From positions 6,852 to 70,851 of the forward strand of contig CAWEKC010000001.1 of NCBI GenBank assembly GCA_963809665.1: 64,000 nucleotides of DNA, given 5' to 3'. This document shows, piece by piece, positions 1-64,000 of the stretch. Both the position numbers and the translations under genes were made by a program. Source of the DNA: Candidatus Gottesmanbacteria bacterium (lineage in GTDB: Bacteria > Patescibacteriota > Microgenomatia > UBA10105 > UBA927). Positions within the stretch are counted from its first letter, which is position 1; each line of letters opens with the position of its first letter. The notes beneath the pieces are model-generated. The model ran no database searches. It was not told the origin of the DNA and saw only the letters and a program-made list of their open reading frames with translations.

Positions 1-407
1 AGGTACGGAACAAATGCGGCAACGAGCGTCCCCACTGCGGCCGGAACGGCACCAAAAAGGGTGAGCAGCCAAAGAAACGAAGCAACGGCAATAGCAATAT
101 ACCCTAACCCCATACTCATCTGGAACGCTGTTACGGCATCCCCTGTGATAACCCTCACAAACGAACCTATGTAGTTAGGGAGCGGGTAATGGAAGTTAAA
201 AATTGGAATCCCGTATCCGCTGTTCATATCCGGCGCCCACCTGGGTACTATATAACCGGCGCCCAACATCCGTGCAAACTCCACGATGCGGATGATGTGG
301 TACTCCCCGTCGTGTGTCGGTATATAATTCCTGCCGAATAGCGGCCACACCGCAAACAGAACTCCCGAAGCGGCAAGGATGACCGAAATAATCAATCCTT
401 TTTTCAT
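1..407 (-). CDS. Polytopic membrane protein, PF10131-like ('PTPS-related' membrane domain) family; only the N-terminal ~135 aa, the 3' end runs off the window
   Basis: Minus-strand ATG at 405-407 gives MKKGLIISVILAASGVLFAVWPLFGRNYIPTHDGEYHIIRIVEF..GAGYIVPRW. The HDG..H / PRW N-terminal motif is shared with paralogs at 2858-4493, 34886-36550 and 36547-38073. ATGA overlap with the stop of the upstream gene at 404-406. Absent from the ORF track because there is no stop inside the window. Confidence 0.6.
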   Translation of the reverse strand, partial: MKKGLIISVILAASGVLFAVWPLFGRNYIPTHDGEYHIIRIVEFARMLGAGYIVPRWAPDMNSGYGIPIFNFHYPLPNYIGSFVRVITGDAVTAFQMSMGLGYIAIAVASFLWLLTLFGAVPAAVGTLVAAFVPY

Positions 408-1547
408 ATGTTTCTCTTGGCATAATACCGGAATCCTTCATAAACTGCATATAAAACAACCGGGATGACGGTCAGTGCAAACCTGAGTGCGGGACCGGGT
501 CCTTCGTAATAGCCCATCCACATATAGGGAAGGGCGCGCAGTTCAAGCGCAAATGACAACACGACTGTGAATCCGAAAATAAACCGGTGATTTTTAAGCT
601 GCATTAAGGATGCCGGTGCAATGAGCCACACCGCATACCATGGATAGAGTTCTTCCCGTATCGGAGCAACGATGAAAAATACCGCGGCCAAAAAAATATA
701 GGTATAGAGAAGCACACGATCAAAAGAAACACTTCGGAAAAACAACAATGGTGCGAGTGCAACCGTTGCCCCCTTCACGAGCCACGAAGCCGCAAGGAAA
801 CCAATACCGTAAATTTTTTGCATGAAACGTTTCTGATACCACAGGAATAACCCGAGAAGTGCAAAAGCCATCATATATATATCGTTATGCCCGTTCATGA
901 GTATTTCAATAAGCACCAAGGGATTGAGGGCAAAAAAGATAACGTTTGTCAGACTTTTTGTGATACGCCATATAAAATAGCTAAAACCCAGATACACAAC
1001 GGCATTTAACAGTTTGAACGCAATTACCGTGGCCCAGATGTTTCCCCTTCCCGCATAATGCGGTATCGCTGTAATAAGAATCCATATCGGTCCGTATAGT
1101 GCCGTTTTATTTGCCGCCCGCGTAAATGCCAGGTTCGGGTCATTGGGTATTTCAATGGGCATGACGATATACGGGTTTTCGCGGTACTGATAGGTCACGT
1201 TCGCAGTCGCAATGTAGTTAAAAAGATCATATGTAAGTGCCGGGGTAAGAACAGGCTAAAATAACGGCCGACGCCACTAATACCATACATAACTTTTTCC
1301 ATGACTCAAAAACTCTTACGCCGTGCTTGAGAAAGACGCAGAAACAGGCAAATAATCCGATGAGTATGGCGAAAAACAATACGGCCGCGATCGGTCTCTG
1401 ATGATACGCGAGGTTTTTCAGCGGCTCCTGAAATTTGAGAAATACGGGATGTGTCGATAGGATCAGATTCGGATCAATAAATCCATACGAAAACACTCCA
1501 AGAATTAACAGTATTATTAAAAAAAATGGTACTACTATGGACGCCAT
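404..1547 (-). pseudogene. DUF2029/GT87-type polytopic GT-C-like membrane protein, paralog of 39589-40725, interrupted by a 1-nt frameshift near 1225-1240
   Basis: ORF 1227-1547 (..YHQRPIAAVLFFAILIG..) aligns with the N-terminus of the 39589-40725 protein (..YFQRPVATGMFVGLVAAFF..). ORF 404-1198 (..YDLFNYIATANVTYQYRENPYIVMPIEIP..) aligns with its remainder (YDIFNYMFDAKTVLVYHKIPYMVIPLQF). The two pieces are in different frames and together total 370 aa versus 378 aa for the paralog. Confidence 0.6.
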
Positions 1548-1549
1548 GA

Positions 1550-2089
1550 TTATTGGGATGCCGTCTCACTGGCAATATGTTGCCGCTGTTCAACGGATGC
1601 TCGAATCATCCCGGCTAAGGGCAATTCCGTAGGTTTGGATTTCTCCGGTGTCCATGTAAACTGATCGGGAGTTGCAGTAAGAAGTCCCGTTAATACCTCC
1701 GTGTGTTTTTCAGCGGCAGAGGTAATCAATTGCTGTACTACATTCACATTCACGCCTTCTTTTTTCGCTCCGGAAACATACGAAGGCAATTGCATAAACT
1801 CTTTATCAGAACGGGCGAGAGCGTCTGTTCCGAGAAGATATTGTTTATATTCCATGAGTGTTTTTGCCTCAATAAGATATTTATCTGATAAGGCGAGGTG
1901 ATATTTTACCTGTGCGATATTACCCCAAGACCAGTAAAATTTAAGCCGGTCCATGATACGGCTTACCCTGTATAGGGTGTTTCCCGGCATATAGGACGGG
2001 TACGGCATAACATAGTCCGCGCGTACTGAAGACGCTATACATAGCGTGCAAAAAATTAATACAATTATAAATGCTAATTTCTTTTTCAT
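1550..2089 (-). CDS. Hypothetical secreted protein, signal peptide MKKKLAFIIVLIFCTLCIASSVRA, no recognisable domain
   Basis: ORF 1550-2137, with start preferred at the internal MKKK at 2087-2089 (hydrophobic h-region plus AxA-like site). Sits inside the co-directional glycosylation operon. Confidence 0.45.
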   Translation of the reverse strand: MKKKLAFIIVLIFCTLCIASSVRADYVMPYPSYMPGNTLYRVSRIMDRLKFYWSWGNIAQVKYHLALSDKYLIEAKTLMEYKQYLLGTDALARSDKEFMQLPSYVSGAKKEGVNVNVVQQLITSAAEKHTEVLTGLLTATPDQFTWTPEKSKPTELPLAGMIRASVEQRQHIASETASQ

Positions 2090-2857
2090 AACTTTCGAAA
2101 CTTCCGATACATGATCGGAAAATGCAGAGCGGACCAATAGGCAAATACGAGCCCATACCAGCCGTCGATAAACCCTTTATGCCGGACAAACAATGAAAGG
2201 AATGTTATCTTTGGTTTGATAATATTGTAGAGAATCCACGTCCATGCATTTTTAGAAATCCCGCTTTTTTTCATCTCCGAAGCTGCGAGGGTGGTGTATG
2301 AATCAGCCTTCCTCCAATAATCGTCACGTGTCCGATAGGAAATATGATCCATGGGCTCCGTAAGATACCCGGTTTTACCTGAAACCTCTATCTGCTCATG
2401 TACGCTCTTGGCGGGAAAATGAGCCTTACCGCGCCGTATAAGTCTCATAACGTAATCCGGATATTGCCCGCCTTTGCGCATCCAGTGCCCCCAAAAATAA
2501 TTCCTGCGCGGGATAAAGTACCCGTTGATATCGGAAGTACCGGATTTCATAACCGTTTGTATTTCATTGCTTAATGCCTGAGTGACCCTCTCGTCCGCAT
2601 CGAGTTGCAGAATCCAACGTCCCCGAACACGCCTCCAGTGCTTTCTGCTTATTTATGTGAAACATTACGGGGTTATCCGTCTCAATAATATGAGATGTAA
2701 ACTTGCGGGCAATTGAAACGGTCGCATCTGAGGATCCGCCGTCAACCACAACTATTTCATCCGCCAGCCGGCGGACTGAGGCAAGACATTTTTCAAGATT
2801 TTTCTCCTCATTAAATACCGCAATTGCCACTGAAAGTTTTATGTCCTTTTTCGCCAT
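2086..2857 (-). pseudogene. GT2-family glycosyltransferase (paralog of 30206-30955 and 31839-32741) with a 1-nt indel in a C4/G4 run at 2621-2624
   Basis: N-terminal part MAKKDIKLSVAIAVFNEEKNLEKCLASVRRLADEIVVVDGGSSDAT starts at ATG 2855-2857, inside ORF 2564-3085. C-terminal part is ORF 2086-2550. The conserved ..SGRWILQLDADERV.. motif is restored only if one G of the minus-strand GGGG run at 2621-2624 is removed (compare TGKWILYIDADEEV in the 30206-30955 protein). Confidence 0.65.
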
Positions 2858-4493
2858 AGTAACCCTCGTTAAAACCGACACTCCGATTATAGCAAGAGCA
2901 GCGAGTGAAATCCTCTCTGCGGCAGTTCGCAACTTCGTGTTTTCAAAGACGACCCGTACTGAATGAGTTCCCGGTGCCACCTGAAATGTCATCAGGCCCC
3001 GGTAATTAGGGTTCTGGTATTGAATTTCAGTCACTGCGCCGTCAATATATATACCTCCAGTCGGGAAAATATACGGTGTTTTCAAGAAGCAGTGTCGGGT
3101 TGGAAACGTTCACGGTATATTCATGTACTGTCGATGACCGGAAGCCGTTTGTGATCGTTGCGTTCGCCGTGCTATAACCATAAGCGGGCTGGCGGGAGTA
3201 TGTTCCATAAAACGTACCGACCAGATAGGACTGCTTTCTCCTGTATCCGTGGTACTGAAATATATACCTGTATAAAAAGATTCGTTATGTACTACATACG
3301 CTTTCGGGTGCCACATAGGTATAGTAACCAGAATAATCAACATGCATAGTACGGCCATTACATACGGCCTTTTTATCCTGGTTTTCAGAAGCTCGCGGGC
3401 CGCGACACCTCCCGCAACCGCGGCTGCAAAAACTGATACCGAAAGGAAACGCCAGGGAAACTGAAAATTCTGTAATGTTGAAACGGCAACCCAGATGGGT
3501 TTGGACCAGGACGTCATGATAAAAAATGAAATGAGTAAAATTCCCAATATAGTGAAAAGAAAATACCGTACGTTCGGAAACTTTGTTTTCCATATCACAG
3601 TAATTGCACCGATAACACCGGCCCATTGCATGAATCCAAGTGATTTGGTAAGCGTTTCTCCCTGCCCGTAATTCCACGGGGAATACAAAAACCATGTCCA
3701 GGGGACAAACCTGGCTGCCGCTTCTCCGGACGTAACAATATCCCGGAGTGTGTATTTTCCTTCAAAATACGCCGGTATCCAAAAAAATGCGGAAAGAGCA
3801 AACCCCGCGAGTACCGCCACAAGCGCTCATGGATCCGAAAAGCCATTTTTCCTTCGTTTCAAACAATAACAAATAGAGTAAATAGACCAGGATAATCGGC
3901 ATAAACATAATGGCAATCGCGTTGTGGGCAAGGATAAGGAGGGCAATGGATACGGCAACGCCAATGGTGTTTGTAACTACATGTTTACGCAGTGCCGGCT
4001 GGGAGAGCTTAAACAGGAAATACATGATGAGAGGCGGAAAGATAAACGCAACATGTTCACCAATAGCTCCCCGAACGTATAAATCTACAAAACGGTATGG
4101 CGCAAAAACATACAAAAGTGCCCCGACGATTCCGGCCTTTTTCCCAAACGCTGCCCTCATCCATATAAACATGGTAAGAGCGCTGGCAATGAATGCAAAG
4201 CCGAATACAATTTTGGTGCTATCAACCAATGAAAAACCGATAGTGTGAAATAGAGAAGCTATATACGAGGGAAGCGGATATAAAAACATTAATATAGGAT
4301 GCCCATATCCCCAGTTGAGAGAGCCCGCCCATCGCGGAATGATATTACCTTCTTTAAGCGATTGGTAAAAGTTTGCAATCCTTGCCACATGATCCTGTCC
4401 GTCATGAGTCACGGGAAAACCCGGATGGACTAAGGCAATAAGCGGCAAAAACGAAACAATGCAAAGCAAAAGAAACGGTAACGCCTTTTTCAT
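2858..4493 (-). pseudogene. PF10131-like polytopic membrane protein (paralog of 34886-36550 and 36547-38073) with a frameshift near 3805-3815, an in-frame TGA at 3110-3112 and no stop codon before the downstream GT2 ATG
   Basis: Three pieces match successive regions of the 36547-38073 protein. ORF 3762-4547 is the N-terminal part (..THDGQDHVARIANFYQSLKEGNIIPRW..). ORF 3110-3820 is the middle part (FFWIPAYFEGKY / QFPWRFLSV). The first 76 codons of ORF 2564-3085 are the C-terminal part (KTPYIFPTGGIYIDGAVTEIQYQNPNYRGLMTFQVAPGTH). The middle and C-terminal pieces share a frame and are separated only by TGA at 3110-3112. Confidence 0.6.
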
Positions 4494-4495
4494 TT

Positions 4496-6055
4496 TCAAA
4501 ATATCCTCTTTTCCAGAATAAGACCATTCAACATCGTTTTTATCCATATGCTACTTCCTCCCTGCACCACGGTCTCAAGCCACCCGTTTTGACGCCACGG
4601 CTGGCTCGTATCCGGCTCAATAATAAGGTATGCTAAACCCTTTTTTTCGTGGGCAGGCACATATCCGTAGCGGGTGTTCCCATATGTCTGGAACAAGTAA
4701 TCATACGAATAGGTATAGACACCCGGAACGAATTCAAATACCGAAAACGGCTGACCGTGCGCATCCTGATATATGGTATCGATGACAAGGCGTTTCCCTA
4801 TAATTTTGTCATAAACCCCCAAGTCACGTATGTCTACCGTATAGGAAACATATTGACGGAATACCGACCCGCAGGCCACCATAACCAGAAATACAATTCC
4901 CACCAGTAAACCTATTTTTGCAACCAGCAATTTGTTTACGCGCCAAAGCGCAACACCGGCAAAAGTGAACAGGAGAATATACGCGATACGCGTATGGGTC
5001 AGATAATAGTCCCATACGATATTGTTGAGAAGTAAATACGCCCCACAGGTCAAAACGATCATGAGAAGCAAAAACAACACGAAACGTTTCTCATTTTTAC
5101 CCCGTACCAGAAACAATCCCAACCCGACGAACGGAATCGTTATGTACAACATAATCATCTGCGTATGCCACGGAATCCATCCGAATTCAAATGTGAACGT
5201 GTTGTAAAAATTATTCCAGTAATCGAATGCATGAGAGGCAAGCCGTTTGGCTTCAAACATAGAACCGTTTGTAGCGGTTCCTGAAGAAAGATACGAAATG
5301 GCGGATCTAACGTCCGTAAAACCGTGGCGCATATCAAAAAGAATCATCGGTAGAAATGCAAATCCCAGTGCTATAAGTGTGTACATGTATACTTTCCAAT
5401 CACGGATTCTAAAAATCAGAGGAAGTGAAACGATGACGGATGCCGTGAGCGGGATGGATACCCCAAGCTGGGAATTATAGGAAAATCCGGCAATAAATAC
5501 CGCCAAAGGAGCAAATAGTTTCGGGTTGTCCGGTATGCGGTACACAAAATACAGGGCTAGAATGACAAAAACCGTGATAGGGTGACTGCTCCAGATAAAC
5601 CTCGATTGCGAAACTATGAGCGGCGATACTGCGGTGAAGAAAAGGAACAGGACAGATCCTAACCTCCCCAACATTTTATAGCCGACCCATGCAGACATGA
5701 CGAGCGCAGCAACGCCGAACAGAAACATAAAAATCTCTCCGCCTATCGGATTACCGCGGAATAATAGGTAGGCCAAAGAAATGAGATAAAAATATCCGGG
5801 CCCATGAAATATTCCGTTGATACCGGCGACTCCCGAACCGGCCTCCGCTCCGATGAGCGTTAATTTATGATGGACGATGATGTTGTAAGCCGCCAGATAA
5901 TCTCTCCCCTGATCCAGTCCGAATAAAAAATTGCCGTTAATCAGTTCAACAGCCCGGAGGGCTATCCCCCAAATCAGAATACCGATGATAACAGCACAAA
6001 AAAATATATTCCTCCTTGATGCCGGTAATGAAATCGTGCGTTGTATTTTTTTCAT
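4496..6055 (-). CDS. ArnT/PMT-like GT-C membrane glycosyltransferase (COG1807-type)
   Basis: 519-aa polytopic protein. N-terminal loop ..GLDQGRDYLAAYNIIVHHKLTLIGAEAGSGVAGINGIFHGPGYFYL.. is paralogous to 41473-43008 (GDEGRDVLVVMHMIVNHKFTLLGPTASVGGFFLGPIYYYF) and to 23414-24706. Confidence 0.65.
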   Translation of the reverse strand: MKKIQRTISLPASRRNIFFCAVIIGILIWGIALRAVELINGNFLFGLDQGRDYLAAYNIIVHHKLTLIGAEAGSGVAGINGIFHGPGYFYLISLAYLLFRGNPIGGEIFMFLFGVAALVMSAWVGYKMLGRLGSVLFLFFTAVSPLIVSQSRFIWSSHPITVFVILALYFVYRIPDNPKLFAPLAVFIAGFSYNSQLGVSIPLTASVIVSLPLIFRIRDWKVYMYTLIALGFAFLPMILFDMRHGFTDVRSAISYLSSGTATNGSMFEAKRLASHAFDYWNNFYNTFTFEFGWIPWHTQMIMLYITIPFVGLGLFLVRGKNEKRFVLFLLLMIVLTCGAYLLLNNIVWDYYLTHTRIAYILLFTFAGVALWRVNKLLVAKIGLLVGIVFLVMVACGSVFRQYVSYTVDIRDLGVYDKIIGKRLVIDTIYQDAHGQPFSVFEFVPGVYTYSYDYLFQTYGNTRYGYVPAHEKKGLAYLIIEPDTSQPWRQNGWLETVVQGGSSIWIKTMLNGLILEKRIF

Positions 6056-7701
6056 GGACTACTCGCAGAATCAGATATTTCTATTGCGGGTGTCCCGTCT
6101 AAAAATTTAATGCTCATCACGTTCCCGATGGGCATATCCTTTGGATCCCCGACGTACAACATGGTTCCGTTGCGGTGCTCCTTCGCCCAGTCGATTCTCC
6201 TGAATTCATATTTGTCAAAATTGTTATTTGCCTCAGTACCTCCTGATTGAGTCCCGCCGGCGGCAAGATACTTAACCGGATCGTATTTCGTATAAAAAAG
6301 GAAAAACATATATGATTGATCCAATGTCGTTGAGACTACCACTTTTTGGTATTTTGATTTTATTTTTTCAGTAAACGCAACCGCATCTTTATATCCATAC
6401 TGCCAATATTCTGAAACCTCGGGGTTTTGCTGGACAAAGTACATATCCAGATAATACGCAAAATTAAATAACCCAAACAGGATAACGCCTGCGGCCGCCG
6501 CGTACCGCAGAAAAATTTTTCGCCCTGACAGATACTCCCGCCACACACGTATTGCATCCGCAATACCAACGGCAATAAATACCTGAAACACGGGCAGGAA
6601 TACAAGAGTTCGTACAGCATGCGGAAGACCTGTGGTCGGAGACGCGGCTATAGGTGATATGAGGAACCACCCTACAAGGACTGTAGACACCGGACCTTTC
6701 CTGTATTTAACCACCCGATATATTCCGTATAACAGGAACGGCAATTCCCATAGATACAGAAGCCCCATATCCGGAGCATGATGCCGCGGGTTGTCTCCGG
6801 TTAAAAACAGCCATTTGAACGAGAAGTGCGAAAGATATCCTGCGACAACGGTTTTCGCATATACTATCCGACGGTTATCCAAAAGTTGTCCGATATGGTC
6901 CCCTGCATGTAGATCCTGTTCGAGTTTTGCAATATTACGTGCCAGTAACTCAGTCTGATCCGTAAATGAACTTGTGCCGCGCAGTCGCAGAAGCGCGCTT
7001 TGATTAAATACAACCGGTATAAGAGGCGCTGCAACAAGAACAGCGAGAACCATACTTAAAATAATAGATTTCGTGTGTCCTTTTACAAAAAGTTCCTGTC
7101 TGAATACCACGGCAAGAATAATAACCAGAAGCGGCAGGAAAACCCGTTCACTATGATATGCATACAGACCCAAAGCAAATAAAACCGCAGCAATTGGCAG
7201 ATACATACGCCGTTTGAGACCCGCAAGAAATGCTGCCACCGCCCATATATTAATGGTAACTCCCGTGTTCGCCTCAAATGCGATACGCGAAAATTGTATA
7301 GACCAGGGAGAAATTGCAAGTAAAAACGATGAAATCAAGGGGATGGTATCGTTTTTGCGATCGCGTAAAAGTTCCCGGACAAGAAAATAGACACCAAGCA
7401 CTGCAAGCACTCCCATAACAGCCGACGGAAGCCGTGTAGACCACACGGACAACCCAAACAATGCAACCGAAGGGACGGTTAAATATACATACAGCGGTGG
7501 TTTATAATCATCGAACGACCGTATCGACAATGGGAGGAATGTTCCGTATTCATCTCTGCCGGTTTTTAATATCGAATATGCGTTATACCCGAGAGCCGCT
7601 TCGTCCCAATCGGGACTGGGAGGCACGCTTCCCAGCTGGTAGAACCGAAGTCCTACGGCAATGGCCAATATAACAAATAAGGATACAAGGGTTTTTTTCA
7701 T
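6052..7701 (-). CDS. PMT_2/GT39-like GT-C membrane glycosyltransferase (dolichyl/undecaprenyl-phosphate-sugar dependent type)
   Basis: 549 aa with N-terminal ..DWDEAALGYNAYSILKTGRDEYGTFLPL..RLPSAVMGVLAV.. motif. First of three tandem paralogs. Confidence 0.7.
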   Translation of the reverse strand: MKKTLVSLFVILAIAVGLRFYQLGSVPPSPDWDEAALGYNAYSILKTGRDEYGTFLPLSIRSFDDYKPPLYVYLTVPSVALFGLSVWSTRLPSAVMGVLAVLGVYFLVRELLRDRKNDTIPLISSFLLAISPWSIQFSRIAFEANTGVTINIWAVAAFLAGLKRRMYLPIAAVLFALGLYAYHSERVFLPLLVIILAVVFRQELFVKGHTKSIILSMVLAVLVAAPLIPVVFNQSALLRLRGTSSFTDQTELLARNIAKLEQDLHAGDHIGQLLDNRRIVYAKTVVAGYLSHFSFKWLFLTGDNPRHHAPDMGLLYLWELPFLLYGIYRVVKYRKGPVSTVLVGWFLISPIAASPTTGLPHAVRTLVFLPVFQVFIAVGIADAIRVWREYLSGRKIFLRYAAAAGVILFGLFNFAYYLDMYFVQQNPEVSEYWQYGYKDAVAFTEKIKSKYQKVVVSTTLDQSYMFFLFYTKYDPVKYLAAGGTQSGGTEANNNFDKYEFRRIDWAKEHRNGTMLYVGDPKDMPIGNVMSIKFLDGTPAIEISDSASSP

Positions 7702-9320
7702 AACGCTATTCCGCCGTCGTCAAAGATTACCAATACCGGATTACCGTTTAATAAATGTATGGTGTCGATAATCCGTGCGCCCGTCGGGGCAGAATTCCAG
7801 ATATACAATGTTTTCGGTGCTAATACGTCCGGCAGGATCCCGCCGAAACTGTAGTTGAGGAAACTATCCACATGATAAAATCCCGCCCCATCGAAATAGG
7901 AATTTTTGGTACGGAAAAATACCGTAGGATCTGTCTTTGTATAAAACAATGTATACATATACGGTCTGCCGATTTTGTCTGATATGACAATCTTGTCGTA
8001 CATAGGAGCGATGAGTGCAATCCGCTGAATTGCCTGTTTATATCCGTACTGCCATTCGCCGGAAAACTCTATCGGATAATGACTGTAATAATTATGAAGA
8101 TAGAAGGAAACACTAAATAGATATAAACTTCCCAATATAATATAGAAAATCGTCTTTCCCTTAGAAATGAATCTGCAGACAGACAGAATGCCGTATGCCA
8201 CGAAAATTTGCCATGTCGGTAATGAATTAAGTATCCGGAGCGCATGCGGTGTCTCGCGTGCGGTTGCCGCCGGAATGATTGCGGAAATGATCCAGTAAAT
8301 GAGTAGCAGTGCGACACCCGGATATGAAACTAACATGGCAAATATTCCTATCACCAATAATGGGGCTTCGATAAGATACAACTCCCCTACATCCTGAATG
8401 GAAAATTTCGGATTTCCGTCCCCCTTGACGAATAAAAAGTCGGGTTGCAGATTATCCATAAAATGTATAAGGAAGCTCCTTGCATACCCCACCCGCCGGT
8501 TGTTTACGAGTTGACCGATCACGTTTCCTTTTTCCCGTGCGATGCGCTGATTTGCGGTTTTAACAACGGAGAGGTCGGTAAAAATATTCACCTCAGTAAA
8601 TCTGAGACGAGCCTGCGCAGATACTAAATGAGGTACAATCGGCGCCGTACAAAGAGCAGCGATGACCACTCCAAAAACAAACGGCTTCAGATTATTCCTA
8701 ATACTTCTCCATGCGAACAACACCAATGCGGGTACAAACAATACGGAAAATACCCGGGAACTGTTGAACGTATACATCGAAGCGACGAACGGAAGCCACG
8801 CATAAATCCAACGTTTCTGATGTGTCCGGGAAGATAATACCAGCCATGTCCCCAGGACCACGAAAAACAACGCGATATTCGCCTCAAATCCCCCCCGGGA
8901 CAAATTCACATGCCAGGGAGAAACAGCCAAAACGGCCATGGAGAGTAGTGCCAGTGCATCACGGGGAAATTTTTTACCGGTTTTGGAAAACAGTTCCTGA
9001 ACGAGAAAATAGACGAGCAACACGGTCAGCGTTCCGAATAGTGCGGCCGGCAGACGAACCGCTAATTCATTCAGGCCAAACACGGCAATGAACGGCACCG
9101 TAGCGTAAATCGCAAGAGGCGGTTTATAATCTCCGTATGCTACAAACGCATCGAATGGCAAAAATTTACCGTGTTCATCGCGACCGGTTTTGAGAATGCT
9201 GTATGCGTTATATCCGATGGATACTTCATCCCAGGATAAAGAAGGAGGGTCCTGGGCCACATAATTTACACGAAGAACAAACGCACATATAAAGATAATA
9301 ATAAAAACCAGTTTCTTCAT
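7698..9320 (-). CDS. PMT_2/GT39-like GT-C membrane glycosyltransferase (tandem paralog)
   Basis: 540 aa with ..SWDEVSIGYNAYSILKTGRDEHGKFLPF..RLPAALFGTLTV.. ATGA overlap with 6052-7701. Confidence 0.7.
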   Translation of the reverse strand: MKKLVFIIIFICAFVLRVNYVAQDPPSLSWDEVSIGYNAYSILKTGRDEHGKFLPFDAFVAYGDYKPPLAIYATVPFIAVFGLNELAVRLPAALFGTLTVLLVYFLVQELFSKTGKKFPRDALALLSMAVLAVSPWHVNLSRGGFEANIALFFVVLGTWLVLSSRTHQKRWIYAWLPFVASMYTFNSSRVFSVLFVPALVLFAWRSIRNNLKPFVFGVVIAALCTAPIVPHLVSAQARLRFTEVNIFTDLSVVKTANQRIAREKGNVIGQLVNNRRVGYARSFLIHFMDNLQPDFLFVKGDGNPKFSIQDVGELYLIEAPLLVIGIFAMLVSYPGVALLLIYWIISAIIPAATARETPHALRILNSLPTWQIFVAYGILSVCRFISKGKTIFYIILGSLYLFSVSFYLHNYYSHYPIEFSGEWQYGYKQAIQRIALIAPMYDKIVISDKIGRPYMYTLFYTKTDPTVFFRTKNSYFDGAGFYHVDSFLNYSFGGILPDVLAPKTLYIWNSAPTGARIIDTIHLLNGNPVLVIFDDGGIAL

Positions 9321-9327
9321 GAGTATC

Positions 9328-10986
9328 TTACTTATTCATTATCGTACGCTTTTCAATCAAATAATAGGCATCCAGCGTATTTTTGTATCGTATCCTGTCT
9401 ATTATCACATCATCCTCCAAAAGTTTACATCCAGATTTGTCTACATATAAGACACGATTCGCTTTAATCGACGCAACTACAGTATTCAATAAAAGTGACG
9501 GACACGGATCAGGGACAAAGAGGAAATTCCTATACCTCGCATTATCTGTATCGCGCGGTGATCCCTCCTTCTGATAGACGGAAGGCTCTATTGGCCAAAA
9601 AAACAGCATGTCCTCCAGAATTTTTTGGCTGACAATAACATCGTAAGACGAAGCTGCAGACTTCAGGTATAGCGCCAGATCTTTATCCGCCCCATTCCTG
9701 TAGACAGGCATATGTACAGGCTGATGGACAAAAAGCTGATGAGTAAAATATACAATATTCAGAGAAAACAGAACAAATATACCGAAGATGACGATAGAGC
9801 GTATAGAAGGGCGGACGGTTTGAACTGTCTTCAATATTCCCGTCGCAACAAGAAGGTGAAGCGGGATCATGGCAAGGAAAAATCGATGAATATTGGGAGT
9901 TTCATCGCTTCCTACGGCCATTACGGCGGGAACTAGGAGAAACCATAGGATGCTGAAAATGCCATACAGAGACTTTTTCCGTATGACCGTATATATGCCG
10001 AGCAACAGGAACGGGCACTCTATAAGGAGCAATACACCCATATTGGGGACTTCCTCACGCTGCGGTTGGTCCGCCTGTAGAAAAAGGAACCGGAAACTGA
10101 CATAGTCACTGAAGTTCTTGAGTAAATATCTCCCGTAAGCAGTCACTTTATTATGCACGATACGTGTGATAAGAATCGATTGGTTCTGTGTTCCGTCCTC
10201 GCGTATTTCTTCATCCAGAGGCAACTGAACATTCATGGACGAAAAAACGCTTATCTGCGAAAACCTCGTACTGGTAGGAGAAAAAAACAACCAAATGCTG
10301 GCTAAGAGTATCGTAATAAAAAGAGCGATGCTAACAATTTTTATCCGTTTTGAAAACGTATGCCAATACCATGCTCCGATAAAAAGTAAAAACGGGATGG
10401 CAAACAGCCTGATGGCGGCATAGGTGTAGAAACTTACAGCAATTCCTATGAGAAACACAACGAGGTACACATACTTCTGTTTTTTCATCCAAAGGAACCA
10501 GAAATATACGGCGCCGTAGAATATGACAAAGCATACAAGCGGGTCACTTTGTACCCTTGATAACAAAACTCCAAGCGGCGAAATCACGGCAAGAGCCATT
10601 GATAGGAGCGCCAATGAACGGCTTCCTGATAATCGGAATACGAACGCAAAAGTCAGAACTATAAACAGCATTCCAAATATTGCCGACGGAACACGGACTG
10701 CCCATTCGTTTAACCCGGCGCTTGCTATAAACGGGATGGTGAGGTACGCATACACGGCGCCTTTATAATCTCCGAATGACCGGTATATGAGGGGATACGA
10801 TTGTCCATATTCGTCCTTACCGGTTTGTAGCAGGGAGTAAGCGTTATATCCGAAGTCTGCCTCATCAGCGTGAAATCCGCCGGGGATGGAGCCTAACTGC
10901 CAGAAACGGAGAACAATCGCGAGCACAATGACCCCGATAAAAAAAATCCATGACCGATTATTTATGAACCATGTCTTGGAAAACAT
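9328..10986 (-). CDS. PMT_2/GT39-like GT-C membrane glycosyltransferase (tandem paralog)
   Basis: ORF 9328-11142 with ..GFHADEADFGYNAYSLLQTGKDEYGQSYPL.. Start moved to the internal ATG at 10984-10986 (MFSKTWFINNRSWIFFIG) because the longer ORF overlaps the divergent gene at 11022. Confidence 0.65.
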   Translation of the reverse strand: MFSKTWFINNRSWIFFIGVIVLAIVLRFWQLGSIPGGFHADEADFGYNAYSLLQTGKDEYGQSYPLIYRSFGDYKGAVYAYLTIPFIASAGLNEWAVRVPSAIFGMLFIVLTFAFVFRLSGSRSLALLSMALAVISPLGVLLSRVQSDPLVCFVIFYGAVYFWFLWMKKQKYVYLVVFLIGIAVSFYTYAAIRLFAIPFLLFIGAWYWHTFSKRIKIVSIALFITILLASIWLFFSPTSTRFSQISVFSSMNVQLPLDEEIREDGTQNQSILITRIVHNKVTAYGRYLLKNFSDYVSFRFLFLQADQPQREEVPNMGVLLLIECPFLLLGIYTVIRKKSLYGIFSILWFLLVPAVMAVGSDETPNIHRFFLAMIPLHLLVATGILKTVQTVRPSIRSIVIFGIFVLFSLNIVYFTHQLFVHQPVHMPVYRNGADKDLALYLKSAASSYDVIVSQKILEDMLFFWPIEPSVYQKEGSPRDTDNARYRNFLFVPDPCPSLLLNTVVASIKANRVLYVDKSGCKLLEDDVIIDRIRYKNTLDAYYLIEKRTIMNK

Positions 10987-11021
10987 AAGACTGTCATGTA
11001 TGATAACCCTACCATTATAGC
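10987..11021. promoter_or_regulatory. Divergent promoter region between 9328-10986 (-) and 11022-13424 (+)
   Basis: A 35-bp gap with TATGAT at 10999-11004 (plus) and TATAAT on the minus strand at about 11012-11017. Confidence 0.3.
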
Positions 11022-13424
11022 ATGAGAAAATATCTCCCTCTTGCAGTACTAGCGGGTATCTGTCTGCTCTTCTTTTATAAAACGTTCCTGTTCGGCCAAG
11101 TCCCGTTTCCGGGGGATCTCCTGTTGACGCAATACGGGCCATGGCGTCATCAATCCTACGGGGGGTATGTTGCAGGTGCCATCCCGAGCAAGGACCAATA
11201 TTTTGATGTCATACGGGAGCTGTATCCGTGGAAAACAGGGGTCATCACAAGCGTAAAACAGGGAATATTTCCGCTTTGGAACCCAAATAATTTTTCCGGT
11301 GCTCCGCTTTTGGCAAACTACCAATCTCAGGTATTCTATCCGTTTACATTCCTGTATTACCTTCTGCCTCAAATTTCCGCCTGGACAATAATGGTTATGC
11401 TCCAGCCGATACTCGGATCGATATTCCTCTATTTCTTTGCAACGGAAATCGGTCTGACGTCAGCAGCTGCGCTGCTTGCTGCATTGTTATTTGATTTTTC
11501 GACTTTTGCCAGCGTTTGGATGGAATTTACCACGGTATGGCATACGATACTCTGGCTTCCGCTTCTTTTGTATCTTATCGAACGCGGTGTTAAACAAAAA
11601 TCACTGACCCTCTTCCAGCAAATTCTTTTTGTCGCGGGTCTGGTAAGCGCCATCACCGGAGGACATCCGCAGGACTTGATAAACTCATATATTTTTCTTG
11701 TCCTGTATACGTTGATACGGATAGTCACCATGCGCGATTGGACAAAAAAGGATAAATTTGCATTTATCCTTCATCCTGTTCTGCTGATTTTTACCCTTCC
11801 GTTTTTTATCACCGCGGTACAACTGCTGCCAACCATTGAACTATTCCGCAATTCCGCCCGCGTGTCTCATGACTATCAGGGCATTATCCAACATATGCTC
11901 GTTCAGTGGTGGCAAACTCCCCTTGTCGCCGTACAGGATATTTTCGGTAATCCGGCAACAGGGTCGAACTTTACCGGAGACTATGTCGGCAAAACGCTTT
12001 CCGTCGGTTTTGCCGGTTTCTTTTTTGCGGTTGCGGCAATTTTTTCCAAACACAAGTCGTGGCACAAAACATTTTTCGCATATGCAGGGGCGGGTATTCT
12101 TTTAATTACCGTCCGCACTCCGCTCACGGAGTTATTGTATCGGTACCCGTGGCCGGTACTTTCAACGGGCACGCCAACGCGGATTTTGTTTATTTTAGCG
12201 CTTTCCTTCTCAATACTTGCGGGATTCGGATATGACGCAGTCCGTCAATCAAAACGGTTTCCGTACAAAACGTGGAGCGCAGTCATTGCAGTGTTAACCG
12301 TTTTATGGATTTTCGCACTTACCCGGCCTGCGATACCGGGTATTAACTATACGGTTTCAGCCCCCTCCATAATGAAGCGCGCCTTGCTTGTTGCAACCGG
12401 AATATTCGCGGCACTTTCCGTGATTCTTCTGACAGCCCGATACAAAAAAATTCTACTTTGGGCAATAATTCCGCTAACGGTTGCAGAGCTTTTCTATAGT
12501 TTTATAAAATTCAATCCGTTTGTTCCTGTGTTGTTTGTGTACCCAAACAACACACTGATCAGCCAATTGCAGAAAATATCAGGCATTGATCGTGTCTGGG
12601 GGTACGGGACAGCGGGAATTGAGGCAAATTTTGCTACTCAGGAGCATATCTTTTCAACAGACGGCACCGATCCGTTAAATTTGAAATGGTATAACCAGTT
12701 CTTACAGTCAAGCCGGAATGGTAATATCGCGGTAACTTTTAACAGAACAACCCGTTCCGACGCACAAATCCAGCCGGGATATGGTGAACGCGATTTGCCT
12801 TCTAATGAATTCCGCCTGCGGATCATGGACACACTTGGCGTTAAATACGTCATAGACCGGCCGGAAAATCCGAAGGACAACAACACGTTCCCAATAGATC
12901 GTTTCAAAACGGTATGGCATGAAGGAGACTGGACTATATATGAAAATCTGAAGGTATCACCCAGGTTTTTCCTGACGTCTGATGTCCGGCCGTACAAAAA
13001 TACGGTTGATTTTGAGTCAAAATTCTTTGCAACCGGATTTCAACCCGGCAAAACCGTATTGGTGGCACAGAATGACTGGAACACCCTTCCGCCACTTAAC
13101 GGATCCGGAACGGCGAGTCTTATTTCTTATAATCCAAATCAAGTAATATTCTCGGTAAAAGCCGACGAACCGCAAGTTCTATTTTTAAGCGACACGTACG
13201 ATAACGGGTGGACAGCAAAAGTAAACGGCAAAGCGATAAACGTACTGATGGCTGATTATGCTTTCCGGGCAGTCCCTGTACCTAAAGGAGATTCCGTGGT
13301 CGTCTTTACATATGCCCCGAAATCTTTCCGGATTGGTATGGCTATTAGCACACTCGCATTATTTTGTTTTCTTAGCTATTGTGTAGCTAATACCTATCGT
13401 CAGAAGAATCCCCATAAGCGATAA
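11022..13424 (+). CDS. YfhO-family GT-C membrane glycosyltransferase
   Basis: 800-aa polytopic protein. The C-terminal extracytoplasmic domain ..FLSDTYDNGWTAKVNGKAINVLMADYAFRAVPVPKGDSVVVFTYAPKSF.. plus a final TM segment is the YfhO hallmark. Paralogs at 13359-15858, 24713-26941 and 27963-30209. Confidence 0.7.
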   Translation: MRKYLPLAVLAGICLLFFYKTFLFGQVPFPGDLLLTQYGPWRHQSYGGYVAGAIPSKDQYFDVIRELYPWKTGVITSVKQGIFPLWNPNNFSGAPLLANYQSQVFYPFTFLYYLLPQISAWTIMVMLQPILGSIFLYFFATEIGLTSAAALLAALLFDFSTFASVWMEFTTVWHTILWLPLLLYLIERGVKQKSLTLFQQILFVAGLVSAITGGHPQDLINSYIFLVLYTLIRIVTMRDWTKKDKFAFILHPVLLIFTLPFFITAVQLLPTIELFRNSARVSHDYQGIIQHMLVQWWQTPLVAVQDIFGNPATGSNFTGDYVGKTLSVGFAGFFFAVAAIFSKHKSWHKTFFAYAGAGILLITVRTPLTELLYRYPWPVLSTGTPTRILFILALSFSILAGFGYDAVRQSKRFPYKTWSAVIAVLTVLWIFALTRPAIPGINYTVSAPSIMKRALLVATGIFAALSVILLTARYKKILLWAIIPLTVAELFYSFIKFNPFVPVLFVYPNNTLISQLQKISGIDRVWGYGTAGIEANFATQEHIFSTDGTDPLNLKWYNQFLQSSRNGNIAVTFNRTTRSDAQIQPGYGERDLPSNEFRLRIMDTLGVKYVIDRPENPKDNNTFPIDRFKTVWHEGDWTIYENLKVSPRFFLTSDVRPYKNTVDFESKFFATGFQPGKTVLVAQNDWNTLPPLNGSGTASLISYNPNQVIFSVKADEPQVLFLSDTYDNGWTAKVNGKAINVLMADYAFRAVPVPKGDSVVVFTYAPKSFRIGMAISTLALFCFLSYCVANTYRQKNPHKR

Positions 13425-15858
13425 GACTGCCCCTATCGTAAATGTTACGGGTTTGTACGTAAATATAACGGTATGGTTGCCCTTGGGTACAAAGACCGCG
13501 CGGATAGCATAATCTGCGCGATAGATTTCCGTATCCTTTCCATCAACTGCCGCGGTCCAACCCTGATAATATGTATCGGACAGAACCGCAAAACCATCCG
13601 CGGAAGACGATGTAGAAATAGCAACATAATTCAAATCATACGACGATAATAGCTGCAGACGCAGTCGATAGCGATGCATCAGTTGTAAATAACGGAACCA
13701 CCCGCGGTTCCTGCTCAAGCACCACGGTCGAGGCAAGATCCACCCCCGGATCATACAGCGTATCAATAAGTTCTTGCGGCTCTTTCCGGACTACGTACCT
13801 CGTGGCAAACACTACCCTGGGCAGAACATTTTTATATTTCCAAATACGCCATACATTATCCTCCCATATGAGGGTAAATTGGGTAGGCGGAAACCGGACT
13901 TCCGCCGTTAATTTATCTTTTAATTCCCCCTTCTTTGCTTCTAAAATATATTTCACCCCGAACAATGACATCATACGAAGTCTGTACGGGTTAGCGGTGC
14001 CGAACGAATCCCGTTCCGACATACCATACAAATCCGTATCGCTTCTCCGGATTAAACCTCCCAGTTTCCCTCCGTTATTGATTGTGGATAGCAGCTGTGC
14101 GTAACGATCCGACGATAAGTTTCCATACCCGTCTGTCGAATACCACCGGAAATATTGGGGTAAATTTTTCTCAATAAAGGCATTCCCATACCCCCAAACC
14201 CTATCGTATCCGGCAATGTCAGATAATTCCCGTATAACCGGAAGTTGAGGATACAGGAAGCGCCGTTCGCCGAAATACACGTACTTCTGGGCAAAATAAA
14301 GACCGGATACTATCGTTAAAACGAATACCATTGCAATAACCAGTTTCTTGAACCATCCGGATAGGACTATTAAAACCCATCCCGATAATAGAAAGAGTGT
14401 CGGTGCAATCAAATTTCGGAGAGAAACCGTCGCGAAGGATCCTACAGCTTTGGTTATACCCAGGAAAGTACCGATTCTGTACCAGGTAATCGATGTCTGA
14501 CCGAGACACTGGAAGACATCTTTTTGAATACACCACGCACTTATGACGATCGACCAGCCCGCTGCAATAACGAGGGAAAATAATGTTAGAACATATGCCA
14601 TTTTTTTCCTATCCGTATCCCGTAAGAATACGTCTAGTCCGTAACACGACAGAATAATGAAAGAAAACGCAGATATAGCAAATACCCGGGTCGGGTATGA
14701 ACTGGAGAGAACGGGTATATGAAGAAAATACGGGAGCCAGCTCGTCGGCAGCGCAAAACCCATCGAGAAACATATCAGTCCGAAAATAGTCCAGAATTGA
14801 AAAGTTTTTTGTCTCGCTTTAATCATTCCATAAACGGCAAACAAAAACGGAATAATTCCGATAAAAATCATTTTCTCGAAATAAAACCCGTTTCTGCCGA
14901 AATAATTATACGTTGCAGGATTACCCCAAAAATCCGGGGCAAACAGCGTTATGAGATGCGTCCACGACAACAGGTTGTTGCTGAATACAAAGCCTCCGTC
15001 TGCTGTCCCGCGTGGTGACAGAAGAAATGCCTGAATCGAAGGGACGAGCTGTATGGATGCTATGACGAGCGAACATATCAGCGCAGACATAATGAGAATT
15101 GAGGTCTTTCGATTATGATACGTATGGTCAGATGCGATAAAGCAGAATATATTCCAAACAATTACCACGACATATACGTATATGGACATCTGTAAAAACC
15201 CCCCGAGAACTGAACTGACAAGAGCGAAAACTAACAGTAAAAACCCTATAGCGCCGGATTTCCTTTCCCATAGGCGGTTGGAAGCGTACAGCGCAAGCGG
15301 CAACCACAGGAAACTATGCTCCAGCACTAATATTTCCTGCCAATACACAACCATCCAGCCGCAAAATGCATAAGCGAATGCGCCATATGCCGCGATTTCG
15401 GGACGGAATTTCATGGATTTGAGAAACAAATACATACATAGCACTGAAACAACCGGTTGAATAATTACAAGGAAATTCCACCCGTCGATCGCAGGCAGAA
15501 GCGAAGCGATGAGCGAGAAGGGATACCACACGGCTGTATCAAATGCCGCCACAAACGGTGTGCCGCTGTAGATATACGGATTCCACAACGGGACAATTCC
15601 GCTAAAGAAAGCATTCTTTAGCATGACTCTGTTCGGAAAAAACTGTCTGATATTGTCAAAACCTATGGGTTTATTCGGCGGACCGTTGGGGTACTCAGGA
15701 ACCGGCTCATATTTCCACGGAACGTATACGGATACGAGCAGATTCGACGGAAATAGAGTCTTATTCTGAAAAAATACCGGCCGGAATATTACACCGAGAA
15801 GTATAAGAGTTCCCACGAAAACCAGGAAGAAGTCCGAATATGGGAAATATTTCTTCAT
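13359..15858 (-). pseudogene. YfhO-family GT-C glycosyltransferase with a frameshift near 13640-13660 that separates the body from the conserved C-terminal domain
   Basis: ORF 13636-15858 (740 aa) ends ..TDASLSTASAAIIVV*. ORF 13359-13766, in another frame, continues ..YDLNYVAISTSSSADGFAVLSDTYYQGWTAAVDGKDTEIYRADYAIRAVFVPKGNHTVIFTYKPVTF.. plus a TM segment, which is the YfhO C-terminus. The 3' 66 nt overlap the end of the convergent gene 11022-13424. Confidence 0.6.
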
Positions 15859-17549
15859 AACGCAGGCAAAATTGGATACAACATTTGAGAATCAACACCA
15901 ACGAATATTACATCTCCCTTTTTATCCTTCACGCTGAATTGTACCAGAATCTTTTTCGGAAATTCCGTCGGTGAACCAATGAGCATCACATGTTCTGTTC
16001 CAATGTCGGCGGCACTTGGTAATGACGGTAAAAACTCGACCGAATTGATCCTTTTGACACGGACCCAGCCGTTTGGTTCCAAAACTTTTTCTATTCCTTT
16101 TCCGGACTGGAACAGCGCCGGGTCATATTTCGTGTAAAACAGATAATAAATGTATTGTTTTGCGTCATTAACCCTACCCGAAACAATTACCCTGTCATAC
16201 CCGGGAGCAGTACGGACTATATCCTGAATAAGCTCCTGGTATCCGTAATGGGAATACACGGAATAGCGATACGGAAAAAACGTCCAATACTCAATAAGAA
16301 AAAACGATACTGCTACAAGGTAAACGAGAATACCGAAACCCAGTACATACTTCCATTTCCGGACATATGAGAGGCCTGTAACCGCACCCAATGAAAGCAA
16401 TATCGGCCATGTAGGAAACGAAATGAAGAATCTTCCGTAATGACCATCAGAAGTAAGGCTGTCGGGTATGGCGGAAAAAAGAAGCAAGCCGATAAGAATT
16501 GCTCTGGCGGGAGTAAAGTTAAGAAATACGACAACTAGCGCCATAATAAACAACGGATAATCAATAAGATATAAAAGACCTCTATCTGGTAATATTGAAT
16601 ATTGCGTACTCGTCCCGTACACGGATAACAAACTCGGCGAAAAATGATTGAGATAATTCGAGACGAATTTAGTTCCGTACGCGCTGTATTTATTAAAAAC
16701 TATCCGGCAAAGCGTACCCGGAAATACCTTGATGCAGTCACCGCGTTTCTCATTCACCAAATCTACTATGCCGATATCATTTGTCAGGTTTACCTGCTCT
16801 GATCGGGCACCGAATGCGGAGCCACCGACAGAAAACAGTATCGGTGACGCTATAAGGATGAGAAAGAATATGCCCGCTATCATCCATTTTAATGATTTTA
16901 CGTATTCTTTTCTGTACGAAATAATAACCAGCAGCAATAAAAAGGGAACCAGCAGTATGTTCGGCCGATAGACAAACAGGCTGAAACCAAATATTGCTCC
17001 TGAGGCCGTGATCCAAACCGGACGGCTTCTGCCCATAAGCAATGTCAGCAGCCCGGCGGTAATGAAAAATACCGATATAGCCTGTTCTATGGCGACACGG
17101 CTCATACCGATATGCCATGGCGAAATTGCAAGAAAAAATGCGACAAGCAACGGAAAAATATCCGAAGATAACCGGGAAGCATCCTGCTTTAAACGGAATA
17201 ATTCTTTCGCCAGTGCCCAAACCAGCAGGATGGTAAGCGACCCGAAAAATGCCGATGGAAAGCGGACAGCCAGTGGAGTGAGACCGAATACAGCGACGCT
17301 GGGGATTGTGAAGTATGTGTAAGCCGGTAACCGGAAATCCCCGAATCCCCGGAATGATGAAACCGGCCATGATGCACCCCACTGATCTTTTCCTGTTTTG
17401 AGAAGCGAGTACGCGTCATAACCGTTTTCCACTTCGTCATCGACCATTCCGATCGGATTGTGACCCAAACCTGCGAACCGTATCCACGTCCCGAATATAA
17501 ATATAATTGCTAACAATAAAAGTATAAGATATTTCCGGAAATACTTCAT
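15855..17549 (-). CDS. PMT_2/GT39-like GT-C membrane glycosyltransferase
   Basis: 564 aa with ..GMVDDEVENGYDAYSLLKTGKDQWGASWPV..RFPSAFFGSLTILLV.. ATGA overlap with the upstream YfhO gene. Confidence 0.7.
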   Translation of the reverse strand: MKYFRKYLILLLLAIIFIFGTWIRFAGLGHNPIGMVDDEVENGYDAYSLLKTGKDQWGASWPVSSFRGFGDFRLPAYTYFTIPSVAVFGLTPLAVRFPSAFFGSLTILLVWALAKELFRLKQDASRLSSDIFPLLVAFFLAISPWHIGMSRVAIEQAISVFFITAGLLTLLMGRSRPVWITASGAIFGFSLFVYRPNILLVPFLLLLVIISYRKEYVKSLKWMIAGIFFLILIASPILFSVGGSAFGARSEQVNLTNDIGIVDLVNEKRGDCIKVFPGTLCRIVFNKYSAYGTKFVSNYLNHFSPSLLSVYGTSTQYSILPDRGLLYLIDYPLFIMALVVVFLNFTPARAILIGLLLFSAIPDSLTSDGHYGRFFISFPTWPILLSLGAVTGLSYVRKWKYVLGFGILVYLVAVSFFLIEYWTFFPYRYSVYSHYGYQELIQDIVRTAPGYDRVIVSGRVNDAKQYIYYLFYTKYDPALFQSGKGIEKVLEPNGWVRVKRINSVEFLPSLPSAADIGTEHVMLIGSPTEFPKKILVQFSVKDKKGDVIFVGVDSQMLYPILPAL

Positions 17550-17611
17550 ATCGTAACGGACATTTGTATTGTACTATAATGTTACTGGCGAGAAAACTTA
17601 TTGAACGTAAT
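17550..17611. promoter_or_regulatory. Divergent promoter region between PMT_2 genes 15855-17549 (-) and 17612-19333 (+)
   Basis: AT-rich 62-bp gap containing ttgtattgtacTATAATgtt (-10-like hexamer 17575-17580, about 30 nt upstream of ATG 17612) and, on the other strand, TATAGT. Confidence 0.35.
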
Positions 17612-19333
17612 ATGAATAGGAAAAAAATTACCCGGTATATTCCAGTCGTTTGTATTATTGTCCTGGCTGTTCTTTTCCGGTTTGTGTATCTTGACCGCAT
17701 CCCTACCGCAATCGGTGGCGATGAACTTGTATATCCGGTTACGGCAAAATCGGTCGTCCTGACAGGTAAAGACCTCACGGGGACATGGAATATCTTTCAG
17801 TCGCTGATTTTCCGCTATCCTCCGAACCAACAGTCAGCTGAACTACCATACTTTCTCCACATTCCTTTTAGCGGACTATTCCAATTTTCGGTACTCGCCA
17901 CCCATCTTCCGTTTGCAATTCTATCGGCTTGTACCGTGCTACTATTCTATTTACTTGGACAACTTTTATTCGGAACCACGGCGGCGTTATTTATCGGGCT
18001 TATTGCAGCGGTTAATCCGTGGCTCATCGTCATGGGACGTACCGGATACGAATCAACACCTGCTACGTTCTTTTACTTACTTGGGTTTTACCTGTTGTTA
18101 CGGCTGAAATCATGGAAGATCTTCTGGAGCATCATTCCGTTCATATTAGCCTTTTATTCCTATATAGCAACAAAAGTACTGTTTATCCCCTTTATCATTA
18201 TTTCAGCAATGATTGCGTATTTTCGGCACGGACGTATATATAAAATCCAATATGTACTGCTCGGATTATTTTCTATTCTCTTCGTTGGCTTTTTTATTGT
18301 TGCACTTTCAACTGCTCCACGGACATCACGCATATCCGAAATACTCCTGCCGAATGCACCGGAAATAACTGCTCAGGTAAATGAATCAAGAAAACTTTCC
18401 ATTAATTCACCAATTGGACCGATTCTCATCAATAAGTACTCCGTTTATGTTCAAATGCTTACAAATAAATTATTCCGGACACTATCTCCAGCGTATCTCT
18501 TTATTGAAGGCGACTTATTTTTCCCCGTGAGAGGACACGCAATGTTTTATGCCGTAGATTTAATATTCTTTCTTCTGGGCTGTCTTTTTCTGTTCAATAA
18601 AAGAAAACTCTACTTCGTCTGCGTGATGATGTATTTCCTCATCGGAGCACTTCCCCAAATGTTATTTAAATCGACAAGCGATTATTCTTTACATTTAGCG
18701 ATGATGTTTCCGGTTCTGATCGTATGTATAGGGTACGGCATGTACGGAACTGTGAGTTATTGTCCAAAACGATTCAGGTTCCTATTAGCTGGGATTGTCG
18801 CAGTAGTATACCTGGGAAGCGTCATCAATTTCGGTTATATCTATTTCCTTAAATATCCGTTACAGGAATACGGAGATGTTCACATGCGTATAGTATCAAA
18901 ATACATGGTGCTTAACCAAAAAAAGAGTATCCCCATCTCTCTTTATTCCGATTCAAATATTGATTTTCTGAATAAATATCTTTTTTATTCAAATACACTC
19001 TCACGCGATGTAATCAACTCCTTGAGAAAAACAAAATTTTCCGAAGGGTTCGTGCTTAACGGGACACATTTTTACGGATGCGATAAATCACTGAATATTA
19101 GTAACAAGTCCGGGATAGTTATTATCGATACGTCATGTCCGATAGAAACAACGGTACAACATCTGAGCATTTCGAGACTTGCTGACGGAGGAGAGATTTA
19201 TAAAATATATAACGACAGCATATGTAACGTATATAATTTGCAGCCATATCCTAAAAATATAACATTAAAACAACTTGCCATAGATTCACTGGGTGAAAAA
19301 ATTTTTTGTGAGACGTATATAAGCCGACGTTAA
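17612..19333 (+). CDS. PMT_2-like GT-C membrane glycosyltransferase (divergent member of the family)
   Basis: ORF 17564-19333 with ..IGGDELVYPVTAKSVVLTGKDLTG.. Start preferred at the internal ATG at 17612 (MNRKKITRYIPVVCIIVLAV). A TATAAT-like box at 17575-17580 lies upstream. Confidence 0.55.
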   Translation: MNRKKITRYIPVVCIIVLAVLFRFVYLDRIPTAIGGDELVYPVTAKSVVLTGKDLTGTWNIFQSLIFRYPPNQQSAELPYFLHIPFSGLFQFSVLATHLPFAILSACTVLLFYLLGQLLFGTTAALFIGLIAAVNPWLIVMGRTGYESTPATFFYLLGFYLLLRLKSWKIFWSIIPFILAFYSYIATKVLFIPFIIISAMIAYFRHGRIYKIQYVLLGLFSILFVGFFIVALSTAPRTSRISEILLPNAPEITAQVNESRKLSINSPIGPILINKYSVYVQMLTNKLFRTLSPAYLFIEGDLFFPVRGHAMFYAVDLIFFLLGCLFLFNKRKLYFVCVMMYFLIGALPQMLFKSTSDYSLHLAMMFPVLIVCIGYGMYGTVSYCPKRFRFLLAGIVAVVYLGSVINFGYIYFLKYPLQEYGDVHMRIVSKYMVLNQKKSIPISLYSDSNIDFLNKYLFYSNTLSRDVINSLRKTKFSEGFVLNGTHFYGCDKSLNISNKSGIVIIDTSCPIETTVQHLSISRLADGGEIYKIYNDSICNVYNLQPYPKNITLKQLAIDSLGEKIFCETYISRR

Positions 19334-19335
19334 GA

Positions 19336-20936
19336 TTATTTGAAAAATTTTATCACGGGAGAACCATCCGGATAGTACACGGTATCTATAACCCCCCGGG
19401 TAAATGCTTCATTCGGTAACCCTACAAAAAGTATTTTTTTCTCAGTATCAAGGAGTGATGTATTTATTGAACGGAATTGAACGTTTCCAACATGGTTACG
19501 CTGCTCTTCAAATCCTCCCGATACCGTTCCGCCCTGCCGGAGATAAACACCCGGGTCGGTGCGGCTATAGTAGAGGTAAAAAATATACGGAAAATCCAGA
19601 GAATTTGACACATAAACCGTATCGAATGAATCCTTCAGTGCAATTATTTTTTGCGTCATTTCGCGCCTTCCCACATACCAGTACGCCGCATCCTCTACGG
19701 GTAATATAATAAAATACTGATTCAGATAATACGTAAAAGACAAAAGTAATAATAAGGAAAATTATGATACGCGTGTATTTAACTTTCTCCCAAATGGTGA
19801 GAAGCCCTACTGCAGACACTATCTGAAATACGGGTAAAAATACTAACGTCCGAACGGGATGAGGTAGCTGAAGGGTAAATGCGGCAGCAACAGGGGAAAC
19901 AAGAATCCACCAGAATAACGCCGAAGACGAAGAATCCCATTTACGTACCAGCATATATAGCCCGACTAAAAGAAACGGTAATTCAAACAGATACAAAAGC
20001 CCTACGTCAGGAGCGCGGTACTTATCGATCGACTTATCTAAAAACAGGAAATTCGGGTCAAAATGAGAAAAATACCCGCGCAAAAACGTGATCGCGTATA
20101 TCACGCGACGGTTGTTGAACACGGCAAGCACACCGAGTCCTTTTTTCTTGATCGAGTGCAATCCGTGATACAGATTTTTTCAGATCCTCCGGATTGGTAA
20201 ACGCACTCACACCTGCCGCGCGCATTTGTCCCTGAGGCGACAACGACAGCCTGATAATCGGCAATAGGAGAATGAGGGCAATCACGATACCTAGTCCGAC
20301 TGCAATTTTTTGCTTCCATAATTCCTTCGCATACACAACTGCTAATCCCAGAACGAGAAGCGGCACGAAAATTCTTGCTGACAGATACGTCCAGATTGCG
20401 AGAGAAAATACGATAGCCGACAACAGGAACGCCCACCATTTTTTTAACCCAAGTAAAAAAAGGTATGATCCCGACACAACGAAAAAAACCGCAACATTTG
20501 CCTCATATCCCGCACGCGAAAATTGAAGCGACCATGGGGAAATGGCCAGTAAAAATGAGGCAATGAGGGCAAGACGGTGCGATAGTTTGTAATCCCAGCG
20601 CGAAAAAAGTTTTTTGGTGAAAAAATAGGTAACGAGGACCGTCAGTGTGCCGAATATTGCGGAAGGAAACCGGACAGAAAAGTCATTATATCCGAATATC
20701 TTCATACTGCCGGTTACCAAGTAGACATATACCGGCATTTTGTAATCATCGAATGACCGGAACGTAAGCGGATACTTAATACCGTATTCATCACGTCCGG
20801 TTTTGAGGATGGAATACGCGTTATATCCGATAGCTACTTCATCAGAATTAAGCGCCGGTGGAACGTCTGTTAATTGGTAAAAACGTAAAAATCCCGCCAA
20901 TAATACAATGAGAAAGAGCCACAGATATTTCCTCAT
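19336..20936 (-). pseudogene. PMT_2/GT39-like GT-C glycosyltransferase split by two homopolymer frameshifts (T6 at 20140-20145 and A4 at 19735-19738, plus-strand view)
   Basis: ORFs 20058-20936, 19565-20161 and 19336-19743 align in order with the intact paralog 6052-7701 (..DNRRIVYA../..LPHAVRTLVFLPVFQ../..FFLFYTKYDP..). Removing one A from the minus-strand A6 run restores ..LDQEKGLGVLAVFNNRR.. Removing one T from the T4 run restores ..TFVFTYYLNQYF.. Confidence 0.65.
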
Positions 20937-20940
20937 AGAA

Positions 20941-22482
20941 TTATTCTTTCATGCTTCTTATATCATATACCCCGACCAAAGGCACCCCATCAAGCGATAC
21001 CGCGTATATTGGTTTCTCCTGTTTTAAAATGCGTACGGCGAACGGGTCGGAATTAATAAATCCCTGTCGCATGAGGATAATCATATACTGGCATCCGTCT
21101 CTCCCTGCATTGAAGGTAACATCTGCGCTCAGTTGTCCCATTGCCTTGTAATAATATAACGCGTGCGCGGCAGGAGTGGTACACATTATTTTGTCTTTAT
21201 TATAGTTCATCCATGGCAGCATGCCTATATAAGAATTCCCCCAGAACTCCGACTCAAACCCCAAACGTGCAGCCCCCTGTGTACCGCCGACAAATTCATT
21301 ATAATATGCAGATTCCCATGGATGGATGCGGATGACCGATGTGTATACGGTATATACCCATAAAATAATTACCACTGCTGCCGCCAGAAGCCGTATACGG
21401 CCGCGTAAAAATCCTAAAACAACCCAGATGCCTCTGCCTGCAATAAGGCAAACGAACGGATACGCGGGCAAAAATAACCGGATCCAATCGTATCGGTACA
21501 CTCCGGGCAAAGAAAAGAAAACGATCGGAAATAACGCATTGAGAAGTATAAAACGGTCCCATATTCTTCCTTTTTGAACAGTCCAGAACGATCCGATGGC
21601 AAAAAATATCAGTACGAACGCGGGAGTTGTTACGAAAAACATAATCGGGGTGTACCACCAGGGAGCGGCAGCGTATACGTGTCCGAAAATATATTCCGGA
21701 ATGCTGCGGTAAATAAACTGTAACCGGAGATATTCTCCTAAGTGGGCTACCGGGGACAACCATAACCATGGCCAACCGATGTAATATACGGCAAAGGCAA
21801 CACTCACGACACAGAGGAGTTTTCCGGCAGCCCTGATGATTGTATTCTGCTTATATTTTGTATGTAAGAGATTCTTATATGTCCACAACCAATATCCGGT
21901 GACGGGAATAAACAGAAGAAACCCGTATAGTTTTGTGAGAAGCCCTAGTCCAATGCATACACCCGAAACCGTCATCCATAGATAGCTTTTCATACCTTTT
22001 ATTGCCGTTATTACGGCAATAAACCACAGTGCGGCAACTGCATAATCCAACGTGACAAGCGGAGTCAGAAACAATACATGCGGAAGTAATGAGAAAATCA
22101 GAGGCGTCAATATACCAATGCCATAACCGAACTGTCCGATTGCAATATACGTAAAAAGAAGGATAAACGGGAAAACAAACAGAAGCGACGAAATGCGATA
22201 TCCGCGGGTATTGTCGATACTTCGCAGTTTGTTCGTTAATATTTCATGCGTCACGCCGGCGATCAGTTTACGAAACGGCGGATGTATGTCGTCCGGTCTG
22301 GGCATAAAAAAATTATCCCTGTCTGAAGGCACCGGACGTTTGAACCATGCAACATACTGAACTGCGTAACGCATATAGATTGGCTCGTCCCATGTGATAC
22401 CAAAGTCATTCAGTACGATGAAGATAATAATGGTAACGAGGGATGCAACGGAAAACGAAACGACAAACCGTTTGAAATTCAT
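20941..22482 (-). CDS. PMT/ArnT-like GT-C membrane glycosyltransferase
   Basis: 513-aa polytopic protein with an acidic N-terminal loop ..DFGITWDEPIYMRYAVQYVAW.. followed by multiple TM helices, typical of GT-C enzymes that use lipid-phosphate sugars. Confidence 0.55.
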   Translation of the reverse strand: MNFKRFVVSFSVASLVTIIIFIVLNDFGITWDEPIYMRYAVQYVAWFKRPVPSDRDNFFMPRPDDIHPPFRKLIAGVTHEILTNKLRSIDNTRGYRISSLLFVFPFILLFTYIAIGQFGYGIGILTPLIFSLLPHVLFLTPLVTLDYAVAALWFIAVITAIKGMKSYLWMTVSGVCIGLGLLTKLYGFLLFIPVTGYWLWTYKNLLHTKYKQNTIIRAAGKLLCVVSVAFAVYYIGWPWLWLSPVAHLGEYLRLQFIYRSIPEYIFGHVYAAAPWWYTPIMFFVTTPAFVLIFFAIGSFWTVQKGRIWDRFILLNALFPIVFFSLPGVYRYDWIRLFLPAYPFVCLIAGRGIWVVLGFLRGRIRLLAAAVVIILWVYTVYTSVIRIHPWESAYYNEFVGGTQGAARLGFESEFWGNSYIGMLPWMNYNKDKIMCTTPAAHALYYYKAMGQLSADVTFNAGRDGCQYMIILMRQGFINSDPFAVRILKQEKPIYAVSLDGVPLVGVYDIRSMKE

Positions 22483-22485
22483 ATC

Positions 22486-23394
22486 TTATTGTTCCGGGAG
22501 ATCGAGGTTCCGATCGGGCGTATTAAAAAGACGGCGCTGGGAAATACGGTGATCCACTATCACGGGGAGATTCATGGCAGCCATACCATACCCCTCCAGC
22601 ATCGGAAAATCTCCGGAAAATATCGCCTGCAGTAATCTGACCGGAGTCCAAAATATGTGTGCTAAAAGAATATTTAAGTCGGTCACATTTTTCCATATAA
22701 AGATAAACTGGTTGCGGTATGCAATTTTTTTAACGTCAATGGATGTAAATTCCCGTTTAATTTTACCCTGTTCATGATAGTGACGAACAATACTCTTAGG
22801 TTCAAACAATGTCTTCCAACCGGCTTTCCGTGCACGATAAGACAAATCTATATCTTCCCAGTAAAACGGATTATAGAGCGTGTCCATACCACCGAGTTGC
22901 TCCCACATAGACCTACGGAAGGCTCCGCTGCCCCCTGAAACCCATGCTGTAGAAAGCAGGCCTGTGTCCCCGCGTGCGTGGATGTAGTAACCCTTTTCCC
23001 AACGGGCTATACCCCTGCCCCGTCGTATGGTTTTTCCTGACTCTTCGCTTTTCTCAAGGCATCCCACTGCAAATACATCAGGATCTGAAAAATGTGTAAC
23101 GAGGGGTGCTAGAAAATCGGATTCCGGCTCAACATCCGTATTCAAAAGTATGATAACTTTCCCCGTAGCGCGTGCGACACCTGCGTTAACATTTGATGAA
23201 AATCCCCGGTGTACATTCCCTGCTACAACGATGACAGTCGGAAAGTTTTTTTTAAGATAATGAACGGACCCATCCGTGGACGTATCATCAGCGACTATAA
23301 TTTCCGCTCCCGGTGCAGCCTTCAGTACGCTCTGTAGATGTTTCTCCAGGAGATACAATCCGTTCCAGTTGGGTATGACAATCGATACTCGCAT
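22486..23394 (-). CDS. GT2-family glycosyltransferase (RfbF/rhamnosyltransferase-like)
   Basis: ORF 22486-23478, with start preferred at MRVSIVIPNWNGLYLLEKHL... Has the ..IIVADDTSTDGS.. and DxD-type motifs of GT2. Confidence 0.65.
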   Translation of the reverse strand: MRVSIVIPNWNGLYLLEKHLQSVLKAAPGAEIIVADDTSTDGSVHYLKKNFPTVIVVAGNVHRGFSSNVNAGVARATGKVIILLNTDVEPESDFLAPLVTHFSDPDVFAVGCLEKSEESGKTIRRGRGIARWEKGYYIHARGDTGLLSTAWVSGGSGAFRRSMWEQLGGMDTLYNPFYWEDIDLSYRARKAGWKTLFEPKSIVRHYHEQGKIKREFTSIDVKKIAYRNQFIFIWKNVTDLNILLAHIFWTPVRLLQAIFSGDFPMLEGYGMAAMNLPVIVDHRISQRRLFNTPDRNLDLPEQ

Positions 23395-23413
23395 ATATGT
23401 TAGTATAACGTAT

Positions 23414-24706
23414 ATGAAGCCGCTGCGACAATTTACCCGTAATCCATATTTCCTGATCGCCCTTCTGATATTTCTCATCCATACATTTTTTATGTTTTAC
23501 AATCTGGAAAAATGGGCGTCATTCGGTTGGGATCAGGTCGATAACGCATGGGCGGCACTCCGTATTCTCGTTGCCCACAAGTATCCGTTACTCGGAATGG
23601 TAGCTAAGCAAAATAGTGGATTCAACATCGGACCACTCTACTATTATTTTGTATCGGTTTTCTATTTCTTTACCCGCCTCGACCCGATTGCCTCACCGAT
23701 ACTTGCAGGGTGCACGGCACTGTTCAGTTATTGGGTCATCTATGGAGTTTCGAAAAGGATATTTAATGAAAATGTTGCGCTGATTTCTTGTTTTATTTAT
23801 ACGTTTTCAAATTTCATCATACAGCGTGAACGGGTACAATGGCCTGTAAATTTCATCGCCCCAATAGGCCTTCTTATTTTCTTTTTCTTATATAAAGTTA
23901 TGACAGGAAATATGAAGTACATTATTCATTTGGCAGCTACCGTCGGATTGTCATTTCATATCCATTTTACGGCAATTTTTTACCCGCTTATCATTCTTTT
24001 ATCCCTGCCATTGGTTCCGATAAACAAAAAAACATGGAAATATATCGTCGGTGCCATACCGGTATTTACAGTTTTTATGATTCCCCAGGCAATCTATTAC
24101 ACGCAGGCAAACCATCAGAACGGACTTGGGAGTTACAGCACGTACGTAAACTCGTATTATCACGGCTTTCATCTGCAACGGATGCTTCAACTCTCCCACG
24201 ATGCATTTATTAAATTTCAGTCGATACTGGAAAAACCCTATGCAATACTCCGTAGCGCCGTATTCTTTTATATCCCTTTATTCTTTGCTGCCTATTGGCA
24301 AAAGGAAAAAAACACAAATCGGGTAAAACTTTTTTATCTTATTGTCGTATGGATTTTGGTACCGTGGGTTGTATTTACCACATATAGCGGAGAAATCAGC
24401 GACTATTATTTTAATATCCAGTTGTATATTGCGGTTATAATATTTGCCTATCTCACCTATTGGATCTGGGAAACGAAAAAAAAATTGCTGCGAATTGCAA
24501 TCAGCATATTCTGGCTCTACTTTACCGTGGTAAATATTCAGATATTTTTAAACACTCAGGACAGTGATTTTATTAAAAATAAAGTAGAAGTTCAGCAAAG
24601 TGTCAACAGCGGAATATTGATTAATTTTACAGACGGGGATCCCAAATCATATCTCGATTACTACTTTTCATATACCCAGCATAAACCGTTACCCTTCAAC
24701 CTGTAG
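23414..24706 (+). CDS. ArnT-like GT-C membrane glycosyltransferase (paralog of 4496-6055 and 41473-43008)
   Basis: ORF 23276-24706, with start preferred at MKPLRQFT.. at 23414. Loop ..WDQVDNAWAALRILVAHKYPLLGMVAKQNSGFNIGPLYYYF.. matches the paralogs. Confidence 0.55.
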   Translation: MKPLRQFTRNPYFLIALLIFLIHTFFMFYNLEKWASFGWDQVDNAWAALRILVAHKYPLLGMVAKQNSGFNIGPLYYYFVSVFYFFTRLDPIASPILAGCTALFSYWVIYGVSKRIFNENVALISCFIYTFSNFIIQRERVQWPVNFIAPIGLLIFFFLYKVMTGNMKYIIHLAATVGLSFHIHFTAIFYPLIILLSLPLVPINKKTWKYIVGAIPVFTVFMIPQAIYYTQANHQNGLGSYSTYVNSYYHGFHLQRMLQLSHDAFIKFQSILEKPYAILRSAVFFYIPLFFAAYWQKEKNTNRVKLFYLIVVWILVPWVVFTTYSGEISDYYFNIQLYIAVIIFAYLTYWIWETKKKLLRIAISIFWLYFTVVNIQIFLNTQDSDFIKNKVEVQQSVNSGILINFTDGDPKSYLDYYFSYTQHKPLPFNL

Positions 24707-24712
24707 CAGGAA

Positions 24713-26941
24713 TTATTTATACCGCAGTACGATCGTATGCTCTCCTTTGGGAACGAGTATCCCCTGAAACAGATAATTCGTCCTGTATATCGGAGCCGGA
24801 ACCGAATCGATGAATGCGCTCCATCCCGGATCAAACATATTTGTGATGACTACGAAAAGATCATTTGAAAATGATGATATCGCACGGATTTCGGAATCTG
24901 ATTCCGCCATGATGTCTATGGAATCATTCTGTTCAACCGTAGATTGCAGAACCGATACGTTGGTCTCAACAACCGCCTGCTTCGCCGGATTAAATGTCGT
25001 ACTATACAACAAGTCCATAACCTGTTGTCTTGATTCCGCAAATATAATTGAGTCCACCGGATATATCCGCGGTAACGCCTTTACGTACTGATAGATTTTC
25101 GTTTGACCTTCCTCGTAGACAAATTCCAAGTCTGGCCTCTTCATAGTCTCGAAGGACAAAACATATTTAACATTCAGAAGAGGAAACAACGGTGAATCTA
25201 TGGTCGGCGATGTGATAATACGGTTAAATCCGAACGGCGGTGTGATATTCGGTTCACGGCGGTTAAGCGCTGCGATAAATTCCTCATACCGCGCATCATA
25301 AATAGGGTCATATCCTTCAATCGATTCAATACCATAATATGCACCTACGTTCGGAGGCAGAATACGGTTATCCAGACTCATCACCCGAAACGGCCTTGTC
25401 TGACCCCGGAGAAATGAGATCACTTTTGTTGTCGGGAAAAAGTACGAAACAGGAGTAAAGGGCGTAAACTTCCACCCGAAACGGAACAGATCGAATATGG
25501 TTACGGCAATGATTGCAAACGTGAACAGAGTATTCCACCGTTTTTTGATAACAAATACAAACAATACTAATATGCTGCTTACCGCCCACAAGGCACTCGG
25601 TAAGATAAGGTTCCTTTTGGCAACATCCATATCCGGTATTCGCAGTACATAAAACCACAGACCCGTAAGTACAACACCTGTACATATAATACCGAAAAGA
25701 ATTTTTTTATCCGGCTTTTTAATATACACGTCCAACCCAAGTCCCGCCAGCATTATGAGACACACATCTACAAGAACCATGAGCCTCGTCGGCTGTAATG
25801 ATGAAAGAATTGGCAGATGAAACTGAAACGGAAGTTTTGCAACCGGCGTCGGAAGTAAAAAGATGAAAACGATCGCGCAACTCACCGCAAAGAACCTGGT
25901 CAACCGGTCACGGCGTACTATGATTGCGTAGAATGCAAAGAGCATAGGAAGTATGCCGATGTATCCGATAAATTCGCCATAATTCCATATCCCCGTGTAA
26001 TTAAGTGTCGCCGGATTACCGAAAAAATCCGGGGCAATAAATTGTACGAGATTCTGCCATGGCAAAAACCACCCGTCTTTAAGCCACGAAGATGCATCGA
26101 ATATGCGCGAACTATGAGTAATGATCTGCACGAGCGGCACCCACTGGATCGATGAAACTATTACCGCTCCTCCTAAAACGGTTAAAAGCCATAAAATATT
26201 GCTCCGTTTCGGCATGTTCCATATTTCAAAGAGTCCGTAAACAAAGGCAAAAGCGAAAACGTACAGGGCAACCTGCACATGGCCGGCAAATACTGCAAAA
26301 ACCGCCGACGCAATACAGAGTACCGACCAGATAATTTTCGTTTTCCTGTTATTCCCTTCTAAGATTTTATCTATGGAAAGTAATATGAGAGGTAACCAAA
26401 GCGCCGTCTGCACAATCGTTCCCCACGTCAACCACGCGATACTAAACCCGCAAAACGCCCATATAACGCCGGCAAACACCGAAACGGCAGGAAGTATTTT
26501 CTTGTTACGCAGGTAGAAATAAAGGAATAACGCCGCAAGAATCGGTTGGAGGATAATCAGGACGGTCCATGCAATATAGAAAGGCATAAACAGAAAAAAA
26601 ATATTTGCCGGATACCATGCCCCCGCCTGTATATTGGCCGCGAGCGGGGTGCCGGAAAAATTATACGGATTCCATAGCGGGAGCGTTCCGTTTTTCAGAT
26701 CATCAATAACCAGCTTTCTCCAGGGAATCTGCTGGCGGATGGGATCCGTAATGAGAAAATTTTTAAATGGAACGCCGGCGGGATTGGTCTTCGCTGCCTG
26801 ATCAAGCCACGGATGATATAAACCGATAAGCGTATCTGTAGGGACCGGCAATGTACCCAAACGAAACACCGGGTAAAAAAATGCCGCACAGACAGCGACA
26901 ATGATTGCCGGAAATAATAATCTTCGTACTAACTGTTTCAT
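24713..26941 (-). CDS. YfhO-family GT-C membrane glycosyltransferase
   Basis: 742 aa ending ..FDPGWSAFIDSVPAPIYRTNYLFQGILVPKGEHTIVLRYK*. This is the YfhO C-terminal domain, but it lacks the terminal TM helix seen in 27963-30209. Confidence 0.65.
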   Translation of the reverse strand: MKQLVRRLLFPAIIVAVCAAFFYPVFRLGTLPVPTDTLIGLYHPWLDQAAKTNPAGVPFKNFLITDPIRQQIPWRKLVIDDLKNGTLPLWNPYNFSGTPLAANIQAGAWYPANIFFLFMPFYIAWTVLIILQPILAALFLYFYLRNKKILPAVSVFAGVIWAFCGFSIAWLTWGTIVQTALWLPLILLSIDKILEGNNRKTKIIWSVLCIASAVFAVFAGHVQVALYVFAFAFVYGLFEIWNMPKRSNILWLLTVLGGAVIVSSIQWVPLVQIITHSSRIFDASSWLKDGWFLPWQNLVQFIAPDFFGNPATLNYTGIWNYGEFIGYIGILPMLFAFYAIIVRRDRLTRFFAVSCAIVFIFLLPTPVAKLPFQFHLPILSSLQPTRLMVLVDVCLIMLAGLGLDVYIKKPDKKILFGIICTGVVLTGLWFYVLRIPDMDVAKRNLILPSALWAVSSILVLFVFVIKKRWNTLFTFAIIAVTIFDLFRFGWKFTPFTPVSYFFPTTKVISFLRGQTRPFRVMSLDNRILPPNVGAYYGIESIEGYDPIYDARYEEFIAALNRREPNITPPFGFNRIITSPTIDSPLFPLLNVKYVLSFETMKRPDLEFVYEEGQTKIYQYVKALPRIYPVDSIIFAESRQQVMDLLYSTTFNPAKQAVVETNVSVLQSTVEQNDSIDIMAESDSEIRAISSFSNDLFVVITNMFDPGWSAFIDSVPAPIYRTNYLFQGILVPKGEHTIVLRYK

Positions 26942-27966
26942 CAGGTTACATCAGAAAGTAATGCATCAAATGTTTTTGTAAATGTAAGGACGCCAAATCT
27001 TTTTGAACGTTGCATCATTTCTTCCCGCAACCCATTCTGAGCCTTTATATCCTGAACAATATGCAGCGTAATTTCAAGGCATTCATCAGGTGTGGCCCAG
27101 AGGTTGCGGCTGACGATCTCTGACTGTCCCCCGCCGTTGAAAACCACCGGGATACATCCGGCAGACATCGCCTCGACTGTTGTAATACCGAAATGCTCCA
27201 TATGCTCCGGACTGGTCTGCCCAAATCCTGCCGCATGCCAGTACATAAGAGCCTCATTATATAAAGCCGTTAGGGTAGCAAACGTACAATTCGGGAAGAA
27301 CCGTATGGGCAATCCTTTTGCTGCCCGTTTTAATGAGTCAAAGTACGCTTTATCCGCCTCCAGCAACCCTCCTGCAAGTTTAAATTCAAACCCTTCAAGT
27401 TGTTCCGACTTGATTGCCTTCCGGAATATATCAATGAGTACGTCCTGTTTTTTAGCAGGATTAAACCGTCCGACGGAAACGATGACCTTATTCTTTGTAG
27501 TCCGCGTGTGTTTAATCGGTTCAACCGGCGGGTAAATAACAACGGATCGTTTGCCGATACGCGGATCAATATTGTCTTTCGTAAAAAATGAATTGCATAC
27601 AATGGCCTGAAAACGGAGCAATTTTATCGGGTGTACCGGGACATGCTGAAACGGTACCTGAAAATGCAGTATATTCCGTTTGGCAAATGTAGTCGGGATA
27701 CTCCCGTCCGTCAGAAAGAATATGAGGTCGTACCCGCGGCTAACAGCCAATTTTTTAAATACATTTTTGGTTTTAAATACGTTCTCCGTCGTCAGGATCC
27801 GTGTCAGATCAATGTGAAGACGACGTCCGGATTTTTCCAAAATTTCCGGATCATCCCAAAAAAGAAATACATCATGGGATTTCGACCAGTGGGAAGCTAT
27901 GGATAGAAGATACCGTTCCCCGCCGCTCATACTATCGAAGTAGGGACTGTAAAAACCAATTTTCAT
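26941..27966 (-). CDS. GT4-family glycosyltransferase (glycosyl transferase group 1)
   Basis: 341 aa with the GT4 E-x7-E-type motif ..EHFGITTVEAMSAGCIPVVFNGGG.. Confidence 0.7.
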   Translation of the reverse strand: MKIGFYSPYFDSMSGGERYLLSIASHWSKSHDVFLFWDDPEILEKSGRRLHIDLTRILTTENVFKTKNVFKKLAVSRGYDLIFFLTDGSIPTTFAKRNILHFQVPFQHVPVHPIKLLRFQAIVCNSFFTKDNIDPRIGKRSVVIYPPVEPIKHTRTTKNKVIVSVGRFNPAKKQDVLIDIFRKAIKSEQLEGFEFKLAGGLLEADKAYFDSLKRAAKGLPIRFFPNCTFATLTALYNEALMYWHAAGFGQTSPEHMEHFGITTVEAMSAGCIPVVFNGGGQSEIVSRNLWATPDECLEITLHIVQDIKAQNGLREEMMQRSKRFGVLTFTKTFDALLSDVT

Positions 27967-30209
27967 ATGCGTTTCGACAAATAGACTAACCCGGTTGCAC
28001 CGATGACACTAAGTATTATACCCCACAGGAATTCGCCGGGTGTGAATCTGAATTCGACCGTATGTTTCCCGGCCGGTACGGCAACCGCGCGGAAATCGTA
28101 ATCCGCCCTGTACACGGGTGACTGCTTACCGTCAATAAACGCCTTCCAACCCGGATCGAACACATCAGATAGAAATAAAAGTTTAGGCGAAGACGCATCG
28201 GTTTCTATCGTTACTTTATCGGGTGTATACAATTTAATATCAGCTGACCCTGACCCTGCTAGCGGTTCAACAGCAGGTCTTACTTCCAGAACGAGTGAGT
28301 TCCTCCTGTCAAAATCCCGGGCAAATAACGTATCGACTATATCTTTATCGGTTGTTTTCACTGTAAAGGACGATGCTAAAAATGCTCTGGGATATACGTT
28401 ATTATATTCAAATATTTCATACTTTTCATCGCTGTATACCTGATGCATCGATCCGTCGGCCAGGTACTCCCAATACGGAAAGACCCAAGGTGCTCTGCCG
28501 TCGCTGAACCGGTGGTAAATATATTTGATTCCTAAAAGCTGCAGCGCTTCAGTTTTATACACTCCGTATTTATCAAACTGTACGACCGAACGGCCGCCGG
28601 GATAACTATATCCCTTGGATACGGCATTGATGAATTCTCCATACCGCGCCTGGTATACCGCGTCATAACCGTCAACGAGCGGTATGTAAAATTCCGTTCC
28701 CACCTCACCGCTTCCGATATTACCGAAAACCCTGTCGTTGCCGACATGGGATTGAAGATAGGTCAACGATTTCACCTGCGGAAATATATACTTGCGCGGA
28801 TCAAACGGCATCCATTTTATGGCAAACCGGAGGATATCGAATACTGATAATCCAATAAGAGCGGCGATAACAATTATCCGTACTACTATATTCCGGATCG
28901 ATCCCAAAAAGATTAATAATGCTCCTGATACTATCAGCAGGCTCGGCAAAACGAAATTGTGAGTTGCGATAGAAAGCTTGTCGGGCGGTAATGGTTTTCC
29001 AAATAACAAAACCGTCCATGTAATACAGGTGAAACAGAGACACAAAACAGGAAAAACAATATGTAGTTTTTTATTTTTATTCAACCCGTCCAACCCATAG
29101 GCAGACAGAACTGCCAGAGAAAAACTGGTGAGAAGTATAATCCGCGATGCGGCGCTTCCCGAGAGAACGGGAATTTTTAACAGGTAGAGTAAATCATTGA
29201 CGGGCGTGGGCAACGCAAACAATAACGTCAGTATTGCTAGTAATGCAAAAAACCAGACTTCCCGCGATATTTTCTTTGTAATTGCAGAAATAGCCAGCAT
29301 CAACGGTACGACGCCGATAAATCCTGCCCATTCGGCATAGTGACCGAACCAGTCATTTCTCGTAACCGGATTTCCGAAAAAATCCGGGGCTATGAATGTC
29401 AGAAGATATTGCCAGGGTATAACCTCGCCTTTTAATACCGAGTCACTCCTTGATGACAGAGCATATGACCGCAGACCCAAAAGAATTTGCGGTGCGGCAA
29501 GAAGAACGCCGAAGAGAAGAAACCATAATGCCGTCCAATGTTTTTTCCAGAAGATATAGGCTAACGCCGCGCCGATAACATAGATGCTTACCTGAAAATG
29601 ACCGGAGACCAGTGATAATGCGATCCCGAGGCTAACGGCCAACCCGTTCTTTTTGTGAATGCCCCAAAGTATAAGAGGCAGGAACAAGGCGGCGTACCCG
29701 AGAGTACCGTACGCCATCCATACAACCATAAATCCGCAAAACATGAACGCAGTCGCCGCAAGAAGTGACGCTTCCCTGGATCTTTCCAGACTTCTCACAA
29801 ACAGATACATAAACAACCCGGCCAGAAGCGGTTGAAGGAGAATAAGAATGCTCCACGCGTCAATAAAAGGAAGAATAAAAAATAGCAGATTAAACGGGGA
29901 AAACACGGCGCTCTGATAGTTCCCGGCCTGTGCAGTACCGGAAAAGCTATACGGATTCCACAGCGGGACCTGCCCTGACTTCCATGTATCAACAGTCAGT
30001 TTTTTCCACGGGTAAATCTGTGTAATCACGTCCGGCATGGCGTTATTTTTAACCGGCATGCCGTATTCGCTGCTCCACGGAGGAAAAAACGTGGCCAGAT
30101 ACGTGGACGGAAACGGAACCAGCCCCTTAAAAAAATACGGGAAAGAAAAAATAAACCAAAGAAGGACAATAACGGATACCGGCCAAAATTTGTTAAGAAT
30201 GGATTTCAT
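27963..30209 (-). CDS. YfhO-family GT-C membrane glycosyltransferase
   Basis: 748 aa ending ..FLSDVFDPGWKAFIDGKQSPVYRADYDFRAVAVPAGKHTVEFRF.. plus a terminal TM segment. Confidence 0.7.
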   Translation of the reverse strand: MKSILNKFWPVSVIVLLWFIFSFPYFFKGLVPFPSTYLATFFPPWSSEYGMPVKNNAMPDVITQIYPWKKLTVDTWKSGQVPLWNPYSFSGTAQAGNYQSAVFSPFNLLFFILPFIDAWSILILLQPLLAGLFMYLFVRSLERSREASLLAATAFMFCGFMVVWMAYGTLGYAALFLPLILWGIHKKNGLAVSLGIALSLVSGHFQVSIYVIGAALAYIFWKKHWTALWFLLFGVLLAAPQILLGLRSYALSSRSDSVLKGEVIPWQYLLTFIAPDFFGNPVTRNDWFGHYAEWAGFIGVVPLMLAISAITKKISREVWFFALLAILTLLFALPTPVNDLLYLLKIPVLSGSAASRIILLTSFSLAVLSAYGLDGLNKNKKLHIVFPVLCLCFTCITWTVLLFGKPLPPDKLSIATHNFVLPSLLIVSGALLIFLGSIRNIVVRIIVIAALIGLSVFDILRFAIKWMPFDPRKYIFPQVKSLTYLQSHVGNDRVFGNIGSGEVGTEFYIPLVDGYDAVYQARYGEFINAVSKGYSYPGGRSVVQFDKYGVYKTEALQLLGIKYIYHRFSDGRAPWVFPYWEYLADGSMHQVYSDEKYEIFEYNNVYPRAFLASSFTVKTTDKDIVDTLFARDFDRRNSLVLEVRPAVEPLAGSGSADIKLYTPDKVTIETDASSPKLLFLSDVFDPGWKAFIDGKQSPVYRADYDFRAVAVPAGKHTVEFRFTPGEFLWGIILSVIGATGLVYLSKRI

Positions 30210-30955
30210 TTAACTATTTTCTTCTGCTGCAACTCCCACAACTTTGCATATGTGATAAACATACTGAACGCCTGATAGATACTTTCTATCCAGCCTACCG
30301 TGCCGGCCTTCCAGCCTCCTTGTGAGAAAAACGATCGGTTGAACCCGGTAATCATAACACGGATAAGACGCCACCAGACTACGGGCGGATGATGGGCATC
30401 CAACCGAAGTTGCGCCTCCAGGCGCGACCATTCATTAGTCTTTGAAACCATTTCCTCCAGAGTCCTATGTGTGCGGTGGATGAGGGGATTCGTGAGTGTG
30501 GAAGCCTCACCGACATACAGCGGAGTTTCGTGCAGAACCCCTTGCCAACCGCGGATAGCCGACCTCAGAAACAACCGCTCGACTTTATCCATTTTCGGCC
30601 AATGGCTCCCTAAATAATAGGTATCACGATTGATAAAATATACTACAGGTTGAGTTAAACCGATGACCCGCTTAATTTCTTTTTGCAACTCTCCGCTAAC
30701 TTCTTCATCCGCATCAATATAAAGTATCCATTTTCCGGTAGCCTCACGGAGACCTATGTCACGTAAATGGGAAAAATCTTTTTCTTTTTCAGAAATAACT
30801 TTTGCCCCATGCTTTATTGCAAGTTCTACCGTCCTATCTGTTGATCCGTTGTCAACAACTATACGCTCATCAGCAAATGCAACGCCTTCCAAACATCCGG
30901 CAATTCTCTGCTGTTCATTTTTTGCAATTATGATAGCGGTTAATTTTTTACTCAT
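30206..30955 (-). CDS. GT2-family glycosyltransferase
   Basis: 249 aa with ..AIIIAKNEQQRIAGCLEGV..VVDNGSTDRT..ATGKWILYIDADEEV.. Confidence 0.7.
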   Translation of the reverse strand: MSKKLTAIIIAKNEQQRIAGCLEGVAFADERIVVDNGSTDRTVELAIKHGAKVISEKEKDFSHLRDIGLREATGKWILYIDADEEVSGELQKEIKRVIGLTQPVVYFINRDTYYLGSHWPKMDKVERLFLRSAIRGWQGVLHETPLYVGEASTLTNPLIHRTHRTLEEMVSKTNEWSRLEAQLRLDAHHPPVVWWRLIRVMITGFNRSFFSQGGWKAGTVGWIESIYQAFSMFITYAKLWELQQKKIVK

Positions 30956-31866
30956 AATGAAAATCTATTTCCGTATCTCCCTAAAAAGTAATCTATCACT
31001 GCTTTTCTTCGGACTGCGGAGCCGGTGAGTACGTATCGTATCGCTTCCCGCAGTAATGCAATTTTTGTGCGTGTTTGCGCATACCGGAACCCAAGGAGAA
31101 GGCGGTTACGCGTTTGATAATATTGCTGCAGCGGATTACCGGGGCGTGCGGAGGACCCTGCGTTGGTGTGCCATAGCACGGACGACGGAACGTAACGGAG
31201 TGAGTAGCCTGCCTTCACTGCCCGGAGACAAAAATCCAAATCCTCAAGATACAGATAATACCTGTCGTCCAACTCCCCTATACGATCAAAGACATCCTGA
31301 CGGATCATCATGGAACATCCCGTAACAAACGGCGTCTCTATCTCCGAATCAAACTGACCATGATCCACTTCATCCACCCCACGGTGCGAGGCATACATAT
31401 TCTCCCAATCCACTAACCCGCCGGCATACCAGAACACTTTGCCGCGCTCATTCTCTTTATACCGATTCAAATGAAATTCATGTCCCGGTGCAAAATATAT
31501 CTTGCATCCGCAAATCCCTACCACGGGATCCCTGAAAGCTTTCAGGACATTCAACACATGCGTATCAACAAACGTGTCATTATTGAGTAACCAGACGAAA
31601 TCCGCATGATGCTGACGGGCATAGGTAATCCCGACGTTATTTCCACCGGTGAAACCGAGATTATTACCTGTGGGAAGCACTACTACGTGAGGAAATTTAT
31701 TCCGTATGGTTGAGACTGAATCGTCAATTGAACCGTTATCCACTACGATTACCTGAAGATCTACGTCATGCTTTTCAATATTTTCAAGTGATCCTAAACA
31801 AATTTCGGTATCCTTTCCCCCGTTCCAGTTGACAATAATTACAGCAACTTTCGCTTTAGTTTCCAT
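30952..31866 (-). CDS. GT2-family glycosyltransferase (rhamnosyltransferase-like)
   Basis: 304 aa with ..VAVIIVNWNGGKDTEICLGSL..VVDNGSIDDS.. Confidence 0.7.
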   Translation of the reverse strand: METKAKVAVIIVNWNGGKDTEICLGSLENIEKHDVDLQVIVVDNGSIDDSVSTIRNKFPHVVVLPTGNNLGFTGGNNVGITYARQHHADFVWLLNNDTFVDTHVLNVLKAFRDPVVGICGCKIYFAPGHEFHLNRYKENERGKVFWYAGGLVDWENMYASHRGVDEVDHGQFDSEIETPFVTGCSMMIRQDVFDRIGELDDRYYLYLEDLDFCLRAVKAGYSLRYVPSSVLWHTNAGSSARPGNPLQQYYQTRNRLLLGFRYAQTRTKIALLREAIRYVLTGSAVRRKAVIDYFLGRYGNRFSL

Positions 31867-32741
31867 AAAATTTTGTTAAAGAAATTATGAGTTTCTGCGA
31901 GCTTAGTTGTATATATCCAGTACTTCACATCTTTTCCTCCCCGGGCTATTTCGTTCATAACGGAATCCGGAGCCAAATCGCGCTGCGGAAACTTATGCAT
32001 CTCCCAATATTTGGCAAATACCGTGAACGAATAAAATGCCTGAAAAAGTGCAAGCACCAGCCCGTGAAGGCCGTCTTTATATCCCCCCTGGGCAAAATAA
32101 ATTTTCAAAAAATCCGAAAGAGGGAACCGTATTGCGTCGTACCATACGAGTTGGTGGTCCATATCTTTCAGAGAGATCGCTTCGCTTGTAGACGCACGGT
32201 CAATTTTAGTCAGATACTGGTGAACCGTTTCATAATTATAATGAAGATAGGGGTTCTCAAGTTCTCCTACCTGTCCGTCGACGATCGCATATTCATGAAT
32301 GTGGACACAGGCAAATTTCCCTTTTCCCCTCCGGAATAGCCGTACCTGTTTATCAGGCCACCACAATCCGTGAGTAATCCACCTGCCGAAAATGATGTTT
32401 TTCCGCTTTATCCAATACCCGTTTTCTCTGGGATTTGACCGGACAACGGCCTGTATTTCTTTCGATAACTCCTTGGGTATTTCTTCATCAGCATCCAGAT
32501 TCAATATCCAGTCACCCGTCGCTTTATCAAACCCGTAGTTTTTGTTGGTATTCAGCATTAAAATATTCTTTTGAGAGTAAATCTTATCGGTAAACTTTTT
32601 CGCTATCTCAACCGTAGAATCGCTGGATTCATTGTCGACAACGATAATTTCGTCCGCCAGATGGCTGACCGATGACAGACACCTACCGAGTGACTGTTGC
32701 TCGTTATACGCGGACACGACAACGGATAATTTTGATTTCAT
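31839..32741 (-). CDS. GT2-family glycosyltransferase
   Basis: 300 aa with ..LSVVVSAYNEQQSLGRCL..VVDNESSDST..GDWILNLDADEEI.. Confidence 0.7.
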   Translation of the reverse strand: MKSKLSVVVSAYNEQQSLGRCLSSVSHLADEIIVVDNESSDSTVEIAKKFTDKIYSQKNILMLNTNKNYGFDKATGDWILNLDADEEIPKELSKEIQAVVRSNPRENGYWIKRKNIIFGRWITHGLWWPDKQVRLFRRGKGKFACVHIHEYAIVDGQVGELENPYLHYNYETVHQYLTKIDRASTSEAISLKDMDHQLVWYDAIRFPLSDFLKIYFAQGGYKDGLHGLVLALFQAFYSFTVFAKYWEMHKFPQRDLAPDSVMNEIARGGKDVKYWIYTTKLAETHNFFNKILWKLKRKLL

Positions 32742-34195
32742 TGTGATCGGAAACTACGGACAGTATCAACAATACGTTTTTTTTCAAATATCCAAACGAC
32801 ACCTGCATACAGTATAACACCGGCAGATCCGGCGATAATAAGCCATATGAACGAGTGCGGCACGAACCGGAGAAGCACAAAATACAAGATACCCTGAAGT
32901 ACAGAGGCTAGCAGCGCCCCGTATATGCTTTTCCAGAATGAAAATTGAACTTCGCGTTTTACGAGCCAGACAACAATGATAATCGTCGTGGAAACCGACA
33001 GGAATGCCATCGGCACGCCGTTAAATCCGTAATACTTTATAAAGGTTAGGGTAAGAATCCACGTCAGGACGGTCCACATCACCATTAGTCCCAATGTTAC
33101 TTTAATTTTACCTATGGCATTCAGTGCGTTCGTAAGCGGCGTGGTAAGGCCGGCAAAAACTGAAGAAATCGTCAGAATATAAAATGCCAGTATGGCCGGT
33201 TCCCATTTTGCGTATTTCGGGATAATGCCGATGAGAGGTTGCACAAAAAACAATAACCCTACGGAAATCGGAAATATTGCCGTAGAAAGTCCGAACAACG
33301 TTTTTTCAATTGCTGCCCGCAGATGGTCCTTATGGTCCTGCAGCCGTGAAAACGCAGGGAATGTCACGCGGATGACGGAGTCCATAATTAAACGTAACGG
33401 CACCTCTGCCCATTTTTTTGCCCAACCGATATACCCAATCTGTGCAAACGGGAGTACCTTGCCTAAAAATACAGTCAGCAGGTCATCTTTGAGAAGCGCG
33501 ATGAAAGAATTTAACTGGAACGGAACACCGAACCGCATAAGCCTGCGGGCTACATCCCGTGAAAATTTCAGCTGAATCCGCCATGGTGAAATTATGTACA
33601 TGGCTACGAGCCCTACCACTGCCCGCACGATAACTGCCCAGGTGAAGCTCACGATGCCGTACCCTCGCCACGCTAAAATAACTGCGACTAGATAAAATCC
33701 CAATGTCTCCAGTATCTGAGGAATGACCAGCCTGTTGAAATTGAGTTTGCGCTCCAAAAGGATGGAGGGGATGGTTTTAAGCGATGAGAGGAAAAAAGAG
33801 ATAATAAGCGCCCTCAACAGCCATAATCCGGTGCCGTCCAGCCCGTAAAAGGTACTGATCGTTCGGGAACTGACGAGCGCGATAATAACAACGGAACCGA
33901 CGAGAATTTGCTGGATGGTAAAGGTTGTACTTAAGTCCTCAGGCGTCAGGATTTCTTTTTTCTGGATGAGCGCTGCGGCAAGACCGATATCGGAAAAATA
34001 TCCCAGAAAATTAATAACAGCCGACACCACATAAAATACTCCGAAGATCTGCGGGCTTAAAAATATTGTCAAAAGAAATGTTGCTGCAAACGCGATAACC
34101 TGCAATAAAAACGTTCGTGATGTAAGTGCAACAACACCGGTTAACGATCGCTTTTTCACCAACGCAATATCTATTTCTTCCATAAGCGTCTCCAC
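32738..34195 (-). CDS. Wzx-like polysaccharide/teichoic-acid flippase (MOP/PST family, Polysacc_synt)
   Basis: 485 aa, about 12-14 TM helices, with the characteristic N-terminal ..LTSRTFLLQVIAFAATFLLTIFLSPQIFGVFYVVSAVINFLGYFSDIGL.. Confidence 0.65.
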   Translation of the reverse strand: METLMEEIDIALVKKRSLTGVVALTSRTFLLQVIAFAATFLLTIFLSPQIFGVFYVVSAVINFLGYFSDIGLAAALIQKKEILTPEDLSTTFTIQQILVGSVVIIALVSSRTISTFYGLDGTGLWLLRALIISFFLSSLKTIPSILLERKLNFNRLVIPQILETLGFYLVAVILAWRGYGIVSFTWAVIVRAVVGLVAMYIISPWRIQLKFSRDVARRLMRFGVPFQLNSFIALLKDDLLTVFLGKVLPFAQIGYIGWAKKWAEVPLRLIMDSVIRVTFPAFSRLQDHKDHLRAAIEKTLFGLSTAIFPISVGLLFFVQPLIGIIPKYAKWEPAILAFYILTISSVFAGLTTPLTNALNAIGKIKVTLGLMVMWTVLTWILTLTFIKYYGFNGVPMAFLSVSTTIIIVVWLVKREVQFSFWKSIYGALLASVLQGILYFVLLRFVPHSFIWLIIAGSAGVILYAGVVWIFEKKRIVDTVRSFRSQ

Positions 34196-34914
34196 GGCCG
34201 CGTCTTAAACAGTCTCCATAGCCCGGCAAGATCTCCCTGAGCCGTTTTCATAACACGCACGGTTGACCCTGGATTATCTATCCATGTCACCGGTTCTTCG
34301 TATATCCGGTACCCGATTTTTTCCGCAACTATCAGGAGCTCCGAATCGAAAAACCATGCGTTATCTTCGATGTGCGGAATAACGTCCCGGATAACTCTGC
34401 GCGTGACTGCCTTGAATCCGCACTGTGCGTCGCTGAAGTGAACCCAGAAAAACAGTTTAATGAGAGTTATGTATGTTTTTGACGTTAAGGTCCGCAGCAA
34501 CGTTCTCCCGTACACCCGAGATCCTCTGGCGTTGCGTGTACCAATCGCGATATCATATCCCCTTGTAAGCGCCCGTACGAGCGGCGGGAGGTGTTTTAGG
34601 TCAGTGGACAGATCAACATCCATATATGTTTCAATATCGGCATCATCGGTTGACCAAACCTGCTTAACCGCCCTGCCGCGGCCTTTCTTGGGAAGATGGA
34701 CATAGGAAACCTCGGGAAATTTTTGACTGAGTTGTTTGGCAATGACAAGCGTTTTATCTTTTGAAGCGTTATCAGCAACCGTAATGTGCCATGAGAAATC
34801 GGGTAAGTGATTCCGCAGGTAATCACGAAGCGTCCCGACGCTTGCAGCAAGCTCTTTTTCCTCGTTGTATACCGGAATAACGATATTAACTGACGGTTTT
34901 TTCGCGTTTATCAT
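34171..34914 (-). CDS. DPM1/CsbB/GtrB-like GT2 polyprenyl-phosphate sugar synthase
   Basis: 247 aa with ..VNIVIPVYNEEKEL..ADNASKDKT..DVDLSTD..QCGFKAV.., matching polyprenol monophosphoglycosyl transferases. Confidence 0.7.
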   Translation of the reverse strand: MINAKKPSVNIVIPVYNEEKELAASVGTLRDYLRNHLPDFSWHITVADNASKDKTLVIAKQLSQKFPEVSYVHLPKKGRGRAVKQVWSTDDADIETYMDVDLSTDLKHLPPLVRALTRGYDIAIGTRNARGSRVYGRTLLRTLTSKTYITLIKLFFWVHFSDAQCGFKAVTRRVIRDVIPHIEDNAWFFDSELLIVAEKIGYRIYEEPVTWIDNPGSTVRVMKTAQGDLAGLWRLFKTRPWRRLWKK

Positions 34915-36550
34915 ATAAGTAAAAACATATTCCCAGCGAAAGGAGGCTTATGATATTCCCAATCCGGCGTACGGGTGTATCCCGGAATTGCATCTGCACC
35001 ACACTGCCATTCGATGGTATGGGAATAACCGGCAAACCATTTTGAATCATTGGTTTTGTATCCGTAACATTAACAATATAATTCCACCCCGGAAAATACG
35101 CCGTGTTTATCCGAACAGCCGTCGGTTCTTTTGCCTCGAATGCAAACTTGTCATATACATCCGTCAGCTGCTGGATTTCCACAGTGTACAGGTCCGATTT
35201 CGGTATTGTATCACGCGCGATATCCTGCGGGTTTTTTGGTCTGGGTACTGCCGGTGGTAAATATTCATCGGATATTTTGGACACCCGAAAACTGATATCC
35301 TCTTTAGTCTCAAAATCGCTTGCCGCCCGGCTGTACGTATATTGAGGGATAAACCGTTTTGTTTCAACGAACAACGTAGCGGAAACCAGAAGTATTACTA
35401 TGCCCCACCGTACCATGGCCGGCCGGAAGAGATATGCGGCCTGACTGATAACGAGTGAGATCCCGAATATGGCAAACGCCAGAAACCGCCATGGATATTG
35501 AACAAAGGCAAAAAACGGAAGAATGTTCCAGATAGGTTCGGAAATATTCAGCATAAATAATACCGAGATTCCAAAAACCGCCATGCCTGTTGCGACGAGT
35601 ATTTTTGACTTTTTACCGCGCAACAACCCAGGCAATATACTTACTACCACTCCAAGTGCGACAAGAAGATGCTCTTTGCCCACTTTAAATGACAGGCCGT
35701 CCAGACACCCTTTTGCAGATCCGCCGAAACCCCATGGCGAATTCCATAACTGTGAAAGACACACAAAATGATCGCGGAAATTCGATCCGCTGTTGATTTG
35801 TCCCGCTACATTGGTATATCCCATTTCCCATAAAGCGGGAAGCCAGAAAAATGCTGCGAGCCCCAGACCCAAAAGTACGATAATCCAGATATTTTTCAGC
35901 TGTCTTTTATCAATAAATTTTTTTAGATATCCTGCGCTCAAAACTACGGCAGCCAGACCAACAAAAAACATTCCCACATAGCCCAAAATTGTATGGGATA
36001 CGATAAGTCCCGCAGTACCGGCCGCCGCTAAAAGTATTCCACCGGTTACAGATTTGCGTGTACAAATCCGCCAAAAACCCCAGAGGATAAGCGGCAAAAA
36101 AATAAGCGCATAATATTCCCCGACAGCACCCCGGACGTACGCCTGTACGGCATGGTACGGAGCAAACATATAAAATACAGCGCCCAAGACCCCTGCAGAG
36201 ACCCCCGAAATTTCAGCAAGGGCCGCATACATGACTATTCCCGACAGAACCAGCCCGGCCCCCATCATAATTTTGGTAGCAGTAAGACCGGTCAGTCCCA
36301 ATGCATACAAAGCGCCGCCCACGTAGTACGGCAGCGGTCCGTAGAAATTAAAAATGGGATACCCGTATCCGTACCCGAGATCCGAAACCCAGCGGACCGG
36401 AAATTGCCCTTCGCGGAGTGCCCTTCCCATCTCTACAACCCGGGCAACCTGTGTATCATCGTGCATGGGAAAATATCCGGAAGACAACAGTGACCGTATC
36501 ATTAAAAACGAGCACGCAAGAACGATAATTAACCCGGCTATTTTTTTCAT
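34886..36550 (-). CDS. PF10131-like ('PTPS-related') polytopic membrane protein, presumed GT-C-like
   Basis: ORF 34886-36589, with start preferred at MKKIAGLIIVL. N-terminal ..HDDTQVARVVEMGRALREGQFPVRW.. and a C-terminal beta-rich domain plus a terminal TM. Confidence 0.55.
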   Translation of the reverse strand: MKKIAGLIIVLACSFLMIRSLLSSGYFPMHDDTQVARVVEMGRALREGQFPVRWVSDLGYGYGYPIFNFYGPLPYYVGGALYALGLTGLTATKIMMGAGLVLSGIVMYAALAEISGVSAGVLGAVFYMFAPYHAVQAYVRGAVGEYYALIFLPLILWGFWRICTRKSVTGGILLAAAGTAGLIVSHTILGYVGMFFVGLAAVVLSAGYLKKFIDKRQLKNIWIIVLLGLGLAAFFWLPALWEMGYTNVAGQINSGSNFRDHFVCLSQLWNSPWGFGGSAKGCLDGLSFKVGKEHLLVALGVVVSILPGLLRGKKSKILVATGMAVFGISVLFMLNISEPIWNILPFFAFVQYPWRFLAFAIFGISLVISQAAYLFRPAMVRWGIVILLVSATLFVETKRFIPQYTYSRAASDFETKEDISFRVSKISDEYLPPAVPRPKNPQDIARDTIPKSDLYTVEIQQLTDVYDKFAFEAKEPTAVRINTAYFPGWNYIVNVTDTKPMIQNGLPVIPIPSNGSVVQMQFRDTPVRRIGNIISLLSLGICFYLYDKREKTVS

Positions 36551-38073
36551 TTTTTCCGCTTTCTTACGAGCACGGTTATACAATACCAAATCAGGAATCC
36601 TAATGAAATATTGTCAGCTAAAAATCTTGATATGGTCTCCCTGAATCCGGCAACCATACGATGTGTCCCCTGCGGGACGGCAACCCGCATGAGCCCCTGC
36701 GGGTTCTTATAATCAATACGGACGGGAGCATCATCGATGGAGACCCCCCACCCGGGATAATACTCCGTATTTATTTGTACAATACTGTCCTCGTTGGCAA
36801 TTACGGTAACGTCAAAGGACTGTGTAGATATTTTTTTCACATCAAACGTGCCGGCGCCTTTATAAAAAATAAGCTTCTGGTACGCGCGTTGGGTAGGTGG
36901 TTGACTGACCCATCGCGGCATATATTCATTCTGTACCGTCGTGGTCGCCTCGTTTGTCGAGTAATACCCATCGGGTAAATCGGTGTACTGTATTTTTTGT
37001 AGGGCCACAAGGGATGACCATACCCCGAATGCAATAAAGAGAACCATCAACGGCACCCGTAAAAATGTCCGCAGAGAGTTCAATACGTACCCCACCAACC
37101 AGCATTCTATGAGTATTGTTACTGATAACAATCTGTATGGGAATTGGATAATATGTGCCAGGAGATCCCACCGCCACAGAAAAGCGCTGAACGGCAAAAC
37201 CATGAACAACGTAAAAATAAAAGAAAGTATAAAGAATGTCTTTTCCTTCAGCGATTTCCGGATAAATACCGCAATGCATGCAGCAGCTATCCCGGAAAAT
37301 CCTAACAACGTCACGTTCGCAGCGGTAATAAAATATGCGGCGGGATTTGCAACGTTAACCGCATCAAACACCACGTATTTACGTTCATAGAGAGCCGGAA
37401 ACCAAAAAAACATCGCCATCCCTACCCCGAGGAAAACCATGAGCCAATTATCGCGCCACCGGCCGATTGCGGTAATATACAGGATGTAAAATCCCAAAAA
37501 AAGAACGGCGAGCGAATTATGACTCACGATGAGAAGTGACACAGCAAGTGCCAGCAGCCAGGATTTTTTCGCGGCAATCGAGTACAAACCCATCGCCGCC
37601 CACGCCAGTGCCAGGATTTCTCCGACCGATCCGCGGGTATACAGATCAAACAATACATACGGAGCCGTAACAAAACAGATTGCGCCTACCGCACTTTCCA
37701 CAGAACGGAAATATTGTTTCAGCCACATGAACGTAAAATACGAACCGATAAGCACTGACAGCCCGAAAATAATCTTGACGGACGTAATGAATGAGAATCC
37801 GATAACATGAATGAGTGAACCGATATACAAAAAGCCCGGGTAAAGGAAATTCGCAACCGGATAGCCGTAACTGTAATTTAATCTCCCAAGGAAACGCACG
37901 GGGAATTGACCTTCACGGAAACTTTGGAAAAAAGCACTCAACCGGATAATCATCCAACCGCCGTCATCGGAGACGAAAAAACCACGGTGAAAAAGTCCGG
38001 ATAGAACAAAAAGGGCAAAACCGAACACGGTAAGCAGGGATAGGGCAAGAATGATCAACTGATGCCTTTTCAT
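36547..38073 (-). CDS. PF10131-like ('PTPS-related') polytopic membrane protein, presumed GT-C-like (tandem paralog)
   Basis: 508 aa with ..SDDGGWMIIRLSAFFQSFREGQFPVRF.. Stop/start overlap with 34886-36550. Confidence 0.55.
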   Translation of the reverse strand: MKRHQLIILALSLLTVFGFALFVLSGLFHRGFFVSDDGGWMIIRLSAFFQSFREGQFPVRFLGRLNYSYGYPVANFLYPGFLYIGSLIHVIGFSFITSVKIIFGLSVLIGSYFTFMWLKQYFRSVESAVGAICFVTAPYVLFDLYTRGSVGEILALAWAAMGLYSIAAKKSWLLALAVSLLIVSHNSLAVLFLGFYILYITAIGRWRDNWLMVFLGVGMAMFFWFPALYERKYVVFDAVNVANPAAYFITAANVTLLGFSGIAAACIAVFIRKSLKEKTFFILSFIFTLFMVLPFSAFLWRWDLLAHIIQFPYRLLSVTILIECWLVGYVLNSLRTFLRVPLMVLFIAFGVWSSLVALQKIQYTDLPDGYYSTNEATTTVQNEYMPRWVSQPPTQRAYQKLIFYKGAGTFDVKKISTQSFDVTVIANEDSIVQINTEYYPGWGVSIDDAPVRIDYKNPQGLMRVAVPQGTHRMVAGFRETISRFLADNISLGFLIWYCITVLVRKRKK

Positions 38074-39587
38074 ACTCCATGTACCGGAGAAAGTACCTCA
38101 TACAACCGCAGAAACTTCACGGTATTCTGCCCCTTTTGATACTGTGCAATAAGCGTCATAGGCCACGGCGGAACATTTTGTTTCTCGTTGAAAACCATAA
38201 ACGTCGGGGTTACTTTTGCCTGATCTATCATCTCCTGCGGTATATCGCTCGGTATCGGGTATATTCCTTTAATAGTAATATTCGGGTTATCCACAAGATA
38301 CAACTCTAAGGCATACGGCAGGAGACCAAACGTGCCGTCGGTATAGACCGTTATTTTTCCTTTCAAGGACTGATCTAATAAAAATGCATTCACCTGACTG
38401 ATGCCCCAGCCCGCCGGCCAATCATTGATATATTGTCCGGCGTCTGCATCCGGGATCGGAGCATACACCGGATTGGTAATAATATAATAATCCGCATAGA
38501 AGCTTCCGAAGAAAAGTATAACAACAAACACCCATCGCCACACAGAACCTTTAAAATGATCCCAGATCCATGCGACTGCCACGGCAGAGAGAATCATGAG
38601 CGGAAGAATCATAAATAAGATAAACCGCGGATACAGTACTTTTCCATCCAGGGCGAGAGCAAAAAACGGAGCGAACCACCAGCCCAAAAGCAGTAATTTT
38701 TCTCTGGGAAATTTCCATAATGAAAATCCGGCAAACATAGCACTGAAAAATATAGGCCAGGTTAAATAATTGATAGCCCAGTCAAAAAGGCCATGAATAT
38801 TCCCTATAAGGAAATTGAACGGGTGGGTAAGCCATTCTCCGAGCGGGTATACAAACAATGCGTTTTTTTGTTCTATCATGCCGAAAAGCGGAGAGAGCCG
38901 CAGTACGCTATACAGGAGTTGTGATATTGCCGCGGCCAGACACACATATACGATCCAAAGCATCACCCGTTTTACCCGTCCTGTATGCCGCCAGTCGAAC
39001 AAAAGAAGTGTGCCCGGCAGCATGTACAAACTTAAGAATCCTGACGTCTTATTGAGCATTCCCATGCCCAGTGTTAATCCGAGAAGTAATGCTACATCCA
39101 GCCGCAGACGGCGTACAAGAAGAATCGCTAAGTAGAGGTTCCAGATGGAAAATGCCGCAACCCACGAGTCATAGAGTGCCATGCGGTCATAGAAGAGACC
39201 AAACGGAATAATAATATACAGAAAACTTGCAATGAAGCTTATTTTTTTACTTTTGAATAACTCCTGTGCGGTAAACCATATCCCGATTGTCGTGAAGATT
39301 CCGGCTATGACGGACACTAAGCGCCCGGCTAACAAGGGGTCACGGATAAACCGGAGGAACACCATCATTATCCAGGTAAATAGCGGCTGTTTTCCGTCTA
39401 CCAGTGAGATAAACCGCCAGTTTGCGTCACGGCTTCCTATCTGAGACCAACGGATATAAATAGCCTCATCCGTAAATATCGGTAGCTTCGTGAGGTTTGT
39501 GAGCCTGGTAATAAGATAAAGCGCCGCCAGACCGGCGATGAGAAGTAGAAGACGAACCCGCCAGCGCCTGAATATAGCCATATTCAA
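38070..39587 (-). CDS. ArnT/PMT_2-like GT-C membrane glycosyltransferase
   Basis: 505 aa with ..LPIFTDEAIYIRWSQIGSRDANWRFISLVDGKQPLFTW.. Confidence 0.6.
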   Translation of the reverse strand: MNMAIFRRWRVRLLLLIAGLAALYLITRLTNLTKLPIFTDEAIYIRWSQIGSRDANWRFISLVDGKQPLFTWIMMVFLRFIRDPLLAGRLVSVIAGIFTTIGIWFTAQELFKSKKISFIASFLYIIIPFGLFYDRMALYDSWVAAFSIWNLYLAILLVRRLRLDVALLLGLTLGMGMLNKTSGFLSLYMLPGTLLLFDWRHTGRVKRVMLWIVYVCLAAAISQLLYSVLRLSPLFGMIEQKNALFVYPLGEWLTHPFNFLIGNIHGLFDWAINYLTWPIFFSAMFAGFSLWKFPREKLLLLGWWFAPFFALALDGKVLYPRFILFMILPLMILSAVAVAWIWDHFKGSVWRWVFVVILFFGSFYADYYIITNPVYAPIPDADAGQYINDWPAGWGISQVNAFLLDQSLKGKITVYTDGTFGLLPYALELYLVDNPNITIKGIYPIPSDIPQEMIDQAKVTPTFMVFNEKQNVPPWPMTLIAQYQKGQNTVKFLRLYEVLSPVHGV

Positions 39588-39588
39588 A

Positions 39589-40725
39589 TTATACCTGAGG
39601 CCGCTTTGATGGGCAAATGAGGTTTCGGACGCCTATCCAGACAAGAGAAAGAAGAATAGGTATGATTACGAACCAGAATTTCAGGATTTGCACCGGGGGA
39701 TCGTAGTTACCGGTGTATAAAAACGGTGCGTAGGTGAGAAGAAAACCCAGAGAGGCGCCTGTACCAACGATTGTAAGCCACTTCGTACGGGGAAGAAGCG
39801 CATACCACGGGATGAACCAGATGAGGTACCACGGGAGTATTTCACGTCTGGTAATAATAATAAAACCGGCAAACCCGATTGCCGTTGCCACAATCGACCA
39901 TTTCCGCTGCCAGCCTATTAAAAAGAGCGGTATGAGACTTATAGTCATTATCTTCGTCGCCGCTGAGCATGATAGAAGCACAAATGATGCAAGCCGCTTT
40001 TTGTGCAGATATACATAAAACGACGTTACTGCAAATGCCATCATGATCACGTCATAGTGGCCGCTCACAAGCGTTTCAAAAATGACTAAAGGATTCAGCG
40101 CAAACACGGCAGTTCCGTACAGTGCATGATCGGGTTCGAGATCGGAAAGTATTTTCCAGATAAACCATGCGGTTACCAGATACCCTGCAGCCATAAGTGC
40201 TTTAAAACTCCATAAAATTCCCAGAAAATAACCAAAACCAAGTAGGTATGCCGGCAGAGACAGTGTTATCCAGAACGGCATAAACGTGCTGGGTATATGC
40301 GTCCAGTGCATAAATGAAAGCCACGGTTCAACACCGCTGAATTGAAGAGGAATAACCATATACGGAATTTTGTGATATACGAGAACCGTTTTTGCATCGA
40401 ACATATAATTAAATATGTCATAGGAAAACGCGGGGTAAGAAAATATTAAAATGATTGTCACGACCAGAATGATTCTTCTTAAAACCTGAAACGTCAGCTT
40501 TGTATTTAGCGCCCAAATATAAAGAATAAAAAAAGCCGCGACTAATCCCACAAACATACCTGTCGCCACGGGCCGCTGGAAATACCCGATATATTGGAAA
40601 CTTTTTTCAATCGTTTGATAGATGCTCAGTCTTGACAGTGTGAGTGAAAGATCTACCTGTGTGTAGGAAAATAAGAAAAGTGCAATCGCCGCAAGTACAT
40701 ATCCGATAGATAATTTTTTAGCCAT
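39589..40725 (-). CDS. DUF2029/GT87-type polytopic GT-C-like membrane protein
   Basis: 378 aa, about 10 TM helices. Intact paralog of the frameshifted 404-1547 gene. Confidence 0.5.
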   Translation of the reverse strand: MAKKLSIGYVLAAIALFLFSYTQVDLSLTLSRLSIYQTIEKSFQYIGYFQRPVATGMFVGLVAAFFILYIWALNTKLTFQVLRRIILVVTIILIFSYPAFSYDIFNYMFDAKTVLVYHKIPYMVIPLQFSGVEPWLSFMHWTHIPSTFMPFWITLSLPAYLLGFGYFLGILWSFKALMAAGYLVTAWFIWKILSDLEPDHALYGTAVFALNPLVIFETLVSGHYDVIMMAFAVTSFYVYLHKKRLASFVLLSCSAATKIMTISLIPLFLIGWQRKWSIVATAIGFAGFIIITRREILPWYLIWFIPWYALLPRTKWLTIVGTGASLGFLLTYAPFLYTGNYDPPVQILKFWFVIIPILLSLVWIGVRNLICPSKRPQV

Positions 40726-41470
40726 ATAATCCCTGCCATGCGTTTATCCGGATTTTAAGAATATCCATAAGCCCCTGTACGGAATCAATAACGGGATTCA
40801 CGCGGCGGGTCTCGACATAATGCCATTCCACCGGCACTTCTTTTATCTTATACCCGAGCTTTCTGGCCAAAAACAAAACCTCAATATCAAATCCCGCCGT
40901 CACCATGGATCCGCTCACCGTATGCCGTGATCCATACAATTTAAGACGCTGAAAAATATCATGGGCTACAGACGAACGGAACGCCTTAAAACCGCACTGC
41001 GTATCCACGATACCGTGAAGTCCCAAAATGCTGCCCCGCAGCACCATAAATCCCCGTGCCATAATCCGCCGTGTAAGCGGGGCGCCCTGTCTACGGCCGC
41101 TGCGCGACCCGATCACCACATCATACCCTTTCTCAAACCACGGAAGGATATTTTTTATCTCAGTAATCGGAGTAGCCTGATCAAGATCGGTAAACAATAC
41201 GATCGCACCCCGGCTCCCGAGCATGCCGGTAATGACCGTGGATGCTTTTCCCTGATGCGGATTGTGTATGACGGAAAACCCCGGGTTCGCTTTTACAAAG
41301 GCATCCAGTAACACGCCGGTCCCGTCAGTCGAACCGTCATCCACAATAATTGCTTCCCATGTATACGTCGCCCGCTCCAGGAATCGCGATACTTTATCAA
41401 GAGCCCCCAAGCGGATATTGGTTTCTTCATTATACGCAGGAATGATCACGGATAAATCAACTTTATTCAT
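40718..41470 (-). CDS. DPM1/CsbB/GtrB-like GT2 polyprenyl-phosphate sugar synthase
   Basis: 250 aa with ..LSVIIPAYNEETNI..VDDGSTDGT..DLDQATP..QCGFKAF.. Confidence 0.7.
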   Translation of the reverse strand: MNKVDLSVIIPAYNEETNIRLGALDKVSRFLERATYTWEAIIVDDGSTDGTGVLLDAFVKANPGFSVIHNPHQGKASTVITGMLGSRGAIVLFTDLDQATPITEIKNILPWFEKGYDVVIGSRSGRRQGAPLTRRIMARGFMVLRGSILGLHGIVDTQCGFKAFRSSVAHDIFQRLKLYGSRHTVSGSMVTAGFDIEVLFLARKLGYKIKEVPVEWHYVETRRVNPVIDSVQGLMDILKIRINAWQGLYG

Positions 41471-41472
41471 TG

Positions 41473-43008
41473 TTACACACCGGTATAATGGACCAGCTTA
41501 AATATTTTAACAAACGGTACGTCCCATTCTCCGACAATCTCTGCTCTGCCAAACCCTGCTATTTCCCATAGAGGATGCCCGAGCGGCTTGCAGTCGGATA
41601 ATTCGCAAATGACAATGAGCTGATCCGTCACCGTGGTTCGTTTGGGATCCACCTGATCATTCTCTATCGTAACCGGGGCGCGGTGCGCAATCTCAAAAAA
41701 ATACCGGTAGGTGTGGTCGGAATTTGATCCGGTGATAAGGGCGAAATTAAATGGTTTACCGCCGGTATGCGCCAGCGCCGTCTGGGCAATCAGTCTCGAC
41801 TGAGCCAACTGATTATTCGGGGGATATAAAAACGGCCTGCCCTGCCAGTTAAAAAACATGAGCCATCCAAAAAAAATAAGCGCAGGTATCTTGCCGTACT
41901 TTGTCTTCCATACTGCATAGACGACAAGACCGATAAGCAGGAACGGCAGCGTAAACAGTATGCCGAAATAGTAATCATAAATTGCTTTTTGATAAAAACC
42001 AAACAGAAGGACGACTGTAGAAAACCAGATAAGCAATAATTGAGCACCGTGGTATAGCCGGGCTTTATTCGGTATCCGGTAGATTAACAGTACGATAAGA
42101 AATACATAGCTGATAAATATCGTTGTCCGCGTACCGATAAACCATGCTGTGAGCGACCAGGGCGGTAAAGATTTCCACAATGCACCGTCCGGAAGACGGT
42201 ATAAAAGTCGTCCGAATAACCGGAACACTACATCGTCAATCGTGGTAAAGAATCCCGGTGCGAAACCCGTATCATTACCGGAGGTGACAAACCGGATGAC
42301 GGATTGGGTGTTGGGGAACCCGTGACGCACCTCGAATGCCAAAAACGGCGAATATCCAATGAGAAAACCGACAACAACCCACAGTACGCTTTTGAGAAAC
42401 GGAACTGTTTTCGCGCTCACAATCAACCAGATACCCGTCACGGCAAAAAGAAAAATAAAAAGATAGTGTAGCTGCAATCCGATCCCCAGAACCACGCCTG
42501 CCCAAACAAGCATCGAGGTCCGTTTCTTTTCAACGGCGAGCCATAGTAAATGTATAAGTAGCAGTGAGAAAAACGGCACCAGATTCGGATTCCATGACGA
42601 ACGGGAATACGCGATGACGAGCGGCGAAAGCGCATACAGGCTAGCCGCAATAAGTCCTGCCGTCGGGCTGATGAATTCTTTCCCGACTTTAAACACAAGA
42701 TACACGGTTGCGATTCCGAAAAGAGCCACCATAATAGCCGGACCGACGGGATTGAGATTCCATGCCCACAAAAACGGAAGCATAAAATAATAATAAATGG
42801 GACCCAGGAAAAACCCCCCGACAGAGGCTGTGGGCCCTAGGAGCGTGAATTTATGGTTCACGATCATGTGCATGACGACGAGAACATCACGCCCTTCATC
42901 GCCCAAAAATGTCATATAACCGGAAATCTTAAACAACCGGAGGTACGCGGCGAAACCAAGAATGATAATGAGTGGGATAATAAACCAATTTTTTTTCAAG
43001 AAATTCAT
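41473..43008 (-). CDS. ArnT-like GT-C membrane glycosyltransferase
   Basis: 511 aa. Paralog of 4496-6055 (see the motif there). Confidence 0.65.
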   Translation of the reverse strand: MNFLKKNWFIIPLIIILGFAAYLRLFKISGYMTFLGDEGRDVLVVMHMIVNHKFTLLGPTASVGGFFLGPIYYYFMLPFLWAWNLNPVGPAIMVALFGIATVYLVFKVGKEFISPTAGLIAASLYALSPLVIAYSRSSWNPNLVPFFSLLLIHLLWLAVEKKRTSMLVWAGVVLGIGLQLHYLFIFLFAVTGIWLIVSAKTVPFLKSVLWVVVGFLIGYSPFLAFEVRHGFPNTQSVIRFVTSGNDTGFAPGFFTTIDDVVFRLFGRLLYRLPDGALWKSLPPWSLTAWFIGTRTTIFISYVFLIVLLIYRIPNKARLYHGAQLLLIWFSTVVLLFGFYQKAIYDYYFGILFTLPFLLIGLVVYAVWKTKYGKIPALIFFGWLMFFNWQGRPFLYPPNNQLAQSRLIAQTALAHTGGKPFNFALITGSNSDHTYRYFFEIAHRAPVTIENDQVDPKRTTVTDQLIVICELSDCKPLGHPLWEIAGFGRAEIVGEWDVPFVKIFKLVHYTGV

Positions 43009-43015
43009 TTTATTT

Positions 43016-44155
43016 TCAGCCCGAGGCTGATCCGCCTTTGGCGGACTTCCATATTACTTTTGAATAGATAACGTAATTCCAGATAAGAAGAAATCCCGTG
43101 CCCAAAAGGAAAAATTCAAAGTACCACCGGTCGCCTAGGAGTCGGACTCCCAGCCAAATACATCCGGTTTGTATGACAACGACGCCGAATGCACTCGTTG
43201 CGTAAAACTGCGCCAGCTTACCGACATATTGTCCGATACCTTCTATTTTATGATGCCGGAACGTCCACATATTATTCAAATTAAAGTTAGAAAATATGGC
43301 AACGGCCGCCCCGGCGAGATTTGCCCATGTCGCCGACCAATTCAGGTTGTGTAGTACCACTAAAATAACTGCATTAATAATAAATCCTATACCCCCCACG
43401 ACAAGAAACTTACCGAACGGACCGGTAACTATCTCCCGGAATTTTGTTACGGCGATAAATTGGAAAATATTCAAAATATACTCAGCGGGGGCGATCTTAG
43501 AATGTCCGAACCGCCTGTCGGTAAATTGTATCGGGACTTCGGTAATCTTCGCCCCGTCATGGATGGCACTGTGAAGAAACGCGATCTGAAACACGTATCC
43601 GCCGTACCCTTTCACCTTTTCTTTGTTATCCAGATAATACTTTTTTGAATAAGCACGGTACCCTCCGGTCCAATCGTGAACCCCTGTGTGCCAAAGTCCG
43701 AACCGTACGATACTATTGCCTATGACACTGTATATTTTCCGTATTAATCCCCAATTACCCGGTATTGAACCGCCACGGATATATCTGCTGCCGACGACAA
43801 AATCAGCCCCGTTGTCTATTGCATGCAAAAACTCCGGCGCGGTATCCGGATCATGGGACAAATCAGCATCCATCTGCAATAAAATTTCCGCATGTAACTG
43901 ATTAATTGCATACGTCATGCCCCGCAGGAGCGCTTTCCCTAAGCCCTCTTTTTTACCCGAAATAAGGTGCACGTTCCCGTGTGTTTGTTGGTATTTTTTT
44001 ACTAAGTCTCCCGTCCCGTCGGGTGATGTATCATCCACGACCAGGTAGGAAATTGTGTGCCGGTTGACCGCTTTCATTACCGTTTCAAGGCGGTCAAGAA
44101 GCACAATAATATTTTCTCGTTCGTTATACGTGGGAATAATAACGACAACCTTCAT
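43016..44155 (-). CDS. DPM1-like GT2 polyprenyl-phosphate sugar synthase fused to a C-terminal GtrA-like four-helix membrane domain
   Basis: 379 aa. N-terminal ..VVIIPTYNEREN..VDDTSPDGT..QMDADLSHDP..GGYRAY.. C-terminal ~120 aa with four hydrophobic helices (..FLVVGGIGFIINAVILVVL..YFATSAFGVVVIQTGCIWLGV..), the GtrA/GtcA flippase-type module. Confidence 0.65.
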   Translation of the reverse strand: MKVVVIIPTYNERENIIVLLDRLETVMKAVNRHTISYLVVDDTSPDGTGDLVKKYQQTHGNVHLISGKKEGLGKALLRGMTYAINQLHAEILLQMDADLSHDPDTAPEFLHAIDNGADFVVGSRYIRGGSIPGNWGLIRKIYSVIGNSIVRFGLWHTGVHDWTGGYRAYSKKYYLDNKEKVKGYGGYVFQIAFLHSAIHDGAKITEVPIQFTDRRFGHSKIAPAEYILNIFQFIAVTKFREIVTGPFGKFLVVGGIGFIINAVILVVLHNLNWSATWANLAGAAVAIFSNFNLNNMWTFRHHKIEGIGQYVGKLAQFYATSAFGVVVIQTGCIWLGVRLLGDRWYFEFFLLGTGFLLIWNYVIYSKVIWKSAKGGSASG

Positions 44156-44164
44156 AAGGTAGAC

Positions 44165-45125
44165 TCAAACCCGTTCGCGCCAATAGTTGAGAAGGTCCTC
44201 CATCGTTTTTTTGAATGGGATTTCCGGCTTCCAGCCGGTTTTTGCCACAAACTTGCTGTTATCACCTAAGAGCACTGGTACATCTGAAGGACGCATGCGG
44301 GCTTGATCCGGCTCAATCTTTCACTTTAGTTTTCGAAAATGACAGGAGAATATTCAGCATATCACCGATTTTTATCGTCGTGCCGCTGCAAATATTGTAT
44401 ACATCGCCGGGATCACATTTTTCCACTGCAACCAAATACCCTTTTACCATGTCCCGGACGTCCGTATAATCGCGGCTGGCATCCAAATTTCCCACATGTA
44501 TGACCGGATCCTGTTTCCCTTTTTCGATCAGGGCGATTTGCTTGGCAAAATTTGATTCGGCAAACGTATCGCCACGTCTCGGCCCCGTGTGGTTAAACCC
44601 GCGGGTCCGGATGATACGGATCTTATATGACTGAAAATACTGGTATCCCAAATAATCCATTGCAAGCTTTGATACCGCATAGGGTGAAAGCGGACGCAAA
44701 GGATTTGTCTCCTTGATAGGCAATTCATCGGGATGGACCAGCCCATATTCCTCACTGGAGCAGGCTATCTGGATAACCGGATCGATGCCGACCTGACGGA
44801 CTGCTTCAAAAAGGTTAGCTGATCCCACGATATTCGCCTCAAGCGTAACGGACGGCGATACCCATGAGGTCGGAACAAATGACTGCGCGGCAAGATGAAA
44901 AATATAATCCGGTTTAATGCGTGAAATTGTCGAATACAGGCTATGGGTATCCAGAATATCCGCGTCCTCCAGATGAAGCTTGTTGACAATGGAATCGATA
45001 TAATCTGTCTTACTGCGCGACCGTTTGAGTCCGTATACTTCGTATCCGCCGCCGAGAAGCAAATCCGCTAAATGGCTTCCGACAAACCCCGCAATACCCG
45101 TAATAAATACTTTTTTTGCTTCCAT
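44165..45125 (-). pseudogene. Gmd/Rmd-like NAD-dependent GDP-deoxyhexose dehydratase/reductase with a 1-nt insertion near 44316-44325
   Basis: ORF 44313-45125 has ..GIAGFVGSHL..YGLKRSRS..NHTGPRRGDTF..GNLDASRDYTDVRD.. After its premature stop, the +1 frame reads ..KIEPDQARMRPSDVPVLLGDNSKFVAKTGWKPEIPFKKTMEDLLNYWRERV*. This matches the Rmd C-terminus (..DPARMRR..TGWKPEITIKQSL..DWESRV). Confidence 0.65.
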
Positions 45126-45143
45126 ATTCCTCCTTTAATAGTA

Positions 45144-46442
45144 TCACATTCTCCCCACGCCGTAATACATGAAACCGAGCGACTTTACTTTTGCCGGTTC
45201 ATAAATATTGCGGCCGTCAAACAATACGAGCGTCTTCATACTGCGGGCCAGTCTCACCAGGTCTACTTGCTGAAATTCATTCCATTCGGTGATAACCGCA
45301 ACTGCATCTGCCCCGTGGGCTGCGGTATATGCATCCCTCGCAAACGTAACGGATGCGGGCAACAACTTTTTCGCATTGCCGATTGCCTCGGGATCATATG
45401 CAACCACTGTTGCTCCATGACGTACGAGTTGATTGATAATGAATATGGACGGCGCTTCCCTCATATCATCCGTATTGGGCTTAAAAGCAAGCCCGAGTAC
45501 TGCAATATGTTTACCACGGAGATTATTTTTAAAATGATGAACTATTTTCTCAACAAAACTCTCGGCGGTTTTTCTGTTTATCTCATCAACTGCTTTAAGG
45601 AGTGAAAAATCATACCCATATTGCTTTGCGATCGCAATAAGCGCCTTTACATCTTTCGGAAAACAGCTTCCTCCGTATCCCACCCCGGCAAACAGAAAAC
45701 TCCTCCCTAAACGTTTATCCAAGCCCACCGCCTCCAGCACATATTCTGCGTCTGCTCCCACCTTTTCCGAAAGCATGGCAATGGCATTGGCAAAAGAAAT
45801 CTTAGTGGACAGAAGTGAATTAGACGCGTATTTAATTAATTCCGCAGTTTCCAGGTTACACAGGACGGTTTTACCGCTTATGGGTTTATGGAGTTCAAGC
45901 AGTAATTCCCGTGCCCTGTCTGATGTTGTCCCGACAACGAGACGGTCAGGGTGCAAGGTATCATCGATAGCGGATCCTTCGCGTAAGAATTCAGGAACGG
46001 ACGCTATTGCAAATGACGATCCCTGCGGTTTATATGCTGTGAGAATCTCGCCGACTTTTTTGTTCGTACCCGGAGGAACGGTGCTTTTGGTCACGACTAC
46101 TTTGTATCCTACGAGTGACTTGGCGACGCTTTCGGCGGCAGTGAAGACGCTCGACAGATCCGCCTCACCGGTAGCTTTAGGCGGAGTCCCTACACAAATA
46201 AAGATGATTTCGGCAGGGACGACTGCTTCTTTGTAATCCAATGTAAATTTCAGCCGTCCGGCATCAACGTTCCGTTTCACCAGTTCCGCAAGCCCCGGCT
46301 CAAAAAATGGCGTGATACCCTTTTTTAAATTTTCGATTTTTTCACGCGTCCGGCCGACTACCCACACAGTGTTCCCGAGATCTGCAAACACCGACGCAGT
46401 AACCAGTCCCACATATCCATGTCCGATAAATGCAATAGTCAT
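45144..46442 (-). CDS. ugd: UDP-glucose 6-dehydrogenase (nucleotide-sugar dehydrogenase family)
   Basis: 432 aa. N-terminal Rossmann IAFIGHGYVGL and catalytic ..GVGYGGSCFPKDV.. Confidence 0.8.
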   Translation of the reverse strand: MTIAFIGHGYVGLVTASVFADLGNTVWVVGRTREKIENLKKGITPFFEPGLAELVKRNVDAGRLKFTLDYKEAVVPAEIIFICVGTPPKATGEADLSSVFTAAESVAKSLVGYKVVVTKSTVPPGTNKKVGEILTAYKPQGSSFAIASVPEFLREGSAIDDTLHPDRLVVGTTSDRARELLLELHKPISGKTVLCNLETAELIKYASNSLLSTKISFANAIAMLSEKVGADAEYVLEAVGLDKRLGRSFLFAGVGYGGSCFPKDVKALIAIAKQYGYDFSLLKAVDEINRKTAESFVEKIVHHFKNNLRGKHIAVLGLAFKPNTDDMREAPSIFIINQLVRHGATVVAYDPEAIGNAKKLLPASVTFARDAYTAAHGADAVAVITEWNEFQQVDLVRLARSMKTLVLFDGRNIYEPAKVKSLGFMYYGVGRM

Positions 46443-46448
46443 AAAGAG

Positions 46449-47303
46449 TTATTGTACCACAAATTCCTGCTTTTTAACCTCCGCTATTCCTTCCCTGAAC
46501 GAATGCATCACAACACCCAATGCTTTAATCTTATCATTCCTCAGCGCGGCGTACTGCGGGGCTGGCGCGCGGTTTGCAAACATTTCGGCAAACGTCGACT
46601 TCTCAACTAATCCCGTGTTGTACTCGAATATTTCTGCAATGATAGAAGCGGCTTCATAGGGGGTGAGGGGGCTGCCGACCACATGATACATACCGCTGGC
46701 TCCTACTTTCACCAAAACGCGGAGTGCCGCTGCTATGTCGTCAATGAATGTCGGCGCAAATATCTGATCGGTGGGCGCGCTAACTATCTCACCGGCCTGC
46801 ATCCGTTCAATCATTTTATGAACAAAATCCTTTTTACCGACCGGATGGGCACGGTATGGATTCGAGATTCGGATAACTAATCCTCCTATCGCAAGTACCC
46901 GCTTTGCTCCTTCTGTCTTCGTTTTGGCATACCATCCTAAAGGATTAGGTGTATCTTCTTCCGTATACGATTTATTCTTCCCATCAAACGCATAATCGGT
47001 ATCAATATACAAAAGTCGTTTATTAAGTTTTTTACAGATATCAGCAATATGCTGGGTCGCTTCGACGTTTACTTTCCAGGCTATATCTTTCTCGGTTCTT
47101 TCTGCTCCCTGGACATCCGTGTACGCCGCCATATGAAATACCCATGGAGCGTCGGTCTTTTCAAGACGCGCCGTCACACTTTTGACGTCAGTAATATCAA
47201 CGCCGGTGTCCGGACTTAAATTCTCAAAGGTGAATTCGGGGGCCAGCATCTGCGTCACACGGGAACCAACCAATCCCGATAATCCGGTTCCCAGAATATT
47301 CAT
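46449..47303 (-). CDS. rmlD: dTDP-4-dehydrorhamnose reductase
   Basis: ORF 46449-47366, with start at the internal ATG at 47301-47303 (MNILGTGLSGLVGSRV) giving an ATGA overlap with rmlB. Conserved ..YIDTDYAFDG..PLGWYAKTK.. Confidence 0.7.
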   Translation of the reverse strand: MNILGTGLSGLVGSRVTQMLAPEFTFENLSPDTGVDITDVKSVTARLEKTDAPWVFHMAAYTDVQGAERTEKDIAWKVNVEATQHIADICKKLNKRLLYIDTDYAFDGKNKSYTEEDTPNPLGWYAKTKTEGAKRVLAIGGLVIRISNPYRAHPVGKKDFVHKMIERMQAGEIVSAPTDQIFAPTFIDDIAAALRVLVKVGASGMYHVVGSPLTPYEAASIIAEIFEYNTGLVEKSTFAEMFANRAPAPQYAALRNDKIKALGVVMHSFREGIAEVKKQEFVVQ

Positions 47304-48316
47304 GAGGATACTCCGTACTGTTTTTTGTAATATTCCTGATATGCTCCGCTTTTCACCCGCTTCCACCAGGATTCATGTGTTTTGTACCATTCGATTGTTT
47401 TTCCAAGCCATTCTTCAAACTCATGGAGGGGTTTCCACCCTAACCCGTTATTAATTTTAGACCAGTCGATGGCGTAGCGACGATCATGCCCGGGACGGTC
47501 TTTAACAAACTCAATAGAGGACTCATCCTTTCCCATTATGTGCAGAATGAGACGTACGACCTCAAGATTACTGATATCTTTCGTCGATCCACCGACGCAA
47601 TATGTTTCTCCTACTTTCCCCGTCAGGAGTACCGCTTCGATTGCGCGGCAATGGTCTTCAACATAGAGCCAATCCCGTACGTTTTTGCCGTCGCCGTAGA
47701 TTGGTACTTTTTTCCCTTCGAGGATGTTAGTAATCGCCAAAGGGATGAACTTTTCCGGAAAATGAAAGGGGCCGAAATTATTTGAACAATTTGTTATGGT
47801 GATCGGCAGACCGAATGTATGATAGTAGGCGCGTACTAAATGATCCGATCCGGCTTTACTGGCGGAGTAGGGACTTCTGGGGTCATATGGTGTTCGTTCA
47901 CTAAATTTACCCGGATCTTCAAGTGCCAGTGATCCGAATACTTCGTCCGTTGATACATGATGAAACCGTTTCACTTTCACCGTATGGGCCGCATCCAACA
48001 ATACCTGGGTACCCGTGACATTGGTTTTTACAAACGGGGCCGGGTCACGTATGGAGCGGTCCACATGGCTTTCGGCAGCGAAATGGACAACCGTGTCAAC
48101 GCCTTCCATGGCCGCATTCACGGTTGCGGGGTCACAGATGTCACCGTAAACGAATTTGTAACGGGGATTTTTCTCGACGTCCACTAAATTTTCAAGATTT
48201 CCCGCATAGGTAAGTTTATCGAGATTGATGATTGAATCGTCCGGATGATTTGCCATCCAGAAAATAATAAAGTTGGACCCGATAAAACCTGCTCCTCCAG
48301 TGACTAGCAATTTCAT
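47300..48316 (-). CDS. rmlB: dTDP-glucose 4,6-dehydratase
   Basis: 338 aa with MKLLVTGGAGFIGSNF..HVSTDEVFG..YSASKAGSDHLVRAY.. Confidence 0.85.
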   Translation of the reverse strand: MKLLVTGGAGFIGSNFIIFWMANHPDDSIINLDKLTYAGNLENLVDVEKNPRYKFVYGDICDPATVNAAMEGVDTVVHFAAESHVDRSIRDPAPFVKTNVTGTQVLLDAAHTVKVKRFHHVSTDEVFGSLALEDPGKFSERTPYDPRSPYSASKAGSDHLVRAYYHTFGLPITITNCSNNFGPFHFPEKFIPLAITNILEGKKVPIYGDGKNVRDWLYVEDHCRAIEAVLLTGKVGETYCVGGSTKDISNLEVVRLILHIMGKDESSIEFVKDRPGHDRRYAIDWSKINNGLGWKPLHEFEEWLGKTIEWYKTHESWWKRVKSGAYQEYYKKQYGVSS

Positions 48317-48340
48317 AAAAATATTAAAATTAACTTTTGT

Positions 48341-48814
48341 TTACGTTATTTTTTTATTCGTGATTGGTTTACCCTGCACCCAGTCATATCCGATATCGGG
48401 ATCGTTATACTCAACGCGCCCTTCTTCTGCTGTGTCATAAATTCGGCTGGTTGCATAGACAAAATGACACGGGCCTTCCAATACTTTCATGCCGTGCGCA
48501 ACACCCGACGGTACTTTTACGATGATATTGTCCGGCTCATTTCCCAGAATAAACTCATTCAGTTGCCTATGGGTCGGTGAATCTTTCCGGAGATCATACA
48601 GAACCATTTTGATTTTCCCTGTTGCACAAAACCACCAGTCAGTCTGCGTTTTGTGTACATGCCATGCCTTGACTACTCCCTCTGCCATAAACGTATGCGA
48701 CAATTGTCCGAATCCTTCAGAAAAAAACTCATCAGTCGAGCGGATAAGCTCTTCAAAATAGCCCCGTTCATCGGGATGGCGGACCAGTTTTTTTATCATT
48801 ACTCCGGCAATCAT
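48341..48814 (-). CDS. rmlC: dTDP-4-dehydrorhamnose 3,5-epimerase (cupin fold)
   Basis: 157 aa with ..RHPDERGYFEEL..KAWHVHKTQTDWWFCATGKIKMVLYDLR.. Confidence 0.75.
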   Translation of the reverse strand: MIAGVMIKKLVRHPDERGYFEELIRSTDEFFSEGFGQLSHTFMAEGVVKAWHVHKTQTDWWFCATGKIKMVLYDLRKDSPTHRQLNEFILGNEPDNIIVKVPSGVAHGMKVLEGPCHFVYATSRIYDTAEEGRVEYNDPDIGYDWVQGKPITNKKIT

Positions 48815-49548
48815 AATTTTCCTTCTTTAACGAACCGTGCAACTTCTGTATTGGCACGCAATAACTCATCGAACGACGTACCTGCATCGATCCACCAGTC
48901 AATAATGCCGCACATGAGTTTGCCGTCTTTAAGATAGAGGTTATTCAGATCCGTTACTTCAAGTTCACCGCGCCCCGATGGTTTTAATTTCCGTATATAG
49001 TCAAATACCTTTCCGTCATAGATATACACGCCGATCTGCGCGATATCCGATTTGGGATGCTCAGGCTTTTCCTCTATAGAGAGAACTGTACCGTCTTTAT
49101 CCATTTCGATGACGCCGTACTGGCTCGATGTGGTATCAAGGTGAACGCCGAATGTCATGGCGCCTTTTCCTGACACCTCAAACCGCCCGACGGATTTTTT
49201 AAGATCAAAATTGAAGATATTATCGCCTAAAATGACGAGAATCGGCCCGTGGTCCGCAAATTTTTCGGCCAGCGCGACCGCCTGGGCAATCCCGCCTTTC
49301 GGGTCTTTCTGCACGGCATAATATACATGAAGCCCGAATTCCTCACCGGCGTTCAGTAAATTGGCAAAATGACCCGCGTGGTCCGGCGCTGAGGTGAGTA
49401 GCACCTCTGTAATTCCCGCCCGTGCCATAGCCTCCAGCGGGTAATAAATCATCGGTTTGTTATAAATAGGCAAAAGATGTTTATTGGTGACTAAGGTCAG
49501 CGGACGTAAACGGGTTGCAAGTCCACCGGCCAGTATAACGCCTTTCAT
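48811..49548 (-). CDS. rmlA: Glucose-1-phosphate thymidylyltransferase (short form)
   Basis: ORF 48811-49608, with start at MKGVILAGGLATRLRPLT..NKHLLPIYNKPMIYYPL. Aligns along its length with RmlA. Confidence 0.8.
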   Translation of the reverse strand: MKGVILAGGLATRLRPLTLVTNKHLLPIYNKPMIYYPLEAMARAGITEVLLTSAPDHAGHFANLLNAGEEFGLHVYYAVQKDPKGGIAQAVALAEKFADHGPILVILGDNIFNFDLKKSVGRFEVSGKGAMTFGVHLDTTSSQYGVIEMDKDGTVLSIEEKPEHPKSDIAQIGVYIYDGKVFDYIRKLKPSGRGELEVTDLNNLYLKDGKLMCGIIDWWIDAGTSFDELLRANTEVARFVKEGKL

Positions 49549-49570
49549 AGAGCGTGCTCCTTTCGAAGAG

Positions 49571-49819
49571 CTAAAATCCGAGCATTGTAACCAATAATAC
49601 GATTGCAATGGCCCCTATCAAGAGATATTCTACCACAATCTTCTGATGCAGATCCCGGTTGATAACGTGATGGATAAGCCCCCACAGGACGTATACCACC
49701 GCGGTCACTATTCCGACATACAGCTGGAGAGTCGCGTTCGGTGTCACATACATAAACGCGATAACGCCTGCAGCCAGTACGGCAATTAATACGAGAAGGT
49801 GGCTGACGGATCGTTTCAT
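49571..49819 (-). CDS. Small hypothetical membrane protein (2-3 TM helices)
   Basis: 82-aa hydrophobic ORF with an ATGA overlap with the upstream CAP-domain gene. Confidence 0.4.
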   Translation of the reverse strand: MKRSVSHLLVLIAVLAAGVIAFMYVTPNATLQLYVGIVTAVVYVLWGLIHHVINRDLHQKIVVEYLLIGAIAIVLLVTMLGF

Positions 49820-50748
49820 AAGAGTCTCCCGCGGGAAACACCGGATATGAGAATAAACAACGCACTCAAAAATAATATATGGGCTATATTATGTCCGGCG
49901 ATCCGTACGACCCGCCGGCGGCTGGAAATCCATGCATCAACAAGCAGTACTCCCATAAGAATGCCCACGAATGCGAATACTACATCGCGCGACGCCGTCG
50001 GGATATTAATAAGCGGCGAAGTATTTACGCTCTCAAATCCGCTGACTGCCGGCAGCTGTACCGGATTTGCAGAAGGGGCAGGAACATTCGCTTCTGCAGC
50101 TTCCTGCGGCACCTCAACCTGCCTCACCGGCAGGCTGGCCGGTTGGGCGGGGGGTGCAGGCGCGGCGGCTGCAAGTTCAGCAGGAGTGGTACCGAACATC
50201 TGAACCACAAGTGTTGTTTCTTCGCCGTTTAGCGTTCCGTTGACGACGGCAAACCCCACATCGCGATAGCCGGCCTTGAGTACATTATCGCGGTGTGATG
50301 GTGAAGCCATCCACGCATCAACAACACCCTGGCTGGTAGAGAAGTTTTTAGCCAGATTTTCCCCGGCTACCGTGTACTTGTATCCGGCACCGGTTATAAA
50401 ATCCCACGGTGTTGAGCCTGTCGGACTGTTATGCGCCCAATAATTTTTAGTAAACATATCCGCCGCCTTATTAGCTGCAGCCACGGAAAGCGTACTATTA
50501 ATCGTTACCGGAGAAAGTCCGGCCTCAGCCCGTTTGGCGTTTGTGTCGGTCAGGAGTTGCTGCACGTTAATATCCGTGGCATAGCCCAAAACTCCCGGTG
50601 CAACTTTATGGGCTGCACGGATTCCCAGATTAAAAAGGGCAAACAGAAGCACATACACCAATAGTGAATCTACGTGCAGTGCTTTAGCACGATGGTTATT
50701 CGTATGCTGTGGAATGAAAAAATGCAGCAGATAGTTAATCCGAGCCAT
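49816..50748 (-). CDS. CAP/SCP/PR1-like domain protein (YkwD-type) with an N-terminal signal anchor, a Pro/Ala-rich linker and a C-terminal TM segment
   Basis: 310 aa with ..YWAHNSPTGSTPWDF..GENLAKN..ASPSHRDNVL..VGFAVV.., the CAP-family signature. Confidence 0.55.
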   Translation of the reverse strand: MARINYLLHFFIPQHTNNHRAKALHVDSLLVYVLLFALFNLGIRAAHKVAPGVLGYATDINVQQLLTDTNAKRAEAGLSPVTINSTLSVAAANKAADMFTKNYWAHNSPTGSTPWDFITGAGYKYTVAGENLAKNFSTSQGVVDAWMASPSHRDNVLKAGYRDVGFAVVNGTLNGEETTLVVQMFGTTPAELAAAAPAPPAQPASLPVRQVEVPQEAAEANVPAPSANPVQLPAVSGFESVNTSPLINIPTASRDVVFAFVGILMGVLLVDAWISSRRRVVRIAGHNIAHILFLSALFILISGVSRGRLL

Positions 50749-50794
50749 ACATATCCATCATATAGCACCTTGAAGCCAAAACGCCAGTCCCTGA

Positions 50795-51379
50795 TCAGGG
50801 CGTCTCTGTGGGAGTCACTTCCTGTTGACCCAGAATAATAACGATCTGGGTTTCTTTGCTGCTGCTGTCTTCGGAGATGGCGAGCGATCCGTTCCACTGT
50901 CCTTTTTCAACTGTCTCACTCGTTGTTCCGCCTGCCGTATAGGTAGTACTTATCGTCCAGCCCCCGCTTGCAAACTGTTCTTTATAATAAGTTACGACTT
51001 TATCAGGAGAGTCGGCCGTCGTCATTGTCATCCAAAATCCGTTGTTTTGCCCAGCTTCCGCCCCGGACATAGCGCTTGCTACTTTGGCGCCCGGGTACAG
51101 CGGAAAATCCTTCGGGAATAAATCCGGCACTTTGCCACTTCCGATATCGACTTTTGCACCGGTTTTGGGGTCGGTGAATGTCACCTTACCTTTTTCGAGA
51201 TCTGAAATATTGGTCGTTATCCCCGTCTTGTTTTCGATAACGCCCTGAATCGCATTTTTCGCAAAAAACTTAAAAAAGACCGTTAATCCCAAACCAATAA
51301 GTATGATGAGAACGAGGCATCCGATACCGACAAACACTATCGGGTTTGTCTTTTTCACTGCAGGTTGTATTTCTGGCAT
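50795..51379 (-). CDS. Hypothetical membrane-anchored protein (single N-terminal TM, extracytoplasmic domain)
   Basis: 194 aa; TM at ..IVFVGIGCLVLIILIGLGLTVFF..; no recognisable domain. Confidence 0.4.
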   Translation of the reverse strand: MPEIQPAVKKTNPIVFVGIGCLVLIILIGLGLTVFFKFFAKNAIQGVIENKTGITTNISDLEKGKVTFTDPKTGAKVDIGSGKVPDLFPKDFPLYPGAKVASAMSGAEAGQNNGFWMTMTTADSPDKVVTYYKEQFASGGWTISTTYTAGGTTSETVEKGQWNGSLAISEDSSSKETQIVIILGQQEVTPTETP

Positions 51380-51406
51380 ATATTCTCCTTTTCTACATTG
51401 TTATCA

Positions 51407-51715
51407 CTAATACTTCGGCAATACAAGAGTCTTTTTCCCGTTCACCGGTATATCCAATAAATACCCCAGTGTATTGGCAACGGACGCGCCCACACGAAGC
51501 CCTGTAAACGATCCCGGCCCGGTCGCTACCGAAATGGCAGTAATATCGGTTAGTTTAATCTTGTGCGCCAAAAGCATATCTTCAATCATCGGAAGTACCA
51601 TCTGGGATTTCAAAACCTTCGACTCCGATGTTTTTTCGAAGCGTTTTCCGTCAGTTTCCAGCGCAATACTCGCGGTATTAACTGCCGATGTGTCAATGAA
51701 AAGTGTAACGGACAT
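51407..51715 (-). CDS. tsaB: tRNA t6A threonylcarbamoyltransferase complex subunit TsaB, short form (N-terminal domain only, 102 aa)
   Basis: ..LFIDTSAVNTASIALETDGK..ISVATGPGSFTGLRVGASVANTLGY.. Adjacent to tsaC and tsaE. Confidence 0.65.
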   Translation of the reverse strand: MSVTLFIDTSAVNTASIALETDGKRFEKTSESKVLKSQMVLPMIEDMLLAHKIKLTDITAISVATGPGSFTGLRVGASVANTLGYLLDIPVNGKKTLVLPKY

Positions 51716-51718
51716 ATA

Positions 51719-52279
51719 TTATAATTTTACCGCTCCCCGGCGGATTATTTTATACGGGTTTACCGAACAGTCTACCACAGTTGACGCCTGTTTGACCGTA
51801 CACTCGCCGGGCACAACGTAATCCACCATCTTAACCAGTTCAGGATTAAGGTCCGCGGTAGAGTAGGGGGTGGAATCCCCGTGAAAATTTGCGGACGGGC
51901 CTAAAACCGGTACACCCACTTCTTCAATGATTTTAAGAATTTCCGGGTGGTTAGGCATCCGGAGCCCGATAGTTTTTCCACCGGCGCGGATAGGGGAGTA
52001 GACAGCATTTGTTTTGCATGGGGTTACTATCGTCAATGCTCCCGGCCAATATTCCTTCATTAAACGTCGTACAATATCTGAAGGGGAATCGAGATAGGCA
52101 AGTGCAGTTTCTATTGAATTCACAAGTACCGGCATCTGCTGCGTCGTAGGACGACGTCTGATTGTAAACAATCGATCGACCGCGTCATGATTATCTATCC
52201 TGCACCCTATGCCGAAGGCCGTATCCGTGGGAAATATGATAATTCCGCCATTTTTCACTATTTCTACCACATCTTTCAT
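51719..52279 (-). CDS. tsaC: L-threonylcarbamoyladenylate synthase (YrdC/Sua5 family)
   Basis: 186 aa with ..GGIIIFPTDTAFGIGC..PGALTIV..GKTIGLRMPNHP..GPSANFHGDSTPYSTADL.. Confidence 0.75.
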   Translation of the reverse strand: MKDVVEIVKNGGIIIFPTDTAFGIGCRIDNHDAVDRLFTIRRRPTTQQMPVLVNSIETALAYLDSPSDIVRRLMKEYWPGALTIVTPCKTNAVYSPIRAGGKTIGLRMPNHPEILKIIEEVGVPVLGPSANFHGDSTPYSTADLNPELVKMVDYVVPGECTVKQASTVVDCSVNPYKIIRRGAVKL

Positions 52280-52725
52280 GCCAATCCCTCCACTGTAATA
52301 ACGTGTGAGTCATCCTGTGCGGTCGTAAAACGGACATCTACACGGTTCCCGGGAAGCAGACTTCCCAGCCGCTCAGCCCACTCAATAACCGTGAATGAGG
52401 CTAAATCTGAAAAAACCTCCGGAAGCCCGATTCCTTCCAACTCCGATACAATGTGCAGCCGGTATAAGTCTACGTGGTAAAGATAATATTGTTTCTTAGG
52501 TATTTGATAACGTCGCACAATAATGAAGGTAGGGGAAAGTAATCGGGAAGTAATTCCTAAACCGCGGGCAAATCCCTGCGTAAAGGTGGTCTTGCCGCTC
52601 CCTAACTGTCCGTAAAGGCACAGAATACGGGGGCCTCCTCTATCCCCTAGATATAGAGCCAACTCTTCACCCGCACGCGCAGTTTCTTCGGACTTTTTGG
52701 TAATAATTTTATTATGGAAATCCAT
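52276..52725 (-). CDS. tsaE: tRNA t6A threonylcarbamoyltransferase complex ATPase subunit TsaE
   Basis: 149 aa with Walker A LYGQLGSGKTTFTQG and ..YHVDLYRL.. Confidence 0.7.
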   Translation of the reverse strand: MDFHNKIITKKSEETARAGEELALYLGDRGGPRILCLYGQLGSGKTTFTQGFARGLGITSRLLSPTFIIVRRYQIPKKQYYLYHVDLYRLHIVSELEGIGLPEVFSDLASFTVIEWAERLGSLLPGNRVDVRFTTAQDDSHVITVEGLA

Positions 52726-53030
52726 GCAAGTAACGCTCCCAGCGAGTCAATTATAACATCACGCAGAGTCCCCTCACGGGTGACGACAAAAAGTTGATGT
52801 ATTTCGTCGGAAGCGGCATAGAGAATTGTAATTATAAATGACGTCACGGGATTCTTTGTGGCCCGAAACGTCAGAATATACAAAAATGCATATTCGAGGA
52901 CATGAAGCGACTTAAAAAAGATGAAATTGACCGAATACTGGGACGATACGGTAATACGTGTCCGTGTTGAAAAGAAAAATATAATTGCCATCCAGAGAAC
53001 CACCGGCCCCCACAAACGGATGATTTTCAT
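52647..53030 (-). CDS. VanZ-like family membrane protein
   Basis: 127 aa, 4 TM helices, ..ILYAASDEIHQLFVVTREGTLRDVIIDSLGALLAW.. The 3' 79 nt overlap the tsaE start. Confidence 0.55.
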   Translation of the reverse strand: MKIIRLWGPVVLWMAIIFFFSTRTRITVSSQYSVNFIFFKSLHVLEYAFLYILTFRATKNPVTSFIITILYAASDEIHQLFVVTREGTLRDVIIDSLGALLAWISIIKLLPKSPKKLRVRVKSWLYI

Positions 53031-53201
53031 TCTTCCAGTATACTAGAATTGCGCTTTTTCCACACAAAAACTACTGGACTCATGGAAGCTTTTGCAGGCC
53101 GGGCGGAAAAATTAATCCCCACAAAAAGGAGAACATAACCGCACATACGAAGAACCCGCATCATTTGAGTTCCCAGTATACAAAGTCAAAAAAGAAAAAT
53201 A

Positions 53202-53217
53202 TGTACGATGTCGTACA
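53202..53217 (-). terminator. Weak intrinsic terminator candidate after the coiled-coil hydrolase gene
   Basis: Hairpin tgtacg-atgt-cgtaca (6-bp stem). On the minus-strand transcript it is followed by a U-rich tract; plus strand 53187-53199 is aaaaaagaaaaat. It sits 15 nt past the stop at 53232. Confidence 0.3.
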
Positions 53218-53231
53218 AACTGCAGGGTTTT

Positions 53232-54437
53232 TTACATAGATATCCGGTCAATCTCATAAATGCTGTTGATCGGATAATGATCCGTAAACGAAATTTTGTG
53301 CCCGTCGGGAACAAAGGGATCATTCATCGTATAACTGCCGTTGGAACCGCTTACAAGTACGACAAAATGCGTGTCTCCGTTGGAATATCTTATTCCCACT
53401 ATAACAGGACGTCCTGAGCTCAATTCACCGTCAATTTCGGAGGCTATTCTGGTTGAAGTTGTGCCGTCGGCAACAATGGTCCGGTTTAAAAAGGCGGGAT
53501 AATATGATGCGAAATTTGACGGGTTCGCGTTGATAGTCAGCGGGGTTACGCTTTTGTGCCCGAAATGGGTGTATACCATGGCCATGGAAGTCACAAGACA
53601 CCCGTCCGAGGCTATACTGTACTGTGTATTATTGAGTGCTGCAGCCCCCCACTGGCTGTCTCTCTGGTTATAATAACACCCCCAGTCATCACAAACAGTC
53701 TGGTTTGATAGAATGCTGGCCCCTCCCTGATTGGACGCGAAGCTTGAAAATCCGGCAAGCTGCGCTTTGGCAGCCGCAAGAAGCTGCTGATAAATAGCTT
53801 CCTGACCCTGTGTTTCGGCCAGTAGCGTATTCTTTGCCTGCTTTTGTTGTGCCAGTTGCTTATTCTGTATTTCCAGCTGCGCCTGCACCTGCTCAAGTTG
53901 TTTCGATTTATCTTCCCGTATCTGTTTGCTGTCGTTGTAACTGTTTTGCGTTGACTTCACCTGAAATACAAGCGCGGCGTCTTCCTGCTGAACCGCCTGG
54001 ATGTATTTTACCCGGTTAATCAGATCCGATACATTACGGCTGAAAAGAAGTATGCCGAATTGCGGTGCAACGGACCGTTTATACGCCTCGGGAATTCGGT
54101 GAAGGAGGAGCGGCAGCCGTACGTTCAAAACATCTTCAAGACGTTTCACCTCATTCTCCAGTTTCGTAATTTCATCAAGCAGCGTATTAATCTTCGTCTG
54201 TGTCGCCTCAATCCGGATCGTCGTCAGCTTGATCTGGTTATCCATATAGCTGATCTCTCCGGAGAGTGTATTTTCCTGATTTTTGCAGGAAGTGACCAGA
54301 TTGCTGTAACAATCCGCTCGTTTTGAAAGATCGCTTTCGCCCGCACACGGGTCGCCTTCGCATGATTGGGCAAAAATCCTAAGAGGAAATAGGAAGAAAA
54401 GTGCAATAAATATCCCAATCCATATTCGTTTGTTCAT
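53232..54437 (-). CDS. Secreted coiled-coil protein with a C-terminal C39-like/papain-fold cysteine peptidase domain (PcsB/CwlO/RipC-like putative FtsEX-controlled cell-wall hydrolase)
   Basis: 401 aa. Signal peptide MNKRIWIGIFIALFFLFPLRIFAQS. About 170 aa of heptad-rich Q/E/K/L sequence. C-terminal ..CDDWGCYYNQRDSQWG..SDGCLVTSMAMVYTHFG..VIVGIRYSNGDTHFVVL.. with the Cys and His placed as in C39-like peptidases. Immediately downstream of ftsE and ftsX. Confidence 0.55.
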   Translation of the reverse strand: MNKRIWIGIFIALFFLFPLRIFAQSCEGDPCAGESDLSKRADCYSNLVTSCKNQENTLSGEISYMDNQIKLTTIRIEATQTKINTLLDEITKLENEVKRLEDVLNVRLPLLLHRIPEAYKRSVAPQFGILLFSRNVSDLINRVKYIQAVQQEDAALVFQVKSTQNSYNDSKQIREDKSKQLEQVQAQLEIQNKQLAQQKQAKNTLLAETQGQEAIYQQLLAAAKAQLAGFSSFASNQGGASILSNQTVCDDWGCYYNQRDSQWGAAALNNTQYSIASDGCLVTSMAMVYTHFGHKSVTPLTINANPSNFASYYPAFLNRTIVADGTTSTRIASEIDGELSSGRPVIVGIRYSNGDTHFVVLVSGSNGSYTMNDPFVPDGHKISFTDHYPINSIYEIDRISM

Positions 54438-54444
54438 GCATGCG

Positions 54445-55357
54445 TCAGAACTTTAAATATCGCCCGAGGGCAATAAGACTTCCTACACTTCCCAGGAAAA
54501 ATCCGATAAGAAGCATTGCCCCCAAAAATCCGCCTACCGCCAGCAGAAAGGGCGCAGCTGTGATGCTCCCCATAACAACGCCGATGGCGGGAATCATGCC
54601 CAGGAATGACAGTGCGGCCGGCCGGATCCAGATGACCAGCCCGGTAATAATCATCCACGCCATGAATGCGCCCGATGCCCCGTAAAACCCGCCCTCCATA
54701 ATAAACGGCATGCGGATATACCAGGGGCTCGCACCGACCAGTTTGAGGATCTCGATTTCTTCTTTTTTAAGCGCTATTTTCATGCTTACGACCGTCATGA
54801 TGATAAGAAGCGAATCAATCGCCAAAAGGATTGCCAGCGACCCGCCTACAATACGTATGGCATTCGTCCAGGAAAGAAGCGTATCCACCACATCTTTCTG
54901 GAAAACCACCTCTTCTACTCCCTGCGCCTTCCGGATAATAGGATCAAGCTCGTTTAAAAATGCCGGATCTTTGGCGGATACTTCCAGCGATGCGGGAAGA
55001 ATATCTGCCGTTACCATCTCCAAGCAGTAACGGATCGCTCTTATTCTGCTCGCGGTAAATCGCCAGGGCATCCTCTTTGGAAACGTATTTCATTGAAGAT
55101 ACTTTTCCTGTTGCGTCCAGTGTCTTTTCCAAAGTTTTAGAGTCATCTAGTGTTGCCTTGTCAGTGAAAAATACCGTAATCTGCGGCTTGCTTTCAAAAA
55201 ACTGCAGAACGAGAACCGAGGAAACGGTCGCAAGGAAAAATAATCCTCCCAGAAGAAATGTCAGGAACATCGTGAGAATCGCCGCCATTGCCTGATACGG
55301 GCTGCGCCTGACATGAGTCCAGGTACTAGGAATGAGTCGCATGTTTCTCCTTTGCAT
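54445..55357 (-). pseudogene. ftsX: Cell-division ABC transporter permease FtsX, reading frame broken by a 1-nt insertion at a GG near 55040-55045 (probably a consensus error)
   Basis: ORF 54944-55357 is the N-terminal TM1 plus periplasmic domain, ending ..KSDPLLLGDGNG.. ORF 54445-55071 carries the rest, including TM2-4. Reading ctt-gag-atg instead of ctt-gga-gat-g joins them as ..NKSDPLLLEMVTADILPASLEV.. Confidence 0.65.
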
Positions 55358-56039
55358 GTTTCACGGGATACTTGCCGTGAGCTTCATCATTGACGAGTTT
55401 TCCCGCGGTCAGGGTAATCGTACGCTTTTTAAAATTATTCACGATATTTGCGTTGTGGGTCGCCATAACTATCGTGGTGCCGATTTTATTAATTTCGTTT
55501 AATATATCTAAAACTTCCCAGGAAGTTTCCGGGTCCAGATTCCCCGTGGGTTCATCTGCCAGCAGTATGGACGGTCCGCCGACTATTGCGCGGGCAATAC
55601 CCGTCCGCTGCATTTCACCGGCAGCCAGCTGCAACGGGAATGAATTTTTTTTACCGGCAAGCCCCACAAGCTCCAGCACATCCAATACCCGTGTTTGAAT
55701 TTCTTTATCGGATTTCCCCAGTATCTCGAGGCCCAGGGCAACGTTTTCAAACACCGTCCGGTCAGTGAGGAGTTTAAAATCCTGGAACACCGTCCCGACT
55801 TTACGGCGCAGCAGATGAATTTTAGGAGCGGGAAGCGTATTGACATGCCAGTTATCTATATGAATGTTTCCGGTCGTGGGCAGTAAATCCCGGATAAGAA
55901 GCCGGAGCATCGTGGTTTTGCCGGCACCTGACGGCCCGATAAGAAAGACAAACTCACCGTCAGGAATTTCTACGGTAACATCGGACAACGCATGCACGTG
56001 CCCGGGATATTGTTTCGTAACATGGTCGAATCGAATCAT
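55326..56039 (-). CDS. ftsE: Cell-division ABC transporter ATP-binding protein FtsE
   Basis: 237 aa with Walker A GPSGAGKTT, signature LAAGEMQRTGIARAI and Walker B ILLADEPTGNLD. Confidence 0.8.
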   Translation of the reverse strand: MIRFDHVTKQYPGHVHALSDVTVEIPDGEFVFLIGPSGAGKTTMLRLLIRDLLPTTGNIHIDNWHVNTLPAPKIHLLRRKVGTVFQDFKLLTDRTVFENVALGLEILGKSDKEIQTRVLDVLELVGLAGKKNSFPLQLAAGEMQRTGIARAIVGGPSILLADEPTGNLDPETSWEVLDILNEINKIGTTIVMATHNANIVNNFKKRTITLTAGKLVNDEAHGKYPVKHAKEKHATHS

Positions 56040-56045
56040 TGCTGC

Positions 56046-56531
56046 TTACTGAAGTTCTATTCTCCCGACATCCATGAGCCATGCGGCTTTTTGGGCTGCC
56101 ATCGTCTGTCCGAATACTTTTACTTTTTTACCGACGTATTGGTCAAGGTCTACGACAGAAGATAGAAGAGTAACTGTTTGGGACGGACCGCCGTCGCGGA
56201 CAAGACTGTGTGTGCCTTCCCCGTCGGTGCCGCCTTTCTGGATAACGCCCACAGCGGTATCTTTAAACGTCGTCGTATCGCTGCTTCCGGAGACTTTATC
56301 TGCAGCAACATTAGCCGGTAATCCGCCTGTACCGGTAACCGTAGCACGTGATAACAGATATCCGGTGCCGATACCCAAAAGTGCCAGAAGCACATACACA
56401 CCGATAATCATGCGTGAAGAGCGAGTTTTCATTACTGTATCTCCTTTTTTTACCGGATCAATGGGTTCCACAATCGGCGCATCTTCAGTATCTGCCGCCG
56501 GTGCATTTTTCATTTTCTCCTGAGTCTTCAT
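56046..56531 (-). CDS. Hypothetical membrane-anchored protein
   Basis: 161 aa with a charged N-terminus, one TM (IIGVYVLLALLGIGTGYLL) and a Gly/Thr-rich extracytoplasmic tail. Confidence 0.4.
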   Translation of the reverse strand: MKTQEKMKNAPAADTEDAPIVEPIDPVKKGDTVMKTRSSRMIIGVYVLLALLGIGTGYLLSRATVTGTGGLPANVAADKVSGSSDTTTFKDTAVGVIQKGGTDGEGTHSLVRDGGPSQTVTLLSSVVDLDQYVGKKVKVFGQTMAAQKAAWLMDVGRIELQ

Positions 56532-56565
56532 ACGATTTGACTCCCTGTGACCTCATTATCAATGG

Positions 56566-57576
56566 TTACGATATTTTTTTCAAGTACGCGATGATAAAAT
56601 CGTCAAGATCTCCGTCCAGTACGCGATCGGTGTTACTGGTTTCAACCCCTGTCCGTAAATCTTTCACCATATGGTACGGGTGAAGTACATAGGAACGGAT
56701 CTGGTTCCCCCATCCCGGTGTCTTATAAACACCGCGAATATTTTTCTCTTCCGAAAGGCGCTTCGCCTGTTCTTTTTCCCATAATTTAGCACGGAGTACT
56801 TTCAGGGCATATTCGCGGTTTTGGCCCTGATACCGCTGCGCCTGGCTCGTAACGATGATACCCGTCGGCTTATGCAACAGGCGGACGGCAGTGGACACCT
56901 TATTGACGTTCTGGCCGCCCTTGCCGCCGCTCCGGTAAAAATCCCACACCAGATCATCATCTTTAATATTCACCGCGGCATTATCCTCAAGAACCGGAAG
57001 TACCTCCGTCATGGCAAATGAGGTCTGACGCAGTTTATCCGCATTAAACGGTGACTGGCGAACCAACCGGTGCACCCCGGCTTCAGCTTTTAAAAATCCG
57101 TAGGCATACGCTCCGCTAACCGTTACCGTAACGCTTTTAATTCCTGCCTCATCACCGGGCGTGTAATCGATTTCTTCGGAAGACCAGCCTTTCCGCTCAA
57201 TATAGCGCGTATACATGCGATAAAGCATGCTTGTCCAATCCATGGCCTCGGTGCCTCCCTGACCCGAATGGATGGCAAAAATCGCATCTCCGCGGTCGTA
57301 CGGGCCCGACAAATACAGGGCAAATTCCATCCTGTCAAGCTCGCGCGAGAGATCTTTTTCGTTCCCTTCAGTAATATACAGCGCGAGCATTTCCCCTTCC
57401 TCTATCTCCTTTTGGAGTGCCGCCATTTCTTTCATCTTTTTCGTTGCTGTCTGATTATCTTTCCAGAAGTCAGGGTGGCTGCTGAGCGCTTCAATCTCTC
57501 TGACGGCCTTACGTTTCCCGTCCAAATCGAGTTTAGTAATAAGTTCGCGGGCACGGGTAGTTAATGATTCATCCAT
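56566..57576 (-). CDS. prfB: Peptide chain release factor 2, encoded in a single frame (no programmed +1 frameshift)
   Basis: 336 aa with the SPF tripeptide (..[11 protein letters not shown]..) and GGQ motif (..[27 protein letters not shown]..). The N-terminus aligns with pre- and post-shift E. coli RF2 sequence with no frame change. Confidence 0.85.
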
Positions 57577-57581
57577 GAGGC

Positions 57582-58394
57582 TTATTTTATCATGAGTGAG
57601 AGAAGAAATATCAGGATGGCGATGATGACGATAGTGCCACCCGAAGACAGGTCGAAATAGAATGAAATAATAATACCGCTCACCACGGAAAAAAGAGATA
57701 CCAGTTCCGCAATAATAATCGTTTGCAGAAAACTTTTTTTAAACTGCAGTGCGGTAATAACCGGTATAACAACAAGTGCCGCAATCAACAGAACACCCAC
57801 GATGGGGATGGCAACGGCAACCGTAAACGCCGCCAGGGTGATAAGCAGGAGATTCATGTACCGGGTCGGGATCCCTGCTACGGTCGCCGACTCCTCATCA
57901 AACGTGAGGTATACGAGTTCCTTGTAGAATGCGATAACAGCGCCTACTACAACCAATCCCAATCCCGCGATAATAAAAATATCTGATTGTTTCACGGTAA
58001 GGATGCTTCCGAAAAGATAATTGAAAATATCAACATTAAATCCGCGGCCGAAACTGATAAGAATAATCGCTATGGCTAAACTTCCGGACAAAAATAGTGA
58101 CAGCGCAGATTCCCCGTATACTTTTTTGGACAACCGCAGCCGTTCTATGGCAAAAGATGAAATAACGGCGGTCGCAATTGCAGTAATAAGCGGATTAATG
58201 CCTACGAGCAGTCCGATTGCAACTCCTGCAAGCGAAACATGAGCAAGCGTATCGGCGATGAGCGAATACCGCCGGAGCACCAAAAACGTACCGATAAGCG
58301 GGGCAATTAAGGCGACAATAACACCCGCCTCCATGGCCCGGATGACAAATGAATACTGAAACAAATCAAACATACGGACACTCTTTCGTATCAC
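57582..58394 (-). CDS. znuB: Metal (Zn/Mn) ABC transporter permease, ABC-3 family
   Basis: 270 aa, about 8 TM, typical ZnuB/MntB-like sequence. Confidence 0.7.
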
Positions 58395-59055
58395 CGTAAT
58401 ACATTAATTTTTGATTGATAACTGCGACGTGGGAAACCTCCCGCTTGACGACATCAAGGTCGTGGGCTATAAGAACGAGGGTTATCCCCAACTGCTGATT
58501 GAATTTCTTGAGTAACGAATAAAATTGTTTCTGGGAATTCTCATCGATCCCTGCGGTCGGTTCGTCCAAAAAAATGACGCGGGGATGCCCGCCACATATG
58601 GCTCTGGCGATAAACACCCGCTGCTGCTGGCCGCCGGATAAATTCCCGATGAGTACGTCTTTAAATTCTTCTAATCCGACCTGACGGATGGCTGTATCAA
58701 TAGCTTCCCTGTCCCCGTTCGTGAGTGGGCGCAGAAGCCCGCGCTGACCGATACGGCCCTGCGCTACCACTTCCGCGACTGTAATGGGAAATCCGGTGTC
58801 AAAATGCGTTGCGTTTTGCGCCAGATACCCGATGGAAGGAACAGATAATCGGATACTGCCGGAATCGGGCTTCAATAATCCGAGAATAAGTTTGAGAAGC
58901 GTCGTTTTTCCCCCGCCGTTGGGACCGATGATACCGAGATAGTCTCCTGCATGGATATCCAGAGTAACGTTTTTTACGGCATCTTCGACTCCGTTATATG
59001 TATAGGAAACATTATGAACCTCAATAACGTTTTTTGAATGATCTACTTGGCGCAT
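58366..59055 (-). CDS. znuC: Metal ABC transporter ATP-binding protein
   Basis: 229 aa with GPNGGGKTT, LSGGQQQRVFIARAI and IFLDEPTAGID. Confidence 0.75.
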   Translation of the reverse strand: MRQVDHSKNVIEVHNVSYTYNGVEDAVKNVTLDIHAGDYLGIIGPNGGGKTTLLKLILGLLKPDSGSIRLSVPSIGYLAQNATHFDTGFPITVAEVVAQGRIGQRGLLRPLTNGDREAIDTAIRQVGLEEFKDVLIGNLSGGQQQRVFIARAICGGHPRVIFLDEPTAGIDENSQKQFYSLLKKFNQQLGITLVLIAHDLDVVKREVSHVAVINQKLMYYGDTKECPYV

Positions 59056-59966
59056 GATAAAGCTGTTTGCAGGTTTTTAAGGTTGTCCTGCATAATCGTA
59101 TAATAGTTTTTTCCTGCTTTTATGTCATCACCCGATACGCCTTCAATAGGATCAAGAACAAGCGTCTTCGCCCCTACTTCCGTAGCAACTGTTTCTGATA
59201 GTTTCGGGCTTATTAATTTTTCAAAAAAAATATATTTCACGTTATGCAATTTCGCAAATGCAACGACATCTGCCAGTTGTTGCGCGGATGGCTCAGCATC
59301 CGGTGAAAGTCCCGTCACCGTTACCTGGGTAAGCCCATACCGTGTCGCCAGATAGCCGAATGCTGCATGCGACGTAATAATATCTTTTTCCTGACATGTA
59401 GCCAGTCCGGCTTTATATTCCGCATCCAGTGCATCAAACTTTGTATCCAACGCTTTTTCATTTTGCCGGTAGTACGTCGTATTCGCCGGATCAATTTTCA
59501 CAAATTCCTCTGCAATTGCGTGTGCTTCCTGTTTAGCGAGAACCGGATCGAGCCATACGTGCGGGTCGATTTGATTTTGACCGTTCTCTTCGACCTGTTG
59601 GGTTAAAAGTCCCTGACCGGCAATCACTACCTGAACATTTGTCCCTTTCAAGTTATCTTTAATTTTATTCCCCCATGCTTCAACACCTCCGTTGAGCACG
59701 AGAAGATTTCCTTTTTCGATTTTTGCAATATCTCCCGCTGACGGATCATAGTCATGAGGTTCTGAGCCGGACGGAGTTATATTTAGTACCTCTGCCTTAT
59801 CACCGGCAATCTGTGTCGTAAAATAATAGAGAGGATAAAAAGACGCTGCCACCTGAAGTTTACCGTTTGCTTTCCCTTGCCCATTAGGATTACGCTGGAC
59901 CACTACAAAAGCAAACAACGCAATTGCGACTATCAATATACCAACAATCAGATATTTGTTCTTCAT
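59043..59966 (-). CDS. znuA: Metal ABC transporter substrate-binding protein (ZnuA/TroA family)
   Basis: 307 aa with an N-terminal signal/TM and ..SFYPLYYFTTQIAGDKAEV..SEPHDYDPS.. Confidence 0.7.
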   Translation of the reverse strand: MKNKYLIVGILIVAIALFAFVVVQRNPNGQGKANGKLQVAASFYPLYYFTTQIAGDKAEVLNITPSGSEPHDYDPSAGDIAKIEKGNLLVLNGGVEAWGNKIKDNLKGTNVQVVIAGQGLLTQQVEENGQNQIDPHVWLDPVLAKQEAHAIAEEFVKIDPANTTYYRQNEKALDTKFDALDAEYKAGLATCQEKDIITSHAAFGYLATRYGLTQVTVTGLSPDAEPSAQQLADVVAFAKLHNVKYIFFEKLISPKLSETVATEVGAKTLVLDPIEGVSGDDIKAGKNYYTIMQDNLKNLQTALSCAK

Positions 59967-59969
59967 ATG

Positions 59970-60401
59970 TCAATACTGGCAATCGGCGCACAACCCGAAA
60001 AATTCGAGTGAATGACGTTTTACCAAAACTCCTTTCTTTTTAATCATACGTTTAATCAGGATTGAAACATTGCAATCTTCAATATCTTCTATAGTGCCGC
60101 ACTGGTCGCAGACAAAATGGTGATGTTCTGGTTTATCGGCGTATTCATACCGCAGTTTACCTTCATTAAATTGGATGGATTTTAACAGACCTTTTTCCGT
60201 AAGCGAGTTGAGGATTCGGAAAACCGTAACTTTATCTGCAGGTATCGTATTTTTTTTGAGACTTTTTATTATCGAGGAAACATCCATGGGAGTATCTGTG
60301 TGTTCCAACACATCAAGTACACCCAGCCGCGCCGGAGTGACTTTTAATTCCGCGTCGTGAAGTTCGACTTTACAATCATGCATGCGAATTATTATATGCA
60401 A
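59970..60401 (-). CDS. zur: Fur-family metalloregulator (Zur-like)
   Basis: About 140 aa with a winged-helix N-terminus and ..HHHFVCDQCGTIEDI..CADCQ, the Fur-family metal-site pattern. Heads the znuACB operon. Confidence 0.7.
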   Translation of the reverse strand: MHIIIRMHDCKVELHDAELKVTPARLGVLDVLEHTDTPMDVSSIIKSLKKNTIPADKVTVFRILNSLTEKGLLKSIQFNEGKLRYEYADKPEHHHFVCDQCGTIEDIEDCNVSILIKRMIKKKGVLVKRHSLEFFGLCADCQY

Positions 60402-60413
60402 CTAAGTTGCATT
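60397..60413. promoter_or_regulatory. Perfect 17-bp palindrome ATGCAACT-A-AGTTGCAT overlapping the zur start codon; candidate Zur/Fur-type operator
   Basis: Read directly: atgcaactaagttgcat (8+1+8 inverted repeat) in the 22-bp gap between gene 60424-60822 and zur. Confidence 0.4.
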
Positions 60414-60423
60414 TGTCAATTAC

Positions 60424-60822
60424 TTATTTCACCGAGGGTGTCGCAGAAGGCGAAGAGGTACAAATAATCTCTTGGAGAGTTTTTTGCTGATCCTTGGGGA
60501 GTTTCCCGTATTGGCTTGTCAGCTGTGCCGTTACCTGGGACATAATGATCGTTTGGACCCGTTTTTGTGCCGCATTTTTAATACCGTTCCACGCATTGTT
60601 TGCAGCCTGTCCTAAATTGACAGGCTGAACGCTTTTATCGTCCGTAACTCCCAATACCTGTGCCACCTGATTTCCTGCCGGCGTCTTAATAACGGTATCG
60701 TGCACCTGCTGGAGAAGCTGCGGACGCGGGGCGCTGGTTACGCGCGGCCACACCAGACTCCCGCCGGATAATGTAACGCCGAATACCAGAGCGGCAAGCA
60801 CAAGCTGAACAACAAGTTCCAT
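60424..60822 (-). CDS. Hypothetical membrane-anchored protein
   Basis: ORF 60424-60993, with start preferred at the internal MELVVQLVLAALVFGV.. (60822) because the longer form overlaps divergent ruvC. N-terminal TM plus a Gln-rich soluble domain. Confidence 0.4.
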   Translation of the reverse strand: MELVVQLVLAALVFGVTLSGGSLVWPRVTSAPRPQLLQQVHDTVIKTPAGNQVAQVLGVTDDKSVQPVNLGQAANNAWNGIKNAAQKRVQTIIMSQVTAQLTSQYGKLPKDQQKTLQEIICTSSPSATPSVK

Positions 60823-60853
60823 AATACTATAAGTATATGGTATAACTACATGA

Positions 60854-61339
60854 ATGAGAATACTAGGAATAGATCCCGGGATTGCGCGTGTAGGATGGGC
60901 TGTCATCGAAACAAATCTCCCCGAACCAATTCCCGTATCATTCGGCTGTATCACGACGGAAAAAAATGAAAGGCCCGGAGACAGGCTTTCCAAAATTCAT
61001 GAGGCGGTACAACTGCTGATCCGTAAATTTCATCCCGACTGCATGAGCGTGGAAGAGTTGTTCTTTGCCGCGAATGTGACGACGGGAATCGGCGTCGGGC
61101 AATCGCGCGGCGTCATACTGCTTGCGGCGGCAGATGCAGGTATACCTGTGGTATCATATACTCCGCTTGCGGTGAAACGGACAATTACCGGCGACGGAAG
61201 GGCGGATAAAAAACAGGTGACAGCGATGGTCATCCGTATTCTTAAGCTGAAAAAAGCGCCACTTCTTGACGATACCGCGGACGCGCTGGCAATTGCCATG
61301 ACCCATGCGTATAGTTATAAAATGAAACAAATCGTATGA
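60854..61339 (+). CDS. ruvC: Crossover junction endodeoxyribonuclease RuvC
   Basis: 161 aa with MRILGIDPGIARVGWAVIE..TPLAVKRTITGDGRADKKQV.. Confidence 0.85.
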   Translation: MRILGIDPGIARVGWAVIETNLPEPIPVSFGCITTEKNERPGDRLSKIHEAVQLLIRKFHPDCMSVEELFFAANVTTGIGVGQSRGVILLAAADAGIPVVSYTPLAVKRTITGDGRADKKQVTAMVIRILKLKKAPLLDDTADALAIAMTHAYSYKMKQIV

Positions 61340-61908
61340 TCGGAAGATTGACCGGCACAATAGTATCCCACCTGCACAATCCGCTCATCATTGATGTGCA
61401 CGGCGTAGGGTATGTTGTACGGGTTCCGGAACGGTTTCTTGCAAGCGTTAAACCGGGTCGTCAGCACACACTCCTTATCCATTCGCATATCCGCGAAGAC
61501 GCGTTTGATCTATACGGATTTGCAACACAACAGGAGTTAGTTCTGTTCGAATTATTGTTGACAGTTTCCGGCATCGGCCCTAAAACGGCACTGGGTGTCG
61601 TTGACCGCGGGGTCGTATCCGTCGAGGATGCAGTACGGAAAAGCGACGTTGATTTTTTTACTACTATCCCCAGACTGGGTACCAAAAACGCACAGAAAAT
61701 AATCATTGAACTTAAAAGCAAGCTGGGAAGCTCCCAAATGCTGGACCTGACCGGAACGGACTCTTCGGAAACCAAACAGATTGTTGAAGCCCTTAGTTCC
61801 ATGGGATTTGAAAAACAGGAAATACGCGAGGCATTAAAAAAACTTGATACCAAAGATGTGACTGTGGAACAAAAAATCCGGCATGCATTAAAATACTTAG
61901 GCAAATGA
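61336..61908 (+). CDS. ruvA: Holliday junction branch-migration complex subunit RuvA
   Basis: 190 aa with [30 protein letters not shown].. ATGA overlap with ruvC. Confidence 0.85.
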
Positions 61909-62918
61909 AAAAGAAACCGGTCAAAGACATTATCGGTGAGGAAGTTTCACCTGAAGAAGAAAAACTCTTTATCTCACTGCGGGCGGCAACGTGGCGGGAA
62001 TTTGCCGGGCAGGCGCAGGTTAAGGAAAATATCAGGATCGCCATCACCGCAGCAAAAAAACGCAAAGAATCCGTTGAGCACATCCTCCTCTACGGCCCGC
62101 CGGGACTGGGGAAAACAACGCTCGCCCATATCATCGGCCGTGAAATGGGAGTCAATGTCCGCGTTACGAGCGGCCCCGCCATTGAACGCGCTGGGGATCT
62201 GGCGGCAATCCTCACGAATCTTGCGCCAGGAGACATTTTGTTTATCGATGAAATCCACCGGCTCAACAAAGTCGTCGAGGAAACCCTCTATCCTGCCATG
62301 GAAGATTTTGCCCTGGATATAGTCATCGGAAAGGGCCCGTCTGCCCGTACCCTTCGCTTGGATTTACCACGGTTTACAATTATCGGGGCGACAACCCGGG
62401 TAGGACTATTATCTTCTCCTATGCGCGACCGGTTCGGCGTTATCCACCGGCTGTCATTCTACCAGCCGAAAGAACTCGAATCCATTATCACGAGGGCCGC
62501 GGAAAAACTGAAAATTAAGATAGACCCGAAAGCGAAAGTTGAGCTTGCACGGCGAAGTCGCGGCACTCCGCGAATTGCACTCAGATTACTCAAGCGCGCG
62601 CGCGACGTGGCACAGGTTGAGGGAGATGGTATGATTACGCCCGCGATCCTTGACCGGTCACTGAATATGCTGGAAATAGACGAGGCGGGTCTGGATGCTT
62701 CGGACAGGAGACTTATTAATACGCTCATCGACTCATTCGGCGGCGGACCGGTAGGAATTGAAACAATCGCCGCAGCACTCTCTGAAGATATCGGAACAGT
62801 CGAAGAAGTACTGGAGCCGTACCTCATGCAGATCGGTTTTATCAAACGATCTCCGCGCGGACGCGTGGCCACGAAACACGCATATACGCATCTCGGGAAA
62901 ACCTATCCGAAGAGGTAA
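61905..62918 (+). CDS. ruvB: Holliday junction branch-migration ATPase RuvB
   Basis: 337 aa with [27 protein letters not shown] and ..[18 protein letters not shown].. Confidence 0.9.
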
Positions 62919-63755
62919 TTATTTAAGCGCAGCATCCACTGCGATCTGCATATCCTTGAAACTGTATGCACCGGCAAAGTTCGTCGCGTTGACGAAAAAT
63001 CCGGGCGTCCCGCCAACCCCTAGACCGGAAGCCAATTGCGTATCGGCCGCAAGTCTTGAGTCATATTTTCCGGAATCAAGACACGATTTCATGAACGCCG
63101 GATCAACCGCGGACGCCAGGAAGGTTGCCATGTCACCCGACTTCGTCTTATCATTTTTCACAATAGGTCCCGTAGATGCGGTACCTGCCGGATCGGTGCC
63201 GTTTTGGATCTCGTATCCCTTTTCACTCATGAGCAGATCACTCGCTTCCCAGAATTTATTTTTTTCAAACGCACAGTAGAGGGCCTTCATGGCCATTTCG
63301 CCGTTCCCGTGTCCCGGACTGTAAATATAGGTATATGATGCCTTACCGCCATCTACGAGTTTTTTGAATTCAGGAACCGGAGGAATATACGTCCCGCCCT
63401 GATCGGCTGTCTTAAACTGTGCCAGCTGGGGAACCGAAGCTGCAAGCTCAGGATCCCTTCCCCCTGCAAGGTGGCAATACGGACAGCTCGGATCTGCGAC
63501 TTCAACTAAAATGAGCTTGCTGTCAGCTTTACCGAATTTTATGACCGCTTTACTAAATGCATCTTTAACCTGTGCGATTGTTATTGTCGGAGCAGCAGCT
63601 CCCGGAGGAGGAGTCGTACCCGCTGCAGCCGGAGCGGCAGAGCCGCCTTTCTGCAAATATTGGACTTTGGCAGTCAGGTTTCCGATAAAATAAGCGGCAA
63701 CAATAAGCGCTACGACGAGAACAATTTGTAAAATGTTTTTGTTTTTTTCAACCAT
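62919..63755 (-). CDS. DsbA-like thiol:disulfide oxidoreductase (thioredoxin fold, CPYC active site), membrane-anchored
   Basis: 278 aa with an N-terminal TM, a Pro/Ala-rich linker and ..LVEVADPSCPYCHLAG.. Confidence 0.65.
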   Translation of the reverse strand: MVEKNKNILQIVLVVALIVAAYFIGNLTAKVQYLQKGGSAAPAAAGTTPPPGAAAPTITIAQVKDAFSKAVIKFGKADSKLILVEVADPSCPYCHLAGGRDPELAASVPQLAQFKTADQGGTYIPPVPEFKKLVDGGKASYTYIYSPGHGNGEMAMKALYCAFEKNKFWEASDLLMSEKGYEIQNGTDPAGTASTGPIVKNDKTKSGDMATFLASAVDPAFMKSCLDSGKYDSRLAADTQLASGLGVGGTPGFFVNATNFAGAYSFKDMQIAVDAALK

Positions 63756-63816
63756 ATGTACCTCCGGATCAGGATATTCTACTCACAAATAATTTAATAC
63801 ACAAGGGGTCAATCCT

Positions 63817-64000
63817 TACAATCGGTCCCGAGTCCCCCGGGGCAATTTTCAGGCGGAGGCGTGCCTCTCTCAGGGCATGTGAGAGAATAAATGCACGCGT
63901 CGTCCGGAACGGATGCAATTTGTTTCTGAATTGTCGCATCATCGGTCGCATTTGTAATAAGGATTTTGTCCAAATCCTGCGGAACATAGTCCGTAAACTG
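63817..64000 (-). CDS. Hypothetical Cys-rich protein, C-terminal 61 aa only (5' end beyond window)
   Basis: The minus-strand frame is open from the window edge: ..FTDYVPQDLDKILITNATDDATIQKQIASVPDDACIYSLTCPERGTPPPENCPGGLGTDCKD*. Preferred over track ORF 63769-63987, which is in another frame. Confidence 0.3.

Follow-up and report, generated by a model that had tools for sequence, protein, structure and literature searches.

A conserved locus with 21 GT-C-type glycosyltransferases and a polyprenyl-phosphate-sugar supply in a relative of Candidatus Gottesmanbacteria

Introduction

For the mycobacterial and corynebacterial envelope, few polyprenyl-P-sugar donors (Ppm1 and decaprenyl-P-arabinose) serve many external GT-C enzymes of one linkage each (PimE, MptA/B/C, EmbA-C, AftA-D, and Pmt), whose genes are scattered in the genome. 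The endoplasmic reticulum (ER) machinery (Dpm1/Alg5, Rft1, ALG3/9/12/6/8/10, STT3, PMTs, and GPI mannosyltransferases) likewise uses Dol-P-sugar-type donors in two stages, cytoplasmic and then luminal, with a number of GT-C enzymes comparable to that of the locus described here. In the three-component systems of Firmicutes (CsbB/GtlA with GtcA and YfhO/GtlB; GacI/GacL and SccN/SccM on rhamnose polysaccharides), a GT2 makes C55-P-sugar and a YfhO-type GT-C transfers the sugar extracellularly (PMC5836110, PMC8035078, PMC11754754). Haloarchaeal N-glycosylation of the S-layer depends on clustered agl genes (AglJ, AglG/I/E, AglR/Agl15, AglB, AglD, AglS, AglM, and Agl11-14) (PMC3871713). The enzyme families concerned are already known. 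Here, we describe a locus in which GT-C enzymes occur in a multiplicity that is undescribed, as is the resulting surface glycan.

Results and Discussion

The window, a 64,000-nucleotide stretch of one contig, comes from a relative of Candidatus Gottesmanbacteria, a member of the CPR with a genome of ~1 Mb. Based on the open reading frame listing, Pfam, NCBIfam, and paralogy, positions 1-49548 contain exactly 21 GT-C-type polytopic glycosyltransferases (the initial annotation had counted about 21), namely, 11 PMT_2-type, 4 YfhO-type, 4 PF10131-like, and 2 GT87-like proteins. They take up 69% of 1-49608, a share far above chance for any genome, and the locus makes up ~5% of the host's DNA. Gene packing was tight and mostly codirectional, with many 4-bp overlaps. 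The coding fraction reached 98.5%, and three seeming gaps were frameshifted C-termini, which leaves no room for further genes. The region is essentially all coding up to rmlA and follows one glycosylation theme, as first noted, except for a single-TM DUF5667 protein (1550-2137; Pfam) without an obvious role in glycosylation, found at the same position in the relative L005 with 87% identity. The initial observation was confirmed, with the correction that the island runs on past position 1 and out of the window.

The GT-C genes are designated A to T, and one N-terminal fragment precedes them; all lettered genes and all non-GT-C genes lie on the minus strand unless marked (+). Six PMT_2-type genes form paralogue group G1: D, E, and F (6052-11142; Pfam above cut-off, xDE after TM1), I (15855-17549; Pfam and paralogy), K (19339-20936; Pfam, two frameshifts), and the divergent J (17564-19333, +), with a weak Pfam score, BLAST similarity to E, K, and F, and an orthologue of 72% identity in L005. 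Three form group G4: C (4496-6055), which lacks its own Pfam match and was placed by BLAST to T and M, and M (23276-24706, +) and T (41473-43008), both assigned by Pfam and paralogy. The Pfam-assigned singletons are L (20941-22482; PMT/PMT_2, WDE motif) and R (38070-39587; TDE motif), the latter a core member. The YfhO-type members are G (11022-13424, +; Pfam, 85.7 bits), H (13400-15858; C-terminus frameshifted near 13640, orthologues of ~830 amino acids with PF09586), N (24713-26941; Pfam and paralogy), and O (27963-30209; Pfam), whose C-terminus is PgfM1-like in NCBIfam. Group G3 comprises the PF10131-like P and Q, side by side at 34886-38073, and B (2879-4547), which has 2-3 frameshifts and an intact orthologue of 542-560 amino acids; the fourth PF10131-like member is the fragment at 1-407, off the left edge, with a weak PTPS_related match (E, 2.7e-4) and the motif THDGEYH after TM1. 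The GT87/DUF2029-like members are S (39589-40725), a core member similar to MptA and PimE (GT87 score of 26.3 bits, with the cut-off at 25; MptA, E of 3.4e-6; orthologue matching PF26314), and A (404-1547), with 30% identity to S, one frameshift near 1240, and its N-terminal piece in another frame.

Only ~13 of the 21 GT-Cs passed the Pfam gathering score; the others were tied in by paralogy, profile-profile comparison, and, for the PF10131-like group, a structure model. In hhalign, G4 matched G1 with a probability of 97.8% and aligned acidic motifs, and G3 was related to the YfhO type. An acidic motif after TM1 was present in every one of the 21 proteins. Structure models of two families, G3 and YfhO-type, matched GT-C enzymes only: the G model (AF2, pLDDT 89) retrieved AftD, PglB, ArnT, and STT3 in Foldseek, and the Q model retrieved ALG12, ALG9, ALG3, ALG6, Pmt4, and STT3B. 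These results support the original assignment of the polytopic proteins as GT-C enzymes rather than transporters. All equivalog-level NCBIfam scores were far below the cut-off. Identity among the paralogues is only 21-45%, so they are old.

The soluble and accessory parts were also found as first annotated (open reading frame listing, Pfam, and NCBIfam). Pathways are encoded for dTDP-L-rhamnose (rmlD, rmlB, rmlC, and rmlA, 46449-49548, with rmlA at 48811-49548; Pfam), UDP-glucuronate (ugd, UDP-glucose 6-dehydrogenase family, 45144-46442; Pfam), and a GDP-6-deoxyhexose (an Rmd-like GDP-4-keto-6-deoxyhexose reductase, 44168-45125, frameshifted near 44330; orthologue against 2PK3, E of 6.5e-85). 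Five cytoplasmic GT2s lie at 2089-2857 (frameshift-split; Pfam, and tblastn with the intact 256-amino-acid orthologue), at 22486-23478 (Pfam, NCBIfam), and, as a triplet with a rhamnosyltransferase-like middle gene, at 30206-32741. The triplet adjoins a Wzx/MOP-family flippase (32738-34195; Polysacc_synt_3, E of 9e-53; NCBIfam MOP flippase) in distant loci too, and the GT4 gene (26941-27966; Glycos_transf_1 in Pfam) closes the core module there as well. With the GT4, the cytoplasmic GT-A/GT-B transferases number six.

Three further GT2s resemble DPMS, ArnC, and GtrB. The DPMS-type polyprenyl-phosphate hexose synthase (43016-44155; DxD motif, DAD) is homologous to 5MLZ, ArnC, and GtrB and matches 5MLZ over its full length (E, 2.8e-35). 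It had been described as a GT2 fused to GtrA; a four-helix GtrA/DPMS_TM domain is indeed present, but Pyrococcus DPMS (5MLZ) has the same usual layout, so that this is no special fusion. The other two, ppGT2a (40718-41470; DPMS/PpgS-like, always adjoining the GT87-like gene) and ppGT2b (34171-34914; DPMS/ArnC/PgfS-like, DAD/DVD motifs), have 250 amino acids each and no TM segments. The latter is a candidate polyprenyl-P-sugar synthase or initiator, although both could be ordinary elongating GT2s. Donor enzymes of the CsbB/ArnC/Dpm1 kind are present, in agreement with the proposal that lipid-P-sugars are made inside and used by GT-Cs outside. The idea that a three-component logic is multiplied about 20-fold was not supported: three synthases serve 21 GT-Cs and the island has no stand-alone GtrA flippase, which means few donors and many transferases rather than 20 three-component systems. 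Weak NCBIfam matches included AglJ, a haloarchaeal Dol-P-hexose transferase, and Agl23. Within the island, Pfam detected no phosphoglycosyl transferase, Wzy/ligase (Wzy_C), or LCP ligase, and neither a WWDxG signature nor a PF02516 match indicated an STT3-type oligosaccharyltransferase. How the pathway begins and ends is thus conjectural, and the enzymes for these steps may be encoded outside the island.

Nearly every gene of the locus was syntenic 1:1 with loci of relatives (L001, L002, L003, and L005). Loci from three relatives covered 19 GT-C genes, 17 of which had 1:1 orthologues in the same order. Their identity was 57-85%, compared with 80% for Sua5 and 73% for TsaE, so by this measure their conservation is similar to that of the flanking housekeeping genes. 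F and L had no orthologue in L005. Copy number changed only in the G1 PMT_2 group, with 1-8 copies in other loci, and some diversification therefore exists. A core module in the order GT2, GT87-like, PMT_2-like, YfhO, two PF10131-like, GT2, Wzx, three GT2s, and GT4 was found again in dozens of distant metagenome contigs, where it was flanked by housekeeping genes such as that for Lon. Among the related loci, each one that reached 15 kb or more held 4-12 GT-Cs per ~20 kb. The density first called unusual is so against model organisms but normal for this CPR lineage. The age of the paralogues and the kept order and conservation of their orthologues do not support the view of the array as fast-evolving or combinatorial.

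The locus is better seen as a few lipid-sugar donors that serve many fixed transferases, which is also how haloarchaeal Agl, the ER pathway, and the mycobacterial synthesis of lipoarabinomannan and arabinogalactan are organized; assembly would then proceed in stages. It shares GT87 (PimE/Mpt)-like members and a rhamnose pathway with the mycobacterial network, and structural matches of its models include AftA, AftD, AftB, PimE, and EmbA. In contrast, it is contiguous over at least 50 kb in a ~1-Mb CPR genome, its families are mostly PMT_2, YfhO, and PF10131-like rather than Emb/Aft, and no arabinose-donor pathway was seen in the island. With the ER machinery, the resemblance is at the fold level only, without orthology. 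The haloarchaeal clusters share DPMS-like initiator/donor synthases, GT2 elongators, a MOP flippase, GT-Cs, Ugd, and rhamnose genes; here, however, similarity is at the family level only, the AglB/STT3 signature is missing, GT-Cs are ten times more numerous, and the host is bacterial. The Firmicutes systems, which are associated with rhamnose-polymer loci, share the GT2 and YfhO-type GT-C logic; the island differs from them in having no stand-alone GtrA/GtcA flippase and a 3:21 rather than 1:1 ratio of synthases to GT-Cs; the YfhO-type proteins share the family only, without equivalog-level similarity. ArnC-like GT2s and ArnT-like PMT_2 fold matches recall lipid A modification, but ArnA/ArnB/ArnD genes are absent here, and the host, as a monoderm-like CPR bacterium, is not known to have lipid A.

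We consider it about an even chance (roughly 0.5) that this is a conserved assembly line, inherited vertically, which makes one or several defined glycoconjugates of the cell surface, rather than a system of hypervariable decoration. The GT2 and GT4 enzymes beside Wzx would build a lipid-linked oligosaccharide with rhamnose and uronic acid among its sugars on the cytoplasmic face. Synthesis may start on polyprenyl monophosphate through the adjacent DPMS-like GT2, in the style of haloarchaeal AglJ, which would account for the missing phosphoglycosyl transferase, and Wzx would then flip the oligosaccharide. In parallel, the three synthases would provide three different polyprenyl-P-monosaccharides. 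Outside, each of the 21 GT-Cs would form one particular linkage or else transfer or polymerize the glycan, drawing on few donors like mycobacterial PimE/Mpt/Emb/Aft or the ER ALG enzymes. In the neighbor pairs DPMS-T, ppGT2a-S, and ppGT2b-P/Q, the GT-C is probably the enzyme that uses the respective donor first. As the product, we favor a heteropolysaccharide or lipoglycan anchored in the membrane or wall, with S-layer or pilus proteins as the main alternative acceptor.

That alternative, a machine mainly for glycosylating S-layer, pilin, or other secreted proteins, is possible but clearly less probable. It could work the Agl way (oligosaccharide on a lipid monophosphate, MOP flip, GT-C transfer, and finishing by Dol-P-Man-type GT-Cs) or as O-glycosylation of the PMT/Pgf type, in which the numerous GT-Cs would serve different target proteins or sites. 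In G1, L, and R, the xDE motif that follows TM1 resembles protein O-mannosyltransferases, which fits this idea together with the PMT/PMT_2 matches, the PgfM1-like end of O, and the GT2s similar to PgfS and AglJ. The closest solved homologue of the Rmd-like gene, the reductase 2PK3, stems from an S-layer glycan pathway. The parts list agrees with Agl (PMC3871713). However, the missing STT3/AglB/PglB signature, the lack of a detected MIR or other protein-binding domain, and the absence of an S-layer or pilin candidate gene within or adjoining the island speak against protein acceptors, and the likeness to GT87/MptA and AftA/AftD fits polysaccharide or lipoglycan acceptors equally well.

A model along the lines of the initial annotation, in which a many-fold CsbB/GtcA/YfhO system gives a teichoic-acid-like polymer a combinatorial or rapidly evolving decoration (e.g., for phage escape or varied host recognition), seems improbable. 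YfhO-type and CsbB/ArnC-type proteins do exist here, G1 copies vary, and several breaks coincide with short homopolymers, where phase variation is conceivable in principle. Yet the donor synthases are just three, stand-alone GtrA is absent, the paralogues are ancient, and both the syntenic GT-Cs and the core module are kept, the latter across very distant contigs. The breaks themselves, in at least six island genes of this assembly (A, a GT2, B, H, K, and the Rmd-like gene), are probably assembly indels, because the housekeeping gene ftsX is frameshifted too. If they are real, part of the GT-C array is decaying. A stronger form of this, that many GT-C copies are dead relics of old duplications and the conserved core alone works, is very unlikely despite the interrupted genes. 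Five of the six are intact in relatives (no orthologue was retrieved for A, so that its split was deduced from its paralogue S), and all copies keep the acidic motif. The breaks in ftsX and in the Rmd-like gene, conserved at 92%, are typical of long-read indel errors, and a ~1-Mb genome under streamlining would not preserve 30 kb of nonfunctional sequence with its gene order intact.

Gene content and boundaries of the island

Every ORF of at least 150 aa in the window was scanned against Pfam and NCBIfam. Between positions 1 and 49608, 98.5% of the DNA lies under ORFs, nearly all of them on the minus strand, and GT-C glycosyltransferase genes make up 69% of the island. The genes are tightly packed, with frequent 4-bp overlaps, and the G+C content is 44 to 49% across the window. 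The scans bore out the soluble and accessory genes named in the initial annotation: rmlA/C/B/D (46449-49548), ugd (45144-46442), a MOP/Wzx flippase (32738-34195; Polysacc_synt_3, E = 9e-53), a single GT4 (26941-27966), and five ordinary GT2s (approximately 2089-2857, 22486-23478, 30206-30955, 30952-31866, and 31839-32741). The gene proposed as Gmd/Rmd-like encodes an SDR, and the closest match of its intact orthologue, the GDP-6-deoxy-D-lyxo-4-hexulose reductase 2PK3 (E = 6.5e-85), is consistent with the proposal.

A single-TM protein with a DUF5667 domain (1550-2137, minus strand) also lies within the island. It is 87% identical to the protein at the equivalent position in a relative, which exceeds the value for most neighboring GT-Cs, and it may be an unrecognized accessory component.

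The island ends sharply at rmlA, and this edge is kept in relatives. The right flank (49816-63755) has housekeeping gene content typical of a small genome: a secreted CAP-domain protein, TsaB/TsaD-like fragments, Sua5, TsaE, VanZ, a Peptidase_C39_2 protein, FtsEX, a class-I release factor, ZnuABC, Fur, RuvCAB, and DsbA-like thioredoxins. Scanning the window for Rfam families and tRNAs gave no match.

About nine frameshift-type breaks occur in the 64 kb (near 1240, 2620, 3060-3165, 3820, 13640, 19760, 20145, and 44330 and at 54944-55071). The split genes are the GT-C genes A, B, H (13400-15858), and K (19339-20936, two breaks), a GT2 gene, the Rmd-like gene, and ftsX, a housekeeping gene. Relatives carry intact orthologues of all but two of these; none was retrieved for A or ftsX, and the presumed break in A was deduced from its paralogue S. 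Three seeming intergenic gaps proved to hold C-termini that had been shifted out of frame, those of H, K, and the Rmd-like gene. Short homopolymers are found at several junctions, and the breaks are probably indel errors of long-read assembly. Pseudogenization or phase variation specific to the island was judged unlikely because ftsX is also split. In the flank, two neighboring ORFs (50795-51715, minus strand) may be another split gene (TsaB): one of 102 aa has a partial TsaD/TsaB-family match, and the one immediately downstream of it, of 194 aa, has no Pfam match.

Twenty-one polytopic proteins with GT-C features

All-against-all BLAST placed most of the polytopic proteins (A to T in window order) in groups: a PMT_2 group, G1 (D, E, F, I, J, and K); a YfhO group, G2 (G, H, N, and O); a PMT_2-related group, G4 (T, M, and C); and a GT87-like group (S and A). 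The PF10131-like group, G3, holds P, Q, B, and a 135-aa N-terminal fragment running off the left edge (1-407), which returned only short fragments when used as a homologue query. L and R are PMT/PMT_2 singletons. This grouping agrees with the 21 GT-Cs counted initially, divided into four YfhO-type, four PF10131-like, two GT87-like, and eleven PMT-type proteins.

Pfam gathering scores were passed by about 13 of the 21, and H, C, J, and A were joined to the set by paralogy. For YfhO (PF09586, cutoff 28.5 bits), G (11022-13424, plus strand) scored 85.7, N 58.4, and O 69.9 bits. In the window, the frameshift at its C-terminus keeps H under the threshold; its orthologues carry PF09586. The PMT_2 cutoff (PF13231, 26.1 bits) was exceeded by D, E, F, I, K, L, M, R, and T. 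J reached only 20.3 bits and C gave no match, so both are linked through paralogy and hhalign only. None of the PF10131-like proteins of the window reached the PTPS_related (PF10131) threshold. S (39589-40725) scored 26.3 bits against GT87 (cutoff 25) and matched the MptA equivalog at E = 3.4e-6, far under its cutoff; an S orthologue matches PF26314. In profile comparisons, hhalign related G4 to G1 with a probability of 97.8% and the acidic motifs in register, and G3 to the YfhO type with a probability of 99.2%. The GT87-like group gave no significant match to G1.

Profile searches of five GT-C groups against the PDB were uninformative (ArnT only, E = 0.16), and structure prediction was therefore used to assess the fold. 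Hydropathy indicated 6 to 13 TM segments in full-length copies, and the helix maps of two AF2 models concurred. Foldseek comparison of the AF2 models supported the GT-C fold; the model of the YfhO-type protein G (pLDDT 89) matched AftD, PglB, ArnT, STT3, and AglB.

An Asp/Glu motif follows TM1 directly in all 21 proteins. This position is the hallmark site of the catalytic or metal-binding residue of GT-Cs. The motif is xDE in G1, an invariant Asp in the YfhO type (D62 in G), (H/S)D(D/G) in G3, D(E/Q) in G4, WDE in L, TDE in R, and V/I-D after TM1 in the GT87-like genes. According to the models, it would open the first extracytoplasmic loop and face outward. The proposal that these might instead be transporters was rejected, as they lack transporter Pfam families and their Foldseek matches to GLUT and similar proteins are nonsignificant. 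With the acidic motif in all 21, the initial assignment as GT-Cs stands. A narrower identity, STT3-type oligosaccharyltransferase, was rejected: the WWDxG motif of STT3/AglB/PglB is present in 0 of 21 GT-Cs, and PF02516 found no match among the island ORFs. The structural likeness to these enzymes is at the fold level only.

The models of the PF10131-like protein at 36547-38073 and of the YfhO-type protein at 11022-13424 both finish in a beta-sandwich domain followed by the last TM helix, and the two proteins have a YYPGW...DG signature in common. Together with the hhalign probability of 99.2%, this makes the two families look like a single superfamily.

Lipid-phosphate-sugar synthases and missing components

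Three GT2s resemble lipid-phosphate-sugar synthases. Their nearest NCBIfam and PDB relatives are PgfS, ArnC, AglJ, a haloarchaeal Dol-P-hexose transferase, PpgS, GtrB, and Pyrococcus DPMS, with NCBIfam scores far under the equivalog cutoffs in every case. They are 27 to 29% identical to one another, and all have DxD motifs. The largest (43016-44155, 379 aa; here DPMS) matches Pfam GT2 and GtrA_DPMS_TM and fits the DPMS-type architecture, with a GT-A domain carrying DxD (DAD at residue 96) and a C-terminal four-helix GtrA/DPMS_TM domain. Its residues 1-369 align with residues 23-372 of 5MLZ (E = 2.8e-35). Because the alignment covers the whole length, the GtrA part is a normal DPMS transmembrane domain, and a novel GT2-flippase fusion was rejected. 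The two 250-aa GT2s, ppGT2a (40718-41470) and ppGT2b (34171-34914), match only the catalytic domain and have no TM segment. The co-location of these DPMS/ArnC-like synthases suggests a polyprenyl-phosphate-linked sugar as the putative donor of the GT-Cs.

No stand-alone small GtrA-family flippase gene was found in 1-49608, where the coding density leaves no space for one; the gene for such a flippase may lie in another part of the genome. As to a Wzx/Wzy-type pathway, Wzx is present, and the island has no match for an initiating phosphoglycosyl transferase, a Wzy/ligase-type protein, a chain-length regulator, or an LCP ligase (Pfam Bac_transf, Glycos_transf_4, Wzy_C, and Wzz, 0 matches among island ORFs).

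Conservation in close relatives

A genome-collection scan with the DPMS protein as the query retrieved two Candidatus Gottesmanbacteria MAGs (CPR, Microgenomates), one of them a closed 995-kb chromosome, by which the island would occupy about 5% of the genome. Their loci are collinear with the window from 34 to 54 kb, at 55 to 92% amino acid identity. Two loci on a 1.09-Mb contig of a third relative cover approximately 1.5 to 48 kb of the window in unchanged order, and only F (9328-11142) and L (20941-22482) have no orthologue there. GT-C orthologues are 57 to 85% identical, in the range of the flanking housekeeping proteins Sua5 (80%), TsaE (73%), and VanZ (72%), whereas paralogues inside the window are just 21 to 45% identical. 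Thus, the GT-C set is old, diversified, and stably inherited rather than rapidly evolving. The suggestion of a fast-evolving or combinatorial system is not supported by these identities or by the gene order shared among relatives.

A core module shared by distant loci

For a wider survey, metagenomes were scanned with a YfhO alignment, which yielded 80 loci whose ORFs were searched with HMMs of the window groups. All loci of 15 kb or more contained 4 to 12 GT-C-like ORFs per approximately 20 kb. Many loci whose YfhO gene shares just about 35% identity with G have one ordered core in common: a DPMS-like GT2, a GT87-like gene, an R-like PMT_2 gene, YfhO, zero to two G1 genes, and two adjacent G3 genes, followed by a DPMS-like GT2, Wzx, three GT2s, and a GT4. 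A Lon protease borders several of these distant cores. The core of the window runs from 40718 to 26941, with its YfhO gene displaced; additions to it are the expanded G1 (6 copies), YfhO (4), and G4 (3) sets, DPMS, and the nucleotide-sugar genes. A contig encoding a protein named at NCBI as from "Candidatus Microgenomates bacterium" carries a comparable array, in which 22 kb hold at least nine GT-Cs. GT-C arrays are typical for this lineage.

The PF10131-like pair P and Q (34886-38073) is adjacent in every related locus examined (L020 to L083). Given this invariable adjacency, the two might form a heterodimer or catalyze obligatory consecutive steps. In the Microgenomates array L086, a SAM methyltransferase and a DUF2079 protein (9310-9972 and 18290-18889) are also present, so related arrays may methylate sugars and recruit further GT-C-like families absent from the window.

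Proposed pathway and acceptor

In the pathway that we propose, the GT2 and GT4 products whose genes always accompany Wzx would build a lipid-linked oligosaccharide in the cytoplasm, with dTDP-rhamnose, UDP-glucuronate, and a GDP-6-deoxyhexose as substrates, and Wzx would flip it. The three DPMS/ArnC-like GT2s would make three distinct polyprenyl-phosphate sugars, with which the 21 GT-Cs, each in a fixed role, would elaborate, polymerize, or transfer the glycan outside the membrane. The conserved neighbor pairs DPMS/T (T, a PMT_2 GT-C, 41473-43008), ppGT2a/S, and ppGT2b/P-Q suggest the first GT-C user of each donor. Initiation might take place on polyprenyl monophosphate, which fits the lack of a phosphoglycosyl transferase in the island and the DPMS-like GT2 adjoining Wzx and the elongating GT2s.

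In Haloferax, AglJ initiates on polyprenyl monophosphate and is followed by AglG/I/E; AglR and Agl15 are MOP-type flippases, AglB and AglS are GT-Cs, AglM is Ugd, and Agl11-14 are Rml enzymes (PMC3871713). The likeness of the island to this haloarchaeal system would be one of analogy, with family-level matches only (AglJ and Agl23). The mycobacterial LM/LAM/arabinogalactan network and the ER use few donors for many GT-Cs, and the island shares this ratio. It is unlike the Firmicutes three-component systems, whose ratio is 1:1:1 (PMC5836110, PMC8035078). The idea that CsbB/GtcA/YfhO logic is multiplied about 20-fold here is therefore not supported, as three synthases stand against 21 GT-Cs and the island has no separate GtrA flippase.

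The GT87/Mpt- and Aft-like resemblances lead us to favor as acceptor a heteropolysaccharide or lipoglycan anchored in the wall or membrane over a protein. The main alternative is glycosylation of an S-layer or pilus protein, to which the PMT-type DE motifs and the resemblance to Pmt4, AglB, and PgfM1 point. The boldest reading, to which we give a chance of roughly one in four, is that the core (GT2, GT87-like, PMT_2-like, YfhO, two PF10131-like, GT2, Wzx, three GT2s, and GT4) and its expansions encode an uncharacterized, lineage-defining envelope glycoconjugate of Microgenomates-type CPR. Its synthesis would begin on polyprenyl monophosphate, in the archaeal manner, and about 20 GT-Cs would carry out most of it outside the membrane, so that the ER/archaeal pathway of lipid-linked oligosaccharides would have a counterpart in bacteria. 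If so, the glycoconjugate may be indispensable to the cell surface through which these organisms live as episymbionts.

Novelty and potential applications

A large part of bacterial diversity belongs to the CPR/Patescibacteria, which have genomes of about 1 Mb and almost no biosynthesis. To our knowledge, the chemistry of their envelope is essentially uncharted. The yeast ER has as many GT-C enzymes as this one locus. All components come from known families, and the mechanistic class is also known. What appear to be new are the multiplicity (21 GT-Cs in a locus of at least 50 kb), the deeply conserved core module in Microgenomates-type CPR bacteria, and the predicted product. Our limited literature searches on CPR/Patescibacteria glycosylation and envelopes turned up no paper on such GT-C arrays; for one Microgenomates genome, 29 glycosyl transferases are mentioned in passing (PMC7143001).

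That one conserved locus takes up about 5% of a small genome and equals the yeast ER in GT-C number points to a complex surface glycan at the center of CPR biology, with host attachment, phage defense, and envelope integrity as candidate roles. The core is a concrete module of 12 to 13 genes that might be produced in a heterologous host. In addition, the locus is a source of many divergent, compact GT-Cs for structural and specificity studies, including a PF10131/YfhO-related family that is very large yet falls under the Pfam thresholds. The G3 family has 4615 representatives at 50% identity (E ≤ 1e-30). Some PF10131-like representatives hold 2, 3, or 5 tandem whole GT-C copies in one predicted protein (1116, 1670, and 3329 aa; P0257, P0328, and P0312), which reflects either true fusion of several GT-Cs or run-through in gene calling.

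Follow-up and report, generated by a model that had tools for sequence, protein, structure and literature searches.

The adjacent genes famA and famB, from a Gottesmanbacteria-like genome of the candidate phyla radiation, probably encode paralogous glycosyltransferases of GT-C fold, which would move lipid-carried sugars to a target at the cell surface. The analysis establishes their paralogy, predicted GT-C fold, conservation pattern and synteny; we infer their topology, donor, acceptor and catalysis. All positions given below refer to the window, i.e. the whole stretch of 64,000 nucleotides that was analysed.

Family members in the window

The preliminary description of this DNA counted four copies of the family, and a tblastn search of the whole window using famA and famB as queries indeed recovered exactly four loci (34889-36550, 36550-38073, 2864-4493 and 3-407):

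34886..36550, minus strand: famA, a 554-aa membrane protein of predicted GT-C fold, PF10131/YfhO-like (ORF, ATG start)
36547..38073, minus strand: famB, a 508-aa paralog of famA (ORF; BLASTP and hhalign to famA)
2858..4493, minus strand: third paralog of H-D-G subtype, disrupted (its tblastn HSPs fall in frames -3 and -1)
1..407, minus strand: fourth paralog, H-D-G subtype, N-terminal 135 aa, cut by the window edge (tblastn, 3-407)

The exact famA sequence is present in NCBI/ENA as a 554-aa product, and the public annotation agrees on its start. FamA and FamB are full-length paralogs (24 % identity, E 1e-39 by BLASTP; E 5e-94 in the hhalign profile-profile comparison). The disrupted copy (2864-4493) is spread over two reading frames: the frame shifts near 3820-3900, an in-frame TGA interrupts it at 3107-3109, and its 'NTVYFPDW' motif was found in yet a further frame. 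Its C-terminus reads without a stop into a GT2 gene that is itself frameshifted.

Affiliation to PF10131 and YfhO

PF10131 was the best Pfam match of FamA (19.7 bits, E 3e-4), covering only positions 1-276 of the 621 of the profile and staying under the gathering cut-off of 26.4 bits; FamB had no Pfam match at E<=0.01. The earlier label 'PF10131-type' is weak for the two window proteins and suits the FamA clade and the wider family. Of the 31 FamA orthologs, 28 matched PF10131 at E<=0.01 and 20 reached E<=3e-6 (approximately gathering level; best 4.9e-12), versus only 3 matches among the 35 FamB orthologs. Relatives retrieved by the family-profile search (P0241, P0242, P0243, P0257 and P0376, i.e. 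distant relatives and fusion proteins) exceeded the cut-off, with 31-104 bits.

Against the YfhO profile (PF09586), FamA scored 17.5 bits, under the gathering cut-off of 28.5 bits, and FamB gave no match; matches at E<=0.01 were obtained for 11/31 FamA orthologs and 6/35 FamB orthologs. Comparison by hhalign with the YfhO paralogs of the window linked the N-terminal core (probability 88 %, E 3e-6) and, with the YfhO C-terminus, the C-terminal modules of FamA (96.1 %, E 3e-9) and FamB (97.7 %, E 2e-12).

The family had been put forward as a candidate new GT-C clade, which we reject: PF10131 is already a listed member of the Pfam GT-C clan CL0111 (PMC7801869), and kinship with YfhO can be demonstrated. 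Some orthologs carry the NCBI name '6-pyruvoyl-tetrahydropterin synthase-related'. The Pfam search detected no PTPS domain in FamA or FamB and the models are those of polytopic membrane proteins, not of the soluble 6-pyruvoyl-tetrahydropterin synthase fold; the PTPS name of the PF10131 family is a misnomer. A search of the available papers found no functional or biochemical study of any PF10131 member, in keeping with its earlier description as essentially uncharacterised.

Predicted fold, topology and conserved residues

Confident AlphaFold (AF2) models were obtained for FamA (pLDDT 84.7, pTM 0.88) and FamB (pLDDT 88.4). When searched against the PDB with Foldseek, the top 18 matches of FamA and the top 20 of FamB were all GT-C enzymes, most with a probability of 1.00 (0.97-1.00), headed by STT3, AftD, AglB and ArnT for FamA and by AftD, STT3, ArnT and PglB for FamB. 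The best of these had E values of 5e-5 to 1e-3 and TM-scores of 0.41-0.47 with large rmsd; such moderate TM-scores (<0.5) count against the assignment. A sequence search of the PDB found no relative of either protein with a solved structure, which likewise counts against it, as do the Pfam scores under cut-off.

Models and hydropathy agree on 11 TM helices and a C-terminal anchor, as had been described. To these the predicted architecture adds a small beta-sandwich on the outside, and both termini are probably cytoplasmic. The structural check suggested earlier came out in favour of a GT-C core with a first outside loop of ~65 residues (23-87 in FamA, topology from model and charge bias) that carries a conserved Asp. 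The segments concerned are as follows:

36389..36466, minus strand: FamA first outside loop motif, M29-W54 (MHDDTQVARVVEMGRALREGQFPVRW), just after TM1, with near-invariant D31, R37, P51 and R53
37891..37971, minus strand: FamB first outside loop motif, S35-F61 (SDDGGWMIIRLSAFFQSFREGQFPVRF), with D36/D37, R44, P58 and R60, placed by topology
34904..35188, minus strand: FamA C-terminal outside beta-sandwich (residues 455-522) and TM anchor (526-549) (AF2 secondary structure; hhalign to the YfhO C-terminus)
36553..36873, minus strand: FamB C-terminal beta-sandwich (401-477) and TM anchor (481-507) (AF2 model; hhalign to the YfhO C-terminus)

The N-terminal motif, previously called a cytoplasmic or first-loop motif, would according to this topology lie in the first outside loop and not in the cytoplasm. 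The proposed consensus proved loose, 'HDGxxH' fitting copies 1 and 3 only (M-H-D-D-T-Q-V in FamA, S-D-D-G-G-W in FamB), but the C-terminal (Y/F)PGW motif is real, as is the beta domain.

Conservation was assessed on 143 representatives, i.e. clusters at 50 % identity. D31, which would lie close after TM1 in the long first outside loop, R37, P51, R53 and G63-Y64-P65 (FamA numbering) are each kept in at least 141 of the 143 (D31 in 141, the near-invariant residues of the loop motif in 141-142), and the set D31, R37, R53, K93, R140, E145, H186, Q351, R355 and E429 in at least 136. The FamB residues D36/D37, R44, P58 and R60 are invariant across 35 orthologs. According to the model and the positive-inside rule, all near-invariant polar residues would face outward, either in loops or at the outer ends of helices.

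Gene neighbourhood

The two genes sit within a very large surface-glycan locus; on the same strand are dTDP-rhamnose genes, a UDP-glucose dehydrogenase gene, a Wzx-type flippase gene and genes for GT2 and GT4 enzymes. The neighbours discussed here are:

27963..30209, minus strand: bona fide YfhO-family GT-C, same operon as famA and famB (PF09586, 69.9 bits)
32738..34195, minus strand: flippase of Wzx/MOP type, next gene downstream of the GT2 at 34171-34914 (PF13440, 180 bits)
34171..34914, minus strand: GT2, candidate polyprenyl-phosphate-sugar synthase, 247 aa (PF00535)
38070..39587, minus strand: PMT_2 (ArnT/PMT-like) GT-C (PF13231, 48 bits)
39589..40725, minus strand: GT87-type GT-C (PF09594, 26.3 bits)
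40718..41470, minus strand: second DPMS/ArnC-type GT2 (PF00535; PDB matches DPMS 6e-12, ArnC, GtrB)
41473..43008, minus strand: PMT_2 GT-C (Pfam search)
43016..44155, minus strand: GT2 with a fused GtrA/DPMS transmembrane domain, a full-length DPMS/GtrB-like protein (PF00535 + PF04138)

Translational coupling to GT-C enzymes had been proposed, and the overlaps fit it: the PMT_2 stop (38070-39587) and the famB start share an ATGA, as do famB and famA, and the GT2 at 34171-34914 overlaps the end of famA by 29 nt. The 4-nt overlap of famB and famA is kept in 47/73 loci.

Synteny was surveyed in 78 loci, all from related Microgenomates genomes. A DPMS/ArnC-type GT2 lies directly downstream of famA in 72 of them, down to 37 % identity, a count that does not represent independent events since the genomes are related; a paralog lies directly upstream of famA in 73 of the 78, and natural fusions occur among family members. 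The flippase position is also kept in most related loci. The claim that the family 'always' adjoins a DPM1-like or other GT2 gene holds for FamA-type members only: the next gene after FamB and third-subfamily members is usually another paralog or one unmatched in the window reference set, members of the third subfamily, drawn from a more diverse metagenome set, are not directly beside a DPM-type GT2, and the GT2 at the disrupted copy is of GT2x3 type, not DPM1-like.

The best PDB sequence matches of the GT2 downstream of famA were the DPMS of P. furiosus (4e-16), ArnC and GtrB, and its best NCBIfam matches were PgfS, Dol-P hexose transferase, ArnC, AglJ and PpgS, all under cut-off. It lacks a TM domain, unlike DPMS, GtrB and ArnC, which counts against the proposed mechanism. 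The GT2 at 40718-41470 matched PgfS and Dol-P hexose transferase in NCBIfam, PgfS being the best match of both DPM-like GT2s, far under cut-off; that at 43016-44155 matched ArnC, AglJ and PgfS. No free-standing GtrA was identified, the flippase candidates being the Wzx-type protein (32738-34195) and the GtrA/DPMS TM domain of the GT2 at 43016-44155.

Proposed mechanism and alternative explanations

The adjoining DPMS/ArnC-type GT2 suggests a polyprenyl-phosphate-sugar as donor. At the inner membrane face, a soluble DPM1-like GT2 (34171-34914, and/or 40718-41470 or 43016-44155) would load the sugar of a nucleotide-sugar onto polyprenyl phosphate, and either the adjoining Wzx-type protein or the GtrA-like domain carried by the GT2 at 43016-44155 would flip the lipid-linked sugar. 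At the outer face, FamA and FamB would each hand that sugar on to an acceptor in the envelope. The invariant Asp that follows TM1 would serve as catalytic base or metal ligand, and invariant Arg, Lys and His residues would hold the polyprenyl phosphate. The two proteins probably act successively, or as a pair, in a multi-step outside assembly line that may also take in the PMT_2, GT87 and YfhO enzymes, and whose product could be a surface glycopolymer, possibly rhamnose-containing, or a glycoprotein.

It is unlikely that FamA and FamB act like oligosaccharyltransferases, ligases or polymerases, moving a whole oligosaccharide from polyprenyl diphosphate onto a protein or polymer instead of using a monosaccharide-phosphate donor. 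Neighbouring GT2 and GT4 enzymes would assemble this oligosaccharide and the Wzx-type protein would flip it; the operon does combine such a flippase with several non-DPM GT2/GT4 enzymes that could build it, and STT3, AglB and PglB are among the top Foldseek matches. However, the matches to AftD and ArnT, whose donors are of the polyprenyl-monophosphate type, are just as good, and the oligosaccharyltransferase WWD(Y/W)G motif was sought in both sequences, neither of which contains WWD. The outside domain is a ~70-residue beta-sandwich, unlike the C-terminal domain of STT3/PglB. Moreover, the most conserved neighbour is the DPMS/ArnC-type GT2, and YfhO, a homologous family of known function, takes C55-P-monosaccharide donors.

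We give still less credence to one or both paralogs being non-catalytic GT-C-fold proteins that serve a neighbouring GT-C as acceptor-binding or scaffolding subunit, as PIG-U does in GPI transamidase. PIG-U is among the lower-ranked Foldseek matches of FamB, small GT-Cs have been proposed to need acceptor-binding partner proteins (PMC8035078), and the tandem pairing and fusions suggest a complex; but FamA, FamB and the third subfamily all keep a near-invariant outer-face Asp/Arg/Glu/His set, a strict retention unexpected for a pseudoenzyme. Finally, a role outside glycosylation, e.g. as transporters whose GT-C likeness is a modelling artefact, is very improbable: MFS-type transporters do appear far down both Foldseek lists, but at a probability of 0.05-0.2 and a TM-score of ~0.1, versus a probability of 1.00 for GT-C matches. 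This reading is also at odds with the glycan-locus context and with the independent ties to YfhO and PF10131 at the level of sequence profiles.

Comparison with known systems

The proposed glycosyltransferase role has a close parallel in the YfhO (PF09586)/CsbB/GtcA systems of Bacillus subtilis, Staphylococcus aureus and Listeria monocytogenes, which likewise combine a GT-C with a GT2 making the polyprenyl-P-sugar, and in which YfhO, an experimentally studied GT-C, moves GlcNAc from C55-P-GlcNAc (PMC5836110, PMC8035078). As in GtrABV and CsbB-GtcA-YfhO type systems, a GT-A enzyme of polyprenyl-P-sugar-synthase type is encoded with the GT-C. FamA and FamB are homologous to YfhO both in their N-terminal TM core and in the beta-sandwich and TM anchor at the C-terminus, and true YfhO genes share their operon. 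YfhO proteins are longer (~740-860 aa, 740-800 aa in the window, versus 508-554 aa); FamA and FamB, with only ~125 outside residues after TM11, are devoid of most of the large YfhO outside domain. In addition, the two proteins fall under the YfhO cut-off, their motif directly after TM1 is H-D-D or S-D-D, the GT2 partner of FamA has no TM segment, and the flippase candidate near famA is Wzx-type, whereas the known systems have a free-standing GtrA/GtcA.

The streptococcal Pgf system (PgfS + PgfM1/PgfM2) and GtrB + PgtC2 also associate a GT2 with YfhO-type GT-Cs whose catalytic residues face outward, and both GT-C paralogs of Pgf are encoded in a single cluster (bioRxiv 10.1101/2024.05.05.592596). 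In these systems the sugar goes to disordered protein tails rich in Ser/Thr, and for FamA and FamB an envelope acceptor is proposed; PgfM1/PgfM2 are long YfhO-domain proteins with no detectable orthology to FamA and FamB. The overall TM-core fold is shared with the solved GT-Cs AftD (6w98), ArnT (5f15), STT3 (6ezn, 8pn9), AglB (3waj) and PglB (5ogl), in spite of only 12-16 % identity, no sequence-level match and differing outside domains; AftD gave the lowest rmsd of the top matches (5.4 A for FamA, 7.1 A for FamB, 6.4-6.6 A with AftD mutant entries). Paralogous GT-Cs working in pairs are exemplified by Pmt1-Pmt2 and EmbA-EmbB, and the tandem, conserved in 73 of 78 loci, and the fusions suggest that something similar may hold here.

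'Connected component 27', a large unannotated bacterial YfhO-like family recognised from predicted structures (Durairaj et al., bioRxiv 10.1101/2023.03.14.532539), is also kin to YfhO, STT3 and PglB; compared by description, it differs by its median length of 665 aa (508-554 aa here). FamA and FamB are best seen as a short-form subfamily of the YfhO/PF10131-like GT-C lineage, so far known mainly from Patescibacteria; PF10131 having previously been placed in the GT-C clan, this subfamily is an uncharacterised offshoot of an already recognised type of enzyme.

Members of the family and the surrounding glycan locus

In the whole window, tblastn searches with two adjacent paralogous membrane proteins, famA and famB, as queries retrieved exactly four related loci, the number of copies reported in the preliminary description:

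34886-36550, minus strand: famA, ORF of 554 aa from an ATG
36547-38073, minus strand: famB, ORF of 508 aa, adjoining famA
~2864-4493: third copy (tblastn), split over reading frames
3-407: fourth copy (tblastn), N-terminal fragment cut by the window edge

A TTG located 39 nt upstream of the famA ATG provides an alternative start (567 aa); the public annotation of the identical sequence uses the 554-aa form. famA and famB share 24 % identity end to end (E 1e-39), and the profiles of their respective orthologs match each other at E 5e-94. The motifs first proposed for the family hold as a loose consensus only: HDGxxH is found in the two outlying copies, whereas famA reads MHDDTQV and famB SDDGGW. 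The copy at ~2864-4493 had been described as decayed (from 2858), and the defects identified agree with this: the frame shifts near 3820-3900 and changes again around the YFPDW motif, a TGA lies in frame at 3107-3109, and no stop codon precedes the next gene, a GT2 itself frameshifted. Frame disruptions affect three genes in a row in window 400-4550, including a GT87-like gene (428-1496, frame changes near 1240) and a GT2x3-like gene (2098-2839, frame changes near 2625). Either the main cluster has a decaying duplicate here, or the stretch is a run of assembly errors; runs of pseudogenes would be unusual in a streamlined genome.

The first ~49 kb of the window is almost wholly devoted to glycan machinery, mostly on the minus strand. 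This locus (1-49600, about two-thirds to three-quarters of the window) comprises about a dozen PMT_2-type GT-C genes, four YfhO-like, two GT87-like and four PF10131-like genes. It also contains three DPM-like GT2s, further GT2 genes, GT4 genes, a Wzx-type flippase, RmlABCD and a UDP-glucose dehydrogenase. The GT-C genes of the window number roughly twenty. In transcription order, its main part reads:

46449-49608: dTDP-rhamnose genes, the first in order
next: UDP-glucose dehydrogenase
43016-44155: GT2 fused to a GtrA/DPMS TM domain
next: PMT_2
40718-41470: DPM-like GT2, followed by GT87, PMT_2, famB and famA
34171-34914: DPM-like GT2, directly after famA
next: Wzx-type flippase, then three GT2 genes, YfhO, GT4, and more YfhO and PMT_2

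The genes around famA are tightly packed, with ATGA overlaps at both the PMT_2/famB and famB/famA junctions and a 29-nt overlap between famA and the following GT2. The latter encodes only 247 aa, without a TM segment. Its best solved sequence relatives are Pyrococcus DPMS (E 4e-16), ArnC and GtrB, and among NCBIfam models it comes closest to PgfS, dolichyl-phosphate hexose transferase, ArnC, AglJ and PpgS, with every score falling far short of the equivalog cut-off.

Two further large minus-strand membrane proteins of the locus are without Pfam match: a 740-aa protein (13636-15858) with 33 % identity to the window's YfhO paralogs, and a 519-aa protein (4496-6055) that is a distant PMT_2 paralog (26 % identity to 41473-43008), of a type that, in metagenome loci, often directly precedes family members of the H-D-G type. 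The minus-strand PMT_2 ORF 9328-11142 overlaps by ~120 nt, at the 5' ends, the YfhO ORF 11022-13424, which is among the few plus-strand genes of the locus; the true start of one or both probably lies further in.

Placement within the PF10131/YfhO lineage

Taken singly, the two proteins are barely recognised by existing models. famA scored 19.7 bits against Pfam PF10131 PTPS_related (cut-off 26.4) and 17.5 bits against Pfam YfhO (cut-off 28.5), famB had no Pfam match, no NCBIfam model matched either protein, and a profile search of PDB sequences with the famA alignment gave chance matches only. Ortholog searches returned 2140 matches with famA and 1026 with famB; hardly any of these carry a name, and those that do are Gottesmanbacteria, Woesebacteria or 'Patescibacteria group'. 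Among famA orthologs, PF10131 was detected at E<=0.01 in 28 of 31, about gathering level in 20 of 31, and YfhO at E<=0.01 in 11 of 31; the corresponding counts at E<=0.01 for famB orthologs were 3/35 (PF10131) and 6/35 (YfhO). The exact famA sequence is present in the protein database, where its 90 %-cluster representative is a 45-aa fragment; the best famA match of only 80 % identity is thus a database artefact.

A search of 1.84 billion cluster representatives with the joint family profile recovered 23,742 clusters (50 % identity) at E<=0.001, and 7,128 when the limit was set at E<=1e-30. The best 150 representatives fell into three motif classes, i.e. H-D-D-T (famA type), S/T-D-D-G-x-W (famB type) and H-D-G (the two outlying window copies). 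More distant relatives cleared the PF10131 cut-off comfortably (31-104 bits), and the name '6-pyruvoyl-tetrahydropterin synthase-related protein' is given to some of those in Patescibacteria, Dehalococcoidales and other Chloroflexota. A true pterin-synthase function, as the name 'PTPS_related' might imply, was ruled out by the Pfam search and the famA AlphaFold2 model. In profile comparison, famA also matched the YfhO paralogs of the window along its first 240 residues (probability 88 %, E 3e-6), and the C-terminal modules (beta domain and anchor helix) of famA and famB matched YfhO (probability 96-98 %, E 3e-9 and 2e-12, respectively). The most fitting description of famA and famB is that of a short form within the PF10131/YfhO lineage.

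The family had initially been proposed as a candidate new GT-C clade; PF10131 is in fact already a listed member of the Pfam GT-C clan CL0111 (PMC7801869). YfhO itself is an experimentally studied GT-C acting with a GT2 and a flippase (PMC5836110, PMC8035078), a large 'dark' family of YfhO-like GT-Cs has been reported from predicted structures (10.1101/2023.03.14.532539), and reviews expressly anticipate additional divergent GT-Cs of the YfhO sort. What appears to be undescribed in the literature searched is the short-form subfamily, with its conserved tandem arrangement and its fusions.

Predicted fold, topology and conserved residues

AlphaFold2 models, built on 31 (famA) and 35 (famB) sequences, were confident, with pLDDT values of 84.7 and 88.4, respectively, and a pTM of 0.88 for both. 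Their comparison with the PDB using Foldseek, a check suggested in the preliminary description, placed GT-C glycosyltransferases at the top for both proteins: STT3 in OST complexes, AftD (lowest rmsd among the top matches), AglB, ArnT, AftA, PglB, ALG9/ALG12, DPY19 and Pmt1/Pmt2, with probability 1.00, E-values of 5e-5 to ~1e-3 and TM-scores of 0.41-0.47. Locally, the C-terminal domain matched beta-sandwich side domains found in glycoside hydrolases.

Topology was derived from model helices, hydropathy and the Lys/Arg distribution. The predicted arrangement consists of 11 TM helices, an outside segment of ~125 residues that closes with a sandwich of seven to eight strands, and a twelfth, anchoring TM helix, both termini being cytoplasmic. 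The N-terminal motif, earlier considered possibly cytoplasmic, instead comes after TM1, across the membrane from the Lys/Arg-rich loops, in a predicted first outside loop of ~65 residues (23-87 in famA) that contains an amphipathic helix. In a 143-sequence alignment, ten polar residues are near-invariant (famA numbering: D31, R37, R53, K93, R140, E145, H186, Q351, R355 and E429), and all map, on the predicted topology, to outside loops or outer helix ends. This is the pattern that would be expected for a GT-C active site binding polyprenyl phosphate, with an acidic residue just after TM1.

These features also bear on other possible roles. An oligosaccharyltransferase- or ligase-like role is improbable, as both proteins are without the WWDxG motif and without an STT3-type outside domain. 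That famA and famB serve as a non-catalytic partner is very unlikely, given that the polar residue set is strictly retained across all three subfamilies. A function outside glycosylation can be given hardly any credence.

famA orthologs carry an insertion in the fourth outside loop (famA residues 256-291, window ~35678-35785), absent from famB, with two conserved cysteines in the context HFVC...GC (C282 invariant, C264 in at least 90 %). It is the least confident stretch of the famA model (pLDDT <50 at residues 271-285) and may form a disulfide-stabilised acceptor loop.

Conservation of the neighbourhood

The genome set comprised 80 loci with famA relatives (37-76 % identity), whose named records are Gottesman-, Levy- and Shapirobacteria. 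The order PMT_2 - GT2 - GT87 - PMT_2 - famB - famA - GT2 - Wzx - GT2 x3 - YfhO is kept almost throughout. A DPM/ArnC-type GT2 begins within a few bases of the famA stop in 72 of 78 loci, a paralog lies immediately upstream of famA in 73 of 78, and 47 of 73 loci retain the 4-nt famB/famA overlap, these counts coming from related genomes and not representing independent events. The divergent Levybacteria form of the downstream GT2 has ArnC as its best PDB match (E 3e-15). The full Microgenomates-type gene order also occurs in numerous MAG records that bear the title 'uncultured Gammaproteobacteria bacterium' and in one titled 'Bacteroidia' (e.g. loci L004-L006 and L009-L010), apparently through taxonomic mislabelling or mis-binning.

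The H-D-G subfamily served to retrieve a second set of loci, 80 from metagenomes, and these likewise consisted of GT-C-rich clusters. Here, the gene following lone H-D-G members is usually one without match to the window reference set, rather than a DPM-like GT2. In the window, the family had been described as always adjoining a DPM1-like or GT2 gene; across the related loci this holds for the famA position but not for lone H-D-G members, so that direct adjacency is a property of that position and not of the whole family. In eight metagenome loci (L084-L087, L090, L094, L095 and L116), ~2.2 kb after the lone H-D-G gene matches no window reference protein, and a weak GtrA-type GT2 match lies beyond.

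Natural fusions

Several database proteins join family domains in a single chain. P0241 (1116 aa) is an in-frame paralog fusion, with an H-D-G-type half followed by a famA-type half, and P0242 (1093 aa) has two family domains in tandem, each protein showing two PF10131 stretches. Such paralog fusions, topologically allowed because both termini are predicted to be cytoplasmic, hint at joint action of the paralogs. The family domain (PF10131) is also fused to PMT_2 in P0376, and P0243 (3329 aa) combines YfhO, two PF10131 stretches and PMT_2. P0458 carries PF10131 with a methyltransferase domain.

A large and widespread group of ~800-aa Patescibacteria proteins (P0397-P0440, e.g. P0404) joins a GT2 domain at the N-terminus to a PF10131-like GT-C domain with a Q-D-D motif; they are predicted to be bifunctional inside/outside glycosyltransferases, the GT2 domain being cytoplasmic. 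We considered these fusions as a Rosetta-stone proof of the DPM1 link and rejected this use, the fused GT2 being generic (TarS/EpsD/rhamnosyltransferase-like) and not DPM1-like. What they support is a connection with glycan synthesis in general, rather than with polyprenyl-P-sugar synthases in particular.

Proposed function

As probable GT-C glycosyltransferases, famA and famB would be fed with donor by one or more neighbouring DPM-like GT2 enzymes and would act together with the operon's remaining GT-Cs, either in sequence or as a pair. Comparison with the YfhO family suggests two candidate acceptors: a wall or membrane glycopolymer, as in the case of teichoic acids (PMC5836110, PMC8035078), or Ser/Thr-rich protein tails, as with PgtC2 and PgfM1 (10.1101/2024.05.05.592596). 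The upstream rhamnose genes weakly favour a polysaccharide.

A bolder and rather doubtful proposal is that famB-famA forms an obligate two-subunit GT-C in the manner of Pmt1-Pmt2 or EmbA-EmbB, and that this enzyme is central to an outside assembly line specific to Patescibacteria. Three dedicated DPM-like synthases would supply the line, which would build a surface glycopolymer largely by polyprenyl-P-sugar-dependent GT-Cs (PMT_2, GT87, famB/famA and YfhO), i.e. a mycobacterial LAM/arabinogalactan-style logic in ultra-small bacteria. Hints in this direction are the gene order conserved across Gottesman-, Levy- and Shapirobacteria, the 4-nt overlap (47/73 loci, from related genomes) and the natural in-frame fusions of famB/famC-like (third subfamily) with famA-like domains, as well as those with PMT_2 or GT2.

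Significance

The placement of famA and famB leaves the current understanding of GT-C enzymes unchanged. As short YfhO/PF10131-type transferases paired with DPM-like synthases, they offer testable donor-enzyme pairs, and their placement also yields a concrete set of residues for mutagenesis. Bacteria of the candidate phyla radiation are mostly uncultured, and their envelopes, poorly understood, probably mediate attachment to host cells. The share of the window given to glycan machinery, together with about twenty GT-C genes, suggests a surface glycan built largely outside the membrane. Since the family is very large (23,742 clusters) and neither a functional study nor a function for any PF10131 member was found in the literature searched, one characterised member would annotate many genes.

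Follow-up and report, generated by a model that had tools for sequence, protein, structure and literature searches.

A candidate FtsEX-activated peptidoglycan peptidase with a C39-like domain in Microgenomates

Immediately after ftsE and ftsX, the stretch of DNA that we analysed (64,000 nucleotides from a Candidatus Gottesmanbacteria contig, called the window below) encodes a protein of 401 residues with a predicted signal peptide, a coiled coil related by profile and model to those of EnvC and PcsB, and a C-terminal C39-like domain. We consider it probable, at roughly 0.68, that this protein is the extracytoplasmic effector of FtsEX in Microgenomates, a large group of very small uncultured CPR/Patescibacteria, and acts as an FtsEX-activated peptidoglycan peptidase. 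Among ABC systems of the 'mechanotransmission' kind that control cell-wall cleavage, FtsEX with its coiled-coil partner is the best understood, and the arrangement described here is best read as a new catalytic-domain variant of that known module, absent from the FtsEX literature searched.

Locus and gene neighbourhood

An earlier reading of the sequence alone (the sequence-only reading) had proposed the gene order ftsE-ftsX-hydrolase, and all three genes were found in that order on the minus strand (ftsE, 56039..55326; ftsX, 55357..54445; the gene for the 401-residue protein, 54437..53232). The ftsE and ftsX genes overlap and the third ORF begins 7 nt past the ftsX stop, in an operon-like layout. 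The features of the region, all on the minus strand, are as follows.

53202..53217, minus: terminator-like hairpin and T-run, 15 nt past the hydrolase stop codon (consensus scan only, weak)
53232..54437, minus: hydrolase gene, stop codon included, for the 401-aa secreted coiled-coil C39-like peptidase, a putative FtsEX-controlled peptidoglycan hydrolase
53235..53720, minus: C39-like papain-fold cysteine peptidase domain, residues 240-401 (PF13529 and domain model)
53319..53321, minus: Asp373 codon, predicted third member of the triad, in an MNDP motif (invariant, n = 44)
53367..53369, minus: His357 codon, predicted catalytic base (invariant, n = 44)
53598..53600, minus: Cys280 codon, predicted catalytic nucleophile (invariant, n = 44)
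53730..54332, minus: coiled-coil region, residues ~36-236 (AF2 model, profile and fold matches)
54369..54437, minus: signal peptide, residues 1-23, predicted cleavage between RIFA and QS (read from the sequence)
54445..55357, minus: ftsX, permease-like subunit with an extracellular domain, carrying a +1 frameshift here (profile matches)
55021..55025, minus: single-nucleotide insertion splitting ftsX, within the region coding for the extracellular domain (blastn against relatives)
55326..56039, minus: ftsE, ABC ATPase of the FtsEX complex, 237 aa (profile matches)
56046..56531, minus: 161-aa membrane-anchored protein, candidate accessory component (position and TM segment)
56555..56583, minus: promoter-like site just upstream of the 161-aa gene, TTGAAA, 17-nt spacer, GATAAT (weak, 10 of 12 positions in a scan with a general consensus; CPR bacteria may follow other promoter rules)

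The ftsE product (237 aa) scored 280.2 bits against the FtsE model TIGR02673 (cut-off 264.85) and matched ABC_tran with E = 1.5e-30. Its Walker A motif, GPSGAGKTT, is present, and the ABC signature reads LAAGE in place of LSGGE. An Rfam scan of the entire window gave no match.

A 1-nt insertion near 55021-55025 leaves ftsX as two ORFs (55357..54944 and 55071..54445), a split that the sequence-only reading had overlooked. FtsX_ECD was matched by the N-terminal ORF (E = 3e-9), and the FtsX permease domain (E = 2e-7) and FtsX NCBIfam models (E = 1e-32) by the C-terminal ORF. Alignment by blastn to the relatives L004, L001 and L005 showed one gap each at 55021-55025, the insertion being absent from all three; the window reads CTGCTTGGAGATGG, and the relatives read CTT-TTGGAAATGG or CTTCTT-GAGATGG. 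When reconstructed to 303 aa, FtsX was 90% identical to the intact L004 gene. A programmed frameshift was rejected, since ftsX is in frame in the relatives.

The frameshift means that the module may be broken in this genome or in its assembly, and this counts against our main reading. Were the insertion real, FtsX would be truncated within its extracellular domain and the hydrolase would be uncoupled or silent, leaving the module of this genome defunct. Such a loss would fit an insertion that is missing from three relatives and lies outside any long homopolymer, as well as the apparent absence of ~185 nt of the same ftsX region from a further relative (L007). However, single-base indels are frequent in metagenome assemblies, the neighbouring genes including the hydrolase gene are all intact, FtsEX is strongly conserved across the lineage, and the two halves of ftsX show no further decay at their 90% identity to L004. 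We regard a defunct module as rather unlikely.

Relatives of the 401-residue protein were found in 324 species genomes, and the module of FtsEX and C39-like protein is widespread in Microgenomates. In 58 of 64 related loci, ftsE and ftsX lie directly upstream of the hydrolase gene on the same strand, in agreement with the proposed order, and in 2 others they lie upstream with an insert of 1.5-1.8 kb. An ftsX gene also precedes two far more divergent members (34% identity, or E ~ 1e-18 to the domain profile), in one case within a different neighbourhood (the distant members past ftsX were found in loci L081, L085 and L086). The hydrolase gene has no ftsEX nearby in 4 of the 64 loci, which counts against the main reading. 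These four loci would be expected if the adjacency were positional only and the protein were an FtsEX-independent secreted hydrolase, with a coiled coil for oligomerisation or spacing; the gene for pneumococcal PcsB is likewise not beside ftsEX, so that adjacency and partnership are separable. Against this stand the synteny, which is kept in 58-60 of 64 loci and also in distant members whose neighbourhoods otherwise differ, and a coiled coil that matches EnvC, PcsB and RipC specifically and at full length, and we judge a purely positional association very improbable.

Directly upstream of ftsE, the gene for the 161-aa protein was present in all 60 related loci with sufficient flank. By inspection, the protein contains a TM segment, MIIGVYVLLALLGIGTGYLL. 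It gave no significant Pfam or NCBIfam match, the sole Pfam match being DUF4431, weak and below cut-off (E = 0.032); among 775 homologues no Pfam domain was found in any, and those that are named are all 'hypothetical'. This conserved membrane protein may be a new cofactor of FtsEX.

Export signal and coiled coil

By inspection, the 401-residue protein begins with the signal peptide MNKRIWIGIFIALFFLFPLRIFA, followed by QS, in which an n-region (MNKR), a hydrophobic core and an A-x-A-like site can be recognised. A lipoprotein was considered and set aside, a lipobox being unlikely because the family consensus does not keep the Cys past the cleavage site. The family alignment contains a near-invariant pair, Cys249 and Cys254 (CDDWGC), and because of this pair the protein fits an extracytoplasmic location.

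The long coiled coil expected from the sequence was seen in the AF2 model (pLDDT 87.9) as an antiparallel hairpin of helices 58-122 and 136-209, with a third helix at 213-236. The family profile matched the coiled coil of E. coli EnvC (8hd0_E) with E = 7e-9 over ~200 residues (positions 31-231 against 31-231), and it also matched V. cholerae EnvC, P. aeruginosa EnvC and PcsB, whereas generic coiled coils aligned with it over ~70 residues only. Fold searches with the whole model gave V. cholerae FtsEX-EnvC (8tzl_E), PcsB (4cgk) and M. tuberculosis FtsEX/RipC (8idc_E) as best matches, and Pfam CC_PcsB was matched by all 44 relatives. Judged from profiles and from the predicted model, the hairpin is homologous to the EnvC/PcsB coiled coil. 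Together with the near-universal synteny, these matches bear out the proposal that the protein belongs to the paradigm of FtsEX partners.

Full-length models of the known partners matched through this region only. The PcsB equivalog NF046104 (NCBIfam) gave 20.8 bits against a cut-off of 450, on coiled-coil residues 45-220, and the EnvC equivalog NF008644 gave 19.9 bits against a cut-off of 270. For the exact 401-aa protein a precomputed match to PF27870.1 exists, an accession newer than the Pfam release scanned here, and curators may already have a family that covers part of the protein.

The C-terminal domain and its likely substrate

Peptidase_C39_2 (PF13529) was matched by residues 255-374 with 29.6 bits against a gathering score of 24, a margin of ~5 bits that counts against the main reading; all 44 relatives matched it, with a best E of 4e-9. 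PF03412 was matched weakly by 14 of the 44 relatives and gave no match in the window protein at E <= 0.1. A canonical C39 bacteriocin-processing peptidase (PF03412) was rejected, the domain being C-terminal in a secreted protein and lacking a transporter fusion.

The sequence-only reading had located a catalytic motif with downstream His and Asp residues, and the alignment agrees with it. Cys280 lies within DGCLVTSMAMVYTHFG, with His357 and Asp373 downstream, and all three are invariant in 44 homologues with overall identity down to 50%, as are the neighbouring motif residues G279, F358 and P374. Mean identity across relatives is 71% in the catalytic domain and 48% in the coiled coil. Precedent exists for an FtsEX partner in which a degenerate enzyme domain serves as an activator, namely EnvC (PMC11627006), and the C39-like domain could similarly be a non-catalytic adaptor that merely binds and activates another hydrolase such as an amidase. 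EnvC, by contrast, lacks its metal ligands (PMC11627006), and the triad and its three neighbours are invariant here. An adaptor role has, in our view, hardly any likelihood.

Modelled by itself, the domain (pLDDT 93.8) adopts an alpha/beta papain-type fold. Its best PDB matches with Foldseek were 3ERV, PeiR, AvrRpt2, PCAT1 and ComA, so that the closest solved structures are a Bacillus anthracis C39-like peptidase, a pseudomurein endoisopeptidase, and C70 and C39 peptidases. The top match, 3ERV, had E = 1.3e-3 and probability 1.00, with TM only 0.39 and identity ~16%. Fold matches of the domain were modest throughout (E = 1e-3 to 3e-2, TM 0.39-0.52), which counts against the main reading. A phmmer search of the domain sequence against the PDB gave nothing meaningful, and the fold search alone was informative.

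CHAP, NLPC_P60 and M23 gave no Pfam match in the window protein at E <= 0.1 and are absent from the 25 families matched by most of the 44 relatives. In the fold search with the domain model, CHAP-type structures (Gsp amidase, trypanothione synthetase) appeared only at ranks 43-49 with probability 0.18-0.35, and no NlpC/P60 structure was among the best 50 matches. On these profile and fold matches a CHAP, NlpC/P60 or M23 identity was rejected, and the assignment as C39-like that had been made from the sequence holds. C39-like, CHAP and NlpC/P60 domains are all papain-fold cysteine peptidases, and the catalytic swap thus stays within one fold class.

Several observations connect the domain with the cell wall. 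In one relative (P0241), the same domain type is fused to two LysM modules, and because a relative of the domain carries them peptidoglycan is indicated as substrate. PeiR (8z4h), the second-best PDB match, is a pseudomurein endoisopeptidase, and the best viral matches were a tail tape-measure protein and a 'lysozyme' multidomain protein. Lists of lytic domains predicted in phage endolysins include C39-like domains (PMC3314691, PMC8223927). A tblastn search of phage genomes with the domain returned one weak match (31.5% identity, E = 1e-4, in an unannotated 4.5-kb record), which gives no support for a recent phage origin.

Characterised C39 peptidases cut peptide leaders, not peptidoglycan, and we know of no PF13529 member with a biochemically defined peptidoglycan bond specificity; both points count against the main reading. 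The protein could be coupled to FtsEX and its C39-like domain nevertheless be a true protease acting on protein or peptide, for instance to mature an envelope protein, a pilin or a leader of the double-glycine type. Structural neighbours that have been characterised include the leader peptidases PCAT1 and ComA and the effector AvrRpt2, which cleaves protein; the spacing from Cys to His is 77 residues, against 79 in ComA (Cys17/His96, PMC10630487); and in a genome paper on Microgenomates a secreted C39 peptidase was interpreted likewise (PMC7143001). The known coiled-coil partners of FtsEX, however, all target peptidoglycan, either themselves or by way of amidases (review PMC11627006), the fusion to LysM and the matches to PeiR and phage lytic proteins favour the cell wall, and the protein lacks the ABC exporter fusion of true C39 domains. 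We hold proteolysis of a protein or peptide to be quite unlikely.

Proposed mechanism and relation to known systems

If the 401-residue protein is the FtsEX effector, it would be exported by its Sec signal peptide, and an FtsX dimer would, we infer, grip the tip of the hairpin (residues ~114-160) with its extracellular domains. FtsX would pass the binding and hydrolysis of ATP by FtsE on to the coiled coil, and this would free or reorient the C-terminal domain out of an autoinhibited state, possibly involving helix 213-236. This domain, presumed to be an active C39-like papain-fold cysteine peptidase with Cys280, His357 and Asp373, would then act at the division site, where it would cut peptidoglycan at a peptide or amide bond and so let the daughter cells separate.

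A wider proposal, which we put forward tentatively and with some doubt, is that in Microgenomates as a whole, and probably in other CPR lineages too, FtsEX has a C39-like cysteine peptidase as its effector, a catalytic type absent from cell-wall hydrolase catalogues. Its bond specificity may differ from those of CHAP, NlpC/P60 and M23 enzymes, and the module would comprise four genes, with the lineage-specific 161-aa membrane protein as an obligatory accessory factor comparable to SweCD and SteAB.

PcsB of Streptococcus pneumoniae, the second-ranked fold match of the whole model (4cgk), resembles the 401-residue protein in size (~400 aa) and in being secreted: its signal peptide is followed by a long coiled coil in the N-terminal part, and a cysteine hydrolase domain of papain fold, with a Cys/His triad, lies at the C-terminus. 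The 401-residue protein differs in being encoded directly after ftsX and in its catalytic domain, which is C39-like (PF13529) and not CHAP; the third triad residue is Asp, compared to Glu in PcsB (PMC11627006). EnvC (E. coli, V. cholerae, P. aeruginosa) gave both the best profile match (8hd0_E) and the best fold match (8tzl_E) for the coiled coil, and shares the two long antiparallel helices and a following helix comparable to the restraining arm; its C-terminal domain, however, belongs to LytM/M23, is degenerate and inactive, and works by activating amidases, whereas a papain-fold peptidase with an intact triad is found here. RipC of Mycobacterium tuberculosis and CwlO of Bacillus subtilis also combine a coiled coil with a C-terminal cysteine peptidase, but these are FtsEX-activated NlpC/P60 endopeptidases, a family that the 401-residue protein does not match at E <= 0.1.

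With the PF13529 family (e.g. 3ERV) the protein shares an HMM score above the gathering score, the nearest solved structure and a Cys/His/Asp triad; no characterised member, to our knowledge, works with FtsEX or carries a coiled coil of the EnvC/PcsB type. The resemblance to ComA and PCAT1 extends to the papain-like fold, the Cys-to-His spacing and the Asp, which in ComA as here follows the catalytic His by 16 residues. Those domains are cytoplasmic, lie N-terminal on ABC exporters and cut double-glycine leaders, whereas the present domain is predicted to be secreted and lies C-terminal to a coiled coil. PeiR, PeiW and PeiP (C71) are likewise cysteine peptidases that cut a cell-wall peptide cross-link, but they are archaeal or viral, act on pseudomurein, have no coiled coil or link to FtsEX, and show 16% identity and a TM of ~0.4.

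The domain pairing had been called previously unremarked. In the full-text literature searched, including that on Patescibacteria/CPR and PF27870, we found no description of an architecture combining FtsEX, a coiled coil and a C39-like domain, and a 2024 review of FtsEX gives LytM, CHAP and NlpC/P60 as the only partner domain types (PMC11627006). A fourth partner type, dominant in a major uncultured lineage, would mark the coiled-coil handle as a portable module of regulation. The advance is incremental and not conceptual, because the new domain shares the papain-fold class with CHAP and NlpC/P60. Members of PF13529 have hitherto been read as bacteriocin-leader peptidases, and this large 'C39-like' family would gain a concrete, testable role at the cell wall. 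The protein is also the likely cell-separation enzyme of Microgenomates, a group whose cell biology is almost unknown. Databases already label its relatives automatically as 'CwlO-like' (JGI) or 'C39 family peptidase'.

The ftsEX cluster and the spread of its third gene

Every gene between 57.6 and 53.2 kb of the window lies on the minus strand. Gene calls, together with profile matches for FtsE and FtsX, confirmed the coordinates and description that the sequence-only reading had given for ftsE, ftsX and the gene for the secreted 401-aa protein; that reading overlooked the division of ftsX into two ORFs. The ftsE and ftsX reading frames overlap, and 7 nt separate the ftsX stop from the start of the 401-aa gene.

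Features of the ftsEX cluster in the window
57576..56566, minus strand: prfB (gene call)
56583..56555, minus strand: promoter-like site 5' of the 161-aa gene (consensus match only)
56531..56046, minus strand: 161-aa ORF, directly upstream of ftsE (gene call)
56039..55326, minus strand: ftsE (280 bits on the TIGR02673 equivalog, cut-off 264.85)
55357..54445, minus strand: ftsX (FtsX_ECD, FtsX permease domain and FtsX NCBIfam models)
54437..53232, minus strand: 401-aa ORF (gene call)
53217..53202, minus strand: terminator-like hairpin 3' of the 401-aa gene (consensus match only)

A protein database search identified 1731 homologues of the 401-aa protein at E<=0.001. The best 120 of these are 229-439 aa long, mostly around 400 aa, and those with names, from Patescibacteria and Roizmanbacteria, go under 'peptidoglycan hydrolase CwlO-like protein' (JGI), 'C39 family peptidase' or simply 'hypothetical'. 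Each half of the picture, 'CwlO-like' and 'C39 family peptidase', thus exists in automatic annotation, though not the two together. When one genome per species was scanned, relatives were found in 324 genomes, and the 80 retrieved were Gottesman-, Roizman-, Levy- and Woesebacteria and other Microgenomates-group MAGs. Among relatives whose phylum is named, the closest belong to Candidatus Gottesmanbacteria. Synteny was counted at the 64 loci whose upstream flank measures 2.2 kb or more: ftsE-ftsX lies directly upstream on the same strand in 58 (gaps of 7-703 nt), an insert of 1.5-1.8 kb separates ftsX from the hydrolase gene in two, and the hydrolase gene is elsewhere in four, locus L013 among them.

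We also searched a profile of the C-domain (residues 240-401) against 1.84 billion cluster representatives, and obtained 4238 proteins at E<=1e-3, of which 590 reach E<=1e-10. Most of the best 150 matches are proteins of about 400 aa with the domain at the C-terminus. One distant member, P0250 (34% identical), is encoded directly after ftsX (locus L081), and another, P0266 (E=4e-18), after ftsE-ftsX in a different neighbourhood, with a gene for a CtpB-like S41 peptidase next in line (L085, L086). Since both follow ftsX, and P0266 does so in another setting, the linkage of ftsEX to the C39-like protein is old and extends beyond local synteny. That the adjacency is merely positional, as the four displaced genes might hint, seems to us very improbable. 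At L085 (2216-6678), from a distant lineage, ftsE, ftsX and the gene for the coiled-coil C39-like protein come before that of the CtpB-like S41 peptidase, which carries PDZ domains; an ftsEX-ctpB neighbourhood exists in other bacteria, and this gene order recalls it. The search also found giant proteins of 2903-5477 aa (P0238, P0242, P0267, P0268 and P0269), in which 2-4 stretches match the C39-like profile (E=1e-18 to 1e-22).

A coiled coil of the FtsEX-partner type joined to a C39-like domain

The 401-aa protein begins with a classical N-terminal signal peptide, read by inspection (MNKR, a hydrophobic core, then RIFA/QS). In its AlphaFold2 model, built on 44 homologues (mean pLDDT 87.9), residues 58-122 and 136-209 each form a very long helix, a third helix spans 213-236, and residues 240-401 fold into a compact alpha/beta domain. 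When the family profile was compared with all PDB sequences, E. coli EnvC in the FtsEX-EnvC complex came first (8hd0_E, E=7e-9), with a nearly gap-free alignment over positions 31-231 of both profile and EnvC. Further FtsEX partners followed (EnvC 6tpi, V. cholerae 8tzk_E, P. aeruginosa 8i6o_E and PcsB 4cgk), and generic coiled coils aligned across only ~70 residues. The top three Foldseek matches of the full model were, in order, V. cholerae FtsE/FtsX/EnvC (8tzl_E), PcsB (4cgk) and M. tuberculosis FtsEX/RipC (8idc_E). In Pfam, CC_PcsB matched the window protein weakly and all 44 relatives, with a best E-value of 7e-8. EnvC residues 114-160 touch both FtsX extracellular domains (PMC11627006, a 2024 review). 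The corresponding stretch of the 401-aa protein is its hairpin tip, where a cluster of residues (R114, I115, Y119, S133, Y145, Q150 and D153) is near-invariant across the 44 homologues; by analogy with EnvC, the tip would bind FtsX.

In the alignment of these 44 homologues, which share 50-82% identity with the window protein, Cys280 (in DGCLVTSMAMV, the motif picked out by the sequence-only reading), His357 (THFVVL), Asp373 (MNDP) and Gln258 are invariant, and the pair Cys249/Cys254 is nearly so. Mean identity across relatives is 71% in the C-domain versus 48% in the coiled coil, as expected for an enzyme domain on a structural handle.

As far as the tools can tell, the catalytic domain is C39-like and not CHAP, NlpC/P60 or M23, as the sequence-only reading had proposed. 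Peptidase_C39_2 (PF13529) matched residues 255-374 with 29.6 bits (gathering score 24), and was found in 44/44 relatives, with canonical Peptidase_C39 also present in 14/44. At E<=0.1 the window protein matched neither CHAP, NLPC_P60 nor M23, and none of these is one of the 25 Pfam families with matches in most of the 44 relatives; the protein is a member of PF13529 and of none of those three. It also falls outside the PcsB equivalog (20.8 bits versus a cut-off of 450) and the EnvC equivalog (19.9 versus 270). This exact protein also carries a recent Pfam accession, PF27870.1.

A domain-only model (pLDDT 93.8, pTM 0.90) was compared with the PDB. The best neighbour was 3ERV, a putative C39-like peptidase of B. 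anthracis (E=1.3e-3), followed by the pseudomurein endoisopeptidase PeiR (4.4e-3), and AvrRpt2 (family C70) and many C39 domains of PCAT1 and ComA were also among the best. CHAP-type structures (Gsp amidase, trypanothione synthetase) appeared only at ranks 43-49 with low probability, and NlpC/P60 structures were absent from the top 50. The Cys-to-His spacing of 77 residues is close to the 79 of ComA (Cys17/His96; PMC10630487). Because the fold matches are modest (TM 0.39-0.52, identity ~15%), the C-domain is a divergent member of the C39-like group.

The 2024 review names only LytM, CHAP and NlpC/P60 domains in FtsEX partners (PMC11627006), a wide-ranging 2019 review of the domains of bacterial cell-wall hydrolases is silent on both C39 and PF13529 (PMC6403190), and full-text literature searches found no paper connecting FtsEX to a C39-like domain, in keeping with the earlier description of the swap as previously unremarked. 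The C39-like domain is a fourth type of catalytic domain for a regulatory module that has been studied in depth, and it dominates in a major uncultured lineage. Since C39-like, CHAP and NlpC/P60 domains are all papain-fold cysteine peptidases, the swap is one between cousins, and its novelty is tempered by the substitution staying inside one fold class.

Peptidoglycan as the probable substrate

We infer that the C-domain acts on peptidoglycan, a reading that rests on association. All characterised coiled-coil partners of FtsEX act on peptidoglycan, directly or via amidases (PMC11627006), and PeiR is a cell-wall cross-link peptidase. In the relative P0241 (448 aa, E=2e-21 to the C-domain profile), two LysM peptidoglycan-binding modules replace the coiled coil, an independent fusion that ties peptidoglycan to domains of this type. 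Among viral proteins, the closest in structure were a tail tape-measure protein, a 1123-aa cyanophage 'lysozyme' and phage 'peptidases', and C39-like domains figure among the lytic domains predicted for mycobacteriophage LysA (domain N5, matching 3ERV) and for Gram-positive phage lysins (PMC3314691, PMC8223927). An FtsEX-controlled protease cutting a protein or peptide substrate is the alternative; characterised neighbours of the C-domain are leader peptidases, and in a Microgenomates genome paper a secreted C39 peptidase was interpreted as a leader-type protease, with no FtsEX link noted (PMC7143001). We regard such a protease as unlikely. An inactive adaptor like EnvC is less likely still, as the catalytic triad is invariant.

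The analysis shows the order of the genes, the identity of the domains, their fold and the conservation of residues, and docking, ATP dependence, autoinhibition and substrate are drawn by analogy from EnvC, PcsB and RipC. On this reading the module would work like PcsB, CwlO and RipC. The protein would be exported by the Sec pathway, and the tip of its coiled-coil hairpin would dock between both FtsX extracellular domains. FtsX would pass the ATP cycle of FtsE on to the coiled coil. Release of the C39-like domain from autoinhibition would follow, with Cys280, His357 and Asp373 cutting a peptide or amide bond of peptidoglycan at the septum.

Possible lesions in ftsEX, and neighbouring genes

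One extra base at ~55021-55025 (minus strand), within the extracellular-domain coding region, divides the window ftsX into two ORFs. Three close relatives are in frame at this point, which rules out a conserved programmed frameshift and leaves two explanations for the insertion, an assembly error and a very recent lesion or pseudogenisation. A broken module in this genome is a minority possibility, though slightly more probable than a protease, and it bears on the window sequence alone, not on the family. In a Gottesmanbacteria relative (L007, 926-1663), ftsX aligns as two pieces with ~185 nt of the extracellular-domain region apparently missing, which is either a second damaged extracellular domain in the same clade or a misassembly.

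The ABC signature of the window FtsE is LAAGE (~55590-55604, minus strand). Among relatives (loci L001-L080) it is LSGGE at 50 loci, LSAGE at 14 and LAAGE at L005. Because LAAGE stands in the window versus LSGGE or LSAGE in most relatives, the signature motif is degenerate in the Gottesmanbacteria-like clade, and this could affect ATPase activity.

The 161-aa protein (56046-56531, minus strand) contains a single TM segment and matches no Pfam or NCBIfam family significantly, one weak match to DUF4431 being below cut-off. Its gene lies directly upstream of ftsE in 60/60 related loci, and its 775 homologues carry no Pfam domain, the named ones all being 'hypothetical'. The protein may assist the FtsEX module as a lineage-specific accessory factor, much as SweCD and SteAB do elsewhere.

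Elsewhere in the window, a cluster of nucleotide-sugar and glycosyltransferase genes at 39589-49608 on the minus strand (RmlA/B/D-like, UDP-glucose dehydrogenase, GT2, GT87 and PMT_2) likely serves cell-envelope polysaccharide synthesis. A 310-aa membrane-anchored protein with a CAP (cysteine-rich secretory protein) domain and an Ala/Pro-rich linker is encoded at 49816-50748 (minus strand), and GC content at 18001-20000 is 0.387 versus ~0.45 in the rest of the window.
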